From Piromyces finnis finn (Eukaryota; Fungi; Neocallimastigomycota), in the NCBI GenBank assembly GCA_002104945.1, contig MCFH01000064.1, positions 231,663 through 295,662 on the forward strand: DNA of 64,000 bases, in the 5' to 3' direction. The notes under the pieces are model-generated. The model made no database searches. It saw nothing but the letters and a program-made list of their open reading frames with translations, and was not told the DNA's origin. Numbering within the stretch: the stretch's first letter is position 1; every line of letters begins with the position of its first letter. Positions 1 to 64,000 of this stretch are shown piece after piece. Both the position numbers and the translations under genes were made by a program.

Positions 1-855
1 ACCAGTTGAGTTTTGTTAAAATTGATTTTTATTTTAAAAACAAATTTATTTTGAACTTTACGAAAATAAATTCAATCCATTTGCAACACAAATTCATCCT
101 ATATTTTTATGTGTTATTAAACTTATGGCAAATATGCTAAAATAAGCCATTCATTAATAGATCTTGGGTATTTTTTTTTTTACCCTTCATTAATTTGGAT
201 ATGACCAAAAAAACATTTAATTTACATTTTCAATTTTAAATTAATGATTTAATTAATATATACAATATTATATATTAAAGTATATTATTAGTAATTGCTT
301 AATGTATTTAAATCAAAATTTTAATATTTATCCAATGAAAAAAGGTAAAGTATTATATTTCTTTATTATAGTATATGTAAAAATTAAAATACTTTCATAT
401 TTATTCATGTATACAATTGTTAGCATAATATCATGTATTAATGTATTATGTATTATCAACATTCATTTATATTTAAAAAATTTGAATTTGTTTGTTGAGT
501 GATATTCAATATATAAATATTATATTGAGTTCATATATTTAATGTAATTTGATCTTTTATATAGATTTATTTTTAATTTTTTTTTTACCTCACTTATTAT
601 TACCTTTAGTTTTTTTTATAAAACTTTTTATATAAAAATTAAGAAGGTAAGAATTATTAAAAAAATGAAAGATTTAGATTAATGAATAAATGTTTTATTT
701 TATTTTGTTGTATATATATTTAAACAATATTTAAAAATATTTACTGTTAAAATCTATTTATTTAAAATGTAACATATTAAATAATTGAATTAATCTTTTA
801 TGAATTATATTTAAAGGTGTATTTTTCTTTTTTCTTTTTATTTTATTATTATTTC

Positions 856-890
<35 letters not shown>

Positions 891-1123
891 AATGTAGCTA
901 TATATTTATATATGTTTATATTACTTTTAATAGTGTATTGCGTATATTATTAATCCTTATATTATCAAATTCTTTATATATAAAGTTTTAGTTTAAACAA
1001 GTTATAAAAGTAAATTTTTTTTTTCTTAAAATTTAAACGTTTTCCACCCTGGCTAGAACAATTTTAAGGTTTGGGTGGTTCTCAGCCTCAAAATCATTAT
1101 CTTCAAGGTCTTTTACATGGACC

Positions 1124-2231
1124 ATGAATGAAAATGATTTGAATGTTGTAGCGTCCTTCACTAAGGTATATAATTTTTATAGTTATATTTATTTTTCTAG
1201 TAGATTAATAGTTATTATTATTAAAAAGAAAAAAGATAAAAAGTAAAATTATTTAAAATGAATTTGTTAAAATTAAAATTAATATTTTAACAACATTTGA
1301 AATTATTTAGAAATAAACTAGATTTGAATTTTTAGTTTATGTAATTATGTTAATTAAATTTATTTTTATATTATTGATTTACATTGTTAATAATTTATTT
1401 ATAGTGTGTTGAGGACCTCCGTTCCGGCAGTAAGAGAAACCATCGTATTAGACGTATTCGTCACCGTGCCCAAAAGCGCTCTCGTAAAAATAGAATTACT
1501 CAACAAACTGTTGAACCAACTATTGAAAAAATTGTTGAAAAACCAATTGAAAAGGAAGTTGTACTTCCAGTTAAAAAAGTACGATATAATTTTTATATTA
1601 AGATTTTATTATAAAATTTTATTCTAACATATTGATGTTTTAAAATAAATAAATAGGAAATCTCAGAAGTTGAAATCATTGTTGCACCAACTTTAAAAAG
1701 TTCAATAAATAACAATGACAACTTTGAAAAGGTTACTGTCCCAAAGGTTAAAAATATTAACACGTAAGTTCTTTAAAAATAAGTGTTTAAGTATATATTA
1801 TATAGAAAATAATTGTAAATCAATTATAATTTATTTAGAATTAAGAAGAAGGAAACTTCTAAGGTCAGAAATTCTCTTCCTTTAGTTGATCTTTGTCGTG
1901 ATAGACGTCGCCGTATTTCTTCAATTAAAAAGAACTCATCAGAAAATATCAGTAGAAATGATATTGCTTATGCACTTAAACCAAATTACTCAGTTAAAAA
2001 AACTGCTAAACAATCTTTTATGCCAACTTGGGCTAAATTCTCTCTTTCATGGGTAAATAATAAAATTAAATGTTATAAAATGTAGTAGATTAAAAAAATT
2101 TAGATTTTATTCTAATTAAAAAAATATATAATTTAATATAGAATAATGAAAGTAGTATTCTCGATTCTTTAAGAAACGTTAAAATTAATTCTCCTTTAAA
2201 TAATTTACCATTAATTACTCTCGCCGCATAA
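1124..2231 (+). CDS. Uncharacterised basic protein, 5 exons, ~208 aa
   Basis: Exons 1124-1165, 1405-1578, 1657-1763, 1839-2052 and 2142-2231 are joined by GT-AG introns with consistent phases. They give one open frame: MNENDLNVVASFTK/CVEDLRSGSKRNHRIRRIRHRAQKRSRKNRI...PTWAKFSLSW/NNESS...LITLAA*. The exons are GC-richer than the flanking DNA. The start is uncertain (possible 5' UTR intron from ~646). No family recognised. Confidence 0.7.
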
Positions 2232-2255
2232 ATAATATAAATAAAAATAATAACA

Positions 2256-4031
2256 ATGAATGTAATATTAATAAATCTATAATGATTATATGTTTTATAT
2301 ATTTTAGTATTTTTTTTTCATGCATAATTTTAAATAACAATTATTGAAATTAATAATTTATCAATATAGAATAATATTAAGCCTACATTCGATGAAATCG
2401 TTGAATTGGTAAACTCTAAGAAGGGAAACACCATCCCTGTTTACCAAGAAATGTCAGCTGATATGTTAACTCCAGTATCTGCTTATCTTAAGATTTCTAA
2501 TGGTAAGAATTATTCTTTTATGTTAGAATCTATTGAAGGTGGTGAACAAATTAGCCGTTATTCATTTATTGGTGCTGGTATGTATTTTATTAAAATATAA
2601 ATAATTGAATTAATACTAATAGACATTGAATTTAATTATTAACTATTTTATAAAATAAAAGACCCATACAAGATTATTAGATCCGGAAAGGATGAAGAAT
2701 TAAAGGGTGATCCACTTGTTCATATTCAAAAAGAAATGGATAATATTAAATATGTTCCTCTTCAAGGACTTCCACAATTTACTGGTTAGTATAAATATAA
2801 AATTCTTAGTAAAAATATAAGTAATAATAAATATTAATTTAATATAAAATAAAATCAAAAAGGTGGTGCCATTGGTTACATTGCTTATGATTGCGTTCAA
2901 TATTTTGAACCAAGAACAGCTTGTGAATTAAAGGATAATATTGGTGTACCAGATATGATTATGCTTTTATGTAATACTTTGATTATATTTGATCACTTAA
3001 AGCATGTTGTTAAGGTTGTATCTCATATTAAAACTGAAGATAAGGATCTTTCAAAAGAAGAATTAAAGAAATTATATGATGAAGTTTCTTCTAAAATATT
3101 TAAGGTTATTGCTACTCTTCAAAACCCAGAAGTTCCAATTCCAGATCAAAAACCAATTATTTTAAATCAAAAACCAGAATCAAACACTGGAAAGGAAGGT
3201 TACGAAAGATTTGTTACCGAACTTAAGCGTCATATTATTGAAGGTGATATTATTCAAGCCGTTCCATCACAACGTATTAGTAAGAAGACTACTTTACATC
3301 CATTTAATGCTTACCGTCATTTACGTAGTATCAATCCATCTCCATACATGTTCTATATTGACTTAAAGGAATTCCAAATTGTTGGTGCTTCTCCAGAAAT
3401 GTTAGTAAAGGTTGATTCTGACAAGTATGTTCATAATCATCCAATTGCTGGTACTAGACCACGTGGAAAGACTCCAGAAGAAGATGAAGCTTTAGCTGTT
3501 GATCTCTTATCTGATGTTAAAGAATGTGCTGAACATGTCATGCTTGTTGATCTTGGTAGAAATGATATTAACCGTATTTGTCAACCAAACACTGTTTCTG
3601 TAACTTCTTTAATGCATATTGAAAAATACAGTCATGTTATGCATATAGTTAGTAATGTCATTGGTAAATTAAGAGATGATAAAACTAGTTATGATGCTTT
3701 CCGTTCCATTTTCCCAGCTGGAACATTATCCGGCGCACCAAAAATTAAGGCCATGGAATTAATTTATGAACTTGAAAATGAAAGACGTGGTGTTTATGGT
3801 GGTGCTGTTGGTCACTTTGATTACTCAGGTGCTCTTGACACTTGTATTGCTATCCGTACTATGGTATTTAAGGATGAAACCGTTTATCTCCAAGCTGGTG
3901 CTGGTATCGTTTATGATTCAGTTCCAGAAAAAGAATACCAAGAAACTTTAAATAAATTAATGGCAAATGTTACTGCTTTAGAAAACGCTGAAAAATTTTA
4001 TTATAATCAACAACAAGCTAACAAAATATAA
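2256..4031 (+). CDS. TRP2: Anthranilate synthase component I
   Basis: Exons 2256-2261 (ATG AAT micro-exon, inferred), 2370-2577, 2662-2784 and 2863-4031. Motifs: LTPVSAYLK, FMLESIEGGEQISRYSFIG, GGAIGYIAYD, NPSPYMFY, HPIAGTRPRG, EHVMLVDLGRND, FPAGTLSGAPK, RGVYGGAVG, AGAGIVYDS. Confidence 0.96.
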
Positions 4032-4067
4032 ATAATTAGTAATAAATAAGAACAGAATATATAAAAA

Positions 4068-6455
4068 ATGACTACATTATTAATTGATAATTACGATAGT
4101 TTTACATATAATATCTATCAATATTTATGCCAATTAGGCGCTAAAGTTGAAGTTTATAGAAATGATAAGATTACTTTGGAAGAATGCATTAAAATTAATC
4201 CAAGAAATGTTGTTATTTCTCCAGGTCCAGGTCATCCAGATAACTCTTCTGGTATTTCAAAGGAAGTAATTAAGTATTTTGAAGGCAAAATTCCTATTTT
4301 TGGTGTTTGTTTAGGTGAGCAATGTATGTATTCACTTTATGGTGGTACTGTTACCTATACTGGTGAAATTGTTCATGGTAAAACATCACCATTAACCCAT
4401 GATGGTAAAGGTGTTTTCTCTGGTATTCCACAAGGTGTTGAAGTAACTCGTTATCATTCATTATCTGGTGATCCAGATACTTTACCTGATTGTTTAGAAA
4501 TCACTAGTTGGACTGATAGTCGTAAGGTTATGGGTATTCGTCATAAGAAATATGTAATTGAAGGTGTTCAATTCCATCCTGAAAGTATTGCTAGTGAATA
4601 TGGTAAAACTTTATTAGCAAACTTTTTAAAGTGGGAAGGTGGTACTTGGGATTCTCTTAAGATTAGAGATGATTTAATTAATCCAATCAACGAACATATT
4701 CCAAGAAATTTAAGATCTAATACTAGTCATCAAGTTTCATTACCTTCTACTTCTGGTAAATCAGTTGAAAAGAAAGAGCAAACTATTTTAGAAAAAATTG
4801 CCGAACAAAGACGTATTGATGTATCTAAGGCTAAAGCAATTCCAGGAAGATCTTCTTACCATCTTGAAAAGAGTATTGCTTTAGGTCTTGCCCCACCAAC
4901 TATTGATTTCTATGAGAGATTAAAAAGAGGTACAAATCCAAATGATGATGTTGCTTTAATGGCCGAAGTAAAGAGAGCTTCTCCAAGTAAGGGTAATATT
5001 GATATTGTTGCTCATTCAGCTGCCCAAGCTTTAGTTTATGCTAAAGGAGGTGCTTCTGCTATTTCAGTACTTACTGAGCCAACCTGGTTTAAAGGAAACT
5101 TAAATGATTTGCGTGATGTCAGACAAATTTTAGATAAATTACCAGATAGACCAGCTATTTTAAGAAAAGATTTCGTTGTTGATAAATATCAAATTTTAGA
5201 AGCTAGATTGTGTGGTGCTGATACTGTTTTATTAATTGTTAAAATTTTAACAGATGAACAATTATCAGAGTTCATGGCCTTTGCTCGTACTTTATCTATG
5301 GAACCATTAGTTGAAGTCAACAATGCTGAAGAAATGGAAAGAGCTATTAAACTTGGTGCTAAGGTTATTGGTGTTAACAATAGAAATCTTCATACTTTTA
5401 ATGTTGATCCAAAAACTACAACAAGTCTTGCTAATATGGTTAATGTTAATAAGGATATCATTTTATGTGCTTTAAGTGGTATTAATTCTAGAGAAGATGC
5501 TGAAAACTATATTAATGCTGGTGCTAGAGGTATTTTAGTTGGTGAAGCTTTAATGCGCGCTGAGAATACTGATAATTTCATTAAGGAATTATTAGGTAGA
5601 GTTCCATCTTCTAAAAGTAAAAAGACTGTTGATGAAATTATAGAAGAAACATCAGGTGTTCAAAAACCACTTAAAAACAACAATACTTTAGTTAAGATAT
5701 GTGGTATCAAAAATGTTGAAGATGCTATAGCAACAGCTGAAGCTGGTGCTGATTTCATTGGTCTTGTATTCTTCGAAAAATCACCAAGATGTGTTACAGT
5801 TGAAAAGGCTAAAGAAATTGTTCAAGCTCTTAATAAATATAGAGAAGAAAAATATGGTCCATCTTCATTAACAATTAAATGTGAAATGCCATATCCTGGT
5901 GATGCTAGTTTATCTTCTTGGTTCAATACTACTTCTAAGATCATTAACTTAACATTAGAAAAATGTAAGCCACTTGTTGTTGGTTTATTCGTTAATGAAA
6001 CTTATGAATACATTAATAATATTGTTTCAGAGGTTGGCTTAGATATTGTTCAATTACATGGTAAAGAACCACTTGAATTAGCTCGTATGATTCCTGTTCC
6101 GGTTCTTAAGGCCTTAAGTATTGGACCAGAAGATACTGAAAAGGAAATCGTAGAGAATATTAGAAAAGGTAATGGTTTGAATTCAATGTTCTTACTTGAT
6201 ACTAAGGTTGTTAGAAGTGACATTCCAGGAGGTAATGGTGTTACTTTTAATTGGGATGCTGCTAAAGAAGTTAATAAGATTGTTCCATTCATGGTTGCTG
6301 GTGGATTAGATTCATCTAATGTTAAGAAGGCTATTGAAATTATGCATCCATGGGCTGTTGATGTTTCAAGTGGTGTTGAAAAGGCTAAAGGTGTCAAGGA
6401 CATTGAAAAGGTTAAAAAGTTTATTGATGATGTCAAATCTGTAAAGAATATTTAA
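4068..6455 (+). CDS. trpC: Trifunctional tryptophan biosynthesis protein (anthranilate synthase component II / IGP synthase / PRA isomerase; TrpG-TrpC-TrpF)
   Basis: Intronless 795-aa ORF. GATase motifs: LIDNYDSFTYN, ISPGPG, GVCLG, RYHSL, QFHPES. IGPS motifs: AEVKRASPSKG, SVLTEP, LRKDF, GVNNRNL. PRAI motifs: VKICGI, VQLHG, VAGGL, VDVSSGVE. Same architecture as Aspergillus trpC / Neurospora trp-1. Confidence 0.97.
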   Translation: MTTLLIDNYDSFTYNIYQYLCQLGAKVEVYRNDKITLEECIKINPRNVVISPGPGHPDNSSGISKEVIKYFEGKIPIFGVCLGEQCMYSLYGGTVTYTGEIVHGKTSPLTHDGKGVFSGIPQGVEVTRYHSLSGDPDTLPDCLEITSWTDSRKVMGIRHKKYVIEGVQFHPESIASEYGKTLLANFLKWEGGTWDSLKIRDDLINPINEHIPRNLRSNTSHQVSLPSTSGKSVEKKEQTILEKIAEQRRIDVSKAKAIPGRSSYHLEKSIALGLAPPTIDFYERLKRGTNPNDDVALMAEVKRASPSKGNIDIVAHSAAQALVYAKGGASAISVLTEPTWFKGNLNDLRDVRQILDKLPDRPAILRKDFVVDKYQILEARLCGADTVLLIVKILTDEQLSEFMAFARTLSMEPLVEVNNAEEMERAIKLGAKVIGVNNRNLHTFNVDPKTTTSLANMVNVNKDIILCALSGINSREDAENYINAGARGILVGEALMRAENTDNFIKELLGRVPSSKSKKTVDEIIEETSGVQKPLKNNNTLVKICGIKNVEDAIATAEAGADFIGLVFFEKSPRCVTVEKAKEIVQALNKYREEKYGPSSLTIKCEMPYPGDASLSSWFNTTSKIINLTLEKCKPLVVGLFVNETYEYINNIVSEVGLDIVQLHGKEPLELARMIPVPVLKALSIGPEDTEKEIVENIRKGNGLNSMFLLDTKVVRSDIPGGNGVTFNWDAAKEVNKIVPFMVAGGLDSSNVKKAIEIMHPWAVDVSSGVEKAKGVKDIEKVKKFIDDVKSVKNI

Positions 6456-6976
6456 TTTATAAACTAAAAACAAAAAAATATAATAAAAAGTAAAAAATTG
6501 GCATAAAGTATTAAAAAATAATAATACTAAAAATAGATGCATATAATTAAAAATTAAATAAGATGTTAAATATTAAATGTAAAATTATTAAAAAGAATTA
6601 AATTATAAAATAATCTTTAAAAACAAGTATTTATTATTGATACAATTAAAAATAATTAAAAATGTATTTTTTTTAATAAATTATTGAATAAACTTTACAT
6701 ATATATATATATATATAAACATTACTTCATTTTTTATTGCATTATAAGAAGGGATCTTATATACCTAAATATTTGAATATTTTCTTTATTTTTTATTAAT
6801 ATGTTTATTATAGAAATTAAAAAAAAATCATTATTAACCAATCACATTTAAAGTTATATTTTTTTCAGTTTTTTTTTTAAAATTAATTTTTTTTTTTTTA
6901 AAAATAAATATTATTATTTAAATAATAATTATTTATTCTTTATTTTATTAATAAATATTAATAAAATTTATTAAAA

Positions 6977-9900
6977 ATGGCAAGAAAAAAGGGAAATAGA
7001 AAACCAGTTCAAAAAAGTGAATTTTCAGATGAAGAAGATTTTAAAACTGGAGCTTCATTAAATCGTTGGGAAACTGCAGATGATGTTGAATTAGATTCCG
7101 AGGATGAATGTAAATTATTAAACCAATACAATTAAATTTTAATATTATCAGTAAAAATAATGTTACATTTAAATTGATAATTAATTTTCAATGTATTCCC
7201 AAATTTATCGTAGTAAATATTAATAATTTAAATTTGTTATATATTATTTTATTGGCATAATGATTTCATTAGTTCACAAACAACGTGAAATGATTGATTT
7301 AGGAGAAGATTATAATGAAGAAAGTGAAGAAGGTATATATAAGGAATAATTAAAATTTAAATTAAATAAACATTATTATTATTTAAAATACATTAAAACA
7401 TAAAATGTATTTTCTTATTAAGATATAAATAATATTAATAATTATTTGTTAATTTAATAAAATTTAATAAATTAAAAAAAAAAAAAAAATTAACAGAAGA
7501 AGGAAATGATGAAGTTTTTGGTTTAGATGGTGTTTCAAGTGATGAAGATGATGAAGAAGCTGATTTGGGTATTTACAAAGTTCAAAATAATGATGATATT
7601 ATTGAAAAAGAAAAATACAAAGGTAATTAAAATATTATATTTATACTTTTTGAATAAAAAAGTCAATTGTTTTATGAGAAATATATATATTGAGATTATA
7701 ATACAATAATAACAATAATATTAACAATAACAATAATAACAATAGAAATTGATGAAAAGGCTTGGGGTAAAAGAAGAAATACATATTATAATGCAGATGA
7801 TGCAGATGCAGATGATGAAGTTGCTAAAGAAGAAGAATATGAAGCTATTCGTTTACAAAAAGAAAGAATGGAACAATTGGATGAAGAAGATTTCTTAGAC
7901 GATAGTTTTGCAGCTCAATTATCAGGAAAATCAGGAATTGTAAATTTTAAAATAAAAAGCAAACATATAGGATTTATATATCTAAAAAAAAACATATTTC
8001 TTAAGAAGGGGAATTTATAAAAATTAATATAAATAATTTATATATATATTTTATTTGAAATTTATTATAGGATCTTGATATAGAAAAAGAAGAAGAAAGT
8101 GAAGAAGATGAAGAACAATTAGAAATTGCAAACAAAAATTTAAAAGCTAATATTTCAAAAATGTCTAAGGATGAACAATTATCAATAATTTTCAATCAAA
8201 CTCCGGAAATGTTAGAATTGATTGAAGATTACAAGGAAAAGTTAAGTGAATTAAAAGAAAAAATTATACCAATATTAAATATGATAGAAAAAGATGAAAT
8301 AAGAAATTCATTAGAAAAGAAAACTGTTAAATATCTCAAATTTAAATATCGTAAATATCTAAATCAATAATATTATTATATTTTTATATATAAACTTAAT
8401 TATGAAAATAAAAAAATATATATATTAAAATTTCCCCTTTTTTCAATATTAAAATTAAAATTATATATATATATTATTTATTTTGCATTTATCAAACATT
8501 TATATTTGCTATATAAAATTTTATGCAATTTAATTAATATTGCTTATTCAACGATAACTCATTATTTAATTAATTTAAACAAAAACATTTTGAAAGAACT
8601 TATCTTCTCATATTTAACAAACATTTCATTTTATTTGGTTTTAAGATCATCATCTTCAGCTAATAAAATAAAGGATCATCCAGTTATTAGTACTTTAGTA
8701 GACATTAAATTAATCTTAGATAAAGTTGAAAAGGAAGTTGAAGGAAAAGAAGAAGAAAAGAAAAAGAAAAAGAAGCGTAGTCAACCAAAAGAAAAAACGA
8801 TTATTGCAAAAATGATTGAAGAATTAGAAAGACAAGTAACTGAAGGTAGACCAAAGGATGATAGTGAAGAAATTTCTAAGAAATTATTAGCAGAAGTTCA
8901 TGAAGAATTTAGTAATGAAGAAGAAGAACAAGAAATTGAAGAAAATGAAGAAGAAAAGGATGAAGAAGAAGAAGAAGAAGAAACAATATCATCAATTCTA
9001 TCTGGTGAAAATAAGAAAAAGAATAAGAGTGGAAAACATGTTCAAATTTCTGAAGAAGTTCAAGAATATAGTGATAGTGATTATGAAGAAAGATTCATAT
9101 CCTTAAAAACTAATGATAAAAAATCAAAGAGTAAGAAGGAAAAGAAATCTGAAGACTTTAATGAAGCTAAGATTAATGAAGATGATGATGAATTTGATGA
9201 AGGTGATAAGAAGAAGAATAGTTTAAGATTCCATGCTTCTAATATTAATAAGGTAATTATAAAATTCATTTGATATTGATTAATCATATATAATCATATA
9301 TGTATAACATTATTTAAATATATATTTATTGTAATTCTTTGTAATTCATTTTTTATACAAATTTTTTAAACAATAAACATAATGATTACATAGACATTAA
9401 ATAAATTATCAGGAAAGAAATCCACTGGTGATTTAGATGTACCATATAAAAGAAAGGACAAGAAAGAAATTTCAGCAGAAGTTAAGAAGTCAAGAGAAAG
9501 TGCTGACGCTGATATATTTGATGATACCGATGATTTAGATCTTAACGAAGGTTTAGATTTAAATAGCAACTTAAGATCAAATAAGCGTCCAAGAGAAGAA
9601 GATGAAGAAATTGATAATGATTATGTTGATGACTTTGATGATGAAGATCTTAAATACTATGAAGATATTAACAATGCTTCTAAGGAAAAGAAGAGAATTA
9701 AGGAAGAAAACTTTAGAAAGATTAAGCAAGAATTATTAGAAGAAAGGTAATTTTACTTTAAAAAGATATTTTATAAAATGCAATTTAATTTGAGCATATA
9801 TAATTTATAAAATTTATGTTCGAGTGTTAATATATATATTTTTAAATTATTATTTCTATTATTACAGTATGATTGATGAAAATGATCTTGCTCCAGGTGA

Positions 9901-10129
9901 AAAGAGACACATTAATAGAACTATAGAAAAGAACCGTGGTTTGACTCCACACCGTAAACGTGAAAAGAAGAACCCACGTGTCAAGCATCGTAAGAACTAC
10001 GAAAAGGCAATGATTAAATTGAAGAGTTTCCGTCGTGTTGCTGTTAATAAGAATGATGTTGGTCCATATGCTGGTGAAACTACTGGTATTAAAACTAAAC
10101 TATCGAGAAGTGTTCGTTTCACCAATTAA
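6977..10129 (+). CDS. SAS10: SSU processome protein Sas10/Utp3, 8 exons
   Basis: Exons approx. 6977-7109, 7273-7332, 7497-7622, 7746-7939, 8071-8350, 8597-9252, 9394-9746 and 9868-10129. Acidic N-terminus; Sas10/Utp3 domain (YQLIFSYLTNISFYL, HPVISTL); C-terminal domain KRHINRTIEKNRGLTPHRKREKKNPRVKHR...YAGETTGIKTKLSRSVRF. Confidence 0.93.
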
Positions 10130-10721
10130 AACTAACTTATTCATTTTTAGTTGGCATAAGATTATAAGTTATTTTTTTATTATTATTATCATTATAATTT
10201 TTTTTTCCTTTATATTCAAACCATAATGAAATAAGAAAAGAATTTCAAAAAAAAAAAAAAAAAAAAAAATAAAAAAAAAAAAAAATAAAATTATTTTAAA
10301 TAATATTAATACTTTGAGCAATAATTATTTAAAGATAAATAACCAAAAACAAAAAAGTTTAAAATCTTTTTTTTTTTTTTTTTTTTTTTTAAATATTTAA
10401 AAGATTAGTAATAAAATGTTTTTTTTTTTTAATTTTATATAATCATTTTTTTTTCTTTCATTAAATTATAAATAAAGCAAATAATATAAAATACATCGAA
10501 TTATTAGCATGAATGAATTATTAATAAAGAATAATAAAAAATAATTAATATTATATATATAAAAAAGACAATTTTCAATTTTCAACTATAACTTTTTTTT
10601 TTTTTTTTGGATTTATACTAATAATACTATATAGTTATTTATTGATTAAATCGTTGTTTTAGTTTAAATTATTTTAGTAAAATTTCAATAATAATAACAA
10701 CACTAATAATTTTAAATTATT

Positions 10722-10754
<33 letters not shown>

Positions 10755-11374
10755 CTTTAGAAAAAGGTTTAACAATAATAATTCAATTGAATGAAAAGAA
10801 CTTATTAAACTTTGCAAGTATCATCTTACCCCAGGTTTTTATGAAATAATTTTGTTAGATTTATGAGGCTAAGTTCAATTGGAAGTCATATTTTTAGTAT
10901 ATTAGGGATCTTTCTTATTTTTTATTCATTTATAAATTAATAAATTAAAGGTTAAAAAGGTTTACTTTTATTTTAAAAAAAAATTTCTTACTAATATTAT
11001 ACTGATTATGATTTGTAATTTTTATACAATGATCGATTTGAATAAGTATTCTAGATACAGAATTAGACCAACTATTACTAGGAAGTTAGAGAAGAATTCC
11101 AAATTGAAGAATGAAATAATAATTATAATATCATACACAAGGATTTATTATCAAGTAATAAGAAAAATTAGAGGATTTTTCTTTCTCTTTATTCATTATA
11201 TAATTTTCTTTTTTTATATATTTTCAATTTTTATTTAAATATGTTTATTATAATAAAATTTCATATTACTAAAGTCTAGTCATTATAAAATTTCATATAT
11301 CATATACACTATATAATTTTAGTATATTATTTTTACAATCACCATGAATGAAACCTATATAATATCCCTTTCCT

Positions 11375-11482
11375 TTATCCTTTATGTGGTGAATCTTCAC
11401 ATGAATAATTTACTTCACATGAATGTCTAGCAAATGCAGTTGCTATTAAGAAAACTAACGATAATACGTACTTTAAATACAT
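11375..11482 (-). other. 35-codon ORF with a signal-peptide-like N-terminus (small secreted peptide or gene remnant)
   Basis: MYLKYVLSLVFLIATAFA-RHSCEVNYSCEDSPHKG*. It lies below the ORF-track length cutoff and is GC-richer than its flanks. Confidence 0.35.
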
Positions 11483-12651
11483 TTGGCAAATAAATTTATA
11501 TAGAATATAAGAAAGAATATTTCAATTTTTGAGAAATATATGTAACTATGGATGACAAAATGTTTATCATTAAAAATCAACAAATCAAAAATATACATTA
11601 AAAGAGGGTAATAAAGTATTAATGTATGACTGAATATTGAAATACCTTTTGATTTAATAAAATATTTTAAAAAGTTTCATTATTAAAAATAAAAGTTCGT
11701 ATTAAAATTATAATACTACTATTTTTATCTATATGTGACTTATAAACTATTATGGAATTATATAAATTAACATAATATAATAGTGTATCATGTAAATATA
11801 CTAAATGAAAATATACAGCTTTGTTTAAATTGTTAACAAAAATATAATTTAAGTTTAATATTAAAATATCAAACCATAATAACTATCAATTTAACATGCA
11901 CATAAAATTTTTATCCACAATTTATAAAAGCTTTACGAATAAATAAATTAGTATTTTTTTTAATAAAAATTTTCATATAAAAGAAAAGATGTACAATCCT
12001 TATTTAATTTTATTTATTATAAAATGTATATAATGAAAAAATAATATTCCATTAATAATTTTTATTGAAAATGATTGGATTAAATATTAATATCAATTTT
12101 TTTTTATGTGTGACAAAATATTAAAAATATTTTTGATTTCATTGAATATATAAACTATATTATATTTTGTTTTATAATATTTAAAGTTTATTAATATATT
12201 AAAATTATTAATATATGATAGCTATGAAAATTTAAAATACATGAAAAATTTTCTTTCTTATATACAATTTGTGGCTTGATTCTAGACCACTAAATATTTA
12301 ATACAAATACATTAAATTAATACAAATACATAAATTGATGGGTTTGTAGAACAATGTAATAAATTAATAATATAAATTTAATTTAATTCTTTTGGTTGTT
12401 AATAGAATATATTAAAAAGTTTTACCAAATAAATTAAATTTTTATCCAAAATTTATATATAAAAGTTTTATGGATAAATAAGTTAATAAAAAAAAATTTT
12501 TTTTTAAAATAAATTAGCTAAATGAATTAAATTAAATTTATATTAATAATTTACTTTGTATCAAGTTGCTCTAGAATTATAATTTAAGTTAGTTAATATT
12601 AAAGTTTTAATGAATAAGCTTATTATAAAAAGCATCTTTTTTTAATCAGTA

Positions 12652-12738
12652 ATTATAAATCGCTGATAACTGATTAATTAGAGAGCCTTTTTTATTTTTT
12701 GTTAATTATAAATCGCTAATTACTGATTAATTAGAGGG
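12652..12738. repeat. Imperfect ~37-bp direct repeat, 2 copies
   Basis: taattataaatcgctgataactgattaattagag and taattataaatcgctaattactgattaattagag. Confidence 0.7.
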
Positions 12739-14417
12739 AACAGGAATTTATTTCTAATATTATAATAGTATTACTTAAAATTAATTTTATTACTAACGTA
12801 AATTATAAAATATATTTTAAAACTTCATTTTTTTGATTTCTAATTATGCTAAATTTTATCATGAATGTAGGTGACTTTTTTTACAGTATGGCTTGAATAT
12901 TATTTCAAATCATTGTTCTACAGACTATAATTCTATGTATTTATATTATTTATATTAATTTAATGTATTTGTATTAAATCTTTAGTTATATAGAAACATG
13001 CCACAACATATATAATAAATAAAAATTTTATGTATTTTAATACATATTATCTATTAGAAATAATTTATTACATTTTCTATTTTTTTGTACCAAAATTGTT
13101 TGTATATGTTTTTTAGTTGTTTATAAAACTATAAATTATGAAAAATACATTATGTATTAAATAAAATGTAATGCAAAAACTGCATTATAATCTATCCCAT
13201 TAATTTATATTTAACTAACATTTATTGTATATATAAATATTCATCATTTTATATTTTTTATTTTTTAGATTCAGCTTTACGCAGGTAGTTATGATTTTAT
13301 TATATTTTAATCCTCATATAACTTTTTTTTTTAAATTTAAGCAAAATTATGTAATTTTCATATATTTAAATATAATGAAACTGGTTTTTTTTCTAAAGAT
13401 TTTTTTTGTATTCTTTGTGGTTATGAAAAATTTTGGGCTAATTAAATATATAGTTTTATATATAGGTAGGAATATAGATATTATATGATACTTTGAAATT
13501 TACTATTTCCTTTATATCTTATTATAATCGTAACTTCCAATATTGTGCAATAAAAAAAATAATACACTAATAATTTGCTAAAAAAATTTGGTTTGCTATT
13601 AAGTTATACTATTTAGTGAATCTTCACATCAACTTTATTAAATTTATTTCTAAAAAAAAAAAAAATAAAAATCAAGTTTCAAATTAATTTATCAATAAAA
13701 GAATTATTTAATTATTTCTTATTAAGTAAGCAATGGATTAAATACATAGAATAAAAATGTATATATATATCTTTTAATAATTATAAGTTATGTTTTATTT
13801 GCCTAGTTGCTATTAATTTAAATAAAGCAAACTTCTAAAAAGTGTGTATTAATAAAGTAAATTTTAAATTCTTGTATATTCATTAACGCCGCAAGTTCTG
13901 CCGTTCAATATTTAATTTTAATTTATTTATATAATTAATAAAAACAAATTTTATTAATAGTTAAAGTTTATATTATAAATTAATAATAATGATTTTTTTT
14001 TTTTTTTACAAAAATTACCATTTAAAAATGTTGTGTAATCATAATTTAATTTTAATTATTATATAATATAAAAATGATTTTCTATTATTAGTTTTTATTG
14101 AAAATTATAGGATTAAATCATAAATTTAATTATATTTTATAATTATTTAATATAATAAAATTAATATATAATTTATATATGTTAATTTATTTAAAGCATT
14201 AAAACTATATATGTATAACAGTATTATTCAATTGATTTTATTATATTAAAAATTAAATTATTAATTTTATAAAAAAAATTATAAATATTAAGTTATATCC
14301 TTTTTTTTTTAAATAGGTTTTGCGATTTAAAGTTCATTATTGTAAATAATTGTAATATAATAAAAAAACGATAAATCAATAAAAAATTATTTATTTATTT
14401 ATTAAATCTACATAAAA

Positions 14418-14744
14418 ATGAGAATTGAAAGTGTATTTGGAATATTAGGTGCCATTAAATTAGCCTCTGCTGCATGTGGAGGTGCATGGAGTCAATGTGG
14501 TGGTAGTAATTTCCAAGGTGATAAGTGTTGTATGGATGGTTATAGTTGTAAAAAAGTCAATGATTGGTATTCATATTGTGAAAAATCTAATGATGCTCCA
14601 GTAGCTGCTGCTTCAAATAATTCAGAAAAGAAGGCAGCTTTTGGTGATAACGTTTGGGGTAATAATAATTCTTGGAATAACTGGGGAAATAATGGTAACA
14701 ATAACAATAACGCTGCTAACACATGGGGTAATTGGGGTAATTGG

Positions 14745-14783
<39 letters not shown>

Positions 14784-15701
14784 AATAATAATAATAATCC
14801 ATGGAGTAATTGGGGTAATTGGAATAACAACAACAACAATAACAATGGTTGGAATAATTGGTTTAATGCTGGAAATACAGCTGGTAATAATCAACCAGCT
14901 CAACAAAACCCAGCCCCAGCCCCAGCCCCAGTTCAACAACCAAATGAACAACCAGTCCAACAACCAGTCCAACAACCAGCTCAACCAACTACTAATGCCA
15001 ATGCCAATGTTAAATGGCCAAAGGCTGAAAAGCATATTAAATTAGATGCTCCAATTGTTGTTAAGGCTGGTGAAACATACGATGGTCTTAAGGAAAATGG
15101 TGTTTGGACTAGTTATGGTAGAGGTGTAGATGCTGGTGATTGTGTAGATATTGAAGGTAGTTATGCTGATGCCGTTTTCCATGTAGAAACTGGTGCTACC
15201 TTAAAGAATGTTATTCTTGGTAAAGATTCCATTGAACATGTTCACTGTATTGGTGATGGTTGTACTATTGAAAATGTTTGGTGGGATGATGTTTGTGAAG
15301 ATGCCTTATCTTTAAAGTACTCAACTAACCCAGATGCTAAATTCTACTTAATCGGTGGTGGTGCTAAAGATGGTTCAGATAAGATTGTCCAACACAATTC
15401 TGCTGGTACTGTTTATATTAAAAACTTCGATGTTAAGAATGCTGGTAAATTATATAGATCTTGTGGTAATTGTAAGAGTGGTTACCAAAACACTAGACAT
15501 GTTGTCATTGAAAATGTTAATGCCTCAAATGTTGGTGTTTTAGCTGGTATTAACAGTAACTATGGTGATACCGCTACTTTCAAGAATGTTAATGCCAATG
15601 GTGGTCCTGTTTGCTACTCTTTCACTGGTAATAATAATGGTAGTGAACCAAAGAAGACAGGTGAACAATGTAAGGGACAAAGCAACTGTACTTGTAAATA
15701 A
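14418..15701 (+). CDS. Secreted pectate lyase (PL3) with N-terminal CBM1 and an Asn/Trp- plus Pro/Gln-rich linker
   Basis: Signal peptide, then CBM1 (CGGAWSQCGG..FQG..CC..GYSC..VNDWYSYC). The PL3 core shows GATLKNVILG, VHC, CTIENVWWDDVCEDA, GGGAKDGSDKIVQHN and GKLYRSCGNC. Intronless. Confidence 0.95.
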
Positions 15702-16310
15702 ATTGAATAAATTTATCTAAAAAGGACGAAATAATAAATCCAATTGGAAATAAATACGGCATAAAAAATATATTTATTATATACTATCCATTTTTATTTA
15801 ATATAGTTGTAAAAACAAAAAATTATTAATATTTCTATATAGAATTATATACATGTAATGTAAATTTTTATTTTCTATTAATAAAATAAATTCTAAAAAA
15901 TAAAATATTTTTAATTTTATTCTATATTTTATTTTAATTCAAATTTGGTTAAAACTTTGATAAAATGATATTTTTTAAAGTGCAATAATTTCAAAAAAAA
16001 AAAAAAAAAAGTGTATATAAAAAGTGTATTTTTAAAAAAATGGATGATATTGGTAGGTAATCCAGAATATATATATATTTATATATATATTTTTTTCAAA
16101 AAAAAAGTTATCTTTACAATATATTTATATTAAACTATTTACTTATTATTACAACGATATCATCAACATCTTTCTTTTTAATTATTAAGGTTTTTTTTTT
16201 TTTTATAAAAAAAATTTAAAGGCTATATATAACTATAGATAGGTATATATATTACCACACAATACCAGAAAAAATAATTTATATTACACATATTACATAA
16301 TATATACAGT

Positions 16311-17270
16311 TTATTCTTTTTCATCATTTTTATGCTGTGATTCAGGTGATATCTCGGTTTTATTAGATATTATGGGATTTGAAAGTGTAGAATCTTTTTC
16401 CTTAAAAGTTGGCATATAGGTTGGATATTGACCGTAGTTTTGTTGATAATTTTGAGAAGCGTAATCTTGTGGATAGTTTTGTTGATAATTTAGAGGGTAA
16501 CCTTGATAGGTGTAATAACTTTGATCTGAGTATTGACCTTGTTGATAAGATGGAGGTATTGGCATTATACCATTATTATTAGTAGTATTGATATCATTTA
16601 AATTATTATAATTATTATTATTGCTATTATTTATATTATTATAATTATTATTAGTAAATTCTGGAAATAGTTGTCCAAATGTATTCGATGGTTTAGCATC
16701 ATCATTTAAACAATGTTGAACATATTGCCCATTTAAATATGGATTAGATCCATTTGAATTATTCGAAGTAGATTGATTATTATTTGAATTTGAAGGAAGG
16801 GTGATGGAAGTCATTTGGGGTGAACTATTTGGTGAAGGATTAGAAGTATTTAAATTATCATTATAGGGAAAATAGCCCATTTGATAATTGTTAGGAGTAT
16901 AAATTGTCTGCATTTGACCACCATTATTTTGTGAATATGAATTTTGGAATTGATAGTCATTTTGCATATCAGTAGTTTGATTTTCATTATTGAAAGGGTA
17001 AGGAGTAACTGTATTATTTGCATTTTGTTTTGTTTTGGCACATTGAGAGCAACAATATAAAATACCAAACATGATGATAACAAAAACAATAATAGCAAAA
17101 ATAGCACTAAAAGCTTTTCCTTTACCTCTTTTTTCCAAATGAACAAAGTGGGATGGTGCTATTTCATGATTATAATTTAAATCTTTACTATTAATGACAT
17201 TTTCATCATCAATTTCCTTAAAAAAATTATTTATAACAAGATTAATTAAAAAGTATTGAATATTATCCAT
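16311..17270 (-). CDS. Single-pass membrane protein without signal peptide (array gene A)
   Basis: 319 aa. LEKR motif, then TM (AFSAIFAIIVFVIIMFGILY), then CCSQC and an N/Q/Y/P-rich tail containing PPSY. A-rich start context. Confidence 0.8.
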   Translation of the reverse strand: MDNIQYFLINLVINNFFKEIDDENVINSKDLNYNHEIAPSHFVHLEKRGKGKAFSAIFAIIVFVIIMFGILYCCSQCAKTKQNANNTVTPYPFNNENQTTDMQNDYQFQNSYSQNNGGQMQTIYTPNNYQMGYFPYNDNLNTSNPSPNSSPQMTSITLPSNSNNNQSTSNNSNGSNPYLNGQYVQHCLNDDAKPSNTFGQLFPEFTNNNYNNINNSNNNNYNNLNDINTTNNNGIMPIPPSYQQGQYSDQSYYTYQGYPLNYQQNYPQDYASQNYQQNYGQYPTYMPTFKEKDSTLSNPIISNKTEISPESQHKNDEKE

Positions 17271-17811
17271 TTTTTTTTTATTCTACTTTTTTTTTTTTTT
17301 TTGTTAAATATTAATAGTATATAATATATATAATATTCTTTTTTATATCTACTTCACGATATTTAAACTCTATTGAAATAAGATAAAATCTACAAAAAAA
17401 ATATATATATATTTAAGATATTTTATTAATTTTTATATTTTATTTTATTTAAAGAAATGAAGGATATCTAAGGATATCTAAATATGATAATAATGTATAT
17501 TTAAATATAAATTACATGTTATATTAATGGAAACATTATATTAAAGTTAAATAGTAATTTTAATTTTATTCCATATAATATTTTTAAAATTAAAAGAAAA
17601 ATAAGTTTTAGATTTTATATATATAAATACTTTTTTTTTTTTAGAAAAAAAAAAAAAAAAGACAAAAAAAAAAATAATAATAATTAGTTACACATATTTA
17701 TTATATTAGGATAAATATAATATATATATAATAAAAAAGTATACAGTCAAAATATTATCTTTAGATACTTTTTTATTATTTAAAATTTTATTTTTTTTAT
17801 AAGAGTTAAAT

Positions 17812-18732
17812 TTATTTATTTTCATTTTCGTTTGAACTATTTTTTGTGTTATTATTTTCTTGATTTGTTTTATCTTTATTATTAGTTTTTGATGTTTGAT
17901 TGGCTTCTGGAGATGTGGATGGAGGTGAGGATGAGGATGTTTGTTGTAAATTTGATTTAAAGGAGGAGGAAGAACTATCACATTGATGATTAACCATGTG
18001 TTGTGGTGGTGGTGGTGGTTTTGAAAAAAATGGACTAGGATAATTTTGAGAAGGGAAAAATCCTGGTGGAGGATACATAGCAGGTGAAGGTGGATCATTT
18101 CTATTTGATGTATTAAAACTATTAGGTCTTTTTGAGTGATACTGTAGAGGTGGAAAAATACAGTCATTTGATGGTATTACAATTTGGGTCATTTGTACAG
18201 GTACAGAATAAGTTTGAATTGAAGTATTCATTGTTTTAATTATGGATGGGTCATCATAAATATTTACATCATTTAATTGGTTATAGGCTTGCTGAGAATA
18301 AGCTATTGAATTTTTTAAAGTGTCCTCGGATGAATTATTGTCCAATTGACATTCAACAATATTATTTCTTTTATAATCACGATATTTTATAATTAATAAG
18401 ATTAAAAAAGTGATGGAATATATGAAAATAGCTAATAAAGCAAATGATGCTAATCCCACTAAAACCAATCCCACGACACTATCCTTCAAGGTAAAAATCA
18501 TAAGACATATAAGACCAGCAAATAAAATAATGGAAATAAAACTGAGGACACTTAATCCAATAATACCAATTTTATGGTTTTTTTTAGGTGTAGGTATATA
18601 TTTCATTTTACATTTTTGATTTTGATTTGGTATCAAATTTGCATTTGAAATGTATGGATTAGTATTTAAATACATTATTTGTTGATTATTCCTACAGGTA
18701 TAATCCATTGTTTTATCAGGAGGAGGGTTCAT
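17812..18732 (-). CDS. Two-TM membrane protein with Pro-rich tail (array gene B)
   Basis: 306 aa. Two adjacent hydrophobic helices (IGIIGLSVLSFISIILFAGLICLMIF; VVGLVLVGLASFALLAIFIYSITFLILLII), followed by KYRDYKR and a PPP-rich tail. Confidence 0.8.
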   Translation of the reverse strand: MNPPPDKTMDYTCRNNQQIMYLNTNPYISNANLIPNQNQKCKMKYIPTPKKNHKIGIIGLSVLSFISIILFAGLICLMIFTLKDSVVGLVLVGLASFALLAIFIYSITFLILLIIKYRDYKRNNIVECQLDNNSSEDTLKNSIAYSQQAYNQLNDVNIYDDPSIIKTMNTSIQTYSVPVQMTQIVIPSNDCIFPPLQYHSKRPNSFNTSNRNDPPSPAMYPPPGFFPSQNYPSPFFSKPPPPPQHMVNHQCDSSSSSFKSNLQQTSSSSPPSTSPEANQTSKTNNKDKTNQENNNTKNSSNENENK

Positions 18733-18867
18733 AACAATGAATTATAATTTTGTTTTGATCTTTTTTTCTTTTTCTTTTTCTTTTCTTTTCTTTTTTTTTA
18801 TATTTTTTAATAATAATTTTATATTTGTTTTATTACTTTATATATTTTAGTTTGATAAATTTATTTG

Positions 18868-18909
<42 letters not shown>

Positions 18910-19994
18910 CGTTGTTGTTATTGTTGTTATTATTTTTTAACAAAATATTGATATTATATTTTTTTTTTTTTTAAAAAAAAAAAAAGTATAAATAATAATT
19001 TAATTATTTCAAATTTAAAAATATTGATATTGATATATTTAATAGTAGAAAAAGTTTAAACATAAATATATGATAAATATTGATTCCATATAAGATATAT
19101 ATAAAAAATTAAACTTTGTATTCTAAAAATTGACTTTTATTATTATTATTATTATTATTATTAAATATATATAATATATATTATAATATATATTATATAA
19201 TTTTTTTTTTAAAATTTAAAAACTAGTTGGTACTGATTATTATTTTAGTAGGAAAAAGAAGAGAATATTTTAAAATTTTTAATAAAAAACTATTCTCTTG
19301 ATCTCTAGCTTAATAATGATAATAATAGTAAATAAAAAAAAAATAGGATAAATAGAAATGAGATGAAAATCATATATTTTAATTTGCATTAAGATGCTTT
19401 TTTTTAATATTTTAATAGTTAGATTAAAGAAAAGAAAATAATAAAAAAATATCATAAATTAAAAAAAAAAAAAGAAAAACAAACTTTTATTATACTATTT
19501 ATTTTCTCAATTATTATATTTTTATTTTTATTTTTTTTTTCATCAAAGTTTATGAATAATTAAAAGTAATTTACATATTTAAAAATCTTTATTTAAATTT
19601 TGATTTTTTTTTTTTTAGTACATATTAAATTTTGCTTTATAATATTTGTAAATTACATGTTAATTTATGTTATTTTACTTTCCCAATTGATATAGAGGAC
19701 ATATATAATATAGATATAAAAAAAATAGAGAGTAATAAAAAAATGAATTATAGATACAATAAATGAATGAAAAATATATATATTTATTTCTAATATAGTC
19801 AGCTAATAATTGTATAATAATTTTATGTATTAATGAAGTTATAAACATAAAGAATGAAAAATTAAAAAAAAAAAAATTGAATGCATATATATTATTAAGT
19901 AGTATTAGTAATTGTAATATTATGCATATATATGAAAAAAAGAATAATTTTATAATTGATGAAGGTGTTATTAAATTTTGATATTAGGTTTTTT

Positions 19995-20702
19995 TTAAGC
20001 TGTATTTTTAGTAACTTCAGTTGAAGTAATATCAGTGTTCGCAGGTGTATCGGATGTATTATTTTTATTATTATCATTTGAAGTATTTTCATCTTCATTA
20101 TGAAAATTTGGTTGCATAGGGAATGAAGAAGAAGGCATATTATTTTGTGACGGGTGATTATTATTGGATGTTGAATTAAAATTTGATGGTGGATGAATGC
20201 GATGAGGAGGAGGGCATTCAGGGCGTGAATATTGATGTCTAGAAGATTGATAAAAAGGTGCATAATAATAAAATTGAGGATATGTTTGTCTACCTCGACC
20301 ATAGGTACTTTGGGGACCATGAGGGGCAAAACTTGGAGGTGGTGGTGGATAATAACCGGATGGTGGAGGATAGTAATAACCATGCTGGAAAGGGTATTTT
20401 TGTTGTCTGATACAATTTCCTGCTGTTTGTTCTAATGGAGTTTCATATTCCGTGTGAATATCATCATCATCATCAATTTCTATATCAATTCTATTTTTCC
20501 TTCTTCTACAACATCCAATAATCAATACTACGAATAAATATAAAATAAAAGAAAAAACTAAAACCCCAAAAATACATACTGTAATTAATCCAAATAAACT
20601 TATATCTTCATTTCTACAATGATAATAACAGCTTCTCTTACTGATACGAGAAGTAATTTTTGAAGAAAAATTTGAGAAGTTCTCATTATTAATTAAAGTC
20701 AT
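19995..20702 (-). CDS. Single-pass membrane protein (array gene C)
   Basis: 235 aa. ISKR motif, TM, then GCCRRRKNRIDIEIDD and a tail containing YYYPPPSGYYPPPPP. Confidence 0.8.
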   Translation of the reverse strand: MTLINNENFSNFSSKITSRISKRSCYYHCRNEDISLFGLITVCIFGVLVFSFILYLFVVLIIGCCRRRKNRIDIEIDDDDDIHTEYETPLEQTAGNCIRQQKYPFQHGYYYPPPSGYYPPPPPSFAPHGPQSTYGRGRQTYPQFYYYAPFYQSSRHQYSRPECPPPHRIHPPSNFNSTSNNNHPSQNNMPSSSFPMQPNFHNEDENTSNDNNKNNTSDTPANTDITSTEVTKNTA

Positions 20703-21607
20703 TTTCTTTATTTTTTTCTCTATGATATCATGAATTATATTTTAGTGTATAAATTATTTTTTATTTTATTTTAACTTATTCAAAGGAATAGTCTCAATAT
20801 TTAATGAAAAAAAAAAAAAGAGAGAAAAACCAAACCAATAACTCTAAATAGAGCAATTTTTTTTTTTTTTTTTTGAAGCATATTAAAATAAAATATATAT
20901 TATTTTATTTTAATTAATTACCGTTTATAAACTTTAATTATTATATTTTCACTTTATTAACGGAAAATTTATAAAATTTTAATTATCTTTAAAGTAAAAT
21001 TAAAAATAAAAAATTATTAATTTATATCATATCACATAATACTTTATTGCTTATAATATACATTATATTTTAGTATAATAGATTATTTATACCATTTAGT
21101 ATTAACATATATGTATTTTATGTTTATATTTTAAAACAAATTTATTGCTTTTTTTATTATTATTGAAAATTTTTGTAATTAAAAATGGTACATTTAATAT
21201 TCATTTCACATTAATTATGAATTATTGATATGCTTATAATTAGTTTTTATAATAATAATATTAATAATAATAATAACAATAATAATAATGATAATGATAG
21301 AAATAAAAAAATATTTATATTTTTGATATATAAATTTTTAATAAAAATAAATATGAATTATCCATATGATGTATTAATATATAAAAAAAATCCTTTTTTT
21401 TTTTATTATTATTTGTTATGATAGATTTTACATTTATATATGTATTATCAATTTTGTATATATTTTAGTGCAAATGTAAGCAAGAAAAAGAAAAAATTGT
21501 AAAAAAGTTGTTATAATAGTAATATGAATATGCCTTTTTTTTTTTTTTTTTGGAAATATGTGTTATTTTTCTTTTTTTTTTTTTTTTTATTGAAATGAAA
21601 ATGAAAT

Positions 21608-22480
21608 TTAAGAGTAATAATTTGATCGTTGTGGTTGAACAAAACTAGAAGCTCTTTTATTTGATGTATGTGTACTAGGAGGAGGAATGGTCATACTATT
21701 AATACTTTTATAAAATGGTGTTGAAAAGGAATGACGTAAACCTTTATTTTGATTATAACTTTGATTAGGAGGATATAATTGAGATTGATAAATGGAACCT
21801 GAATAATACTTTTGAAATTTAGAATTTGTAATACTGGGATTATTAAATGAATTATATGGTGTATAAATACTAGTATTACTCATAATAAAACTTGGACTAT
21901 GAGATGTGGGTTGAAATGTAGTACCATTATTCATAATAAAACTTGGACTATGAGTTGTGGGTTGAATTGTAGTACCATTATTCATAATAAAACTTGGACT
22001 ATGAGATGTAGGTTGAATTGTAGTACCATTATTCATAACAAAGCTAGGACTATGAGATATTGGTTCACTTTGAGGATATAATATACTTGTTTGTCTTGAT
22101 GAACCAATGGAATAAGGATTGATAATATTACCAGCATCCTCTACTTCATCTATTTCAATACCAATTGTATCTCCTTTCATTTTCTTTTTTCTTCCAATGA
22201 ACGAAGTCACAATATATAAAACAAAAATTCCAATAATCAAGACAATGATAACGATAAATATTATGATGATAATATTACGAAGTTCATTTCTTTTTGCTGA
22301 TGAAGATGTTGCATTGGAACCATTTCTTTTATAAATATTAATGGTTGAAGTTGAATCAAAACGAATATTTGAATTATCGATATAATTTAAATATTCATTT
22401 TTAATGGACTGTAGATATTGATCTTTATTTCTCTTAATATATTTATATAAATCCACCATACTATATTTCAAAATATTCAT
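21608..22480 (-). CDS. Single-pass membrane protein with 17-aa tandem repeats (array gene D)
   Basis: 290 aa. IYKR motif, Ile-rich TM, then RKKKMKGDTIGIEIDE. Tail carries three copies plus one partial copy of SHSPSF(I/V)MNNGTTIQPT. Confidence 0.82.
   Translation of the reverse strand: MNILKYSMVDLYKYIKRNKDQYLQSIKNEYLNYIDNSNIRFDSTSTINIYKRNGSNATSSSAKRNELRNIIIIIFIVIIVLIIGIFVLYIVTSFIGRKKKMKGDTIGIEIDEVEDAGNIINPYSIGSSRQTSILYPQSEPISHSPSFVMNNGTTIQPTSHSPSFIMNNGTTIQPTTHSPSFIMNNGTTFQPTSHSPSFIMSNTSIYTPYNSFNNPSITNSKFQKYYSGSIYQSQLYPPNQSYNQNKGLRHSFSTPFYKSINSMTIPPPSTHTSNKRASSFVQPQRSNYYS
21868..22062 (-). repeat. Coding tandem repeat, 51-bp unit, ~3.5 copies
   Basis: The block gtagtaccattattcataataaaacttggactatgag recurs at 51-bp spacing and encodes the SHSPSF..NNGTT.QPT repeat. 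Confidence 0.9.
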
Positions 22481-23342
22481 TTTTTTTATATATTGATATT
22501 GGTCATAGAGAGTTAATGTTACAATTTTTATTTCTTTTTAAAAATTTTTCTTCATTAATATTAAGCTTTTTTTTTAAAAAAAAATAAAAGACGTGTATAT
22601 GAGTAAATAATTACATGGAAAATAAGATTAAGTAAAAAGGTATTATAAATTTTTTTTTTTAAAAAAATAGTAATGAATAAAAATAAAAATAAAATTAAAA
22701 AAATGTAAACTTTAATTATTAAAAAATTTATACATTTGATTTGTACCTTGAAAACTTTGATTTAATTTTTTTTTTTTTTATTTATTTTATTTTATACTTT
22801 ATTAATATAATATTTATTTGTTTAATAAAAATAATGTATATTTTTATTTTTTTTCTTTATTAATATGATGTATTTTTTTTAGAATTAAGTTTTCTTTCTT
22901 TTCTTTTTTTTTTTTTTTTTTTTGTTTAAAAAATCATTTTATTTTTGGAAAATTAAAATAAAAAATATAAACATTTTATTATATAGCTATCATTTTAAAA
23001 AATAGTTATATTTATATAATAATTATTTTAATTGTAGTTGTTGTTTTTATTATTTGGTTAAAGTTTATTTAATTTATAAAAAAAATGAATTGTTAAACAT
23101 TTTTATATTATATAATCAGAATTTATTAAATAAATTATCCTTTTATTTTCTTATTTATAATATATAATAATTTTATTATACTACTATTGCATTTTAAAGT
23201 TAATTATTTTATTGTATAACCTTGTATTTATTACAACATCATCCATTTTGTATATGAATGTACCATTTTTAAATGTATATTAAAAACAAAATAAAATATA
23301 GTTAATAAATATCTAAAAGTATTTTTTTTTTATATCAAATTA

Positions 23343-24038
23343 TTATTTTGGTTGTGGCATATTTGTTATAGTATCTGAATCTAATATTTTGTTGGTTTCT
23401 AAATTTGTTAAATTAGGTACATGAGTTGATTGATTTATTTTCATAAAATTTTCATCAAATTTGTTTTCTTTATCTTTTGGTTGTGGCATACTTGTTATAT
23501 TTTCAGGGTTAACTGAGTCATTCATTTCTAATTTTGTAAGATTAGGAATGTTAGTAGGTACATTATCATAGGATTGAAAATTATTATTTTGTATAAAAGA
23601 ATTTTGTGGATATTGAAGATTTGTATTTTGTTGGTAACTATTGTCATTATTTATTACAATATCGTTTAGCTTATTAGTTTCCTCTGTATCTTCGATATCA
23701 ATAGTATTTGATTTTTTCTTTTTTTGCTTTATATACCATATCAATACAAAAATAATTATGATGACTACAATTATAGCTACAGCTATTAGTATTCCGGTAA
23801 TACCTCCTCCTGATTTATTTTTATTTTTATTATTAGTTTTATATATTTTACTACTATTGAGTTTTGAAGTTTTTTTTCCGCTTGATTTTGAAGATTTCGA
23901 GGAAGAAGAAGATTTTGAGGAAGAAGAAGATTTTGAAGATCCTTTTGGAATTCTTTTAAATAATTTATTTTTTTTAGTATCATTATCACCATCATTATAA
24001 AGGTATACTTTATTATTATAATAGTCTATAAATTCCAT
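23343..24038 (-). CDS. Single-pass membrane protein with Ser/Lys-rich ectodomain (array gene E)
   Basis: First ATG is at 24038 (the track started at a TTG at 24062). MEFIDYY...LFKR, then an S/K-rich stretch, GGGITG, TM and KQKKKKSNTIDIED. The tail contains two copies of PNLTxLExN...ITxMPQPK. Confidence 0.8.
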   Translation of the reverse strand: MEFIDYYNNKVYLYNDGDNDTKKNKLFKRIPKGSSKSSSSSKSSSSSKSSKSSGKKTSKLNSSKIYKTNNKNKNKSGGGITGILIAVAIIVVIIIIFVLIWYIKQKKKKSNTIDIEDTEETNKLNDIVINNDNSYQQNTNLQYPQNSFIQNNNFQSYDNVPTNIPNLTKLEMNDSVNPENITSMPQPKDKENKFDENFMKINQSTHVPNLTNLETNKILDSDTITNMPQPK

Positions 24039-24751
24039 GCTGTATGTATAAATCAATGCCAATGAAAGTTTTGATTTTAATAATAATAATGATGTTGAAT
24101 TTTTTCTTCTAATATTTTCTAATATATATATTTTATACTTTTTTTTTTCTGAATATTTAATAATTTTTCAATTTATGACTATCTTTTATTATAAGTAAAT
24201 TCTTTTTTTTTTTTTTTTTTAAATAAAAATTCTCCCTTTAGTATAGTTAGCTATAAATGATTCTCTGTACAATGAATATTTTTTCTATTATTGCGTTACA
24301 TCATCAGTTATAAAATAGACCTATTTTTTATATATAATAAAAACTATTAAAATAAAAAAAAAGTGTAATAAAAAAGGTATTAAATATTTTAAAAGGAAAA
24401 AAAAAAAGATGCCATAGATACAATTCTTTAATAATTGATAAAATAAACTTTTTATAATTGAATATATATTAAAATCTTGATTTATACGATGAAATTTCTG
24501 TTATATATGTATGTGGTTAGGCTATATTTTTATTTTTAAGAATAAAAAATTGATTTACCATATAAATAATTAACTTTTGTTTAAAATAATATTTCAAAGT
24601 AGTAAATTATTTTTTTTATTAATTATTATATATATATATATATCTACATTAAACAATACTTTACCTAAAAATTCATATCCTTATTTTTATAGAATAAAAC
24701 CTTTGAGAATTCATACTACTTTATTAAAATTCAAATACCATTTCCATTATT

Positions 24752-24773
24752 TTATTATTATTATTATTATTAT

Positions 24774-24857
<84 letters not shown>
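24752..24857. repeat. (TTA)8(TAA)n microsatellite forming a spacerless palindrome
   Basis: A TTA run at 24752-24775 directly abuts a TAA run starting at 24776. Confidence 0.9.
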
Positions 24858-24858
<1 letters not shown>

Positions 24859-26339
24859 TATATTTATGAATTTCCAACATTCTTTTATAATTATCACATG
24901 TAACATACACGTGCAACAAAACATGTTTAGGCAGTTTATTTCGTGTAACTTTTCTTTTAAAATGGCTTGTAGTACGTTAAAATGATTGGTAATCAATAAT
25001 TTTCTAATAATTTTCTTTTTAATTATGAAAAAGTTTAAGTAGTAAAACCCAGTCAAAAAGATTTTTAAACTAGCAACAACAAATTTTATAGCAGTAAGAA
25101 AAAAAAAAGTTTTATATAATAGTAATAGTAATAATGATCATTATTTTATTTGTTGTTTAAAGTTTTTTACTTGCAAAAAAAAAAAAAAACTTTATTAATA
25201 TCATTTTAATATTTTAATAAAACAAACTAATTAATTTAAGATTTTTTTATAATAATTTTGATTTGTATTTTTTAGTATTGTATTGAAATGATTTTTTTTA
25301 ATAATATTAATAAAAGATTAATTTAAAATTTAATTAGTAATTATTATTTAATAAAAGTTTTTTTTTTTTTTTTTCAACTATTAAATATAAAATAAAATAA
25401 ATAAAAAAAGAGCATACTTTTTTGGTGTATTTTTTTTTCCTAGGTTCTATTGAATTTTAATTTTAAAAAAATTATGCATAGTGCAAAAGAAAAAAAAATA
25501 TATATTTATTTGATCAATGATTTAAAAGTTTAAAAACTTTAAAATTTTGCTACTTACTTTTATTGTTGGAAAAATTAAAAATTGCCAAGAATTCATGAAG
25601 GAAAAAAAAAATTTTTAGGTAAAAAAAGAGGAGAAGGATAATGAAATCATTCTAAAGATGATTCTTTTACAAGTTTATAATTGTGAAACTATTTTAATAA
25701 TTTATAATTATTATTTTAATATTAATAATAATTAAAAAATAAAACAATGATTTCATATGTTTTTTTTTTGATGCCACACCATTCTAAAAAAAGAAATTCC
25801 TAAAATACCATAAAACACCATAAAATAGCATCGTCAATTTATAAAAGTTCAGCTTTTTTTTTTAATTGAACCTGGTTAAAATTTCATTGTTTTTTTTTTT
25901 AATTTAAATAATATATTAATAATAAATTGATTCTATAAAATAAAATTTAATTAAAAATTAAAATAACAATATATTAATTTTAATTTAAAATAAATTTTTT
26001 ATTATTTTTTTTTAAAAATAGTAAAAAAAGTTTATTTTATAGTAAATTCAATTGACAAATAAAATTCTCAATTTTATATAAAAAGGTTGAGAAAGAAACC
26101 ATTTTCTTTTTTTTTTTTTTTTTTGTAAAAACTAAAACAATTAAAATAAAAATAAAATTAAATAATAAAAAATAAATAATAAATAATACATACTACTGAA
26201 GTATTATACATACTAAATATATATATTAACCTTTTTAAAAAAAGAAAAAAAAGAAAACTTTTTTTGTTAATAAAAAAAAAAAGTAGAAAAATATATAGTC
26301 TTTTAAAAAGTATAATAGTTAATCCAACTCAACACAAAA

Positions 26340-27260
26340 ATGGAAGGTATTATGGATAATGTTATTGATTCATCAAACTTTTTTACTAATGATGTAGTAG
26401 AGTTATACGCTAGAGCATCAAGTAAGTCAAGTACAAGTTCAAAAGCAAGTTCTTCTTCATCCAAATCAAGTTCTAGTTCTAGTTCTAGTTCTAGTTCTAG
26501 TTCTAGTTCTAGTTCTAGTTCTAGTTCTAGTTCTAGTTCCAGTACAAAGAATAAATCAACTTCTTCTTCTTCCAGTTCTTTAATTTCTAGCTCAAAGTTA
26601 AAGTCAGCTTCTAAAGTGTCTAAAAAGACAAAGAAAGGTGGAAAAGGTGGTGGTAGTATATTGGGATTAGTTATTGTAGTTGTTATTATTATAATTATTG
26701 TAATTGCTATAATATACTTTAGAAAACATAAGAAGAGTAAGAAAATTAATAAGATTGAAAAACCAGCAAAAACTGAAGAGGAAGAACCAACTGAAGTTGT
26801 AGTTGTTAATAATGAAAGCCCATATCCAGAATCATCTAATGAAGAAGGTAAAACTAATGCTGAAATTTCTCAACAAACTCCATATCCACAAGATAGTAAT
26901 AATAATGGTGATATTACTCAACAAACTCCACCAGGTCAATATCCTCCACAAGGCCAATACCCACCACCAGGTCAATATCCACCACAAGGTCAATATCCAC
27001 CACAAGGTCAATATCCACCACAAGGTCAATATCCACCACAAGGTCAATATCCACCACCAGGTCAATATCCATATGGTATGCCACCAATGACTATGCCACC
27101 AATGACTGAAGGATTCCAACCACAAGGATTTGTTACTCCTTCTCCATTACCAGATGGTACACAACCAAATGCTTTACCATCTAACACAGCTAGTACTGAA
27201 CCAGAAAATATTAATGCTATGCCAATGCCAATGCCTATGCCTATGCCAATGGCAAAGTAA
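26340..27260 (+). CDS. Single-pass membrane protein with poly-Ser ectodomain and (PPQGQY)n tail (array gene F)
   Basis: 306 aa. LYAR motif, poly-Ser encoded by (TCTAGT)n, GGGSILG, TM and RKHKKSKK. About 7 copies of PP(Q/P)GQY (18-bp unit). Ends PENINAMPMPMPMPMAK. Confidence 0.85.
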   Translation: MEGIMDNVIDSSNFFTNDVVELYARASSKSSTSSKASSSSSKSSSSSSSSSSSSSSSSSSSSSSSSSSTKNKSTSSSSSSLISSSKLKSASKVSKKTKKGGKGGGSILGLVIVVVIIIIIVIAIIYFRKHKKSKKINKIEKPAKTEEEEPTEVVVVNNESPYPESSNEEGKTNAEISQQTPYPQDSNNNGDITQQTPPGQYPPQGQYPPPGQYPPQGQYPPQGQYPPQGQYPPQGQYPPPGQYPYGMPPMTMPPMTEGFQPQGFVTPSPLPDGTQPNALPSNTASTEPENINAMPMPMPMPMPMAK

Positions 27261-29851
27261 ATTTAAAATTTCTATGATGATAGAACTTTAAAATTTACTT
27301 ATTTATATAGTCTTTTTTTCGTTATTCCTTATCATAATTTTTTTTATCAAAAAGCGTATATACAATTCATTATTTAACGAAAAACATTTCATTTTAAAAG
27401 CGTGATTAACTATTATATCATTCAATAATTAAATCTAAGAAAGAAACTATAAAAAAAAAGTTTTCTTTTTAAATTTTAATATATATATAAATTTAAAATG
27501 CAGATTTGATAATTTATACATTAATGATATACAAAAACAAAAAAGATATTTAATAATATACATTAATAATGTATAATGATGATATATATATTACGAAATA
27601 AATTAAGTCTAATAATATTTCAGGTTTTTTTTTTTTTTATAAAAAAAGAACCTCTTATTAATATATATAAAATAATTATCAATATTTAATTTTTATTTAT
27701 AAAAACAATTATAAAAACAAACAAAAACATTAATATTACTTTTGATAAAGTAATTTTGTTTTTTTTTTTAATATAAGAAATATTAATATGTACAATTTTG
27801 TTTAAAAAGAATAAGCAAGAAAACAATTCCTTGCATTTATTCAAATATTAATATATGTACAATAGTTTAAAATTAAATTATAAATATTATTAATAATAAT
27901 ATATGAAAAAAAAAGTTGAAATAAAAGAAAAAAGAAAATAAATAATGAATTGTTATTTTTTTTCTTTTAAATTTTCTTTTAAACTTTTTTTTTTTTTTTT
28001 TTTGAAATCATATATTTAAAAAAGACAAAATATTCAGGAAACAAAAACATAACAAATTAATCATTATTATTATATACATATCAATATATTAATATCATAT
28101 TATAGCAATAACACTTAATATTCATAATAAAGTAAACTTTTTCCTAATTGTTAATGATTTAATTACATTAGAGAATTTTCATTGATATTCATTTTAGTGT
28201 ATCATTGGTTTTAATTTATATTTTTAATCAATAAATAAAACAAAGTATAATAATGCGCTAAATAATAATAGTAATTTTAAAATTGCTAGTCATATAAATA
28301 TGACTTTTTTTTATTTTGTAAATTAAATAATTAAATAATTTAATATTCATCATCGTAAAAAAAAAAAAAAACTTTTTAAACATTCAAATAACTATGGCTT
28401 TGAAATTTTACTTTTTTTTTTTTTGAGTGTTTCATTTTTAAACTTTTATAGTAATAAAAAAGCTTTTTTTTTTTTATATTTTATCTATAAATGTTATTTT
28501 TTTTACTATTTTTGTATTAATTATAAAAATTTTAATATTCAAGGTATATTAAAAAAAAATTAAACTTTTTTTTTTTTTTATTTTAATGCATTATGAGCAG
28601 ATGCTAAGTTTCAAGTATAAATTAAAAAAATTATTTAGCTTTGATGTAATATGATAACATGTTTATTGGTGGTGCCTCCCTTACCGTTATGATGTTGCCT
28701 ATAGCTTACATCTTTACGTATTACTATTATGCTCTTTAAAAAAAAAAAACAATTTATCAAGGGTGATCTATTATTAAAAGTTATATTTTTACCTTTAAAA
28801 TTGGATTTATAAAATATTTATTCTGTGTAAATTAATTTATTTTTTAATTAAAATATTTTTAGTTATTTATTAATTTATTTATTTCATTCATTTACTTTTA
28901 TATAATAAAATAAGAAATTTATTTATTTAATTTATTTATTTTTTAATAGGATAGGAAAAAAAAAACAATTAAAATGTGAAATTAAATGATGAAAAATGTG
29001 AAATTTTAATATAAAAGAAAATACCATAAAATTAAAAATGTTTCAGGTTAAAGTTATTAATTTTACTGCAACCTCATTCGTTCAGTCGTTACAACCTTAA
29101 CCAAAAAAATCAAGTTAAAAAATGTTCATTTTTTTATTATAAAATTTATAAAATTTAAAAAAAAGAATAATAATTAAAATTTTAAAAAAAGTTATAATTT
29201 TAATGTATCAATGGAAGGGGTGAACCAGTAAAATTTAGTAAAAAATCATTTTATTAATATTATTATATTTTATTAAAAAAAAAAAATTATTAATTAATGA
29301 AGCCGTTTTTTTAAATTACATCAAAATTTCTTGTATCCATTATTTTATATATAAAGTATCTTCTTTTTTTTTTTTTTTTTTTTTTCACAATAATATTTAG
29401 GAAAGGGAAGAAAGAATTTAATTTTAATATTTATTAATATGCAAAAGAAAAATAATTGAAGAAAAAAAAAAGTAAATGAATATTTAAATATTTAGTTGTT
29501 GACTTTTATACTATTTCATTATTATGAAATATCGTATAAAATAATATAAAAATAATTATATATACGTTTAGTAAGAAAAAAGTTAACAATATATTTATTA
29601 TTACAAACAAACAACAAAAAAAAAAAAAAACATAAATAAAAAAAATTGTCTTTTTTTTTTAAAAAAATATTATTGTATTTTGAATATATTAATTATTTAT
29701 ATCTTATAAAAAAGTTACAATTGAAATTTTAACATTTTTTAAAAAAAAAAAATAATACTTAACAATATAAATAATACCAAGAACTAATAACCAAAGTATA
29801 ATAATATTATTTAAAAATAATAAAATAAATAAATAAATAAATAAATAAAAA

Positions 29852-31579
29852 ATGGCATCAGAAATAAAAGATACTGTAAATAGTAATAGTTTAGAAGACA
29901 ATGATGTTAATACCAATGATTCCACTGAGAACAAACTTGACGTAGTGGAAGATAATAAAACTGAAAATATAAAAAATAAAAATGATGATTCTAATAATAA
30001 CGAGAATACAACAACAGAAACAAATAATGAAAAACCAAAAGAAGATGAAAAAGAGGATACCAATGATAACAAAGAAAATAGTACAAATGATTCAGCTACA
30101 AAACTTGAGTATCAAAAACAAGATGATAACAACTCATCAACTACAGTGTTATCAAATGATGATAATACTAATTCTGTAGCTAAATCTATGGAACCGGTTG
30201 TTGTGGAAAGTAGTAATGTAGATATCAATGATTCAAGTAATACTATGAATAGAAAAATACCAATACCAATATCATCTATTGACAATAACAATAGTCCTAA
30301 TCAAGGTTCAGGGCCATCATTTGCCTTAATATTCTCAATATTAGCATTGATCGTTGTCGGTGGTGCTTTCTATGTATATAGAAAAAAAGTATTGAAAAAA
30401 AGAAAGGATGAAGAAAATGATAAATCGCTAACTATGCAACAAGATACTAACGATAATGCAAATAAATCATTTGTTCTCTCCATTCATGATGACGACAAAT
30501 TAGATAATAAACCAGATCCAGATGTTAGTTATACCGATTTAATTAAAAAAGATATTAAGCATAGAACCATTGAAATTTATCAAACAGATATTATAGCATC
30601 CCCTAAACTTGCTTGTCTTGCCAGTCCAGATCTTAGTCGAAGCCCATCAAGAGTCAGTCGACTTGAAACGAGTTTAAGTGGAAATAGTCCATCGAGAATA
30701 AGTAGATCTGATTTAGATTTAAATAGAAGTCCATCAAGAGTAAGTGGCTATGATTATGACGTCGCAAGCAGTAAAAGACATTCAAGAGTAAGTGGTTATG
30801 ATTATGACGTCGCAAGCAGTAAAAGGCATTCAAGAGTAAGTGGTTATGATTATGACGTCGCAAGTAGTAAAAGGCATTCAAGAGTAAGTGGTTATGATTA
30901 TGACGTCGCAAGTAGTAAAAGACAAGATACTGAATGGAAAGGAGGAGATTCTCCAAGAAGAAGTAGAAAAGGATCAGATGTGGCTAGAAATTGGGTAAGA
31001 GTTAGTCGACAAAGTGCTGAATTATCTAAACACTTATCACGAATGAGCAGTCAAGGAGAAGGATGCGAGTTACGTCGAGGTTCCTCATTATTAAGAAGTC
31101 GCTGCCGAAATCGTAGTCCAAGCCATAGTTCAAATTATAGTCCAAGCCGTAGTCCAAATCCAGAAATAAGTAGTAGAATAGCAAAGAAATTTAATCCTGA
31201 AATCGTACATAATCCACCTAAAATTAAACGTGATCGTAGTCCAACGGTGACAGAATTTAGTATACCAAAAATTGATGCTGATTGTTACAGTCCATCTTTA
31301 GATTACATTAATACTTATTATAATGATCAAGAAAACGATCAAGAAAATGATCCAACGGTAAAAAATGCCACTGATCATAGTACAAGTATGAATTCTCGAG
31401 ATTTAGATGGTAATACCCTTTATTCTAATTATACTGATAAAACCGATATTTTATCCCTAAGTATGATCAATAATAATAAAGAATCCCCTGAACCAGCAAC
31501 ATTATCTCGTATTCAAAATAATATCAATGATATAAAATTATCTCCTAGATTTAATTCTTTAAATCGATCATCTAATTAA
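29852..31579 (+). CDS. Single-pass membrane protein with acidic N/T/D ectodomain and Ser/Arg-rich repeat tail (array gene G)
   Basis: 575 aa. TM (FALIFSILALIVVGGAFYVY) followed by RKKVLKKRK. Four copies of SRVSGYDYDVASSKR(H/Q) and many RSPS motifs. Confidence 0.85.
   Translation: MASEIKDTVNSNSLEDNDVNTNDSTENKLDVVEDNKTENIKNKNDDSNNNENTTTETNNEKPKEDEKEDTNDNKENSTNDSATKLEYQKQDDNNSSTTVLSNDDNTNSVAKSMEPVVVESSNVDINDSSNTMNRKIPIPISSIDNNNSPNQGSGPSFALIFSILALIVVGGAFYVYRKKVLKKRKDEENDKSLTMQQDTNDNANKSFVLSIHDDDKLDNKPDPDVSYTDLIKKDIKHRTIEIYQTDIIASPKLACLASPDLSRSPSRVSRLETSLSGNSPSRISRSDLDLNRSPSRVSGYDYDVASSKRHSRVSGYDYDVASSKRHSRVSGYDYDVASSKRHSRVSGYDYDVASSKRQDTEWKGGDSPRRSRKGSDVARNWVRVSRQSAELSKHLSRMSSQGEGCELRRGSSLLRSRCRNRSPSHSSNYSPSRSPNPEISSRIAKKFNPEIVHNPPKIKRDRSPTVTEFSIPKIDADCYSPSLDYINTYYNDQENDQENDPTVKNATDHSTSMNSRDLDGNTLYSNYTDKTDILSLSMINNNKESPEPATLSRIQNNINDIKLSPRFNSLNRSSN
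30730..30925 (+). repeat. Coding tandem repeat, 48-bp unit, 4 copies
   Basis: tcaagagtaagtggttatgattatgacgtcgcaag(c/t)agtaaaag(a/g)ca is repeated four times with few substitutions. Confidence 0.92.
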
Positions 31580-32292
31580 AAAAAAAAGATATCTCTATTT
31601 ATTTAAAATAATAACAACATAATAACAACTATCATTTCAAATTTATCAAATTATAACTACTATCAAATTTACCAAAGAAGAAAAAAAAAACTACATAATT
31701 ATACATATTCATTTAATCATAATTATAGTATATCTTAAAAAATTATATTTGATATATAATAAATGAAATAATAATGAAAAAAAAAAAAAAAAAAAACTTT
31801 CAGAAGAAATAATTATTTATAATTTATTTTATTCATAATATTAAAATATTAAAAAAAAAAATAGGTATAAAATATTTTAAAAGTTTAATTTTTTTTTTTT
31901 TTGTAATATAAAATTATATTAATTGTATAATATTATATTCGTTAGTTTTTATGAAATTATCATTTATATTAGAAAACAGTTTATATACAGAATAGCATTT
32001 TATATAGTATATATTTATAATAATAATATTAATAAAAAAAATTAATATTTATATATAATATTTTTTAATTCAAGGATTGAAATTAGTTATAACTCTATTC
32101 CTATATATATATATATATTCATACATATACAATAATATATAAATATTGAATAATTAATATGATTTATTTTTTTTTGTATATCATTTAATATTAATGATAT
32201 CAATATCCTTTTTTGTAAACATTTGTAAACATAGTCAATGAAAAAAAAAAAAGAAAGAAAAATAAAATATCTTTTTTTGTTCAATGGAATCA

Positions 32293-32325
<33 letters not shown>

Positions 32326-32477
32326 TAATTTAAATATAAAATATTATTATTATCTTTTATTAGAAGTATCAACTTTTTATAAAAGTTAATTCAATACTAT
32401 ATATATACTTTTTTTGTTGATTTAAATATTACTTTTTGTATTTATTATAAAAAATGGTTATTAATTTGTTTTAAATT

Positions 32478-32622
<145 letters not shown>

Positions 32623-33576
32623 TATGTTATTATTATATATAACAAAAGGCTTTACATTTATAATATTTCAATTATTAAGAGATAATATTTAATAATATTA
32701 AACTAATTATTAAGATTTACCCATATCAAAACAAAATTATGTTTTTATATTAATATCAAGATGGTTTTTATTATGATTAACTTAAAATAATAATATAATA
32801 ATATTATAATAATATTATCAGACAATTTATGCATAATAATAAATTATATAAAACATAAAAAAAAAAAAAAAAAAACTTTATATTAAAATTCATATATTTT
32901 TTATTAAGTAATTTAATAAAATTAAAGGTTATAAATAATTTTAATGAAAGTATTAGAATTAAGAACTAAAAATAAACCAAATTTTATTTATAGTTTTTTT
33001 TTTTCTTCTAAGTTGTTTGGATGTTTTTTAATTATTTTATCAAAGAAAATTTTTTATTTCAAAACTAAATATAAATTGATTTTAATTTAGATATATTTTG
33101 TATTTTTAATCGTTTCAAAATTCATGATTATTGGGAAAAGGAAATAAAGTAAAGTAGATAATAAAATATAAAAGATACTACGTTTTTATTAATTATTTTA
33201 CCAATAAAAATATCTTTTATTTTTAGTTTTAAAGTTTTTTTTTTTTTAAAAATGAAAATTAAAAATTTTCCATTCATTTTCATTTTTAATTTAAAAAAAA
33301 ATAAACTTTTTTTTCTTGTACAACATTTATTTTTTGTGGATTTTTTTCTTTTTATAATTTTTATGTTTATTTGACCTTTTCTAATACAACTTTTATATGA
33401 AAAAGTGATGAAAAAGTCTATATTAATAAATTAAAATGTTTGAAATCATATGGAGGAATTTAATGAAACGATAATATTTTCACTTTTTTAATTTTATAAA
33501 GAAAGCTTTTAATAGGATGAATTTAATTGAAAACATATATACTTTTATTATTTTAAAAACTTTTTATATAAGATAT

Positions 33577-33652
33577 TACTTTTTAATTTTATAAATGAAA
33601 ACACTATTAAAAAATTAATATTATATGTTTTCATTTATAAAATTAAAAAGTA
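33577..33652. repeat. Perfect 27-bp inverted repeat with 22-nt spacer
   Basis: tactttttaattttataaatgaaaaca (33577-33603) and its exact reverse complement (33626-33652). Confidence 0.88.
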
Positions 33653-33947
33653 AAAAGTTTTTTATTAGTATAAATCATATATATTTTACTTTTAATATGA
33701 TTAATTAATGAAAATATACTACTATTAATATTATAATTATATATTTTACTTTTAATATGATTAATGAAAATATTATAATTATAGGTATAGTATATTAATT
33801 AATTATAGGTAATTTATTATTTAATTTTATTTTTATTTTTTGAAAGATATATAAAGAAGAATATTTTCTTCATATTTCAAATTTTTTTACTTTGTAATCT
33901 AATAGTTGTAATAATTTCAATAAAATAAAACTTTTTATTTATTAAAC

Positions 33948-34541
33948 ATGTATATAAAGAATACCGAAAATAAAAATGCAATGGATTCCTCTTTATGGAA
34001 TACCAAAAATGATGTTGAAAATATGGATAAACCAAAATCACATAAAAAAACAGTAAAAATATATAAATGTCGTCAATCAAAATCAGAACCTGAACCTGAA
34101 AAAGATGATTTCCAAGTAAAATACATTAAATCATCATCAGATATTGATAATGACGTTGCTACAGACACTACTACATTTTATGATAACAATAATAATGTTG
34201 AATTAGCCAATACCCTACCTATTCAAATTAATTCTACCATTACCGATAGTAATGTTTCCATTAACGAAAGTAGAGAATATAGTGAGGATCAAAGTCTTAA
34301 TAATAATGATGACCTAACTACTTCCATAACACCATTTAAAGTTCTTTGTCCAATGGCTTCTTTAGTTTTTGTTGGTTTTGCCGTAAAACTCTTTAAGAAA
34401 AGACCACTTACCACCCTTATTCTTCATAAAAATCATGAAGAAGAAGAAGAAGAAGAAAATAAAAATGTAACAAATAGTTATACAGAATCTCTTAAAAATG
34501 ATGCTATTATGAAATATCAACAATCTTATGATAGGGTTTAA
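33948..34541 (+). CDS. Probable single-pass membrane protein (array gene H)
   Basis: 197 aa. Starts MYIKN, like genes I and J. Acidic N/S/T-rich region, then a short hydrophobic segment VLCPMASLVFVGFAVKLF followed by KKR. Confidence 0.7.
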   Translation: MYIKNTENKNAMDSSLWNTKNDVENMDKPKSHKKTVKIYKCRQSKSEPEPEKDDFQVKYIKSSSDIDNDVATDTTTFYDNNNNVELANTLPIQINSTITDSNVSINESREYSEDQSLNNNDDLTTSITPFKVLCPMASLVFVGFAVKLFKKRPLTTLILHKNHEEEEEEENKNVTNSYTESLKNDAIMKYQQSYDRV

Positions 34542-34914
34542 TTTTTTTTTTCATTAACTATTCCTCTTTAATCTTTTATTCATTATTGAAACTATTAAAA
34601 CATAAAAAATATTATAAATATATATTCGTATAAATATATTTATAAGAATATAATATTTAAAACAAATCAACACGCACACATCTAAATTTGTAAATTATTC
34701 TTTATTTATTGTTAAATAGGATTAAATTAATCTAGAAAATCATTAATTTTTTTTTTAACTAAACTGTAAAATAATAATGTATATATCGATTCATTTATTG
34801 AATTATTACAACTATCCTCTCTCAGCAATTATCAAAAAAAAAAAAATTTTTTTTTATTCTTTTTTATTCAATATTTATTAATAGGATAAAAATGATGTAA
34901 AGAAAATAACATAA

Positions 34915-35036
34915 ATAATATTATATTTTTTAATAATATTTATTAATATGAAATAAATAATAATATATTTTTTAATAATATTTATTAATATGAAATAAAT
35001 AATAATATATTTTTTAATAATATTTATTAATATGAA
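34915..35036. repeat. 42-bp AT-rich tandem repeat, ~3 copies
   Basis: Unit tatattttttaataatatttattaatatgaaataaataataa. Flanked on both sides by atgtaaagaaaataac. Confidence 0.8.
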
Positions 35037-37264
35037 AAAAATGTAAAGAAAATAACCATAAGAATAAAAATAAAGAAATAATTATAATATTATAATTATT
35101 ATAATAATACTTTTTTCTTTTTTTAAAAAAAAGAAACATAATAGGAAATCTTAAAAAGTGAATAAAATATTTATAATGTTATAAATGTTATTTAAAAAAG
35201 TAGAGAAACTATTATATTTATCATCTATTATTATTATTCAATTGTTATTTATCATTATCAAAAGAAAAAAAACGATATGATGAATAAAAATTAAGTATAT
35301 ATATAGTATATATATAAGAATAATTTTTATTTAAAGAAATGTAGTTAGAAACTTTTTATTTAAAGATATTTGTATTATTAAACAAATATTTATGTAAATG
35401 AAATGAAATATTTTATTAATAACAAATAATACTAACATAATAATGATATTTTATTAATACCAAATAATACTAACACACATATGAATGATAACAACAACAC
35501 TGTTTTATATATTGATACAAATATTAATAATATGGATAGTAATTAGAGAAATTAATATCTATAATAAATCATGCAAGCATAGCATGCAAGAGAAAAATTA
35601 TAATTATTATTAATCATTTTTTCTATTTCATACAAATATAATACATTAATGTAAGTTGTACATTAAATCAAATCATCATATGATTCATATGATCCATAGA
35701 ATTATCTGTCACTCAAACATATAATTATCTACATTTATGTAAATTAAGCATAAATTTATTTATCCATACATTTGATATTCATGACAATATTTATTGTATT
35801 AAATGCTTATATAATAAATAAAGTTGTATATAAATCAGTTACCAATATTTAAATAAAATGATAACTAAAAAAAAAGATGATCAAAGTTAAATACTAATAA
35901 ATATAAAAATTATTAATATATATAAATTAAAAGTATCAATGTTTCAAGAAATAAAAAAAAGTTTCATCATGCCTTTTTCAAATGCAAATTCAAAAAAAAT
36001 GATCTTGTTCGTTTTCTATTATTAAACTTTATTATTATCAATTTATTACAATTTCATTATTATACTTTTTAGTATATTTCTTTTTCTAAAGATTAATTAT
36101 TATTATTCCTATAAGATTCCCCTTTTTTTTTATTTAAAATAATAAAGTTTTTATAATTTTTTAAAGGTAAAATCATGTTTTAATACGTTTCATTTCTTTA
36201 TAAAAAAAAAAGAAAATTCAAATCTTTCTTTCTATCCATTTTATTAATATTTTATTGGTATTTTATAAATTGGATAAAACAAGCACTTGGTTTTTTTTTT
36301 GTTTTTGTTTTAAGTTTAAATAATAATTAATAATATTTAATAATTAAATTTTATTTAATAAAGGAATAATGTTAAAAGCAAATTTTCGATTGTTTTATAT
36401 TTAAATTAAAAAATTTCATTTTTTAAAGGAGAAAAATCATTTTTAGTGGTTTTACCATTAAAAAAAAAAAAAAAAAGCAAGAATAATAATATTTATAGAT
36501 AATATCATATTATGAAGATCTTTTATGATATAAAAGAAAACCTTTTAACATAACATATTAATGTATAAAAAAAAAAGTTATAGGTGAGTGTGGGTAGATG
36601 GAGTAAAAAATTAAGACTAAAATTTTAAATATATATTTATTTTTTAAATATCTTTCCAATAAAATAAATTAAAAATAAATTAAAATGGTTTGAGGTGGTA
36701 CAAAAAAATTGAAAATTAAAAAAATGAAAAGAAAACAATATTAAAAATTTAATCTCAACCAAAATGTAAAAAATGTAAAATGTAAAAAAATAATTAAAAT
36801 TTTAGTTTTTCAGTGTTTTATCTTAGTTTTAAAATATTTATGTTTTATAGCCATCCTCAAAATACAATATTAAAAATCTTGTTTTCTAGACAAAAAAGTT
36901 TAAATTTTATATATAAAACCTATTATTTTATCTTTTCTTTTTTTTTTTTTTTTTTTCGTTTGTTTTATTATTTTAAATACCATTTTTTTTATTGTCGTTT
37001 ATTGCTTTTTTTTTTTAAAAAAATCTTATATAATTATAATTTTATATCATGGTTATTTATTAGTTTTTTAAAAGATAAAAAAACATTAGAAAACAAATAA
37101 CAATTATATACAATTATATATACACAGACCTTCCTAATATTAAAAAAAAAAAAAAAACATTAAAAGAGAATCTATAGAATATCCTATTATTTTTAAAAAA
37201 CGAAATACTTTATAAAAATAGTAAATAAATAGTAGTAATATCAATAATAAATAAATAAAAAAAA

Positions 37265-38548
37265 ATGTATATAAATCAAAAGAATATAATACCTTCTAGT
37301 AAGGTGGAAAAAAGACAATATAATAATTATTGGCAAGGAAGCACTGATAATGGAAATAGTTATTGGCAAGGAAATGATAATAGTAATGATAACAGTTATT
37401 GGCAAGGTAGTAGTAATAATCAAAATAATGATTATTGGAATGGAAATAGTAACAGCGGAGTAAATACAAATACTGTTAATAATGCTGTTAATGAAAATAA
37501 AAATAAAGATATAAGATATTGGAAGGATGAAAGTAGTAACAATAATGATTATTGGCAAGGAAATAATAATAATTATTGGGTTGATAAAAGTAATCCTTCC
37601 TCTTCCTCTTCCTCTTCCACCTCATCAAATAATAGTAATGGAAATAGTTCAAAACCTAAAACACCAACTAAAGCAACAGTTAATAAAACGACAGTATCCT
37701 CTGCTAAACCAACAACTGTTCAATCTGTTAGTACCAATAATTCTAATAAAAATGAAAATAAACATATTAATGTTAACCCAAGTATTAATAATTCAAAATC
37801 TACAACCCCACCTACTACTAATCAAAATAATAATAACTCTGCAGTATCTGCTGCTGCAGCTTCAAGTGTTGGAGCTATGAATTCAAATTACAATACCAAT
37901 TCTAATACCGCCAATACTTATTCTAATGCAGCTAATCCAAATCCAAATACCATTACTGATGCAGGTAATAGTAATTTTGGATCCACCATAGATAACAATA
38001 CACCTCCTGATAATTTTGAAAATGTTCCAATGGAATTAAATGGTTTTGATAATAATAATAATAATAATAGTAATATTTCTAATGTTTCTAGAAACAGTAA
38101 TATAGCAAATACTGAAAATGCCTCTTCCACTCAAAAATCTAATCCTTATACTGTTATGACAGGTATTTTTTGTATCATTACTATCTTCATTTTGGGTTCC
38201 ATATACATTGTTCATAAAAAGAAACTTTTTGCTAAGGAAGCCGATGCTAATAATAGAATAATAGCAAATGATGTAATGGCAACCTATCAAAAAATGGATC
38301 CTTCACCAGTAAAAAATACCACTGAACCTACTGTCTATGTTAGTCCAAGTGTCACTGATCGTATTATTAATCCAAATGAATCGCATATCACAATAAACCA
38401 TGATTCGAATAACAAAAGTGGTGAAATAAATTTATCTAGTAGTAGTATAGATGATGTACAACAATCGGTTATGGATACTTATCAAGATATTGTAGTTTAT
38501 TCTCAAAATCTCTCAGAAGATGCCATAAATAAAACGTTGGAAAAATAA
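37265..38548 (+). CDS. Single-pass membrane protein with YWQG repeats (array gene I)
   Basis: 427 aa. VEKR motif, seven YW motifs (mostly YWQG) in Asn-rich context, S/T/N stalk, TM, then HKKKLFAKEA...ANDVMATYQKM. Confidence 0.87.
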   Translation: MYINQKNIIPSSKVEKRQYNNYWQGSTDNGNSYWQGNDNSNDNSYWQGSSNNQNNDYWNGNSNSGVNTNTVNNAVNENKNKDIRYWKDESSNNNDYWQGNNNNYWVDKSNPSSSSSSSTSSNNSNGNSSKPKTPTKATVNKTTVSSAKPTTVQSVSTNNSNKNENKHINVNPSINNSKSTTPPTTNQNNNNSAVSAAAASSVGAMNSNYNTNSNTANTYSNAANPNPNTITDAGNSNFGSTIDNNTPPDNFENVPMELNGFDNNNNNNSNISNVSRNSNIANTENASSTQKSNPYTVMTGIFCIITIFILGSIYIVHKKKLFAKEADANNRIIANDVMATYQKMDPSPVKNTTEPTVYVSPSVTDRIINPNESHITINHDSNNKSGEINLSSSSIDDVQQSVMDTYQDIVVYSQNLSEDAINKTLEK

Positions 38549-38674
38549 AGAAAAATTGAATAATAACCTTATTCAACAAATAATAAATAAGAAATAGAAA
38601 TTAACCTCTTTTTTTTTAAAAAAAAAAAGAAAAAAAAAAAGTAAAAGGAAAACATCATTAACAAATAATAAATA

Positions 38675-38800
38675 GTAATAGAAATTGACTTTTTTTTTTA
38701 ATTATTAGAAAACCCAAAAGTAATAGAATTGACTTTTTTTTTTAATTATTAAAAAACCCAAAAGTAATAGAAATTGACTTTTTTTAATTACTAGAAAATA
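38675..38800. repeat. ~45-bp tandem repeat, ~3 copies, downstream of gene I
   Basis: Unit agtaataga(a)attgacttttttttt-aattatta(g/a)aaaacccaaa, with no unique spacers. Confidence 0.8.
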
Positions 38801-41338
38801 AAAAAAAAGTCAACAAGTAGTAATACATAGTAATAGAAGTTATCTTTTTTTAACAAAAAAAAAAAAAAAAAAAAAAAAGGACATTTACCATAAAGTAATT
38901 AATTATTTATTATAGAGTAAATTTTATATAGAGATATTAATAATGTAGATACCACCATGAACAATAATATATGAAATATTATTTGTTTTTTTTTTTTTAT
39001 TATCAAAAAAATTTTTTTATTTCATTATTAGTTTTTATATAATAAATACAAAGGTAAATAAAACTTTTTTTTTTTAAAAAAAAGGGAAATAATAATTAAA
39101 AAAAAAAAAAAAAGTTAATAAAAAAAAGTAAAAAAGAACAAAAAAAAAAAAAAATAGGAATGAAAAAGTGTAGACGATTAATTTATTATCAATAAAGGAA
39201 TAGTTAAAAGTATAGATAAATTTTGATTTTATTATAAGAAAGAATGTAAAATATACTTTTTTTTTGCATTTCTTGGTTAAAGAATATTAATAATATTTCA
39301 TATTTTTTTTCATGATCCATCATTCACCAATTCCTATAAAATAAAGTTAAAATTTTCTCCTACATTCTATAATTAAAAGAAAAAACAAAACGTTTCAAGA
39401 TTTTTTTCAATTCTTTTCATGTTGAAAGATTGAACATATTTTGTCTAAAAAAGTAAATTCATCTTTTATTAAAATTCCTTTATTTGGTTAAAATTTGTTT
39501 ATTATAAAAAAGTATAAATAAATATAAATAGAATTATGGTGTGACACACTGTACTATTATAATGTTTCATTATTATATTCATTTTTTAAAATTTAGAAAA
39601 TTTAGAATGTACTTGATAATAGATAATGTATTACATTATGTATCACTAGAATACAATAATGTTTACATTAAATTAAAAATGTTTATAATGTATACATATA
39701 ATGAAAGGTTATAAAAATACAGAATTTTACATCTATTACTTAAAATTCTATAGTATATAATAGGAAATTTTTCTTTAGATGAAAAATTCCGCCGTATAAA
39801 TCATTTTTTATGTTATTTTTACTATTAATATTTAATAAAAGTTTATATGCTTTTTTATATAATTCAATAGTTTTTAGTAGTTAATGATGAAAGTATTATT
39901 TATATCTTTATTTCTTTTTTTTTTTTCTTTTACCTGATATTTTTAATAATGTCTGTATCAAGACTTTATTAATTCTTTTTTTTTTTCTCTTCCTCTTTAT
40001 TTATTTATTACTTTTAAAAGAAAAATAAATATATTAAAAAGATTTTGATATTAGTATCATTAATAATTATATATATAATATAAATATTCAATTTCTATTA
40101 TTATTAAGTATTTAATTTCTATTATTATTTAATATTTTGTCATTATTATTTTATTACAATGATATCAAATTAATATTTTGATCATGATATGCTTATTAGA
40201 AAATAAAAAATTCTCTTATTATAAAAGTATTTAAAAGTACGGCTAGAAATCTGTTTTTATTCCGCTAATATCTATTTCATAAATCATATAATTGAATAAT
40301 TTATTTCATTTAAAAGGTATTAAAAATTTATTATTTTTAATTCAACAAATAAACCTATTTTTCATGATTTATTTAGTAATCTTGTATACAGTACTATTCT
40401 ACAATTTAATGAATTATTTTTTTTACCTAGATAATCAAATATATAATAATTATTAATAATAATGATAGTAAATTCTTCTTTGCAATGTAATTTAATTCTT
40501 TAATGTAAAACATAAATTCTATCTAAATTAGTGTGATGAAAAATTTCTAAAATAACAACAACAAAAAAAAAAACCAAAACAGATACATACCGTTATTTTA
40601 AATAATAATAAAAAAAAAAAAAATTAAAATTATATTTAATAAACTTTGTAAAGATAAAAAAAAAATTATTATTAATTATTTATTATTTTTTTTTTATTTA
40701 TTTCATTATAAATTTTTTATTTAATAAAAAAAAAATAAATTAAAAAAGAAAAAATGAATTTGTTTAAAAAAAAATGAATAACAATGAATGGAATGAACAT
40801 TTTTTATGATTAATAAAATAAATTAAAAAATAAATTAAAAATTTGATTAAACCTATTAAGATCATTGTTGTATTAATCTGTCGTAAGAATCCATTGATGA
40901 ATAAAACTATCAAAAAGTCAATTATAAAAAAAATATTAATTATTAAAGTTTCTTATTTTGGAATACTAAATTAATTATAATGTTACACATATGTAATTAA
41001 ATAAAAACTAATAATGAAAAATAAATGAATTTTATATTTAATCTAACCTATTTAAAAAAAATATAAATTGTATATTTTTCCTTTTTTTTTTTTTTATTTA
41101 GATTCCTTTTATATTTTTTTTTTTTTATAATTTAATTATTTAAAAAAAAAGGTAAAAAGAGGAAAATTGTAAATATTTACGTACTAAATAAATAAATAGA
41201 AAATCAATCGACAATAAATATCTGAACTATTAAACCATTTCTTTTTTTAAAATATTATGATATTTTAAAAATAAGCAATAAACAAACGATATCGTTTTAC
41301 AAATTTGTATAAAAATAATAGAATATATTGATAAAAAA

Positions 41339-42586
41339 ATGTATATAAACAATCCTGATTTTTCTAAAAAACTTCAACCGGTTCAATGGAATAAAAACAA
41401 TGATAATGATAATGTCTATACTATTGGAAGAAGAGATGTAGTCGAAGATATTATAAATATAATAATTAATGAAATAACTAATAGAAGTCGGAAAAGTAAT
41501 TGGGATAATAAAGGACCTATTAATGATTATTATAATGTACCTCCTGAAGTTTATCAAAATAACAAACCTCAATCCCAACCTCAAACGAACAACAACAGCA
41601 ACAATAATAACAATTATAATAATAATAATAACAATAATTTCAATAACAATAACAACTATAATAGTAACAGTAATAATAGCAATAACAATAACAACTATAA
41701 CAGTAACAGTAATAATAGCAATAACAATAATAATGTATATAAAACAATTGTAAAACCAAAACCAACACAAGTTATTAAGACACCAGCACCAACACCGACA
41801 CCAGCGTCACCTGAAACTATAAATAATACTGTTTCTGAGGCAGATAGCTCAACAAAAAGTATTGACCATAAAAATAAAATTAATGAAAAGACAAATGATG
41901 ATACTACTAATACAGATAAGAACATAACCAATACTAAAAGTTTAGAAAATGAAGCTCCTGTAGATGATTTTAATGAAAATGAACCAATTGAACCTTTAAA
42001 TAATGATTTTGAAATATCTAGTGTTAGTAATTCAACCAACGAATCCAGCCTACTGACATTAAATAATAAAAATATAGCAAACAAGAGTAATATCTCTACC
42101 AGCACTAACTCTAACAATGACAATCAAAAATCTATATCATTTATTAATGTTTTCACCATTATCATTTCTATTTTCACGGTATTTATTTTGGGTGCTGTCA
42201 TTTATGTTCATAAAAAAAAGTTATATTCCAAGGAAGCCAATTTAAAACATGAAAATGTGACAGCCAACGATGTCATGACTACCTATCAAAACATGACAAC
42301 AACGTCTTCTTCGACTACCGGATATACCGAGTTAATTAAAAAAGATAAAAAAAATCAACCTTTAGAAAATTATCAAAATCCATTGATTCATTCTAATCCT
42401 TCCACTGACAATGCCACGCTTAATTATTCAACACATACTAATTCACCTCTTTTAAACGCAGCCTATCCCTTACCCACCACTACCGTAGCAATACCAGATC
42501 AAGCTTTATATTCTCAGATTGAAACAAATCCCCAAAACTATCCAAATCCCCAAACCTATTCCTCATTAAATCGTCCTACATATTAA
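41339..42586 (+). CDS. Single-pass membrane protein, paralog of gene I (array gene J)
   Basis: 415 aa. MYIN start, IGRR motif, Asn-rich repeat, TM, then HKKKLYSKEA...ANDVMTTYQNM, which matches gene I. Confidence 0.87.
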   Translation: MYINNPDFSKKLQPVQWNKNNDNDNVYTIGRRDVVEDIINIIINEITNRSRKSNWDNKGPINDYYNVPPEVYQNNKPQSQPQTNNNSNNNNNYNNNNNNNFNNNNNYNSNSNNSNNNNNYNSNSNNSNNNNNVYKTIVKPKPTQVIKTPAPTPTPASPETINNTVSEADSSTKSIDHKNKINEKTNDDTTNTDKNITNTKSLENEAPVDDFNENEPIEPLNNDFEISSVSNSTNESSLLTLNNKNIANKSNISTSTNSNNDNQKSISFINVFTIIISIFTVFILGAVIYVHKKKLYSKEANLKHENVTANDVMTTYQNMTTTSSSTTGYTELIKKDKKNQPLENYQNPLIHSNPSTDNATLNYSTHTNSPLLNAAYPLPTTTVAIPDQALYSQIETNPQNYPNPQTYSSLNRPTY

Positions 42587-45500
42587 AAACAAACAAGCAC
42601 CAAAATAAGTTAATGAATCAATACATTATTTTTATTCTATTTATTCATCCAATGCACTTTTTAATTTCCACTTAATATTTATAAATATTATCGAATCTGA
42701 GTAATAGAAATAGAAAATAGGAATCATAATCCATATATTCAAATTTAATGTTCAAAAAACCAATTATTTATTAATGTAAATAGAAAGAAATATATAATAC
42801 TACAATACTATTGCCGACTAAAAATAAACTATAAACAGCAACATTTTTTTTTCTAAATATATTATACTAAATATGTATAATAAATAGGAAATAAAACTCT
42901 GTTCCTATACTATATCATTTTTGAAAGTAGATATTATAACTAAAATAAATTGTATTAAATAATAAATATTTATTAAATATTTAATAAATTATTGTTTATT
43001 CTATGACTATCAATGGATTTCTTTGTTTCAATTTTTTTTTTTTTTTTTTTTAAATTTTTAAACCAAAGTCTTTTTTTTATTGAATTCCAAAAAAAAAAAA
43101 AAAAAAAATGATACCTTGTTTTATCGTGTATGAATTATTGGAAAAGTATTGGTTCATTCCATTATCATTTTTAAAAAAACTAGCATTACCTTTTTTTTTT
43201 AATTATTATTATTAATTAATTAATAATGGTTTAATTTATTTATTTATTTTTTTTTTCGAGGTTTCTATTTCTATATTTGAAATAAAGTTATTCAAATCCT
43301 TCTAATTTATTTATTTTTTTGGTTAAAAAAAAAAAAAAATAATATTGGTTAAATTTTTGATATATTGTTTCAAATTGAAAAAAAAAAAAAAAGCTTGGAC
43401 CGTAATTGTTAGCAGTAAAACCAAATCATAATTCAATAAATAGTCAATCTTGAATAAAATTACAGTAATATGACTATTGTATTAATGAATTTTATTATTA
43501 TATATTACATATTATGTATTATGCATTATTTTTTTTTAAAAAAAAAGAATATAAAAATAAACAATTTCTTTTCTTTTTTTTCCTTTATATCTATTAATAT
43601 TATGACTTTATTAACAAATAAATTTTTTAATACAAATATTTTTTGAAATCATAAAAATTAGATTCAGTAGGATTACAAGACCTTTTTTTATTATTTATAG
43701 AAAAAACTATGATGATCAACAACAAATTAATAAAGATAATAATAATCATTAAACGTTAGCACCAACTATTCTTTCTATTATTAATTCCATAAAGAAAGAA
43801 AGAAAAGTCTCATTTAAATAAATAAACAAACAAATAAATAAAAAAAAAAAGGTTTTTTTTTTTCCCAATATTTTAATTCATTTTTGTTAAAGGATCATCA
43901 TACTCTAGGCTCTAGATTTAATTATAAACGGCAGATTTCAAACCATTTTAAATAGATCATTTATTTTCCATATATGGTCATTTTTAATAATTTAAAGTTC
44001 GGCTTATTCATTTCAAATAATAATTAATTTATTCTATAATAAATAAAATAAACAATGAATTTACCAAGAACTATTCCTAAAAAAAAAAAAAAAAACTACC
44101 ATTAATACAACTACCCATTAATCCTACTCTGTCTAATGAATTAAAAAAAAAAAAAAAAAATCATACCATATTTTTATATATAAAGTCATATTACATGGCA
44201 ATAATTAATTATAAATAAAGTTTAATATTATTTACTTTATTTTTTAATTTAAAGTTTAATTAATACTATAATAGATTTATTATTTATTATCCATAATTCT
44301 TTCTTTTATTTTTAGTTTTTTAGAAATACATGTTATCTAGGGTAATGAAAAATAAAATAGAAATATAATAGAGTATTTATTATATCTATTTTATATAATT
44401 ATATAAATAGTATTTTAGGGAAAAAAAAAACGACATTTAAACATATATTAATGGTAATAGTTTATAAATAATAATGTTTCTTCCAAGTAAGTGAATTACA
44501 AAGAAACAAAACTAATTTATTTTTAAATTAAAATATTTTTATTTATTAATTAATTATTATTATTTAATGATCCTTTCTTTTTTATTAATTAATTAATTAT
44601 TATTATTTCATTTCATTTCTTTTTTAAAACTACTACCGCCGTAATAGGCATCCCATAAACCAATCATTTTATGAAATAAAATAAAATAAAAACTTTGTAA
44701 CACTACTAAACTATCAATAATAATTACTATATTAATGTAGTATCAATTAAATTGTAAATTAAATAGGCCTAAAGATAAAAAAAAAAAAAAAAAGTAGTCG
44801 TTTTTCCTTATTTTTTTTTCTTCTTACCCTTCCCTACCTTACCTATCTCCAAAAGAAAAAAAGCCTAGAAATTTTAATCAATGTGCGTCATTTTGACTAT
44901 TCACAAACCAACCAATCAACCAAATCAAATCGTTCTAAATTACATTCTTTTTATTACGTGTACTATTTTATTGGAAGAAAATAATGTACATAAATTATTT
45001 ATAAGAAATAATTCCACTTTTCATAGAATTCACTGCCCATCATCCTGTCTTTTACAATATGTAATAGGTAAAATTAAGGGGGTTTAGCAACATTTTTAAT
45101 GACTTAGCCTTTACATTATTATTATGGATACAATGTATCATCCTATGGAAATCCTTTTTTTTTTTTTGATGTGTACCATTCATAAAAATCTTTTTTAAAC
45201 TATGGCGGTTAAAAGTATAATAGCAAAATATCTTTTAAAAAATGTAATTTAAAAGATTCACTAATTTTTTTTAAAAACATTTGAATGACAAATTAAATTT
45301 ATATAATTCTAGTGTAATAAAAGGAAGGAATAAAAAACCAAATAGAAATTTATTATAGAGCCAACGATTAAAGTAATAAAAAAAAGAGACACTTTCAATT
45401 AATGTGATTAAAGGTGTATTTAAAATGTAGTTCACCATGACAGCTACAATTACATTCTATAGATTATTATAAACATTTTATATATCAGCCACATTTTATA

Positions 45501-46304
45501 ATTAGATTTTCAATCGTAGTTGGATGAATTTAAATTAGCATTTTTTTATATTAAAGTTTATTTATATATAATAAAGTTAATATATTATTCTATCTGATTG
45601 TAGTCGAGGAAATTATTTTATTAATATTATCATATATTAATATTATATGAATTAATCTACAAAAATAATTTCATCATCTTTTTTTTAATAAAAATTATTA
45701 GCTCATTTCAATGAAAATCAATTATTATTGTATATTACAATACAATGTAATATATCATCAATTCTTTATTGATTTTCCATTTGTATTCTTCTATTTTATT
45801 TATTATAAAATAAATATATTAGAATATATATTAATAAATAATACTATATTAACCAATTAATAAAATAAAAAATTAATTTTATTAAATCATTCATTTAAAA
45901 TTATTTAAATAAATTAATTATTCACTTTTTTTTTAAAAAAATTTATTAAAATTTTTTTTCTTACTTTCCATTTTAATACACCCACCACTTTTTTATTATT
46001 AGGCAGGTCGATCCTTGTGCTTTTTAATAAAAAAAATTTTTTTAAAGTCAAAAAAAAAAAAAGAAAATCCTTTTTTTCTATTTAAAAACCTTGCTAATAA
46101 AAAAGAAGAAAGAGGTAAATATTAATTTTTAACCTATTTATAGAAAAGAGTTGTAATAATAATAATAAATAAAAAGAAATAGTGTTTCTTTTTTATTTTT
46201 TTGTAAAGCCAAAATTTTGTATCAATTCTACCACCAATAATAAAAAAAAGAATAAAAAATGGCATATGAAAAAGAAAAATAAATTTATATTAAATATTAA
46301 ATCA

Positions 46305-46478
46305 ATCAATACATATATAAATAAATAAATAGATAAATAAATAAATAAATAAATAATTAGATAAATAAATAAATAAATAAATAGATACATAAATAAATAA
46401 ATAAATAAATAGATACATAAATAAATAGATACATAAATAAATAAATAAATAAATGGATACATAAATAAATACATAAAT
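46305..46478. repeat. (AAAT)n / atagatacataaataa minisatellite
   Basis: Direct reading. It explains the spurious YLFIYLF ORF at 46193-46474. Confidence 0.85.
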
Positions 46479-47605
46479 AGTTTTTATAATAGTTATTATA
46501 TAATTAAGTAGCTATTTTATAAATAATAAATAGATAGATAATAGTTTTTATATAATAGTTGTTCTATGATATTGATATAATAAGTAATTATTTATACATT
46601 TATACCAAGCAACAGCAACAATAACAACAACACCTTTGTTACATTAAAAAGGGATCAAAAATGTGAAAATTTTAAAAAAATAATTTTTTACTTAATAAAG
46701 AAATTTTATAATCAATATTCACCATATATTACAGTATAATCAAAATAAAATTAATATATTAAACTATAAAAATTTTTAAACACAAATAGATTAAAAAATA
46801 ATAAATCTATTATTATATATTATAAATAAATTTAAATAATAAATTATAATTAAATGAAATAAAATATAAATTATTTTATAATAAACTTTACTATATATTA
46901 ATTATATGAAAGATAGAAAAATAGAAAGTTTTTTTTTTTTTTTTTTTTTTTCCTTTACACAACAAAAGTTAACACTTTAAAGTTTGAATTTTTTTTTCTT
47001 TACAACTAAAAAATAAAAAAAAAGTAAATACAAAACAAAAAAAAGAGATAAAATAAATAAATAATAATTTTTATTTTATACCTTTTTTTAAGTTAAAAAA
47101 AAAAGTTCCCTTTATATATAAAAAAATATAAAAAAAAAACGAATAACAAGAAAGAAAAACAAAAACGTTATTTAAATAAATAAATAAAGTTCAATATAAA
47201 AATAAAAGATATAATAAAAAATAAACAAAAATCAAAACAAATACATTATTATTTAGTTTTTAAGAAAAAAAATAATATTCAAATTTTTTATATTATAATA
47301 TTTATATAAGTAAGTTTTATACTACATGATCAAAACAATAAAAAATATATATATATTTCTATATAAAAAAAACTAGTTATGGAAAATGGTTAAACAATAA
47401 TGAGTAGTAGATAGAAATAGTAGTAGTAGCAAAGAAATCAATAAATGAATAAATCAATGGATAAATGAATGCATCAATTGAAAAACAAAATAATAGAATG
47501 AAAAAAAAAAATTATTAAAAAAAATAAATAAATATTAAATATATATTTATTTTTATATTTATTATTATTATTATAATATATGTATATAGTTTTTATCAAG
47601 TAAAC

Positions 47606-48961
47606 ATGATTGAATACATCAAGGACAGTGATATCAAATCTTTAAAAAAGTACAAATACAGTAGTGTTGATAAGTCACTCATTCAAAAGTACATCTTAAA
47701 TCCATATTGGTGTTGGCTTGTTGAAAAAGTTCCATTATGGGTTGCTCCAAACTTGATTACCTTGTCTGGATTTATGTTTATGGTATTCAGTGTTGCTATG
47801 TTACTTGTATATGGTTCAAATTGGGAACAAGTTCCAGGATGGCTTTATATTAGTTGGGGTATTAATCTTTTCATTTATCAAAGTTTAGATGCTATTGATG
47901 GTAAACAAGCTAGACGTACTGGTAGTAGTGGTCCACTTGGTGAACTTTTTGACCATGGTTGTGATGCTCTTAATACCACTTTAGCTTTCATTTGTATCTT
48001 ATCTGCTCTTGGTATTGGAAAATCTTTACTCTGTGTATTTACCATTTTAGCTGCTTTAACTAACTTTTATGTTTCTTCCTGGGAAACTTACCACACTCAC
48101 ACTCTTTTCTTATCTTATGTCAGTGGTCCAGTTGAAGGTATTTTATCTGGTTGTTTACTCCTTATAATTACTGGTATCGCTGGCCCACAATTCTGGAGTC
48201 AAACTGCAAACCAATTATTCGGTACTTCAAATGAAAACTTAAACTTCCCATTATACATTTTTGTTTGTTCTCTTATTGGCGTATTAGCTATTTTCAATGT
48301 TGTTTGTTCTTCTATCAACGTTGTTAACTACACCAAGGGTCATAATGAAAGTTTAGCTAAGAAAACTATTGGTCTTATTCCACATGTTTTCCTTTGTAGT
48401 TTTATTATGTTATGGACTAAGTCATCTTCTACTTTAATTGAAAATAACTTAATTCCATTCTTTTTATTTATTGGTTTCTGCTTTGGTCATCAAGTTGGTT
48501 TAATTATCTTAAACCATGTTGCCAAAAAGTCATTCCCATACTGGAACCGTATGTACAATCTTGTTCTTGTTGCTGGTTTAACTTGTATGTCTGTATCCAC
48601 TGATTTTGTTGGTCTTGCTCAAAAGTACGGTATTAACTTATTTAGTTCATTAATTAAGGCTCAAAACTACCGTGATGCTATTATTGATTTATTGAAGGGT
48701 GAAGGATTAAATGTTGCCGTCTTTGAACGTTACGTTATGTGGGGATTAGTCGTTATTTCCTTCATGATGTACATGGAATTTGCTTTATACGTTATCAACC
48801 GCTTATGTGGTATATTTGATATCAATTGCTTATCTATTAAACATCCAAAGACTAACAACGCTGTTGCTGAAAAACCTGTATACACTGTTGGTGTTGATGG
48901 AAAGAAATTAATTTCACCAGAATCACCATTAGTTAGCAGAAGAAGAAGAAATAGAATGTAA
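47606..48961 (+). CDS. EPT1: Choline/ethanolamine phosphotransferase (CDP-alcohol phosphotransferase, CPT1/EPT1 type)
   Basis: YKYSSVDKS, APNLITL and the CDP-alcohol motif DAIDGKQARRTGSSGPLGELFDHGCD; multiple TM helices. Choline versus ethanolamine specificity cannot be resolved from the sequence. Confidence 0.93.
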   Translation: MIEYIKDSDIKSLKKYKYSSVDKSLIQKYILNPYWCWLVEKVPLWVAPNLITLSGFMFMVFSVAMLLVYGSNWEQVPGWLYISWGINLFIYQSLDAIDGKQARRTGSSGPLGELFDHGCDALNTTLAFICILSALGIGKSLLCVFTILAALTNFYVSSWETYHTHTLFLSYVSGPVEGILSGCLLLIITGIAGPQFWSQTANQLFGTSNENLNFPLYIFVCSLIGVLAIFNVVCSSINVVNYTKGHNESLAKKTIGLIPHVFLCSFIMLWTKSSSTLIENNLIPFFLFIGFCFGHQVGLIILNHVAKKSFPYWNRMYNLVLVAGLTCMSVSTDFVGLAQKYGINLFSSLIKAQNYRDAIIDLLKGEGLNVAVFERYVMWGLVVISFMMYMEFALYVINRLCGIFDINCLSIKHPKTNNAVAEKPVYTVGVDGKKLISPESPLVSRRRRNRM

Positions 48962-49888
48962 ATTACCAAAAAAAAAAAGCATCAATCTACGTAAAAAAAA
49001 ATCAACATAAAAAAATAGAAAATTATATTTAATCCTTTTTTTTATTTTACGAAAAAAAGTATTTTAAATTAAAAAACATTCCCACGTACATACAATCAAT
49101 ATCAAAATTCAACTTTTAATATTTTAGATTAATAAAGATACCCTTCACTCTTTTTTTTTTTTTTTGAAAATAGAATTATATAATTGAAAAGAGTACACTA
49201 ATAATAACACACATATACGAAAGAAAAAGAAAAAAAAAAAAGAAAAAGAAAAATTTTAATAGGGATAAAATAATATATCATGAATATAATAATTTTTATC
49301 TTTTTTTTTTTTTTTTTAAGAAAATTTATCACTTATCAATGCGAGTATTACCAAAATTTTTATAAATATTATATATATAGTTAAAAAAATTGATTATCTA
49401 TATTAAAAATTAATGTTATATATTTAATATCCTATATATAAAAAAATTATATATATAAAAACTTTTACAAACTAAATAAAAGTAAAAAAAAAAAAAAAAA
49501 ACTTTTTTTTTATTTATATTAAAATAATTATTGACAAGAAGGAAAATTTTTGATAATATTAATGGAGGAGGATACAAGAATAATGATGATGGGAGGGTTG
49601 AATTAAAATTGAAGAAAATATAAAAAATTTGAGATTTTATAAAGTGTGGCAAAGGAGAAGCAGAGGATTTAATGGAATAATGGAATTCATGGATAGTAAT
49701 AGAAGATATAGAATAATTATATAAATAACAATGTATAATTTAGGGAAAGAAGAAGTATAATTGGAGAATAAAAAAAGAAAGAAAATAATACAACAATATA
49801 TTCTATTATTATTTTCTTTTTACATTTTATAAACTAATTTGTTGTAAAAAAAAAAACACTCCATGAATGAGAAAAACAAGAATTTAAG

Positions 49889-49919
<31 letters not shown>

Positions 49920-51423
49920 TTTTTTATGGTTTATTAAAAAAAAACCTTTTAAGCATAAAAAAAAAAATTAATTAAAAACTATAAAAATTGGTAAAATCAA
50001 ACAAAACCAAAAACAAAAAACCAAAAACGAAAACAAAAAATAAAAATAAAATTTATTCAAACGTAAAATAAAAATAATAATAATAATAAAATAATATAAA
50101 GAAAAAAGCATGTTTTTTAATATTTGTTTTTATAAATAACTAAATAACTAAAATAAATAAAAAAATAAAAAAAATATGTTTTCCATATTATTATTGGGAA
50201 TTATTTAAAACTTTTTTTTTTTTTAATAGAAATTTTAGTGTTCCATTATTACCTTTTGATATATTATAAAATTTCATCTAAAAATTTTATTATTTATTCT
50301 ACTTTTGAAAAGGTTTTTTTTTGAACATTTTAATTTATATATAAAGAAAGAATGAAATTATCTATTTATATTAAAGATATATTCTATGACTTTTTTTGTA
50401 TGCTTTTTTTTTTCTTTGTAACAAAATATCAAATGCATTTTATTTTATTACATTTACAAATAAACTTTTATAAAATTTAAGATTTTAAAATATTCATAAA
50501 GTTTTTTTTTTTATTTATATAAAAAGAAAAAAAAGGAAAAATAATTTTTTTTCCTCTTTACAAAATATATTTTTAATTTTTATTCGACTAAAAAAAAAAA
50601 AAAAAAGAAGCAAATAGTAAACAATTTTTATTCCTTGTTAATATTATAAAAGTAAACTTTATATATTTATACTGTAATAAAATTTGTTTGTATTTATATG
50701 AGAGGAAAGAATAGGCATATTATAATTTATTAAAAAGGGTTTTTTTTTCTATTTACTATCATTGTTATTGTTATTGTTATTTTAATTTAATACTCTGGAA
50801 ATATAGTTGTAGATAATTCACTTTTTTTTTTTTAATAACAATTTATAAAATGTTGTTACAAAATAAAAAATGAATAAAAAAAATAGAAAAATCTTTTTTA
50901 ATTATTTACTTTCTATTTTTGGCAATATCCACATTTTAATTTTTTTTTTTAAAAAAAAAAAAAAGTGTTAAAACAATTAGTGAACCTACTACTAACTTAT
51001 ATTATTATTCTTTCTTTAATATATAATTTTTAAAGGGAAAAACAATATTCTTTTTATAATATCTTTTTCTTCTTTAATAAACAAAAAAAAAAAAAAAGAA
51101 GAAAGAAAAAAAATAAAAGTATTAACAAATACTAAAATCAATATTAAATGTAAAATAGGCTGAAAATTTTTATTAATTTTTTTATAAAGCTATTATTTTT
51201 CTTTTATATTTTTTTTAAAAAAAGAAAAAAAAAAAAACAAATTAAAAAAAAAAAGGTAAATAATAAAAACCAATAACAACAATAACAACAATAACAACAA
51301 TAATAAAAAAAATAGCACAATTAAATAAAAAAAAACAACACAAAAACAATTAAAATAATAAAAAAAAAAGTTTTTTTTTTTCTCAAAGGTTTCTTTTAAA
51401 AATACTTTATTCATATTAAAAAA

Positions 51424-64000: not shown

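Follow-up and report, generated by a model that had tools for sequence, protein, structure and literature searches.

The fungal wall-stress sensors Mid2/Mtl1 and Wsc and the signalling mucins Msb2 and Hkr1 have an S/T-rich stalk in front of a single membrane helix, and behind it a basic stop that leads into a disordered signalling tail; they have cleavable signal peptides and are encoded by single genes in ascomycetes. Opy2 (PF09463), the single-pass membrane anchor of the yeast HOG pathway, is defined by a Cys-rich domain and works through short docking motifs in its cytosolic tail. The metazoan families CYYR1, WBP1/VOPP1 and PMEPA1 (the last without a signal peptide) have little sequence on the N-side, place Cys/Tyr residues beside their single helix and end in a cytosolic tail rich in P/Y; like yeast Bsd2, Ear1 and Ssh4, they are small one-helix PY-motif adaptor proteins. 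In Opy2, the extracellular Ser-rich region lies N-terminal to the helix and is heterogeneously glycosylated (PMC6347418).

Here we consider ten genes (A to J, Table 1) in the window, the 64,000-nucleotide stretch of Piromyces finnis contig MCFH01000064.1 that we analysed. Judging from their sequences, the products are built alike: a short leader is followed by a low-complexity spacer that varies, by one helix and by a basic stop next to the membrane in which cysteines are frequent, and the disordered tail bears conserved short motifs. They resemble Mid2/Mtl1, Wsc, Msb2 and Hkr1 in layout, but are without signal peptides and belong to tandem families, and the Mid2 (PF04478), WSC and mucin-domain Pfam models match neither the ten proteins nor a further ten sequences of orthologues and paralogues. 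With Opy2 they have the single-pass layout in common, but its Cys-rich domain is absent, there is no sequence similarity and no Pfam match in the same twenty proteins (two pre-helix cysteines occur only in C, as CYYHC), and both the leader ending in K-R and the tandem array are foreign to Opy2. The likeness to CYYR1, WBP1/VOPP1 and PMEPA1 extends to the juxtamembrane residues and P/Y-rich tail, but a conserved PPxY was not found in the tails: the PPSY of A reads PQSY in both orthologues, and PPGY is limited to C of Piromyces sp. E2. CYYR1 (PF10873) matches none of the P. finnis proteins, and its best score, 25.7 bits for the helix and P/Y tail of the Piromyces sp. E2 orthologue of E, is below the curated cut-off of 31 bits. 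No Pfam family reached its cut-off in any of the twenty proteins and the database relatives are all named "hypothetical protein", in keeping with the description of the cluster as undescribed in an earlier note on this DNA. Language-model look-alikes, all scoring below 0.9 and taken only as leads, were the clusters of Mid2/Mtl1 (for J and D, 0.77-0.78), Opy2 (for D, 0.77), syndecan and opalin. The proteins are predicted to be largely disordered outside the membrane helix; AlphaFold2 is confident only for helix 268-303 in J, and for D models helices at 8-35 and 59-100, with pLDDT <50 for the remainder.

Table 1. Genes of the cluster and the spacer between its two arms (positions in the window).
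Feature	Position	Strand	Length	Assignment
Gene A	16311-17270	-	319 aa	Probable family 1
Gene B	17812-18732	-	306 aa	Two-helix protein
Gene C	19995-20702	-	235 aa	Probable family 1
Gene D	21608-22480	-	290 aa	Family 1
Gene E	23343-24038	-	231 aa	Family 1; mechanical ORF extends to TTG at 24062
E-F spacer	24039-26339	.	2.3 kb	AT-rich, between divergent genes
Gene F	26340-27260	+	306 aa	Family 1, inverted paralogue of E
Gene G	29852-31579	+	575 aa	Family 2
Gene H	33948-34541	+	197 aa	Probable family 2
Gene I	37265-38548	+	427 aa	Family 2
Gene J	41339-42586	+	415 aa	Family 2

All ten are real P. finnis genes and are intronless. Each is an intact single ORF, and lengths of 197-575 codons in DNA of ~18% GC rule out chance. 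The 150-base GC profile peaks at 23-43% over the ten ORFs and runs at 8-19% between them. Four of the ten products (B, C, G and H) are annotated as exact sequences in public protein sets, the models being precisely these single ORFs (B is present in NCBI, UniRef and EukProt); the exact sequences of A, E and I are absent from such sets. The reality of the genes is further supported by their kept order, by dN/dS values of 0.18-0.71 across the cluster, and by interspecies conservation confined to the ORFs. The only hint of expression is that four transcriptome-sized runs contain 24-45% of the sequence words of 21500-27400, approximately the coding share of that interval. No further ORF, GC island or tRNA lies in the gaps from A to J, Rfam gave no match from 22600 onward, and the E-F spacer, which includes an (ATA)27 repeat at 24775-24856, contains no convincing exon; the earlier account of an uninterrupted run with five genes per strand was correct. 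The intronless state is not distinctive, since the neighbouring PL3, TRP and phosphotransferase genes are single ORFs too.

The run had also been read as one array of ten relatives, and this we reject: by BLASTP and hhalign the genes resolve into two families plus the separate gene B. D and E belong to family 1 together with F, which is inverted, and A and C are probable members; family 2 comprises G, I, J and a dispersed copy on another contig (K), and probably H. The hhalign comparisons gave 99% for E-F, 98% for I-J, 97% for G-J and 96% for D-E, and only 83% for H-J; BLASTP of I against J gave E = 5e-13 with composition correction, and an N-terminal profile retrieves H at E = 7e-12. In whole-genome profile searches, family 2 was found only in the cluster and as K. 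A sixth family 1 member, X, occurs in relatives and is absent from P. finnis. Because an unrelated one-helix protein of the same genome scored 95.6% against F in hhalign, the family links of A, C, X and H are drawn from short motifs and synteny, not from statistics. The closest hhalign matches of B to the rest of the cluster span just 11-62 columns and fall below the level of this unrelated control. The strand switch is located within family 1, between its closest paralogues E and F, and the arrangement of five genes against five is therefore incidental.

Within family 1, A opens with a conserved 48-aa leader ending HLEKR. The membrane segment comes next, with YCCxQC beside it, and the tail is rich in N/Q/Y/P and holds the conserved islands NPYLNGQY and QLFPEF; the A orthologues in Piromyces sp. 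E2 and on a metagenome contig are 49-51% identical (dN/dS 0.37-0.38). In C, the CYYHC motif and membrane segment (84% invariant in three species) precede GCCRRRK, IDIEID and a P/Y-rich tail. The N-terminus of C is ~20 aa shorter than those of its orthologues (PIROE2DRAFT_20144 of Piromyces sp. E2 and metagenome protein P0007), and upstream lies the remnant of a lost leader, with a stop codon. D has IYKR ahead of the membrane segment and RKKKMK and IGIEID behind it, and its tail contains a 51-base repeat (3.7 copies) found in P. finnis only. E consists of a leader MEFID...LFKR, an S/K-rich spacer, GGG, the membrane segment, KQKKKK, NTIDIE, and a tail in which the conserved motif PNLT...NMPQPK occurs twice (dN/dS 0.34-0.56). 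In its paralogue F the leader ME.IMDNVIDSS..FF...VELYAR is conserved; a poly-Ser/Lys stretch separates it from the membrane segment, which a basic cluster follows. The N-side of F is 50% invariant in three species, and its tail carries an 18-base repeat (PQGQYP) in eight copies. The low-complexity S/N/T/K ectodomains proposed earlier are not found in A, C and D, which have conserved leaders of 36-68 aa instead of stalks.

In family 2, the N-side of G is acidic and rich in N/S/T. Its membrane segment is followed by YRKKVLKKRK, by the conserved YTDLIKKD.KH.TIEIYQ, and by an S/R/P-rich tail with a 48-base repeat unit (four copies) and a conserved C-terminal motif; both G orthologues begin with an MYI leader that P. 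finnis G is missing. H starts with the leader MYIKN...WN.KNDVEN; its membrane segment, of hydropathy 1.7-1.8, is weak and precedes FKKR, and YTESL.NDAI..YQ forms a C-terminal motif. The metagenome orthologue of H is full-length (173 aa). I has a leader MYINQ...VEKR, NNYWQG repeats, an N/S/T-rich N-side of 295 aa, a conserved FILG..IVHKKK at the membrane segment and an NDVMATYQ tail, and a relative in Neocallimastix starts MYINN...MEKRQY.NYW. J begins MYINN...QWNKNND...IGRR and continues with an N-rich N-side of 267 aa, the membrane segment with VHKKK, and a tail containing NDVMTTYQ and YTELIKKD...YQ. B, by contrast with the one strong hydrophobic segment in each of the other nine (the count of segments given earlier holds in full), has two long hydrophobic helices joined by a loop of 3-5 residues, and a P/S-rich tail; the two form a hairpin, probably with both ends in the cytosol, and the hairpin is kept in a metagenome orthologue of 37% identity.

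The cluster is not dispersed in relatives. An ungapped metagenomic Piromyces-like contig keeps the order PL3-A-B-C-X-D-E<>F-G-H, and Piromyces sp. E2 shows the same order wherever its assembly is ungapped (B and H were not seen in this gapped assembly); the head-to-head E<>F arrangement is kept in both. Family 2 relatives occur in Neocallimastix lanati, N. californiae and N. sp. 'constans', two of the Neocallimastix relatives being in tandem, and by these searches both families are confined to gut fungi. When P. finnis is compared with the metagenome contig, conserved DNA is restricted to the ORFs apart from two 53-base non-coding islands, and reaches only ~190 bases upstream of F. The genes evolve faster than the neighbouring pectate lyase, so the earlier description of them as rapidly diversifying is right as to pace; dN/dS below 1 indicates relaxed or fast evolution under purifying selection rather than diversifying selection. 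The cluster probably arose by tandem duplication and one inverted duplication before the three Piromyces lineages split, and family 2 is older than the split between Piromyces and Neocallimastix.

A feature that had not been recorded for this locus is the conserved N-terminal leader, which usually ends in hydrophobic-x-K/R-R, possibly a kexin site. Kexin prefers hydrophobic-x-K-R, and its (Kex2) substrates include the yeast alpha-factor precursor, with L-E/D-K-R. The leader ends (LEKR, VEKR, MEKR, IEKR, LFKR, IYKR, ISKR and IGRR) resemble this site; as in kexin-processed proproteins, the dibasic site has a hydrophobic P4. Hydrophobic-x-[KR]-R precedes the helix in A, C, D, E, G (Piromyces sp. 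E2 and metagenome), I, J and four Neocallimastix members, F has LYAR instead, and the motif is absent before the helix in B, H, K and X. Shuffling of the same segments yields it in 2-30% of trials each. Kexin-type P-domain genes are present in the P. finnis genome. Known kexin substrates carry a signal peptide for entry into the secretory pathway, whereas in the cluster proteins the candidate site would be luminal only by N-terminal translocation of a signal-anchor protein. In A, only ~5 residues separate K-R from the helix, a spacing that suits a luminal protease poorly. The loss of the leader from P. finnis C and G indicates that it is dispensable there.

Charges flanking the helix bear on orientation. 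The basic cluster after the membrane segment reported earlier is clear in seven of the proteins (B, C, D, G, H, I, J) but not in A, E and F. K/R counts before and after the helix (1:5 in C, 0:7 in G, 0:4 in H, 1:4 in I and 1:5 in J) make an N-out (type III) topology well supported for these five proteins; this support does not extend to A, E and F, where the flanks are balanced or opposite (4:2, 4:5 and 6:7), and D shows a weak bias (3:5), so that the charge flanks leave the orientation of A, D, E and F ambiguous. Family 1 (A, D, E, F and perhaps C) might instead be reversed, as type II proteins (N-in/C-out) with the conserved leader and basic N-flank in the cytosol and the P/Q/Y/N-rich C-terminal part outside, wall-associated or adhesive. 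This reading is unlikely, although it draws on several features: the counts just given for A, E and F, the net charge of the N-sides of E (+14) and F (+9), the predicted N-terminal helix of D, which would be harder to translocate late, the NLT and NIT sequons of the E tail, conserved in three species and compatible with an outside-facing tail, and ten sequons in the A tail. Chance sequons are, however, to be expected in N-rich sequence. C and X are clearly N-out by charge, and a single orientation across family 1 is more economical because C, X, D and E have in common a post-helix motif in which a basic cluster is followed by NT[IV][DG][IV]E. Furthermore, CC/CxxC beside a basic cluster is the usual context of cytosolic palmitoylation, and A, C and X have juxtamembrane cysteines of this kind adjoining their basic cluster.

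The location of the proteins admits a second alternative, namely that they reside in internal membranes (ER, Golgi, endosome or vacuole), where P/Y-rich tails with Y-x-x-hydrophobic motifs would serve as trafficking or ubiquitin-ligase adaptors. The sub-threshold CYYR1 match of the E orthologue, the P/Y/Q-rich tails, the conservation in family 2 of YTDL, YTEL, YQKM and YQNM, and the very short N-sides of A, C and X are all compatible with such a role. We nevertheless consider it improbable: canonical PPxY is rare and unconserved, membership of the adaptor families finds no profile match above cut-off, and the N-sides of I, J and K (200-300 aa, S/T/N-rich) resemble an exposed stalk.

The conclusion that the proteins have no signal peptide, already drawn in the earlier note, is upheld: by a crude test of hydropathy and run length, the most hydrophobic 8-residue stretch among the first 40 residues scores <=2.35 in all ten and mostly <1.3, where true signal peptides of the same genome reach 2.55-3.7. 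It is very improbable that hidden upstream exons supply signal peptides and that these are ordinary type I proteins with missed first exons, for although the + strand intergenic spaces are large (2.4-2.8 kb), other one-helix genes of the genome (as at L013) have a signal-peptide exon followed by an intron, and ...ACAG precedes the E ATG, species agree in the start codon and the next 10-50 residues of A, D, E, F and H (for C and G, the two other genomes agree in start codon and leader), the family 2 MYI(N/K) start is kept across genera, ATG contexts are mostly A-rich with in-frame stops upstream, conserved DNA ends at ORF edges save for the two islands, and the public models of B, C, G and H coincide with the single ORFs.

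The analysis establishes that the genes are real and lack signal peptides, and it establishes their family structure, synteny and pattern of constraint and the disorder of their products; topology, glycosylation, cleavage, location and function we infer. Taken as a whole, we hold as moderately probable the reading in which intronless genes for disordered, signal-peptide-less membrane proteins, in two gut-fungus families plus B, act through a surface type III mechanism. The membrane helix would be an uncleaved signal anchor that places the N-side outside and the tail in the cytosol; the S/T/N-rich N-side would be glycosylated, the leader may be removed by a kexin in the Golgi, and the tail motifs would dock cytosolic partners. 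The sensor, adhesin or recognition role put forward earlier is one that the layout suggests. If this reading is true, the proteins would be surface scaffolds or sensors.

The run of ten predicted genes A–J is a real, conserved, and fast-evolving orphan gene cluster, made up of two undescribed families found to date only in gut fungi and one unrelated gene. It lies in a window, with a GC content of about 18%, that closes a contig of 295,662 bases (genome 56.46 Mb, 232 contigs). All ten open reading frames (ORFs) are found at the coordinates and on the strands given in the earlier note. Measured in 150-base steps, GC content reaches 23–43% exactly over these ORFs and 8–19% in between, and because of these peaks, together with ORF lengths of 197–575 codons in DNA this AT-rich, chance ORFs can be ruled out. 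The absence of unrelated genes within the run is likewise borne out: no other ORF or GC island was found from A to J, no exon-like ORF in the spacer between E and F, no tRNA gene in 22600–47000, no Rfam match in 22600–47500, and, from J to the phosphotransferase gene on its right, no eleventh member. The pectate lyase on the left has N/W-rich linkers, and PF03211 and PF00734 were found on its orthologue. Each cluster gene is a single ORF, as expected from the description of the array as intronless, but this property is not distinctive, since the neighboring genes are single-ORF as well.

Coordinates of the cluster genes, their flanking genes, and other features of the window
Feature	Position	Strand	Description
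Pectate lyase	14418–15701		left flank; single ORF, CBM1 module, normal N-terminal signal peptide
A	16311–17270	-	probable family 1
B	17812–18732	-	separate
C	19995–20702	-	probable family 1
Upstream of C	20703–20760		degenerate remnant of the C N-terminus, and stop
D	21608–22480	-	family 1
E	23343–24038	-	family 1
(ATA) array	24775–24856		spacer; 27 copies, pure
F	26340–27260	+	family 1, inverted
53-base island	27978–28030		non-coding, between F and G
53-base island	28608–28660		non-coding, between F and G
G	29852–31579	+	family 2
(TAA) array	32477–32624		spacer; about 50 copies, pure
H	33948–34541	+	probable family 2
I	37265–38548	+	family 2
J	41339–42586	+	family 2
CDP-alcohol phosphotransferase-like gene	47606–48961		right flank

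For B, C, G, and H, the identical protein is on record in NCBI, UniRef, and EukProt, where the public models are these same single ORFs. None of A, D, E, F, I, and J turned up in these collections, whether by exact look-up or in profile searches able to detect alternative gene models, and a word-based protein search with the helix and tail of I gave no match; genes for low-complexity one-helix proteins seem to have escaped the published P. finnis annotation. As a single hint of expression, four transcriptome-sized runs contain 24–45% of the sampled words of 21500–27400, a region with a coding share of 42%. Contigs of 2.8 kb carrying a G orthologue were considered as transcripts and rejected, as they are colinear DNA fragments breaking at simple repeats. 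Metagenome assemblies break at simple repeats similar to the trinucleotide arrays in the spacers.

The ten genes are not a single array of relatives but fall into family 1 (D, E, the inverted F, and probably A and C), family 2 (G, I, J, probably H, and a dispersed paralogue, K), and B, a separate hairpin protein with two long hydrophobic segments three residues apart. BLASTP with composition correction detects clear similarity only between I and J (E = 5e-13), with G–J marginal. Comparison by hhalign of profiles built from orthologue alignments gave 99% for E–F, 98% for I–J, 98% for J against Neocallimastix members, 97% for G–J, and 96% for D–E, followed by 92% for C–X (X being an extra family-1 member of the comparison genomes), 88–89% for A–E/F, 89% for C–D, and 83% for H–J. 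A one-helix control protein of this genome, unrelated to F, reached 95.6% against it, so values below about 96% were rejected as proof of homology, and the placement of A, C, X, and H is suggested by short common motifs and position. The members of family 1 have in common an M-[DE]-x-I leader, a basic cluster behind the helix with NT[IV][DG][IV]E after it, and an [ST]PYP-like motif; family 2 shares an MYI[NK] start, WN.KND[VI][ED]N or EKR.Y.NYW, F.LG..[IY]VHKKK, NDVM.TYQ, and YT[DE]LIKKD...YQ. The reported layout of five genes against five is present, but it is incidental: the strand switch falls between E and F, which are the closest family-1 paralogues and form a head-to-head pair in all three genomes compared. 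The clustering is explained by duplication.

Comparison between species gives the stronger evidence that the genes are real. Through the C protein, a Piromyces sp. E2 protein (PIROE2DRAFT_20144) and one metagenome protein were identified, and the order of the cluster proved to be kept at both loci. The ungapped Piromyces-like metagenome contig Ga0302102_10002784 reads pectate lyase-A-B-C-X-D-E, inverted F, then G and H, and the gapped E2 scaffold reads pectate lyase, an unrelated 587-aa coiled-coil gene, A, C, X, D, E, inverted F, and G, with B presumably hidden in an assembly gap. The pectate lyase is thus a conserved left anchor in all three genomes (81–86% identity). The coiled-coil gene, which separates the pectate lyase from the A orthologue in E2 (L030:16176-17939 in our numbering of loci), is absent from P. 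finnis and from the metagenome contig. Within the stretches covered, in which the E2 locus was followed as far as G and the metagenome contig reaches about 1 kb past H, no I or J orthologue was found beside H. X, of about 190 aa, lies between the C and D orthologues (L033:8763-9362; L030:7773-8360) and has a helix from residue 16, then a Cys-rich ICICC...CC, then SRRKKMNT[IV]D. It is absent from P. finnis, with no remnant between C and D, which indicates gene turnover inside the cluster.

Amino-acid identity across the three genomes is 33–72% for the cluster genes, against 81–86% for the adjacent pectate lyase, and dN is 0.15–0.73 against about 0.10–0.12. Relative to this neighbor, "rapidly diversifying" is a fair description; positive selection, however, finds no support, as Nei-Gojobori dN/dS values of 0.18–0.71 lie below 1 and show purifying selection. 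In the low-complexity parts, 21–46% of alignment columns are gapped, and the repeat units depend on the species (51 bases in D, 18 in F, 48 in G), those of G being wholly different in each genome.

Outside the ORFs, P. finnis and the metagenome contig resemble each other at the DNA level only over about 190 bases upstream of F and in a pair of 53-base islands that lie between F and G. These islands are 81–83% identical to the metagenome contig amid otherwise unalignable AT-rich spacer, and both lack open frames and Rfam matches; the one nearer to G coincides with a local GC bump and includes TTGATGTAATAT...GCCTCCCTTA. A regulatory element or a small RNA may be present here.

In whole-genome profile searches, family 2 was found in the cluster only, apart from one weak match, K (contig C165, L029:1166-2197; 343 aa), deposited at NCBI as "hypothetical protein BCR36DRAFT_585534 [Piromyces finnis]". 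With its MYINN start, WQPQQ repeats, and LG..IVHRKR helix end, K is by sequence a true family-2 paralogue. It is isolated, with LINE-like retrotransposon ORFs (endonuclease and reverse transcriptase) on one side and, on the other, a 703-aa secreted protein that reads by eye as a putative glycoside hydrolase with ricin-type lectin repeats and two dockerin-like Cys-rich repeats; K may have been relocated by transposon activity. Family-1 profile matches elsewhere in the genome were discarded as ordinary type I proteins matching through helix and charges only. An exhaustive profile search covering 1.84 billion representative proteins returned nine at E ≤0.001. Three are K, G, and H, and the family-2 motifs recur in five of the six others. 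Of these six, four come from Neocallimastix lanati, N. californiae, or N. sp. "constans" and two are JGI and Logan sequences. The weakest of the nine, P0013, matches through helix and basic stop only. All those named are called "hypothetical protein", and the cluster of P0013 is also labeled "phosphate/sulfate permease". Two family-2 members stand in tandem in N. "constans", 5.7 kb apart. Given the Neocallimastix members, family 2 is at least as old as the Piromyces–Neocallimastix split; family 1 was found in Piromyces-like genomes only.

The earlier note had also described these proteins as lacking signal peptides, and a crude comparison of hydropathy and run length agrees. The best eight-residue hydropathy within residues 1–40 of A–J is at most 2.35 (mostly <1.3), and no stretch lacking charged or amide residues is longer than 8, versus 2.55–3.7 and 9–15 for four true signal peptides of the same genome. 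Hidden upstream exons encoding signal peptides appear unlikely, given the conserved starts, the ORF-confined DNA similarity, the in-frame stops, and the dN/dS values. The ATG and the first 10–50 residues are kept across species in A, D, E, F, and H, the starts of C and G are conserved between E2 and the metagenome contig, and most ATGs have an A-rich context with in-frame stops upstream. For the conserved ATGTATATAAA with which H, I, and J begin, a reading as a TATA box and not a start codon was considered and rejected, because there is no nearby downstream ATG and protein conservation begins at residue 1.

Each protein has, as described, one strongly hydrophobic segment, or two long ones in B. 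No member or orthologue reaches a Pfam cut-off, in keeping with their designation as undescribed; the best score, for CYYR1 on the E orthologue, is 25.7 bits against a cut-off of 31. Assignments to RIFIN, glycophorin, podoplanin, CYYR1, and others were set aside as sub-threshold and membrane-helix-driven, as were ESM Atlas structure matches, all with TM-scores <0.5 and meaningless for disordered models. In the AlphaFold2 model of J, the membrane helix (268–303) is the only confident part; the model of D has the membrane helix at 59–100 and a moderately confident N-terminal helix at 8–35, and the rest of both has pLDDT <50. The picture of low-complexity ectodomains needs amending for A, C, and D, whose N-sides are short conserved leaders, not stalks. 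Several tail motifs are kept in three species: NPYLNGQY..CLND and QLFPEF in A, YNQN.G.RHS.S.PFY.S..SM..PPP in D, and PNLT...NMPQPK, in two copies, in E; so are YTDLIKKD.KH.TIEIYQTD and a C-terminal PATLSRIQN..ND.K..PRFNSLNR in G. Such conserved tail motifs are as would be expected of docking sites in disordered cytosolic tails.

An orientation with the N-side outside and the tail in the cytosol (N-out), as originally suggested, is clearly predicted by charge bias in family 2, C, and X, and cysteines adjoin the basic cluster in A, C, and X, the usual context of cytosolic palmitoylation. The common post-helix motif makes the same orientation economical for all of family 1. The reverse, type II orientation draws on the ambiguous flanks of A, E, and F, and on conserved sequons in the tail of E; the basic cluster said to follow every helix is present in the other members, but in A it is weak, with 4 K/R before the helix and 2 behind it, and in E (4:5) and F (6:7) the two flanks are balanced. 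We regard N-out as highly probable for family 2 and as moderately favored for family 1.

A feature absent from the earlier note is a conserved N-terminal leader, ending in hydrophobic-x-[KR]-R in nearly every member: HLEKR in A, ISKR in C, IYKR in D, LFKR in E, VEKR in I, IGRR in J, LYKR and IVKR in G orthologues, and MEKR and IEKR in Neocallimastix members, with LYAR at the aligned position of F. Shuffled N-sides yield this motif in 2–30% of trials each, and the sole N-side arginine of A and of E lies within it. The leader appears dispensable in some members, having been lost in P. finnis C, which lacks about 20 N-terminal residues of both orthologues, and in P. finnis G, which lacks the MYI...KR leader present in both orthologues, with no remnant of it found upstream (29150–29851). 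The motif fits the preference of kexin proteases, and the P. finnis genome encodes kexin-type P domains. We consider it improbable that the leader is a pro-peptide made luminal, without a signal peptide, by a downstream signal-anchor helix, and then cut by kexin. If this were true, tandemly expanding type III proteins of anaerobic gut fungi would release small conserved peptides (the MYIxN...WNxKNDVEN and MDxI... leaders) or unmask surface sensors, a route of peptide secretion or receptor maturation that, to our knowledge, has not been described in fungi.

In the arrangement that we propose, the membrane helix would act as an uncleaved signal anchor, the S/T/N-rich N-side would, under the N-out reading, form a glycosylated extracellular stalk, the leader would perhaps be clipped by kexin in the Golgi, and the tail would recruit cytosolic partners. 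The same working principle of stalk, helix, and tail applies to Opy2, Mid2, Wsc-type sensors, and signaling mucins, and the language-model look-alikes are such sensors (scores of 0.76–0.78, to be read as leads only). However, the resemblance does not amount to membership: these sensors, Opy2 perhaps excepted, carry signal peptides, which the cluster proteins lack, and every one of their family profiles tested fails on the cluster proteins. The layout of Opy2 is given in PMC6347418. At present, the cluster is a thoroughly documented set of orphan genes and does not demonstrate a new mechanism, and we infer from sequence the function and topology of its products as disordered one-helix surface or adaptor proteins.

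Almost half of the 2,383 predicted membrane-protein transcripts of P. finnis encode one-helix proteins, many of unknown function (PMC5168858), so that this class is common. The cluster provides a defined example of this "dark" one-helix class, with its build, motifs, and evolutionary history, and the absence of six of its ten genes from public sets implies that annotation under-reports the class. If the N-out orientation and the kexin site are both true, the cluster would show by what means long disordered ectodomains are exported without signal peptides, and its products would be candidate surface molecules for contact with plant fiber or partner microbes in a biotechnologically important fungus.
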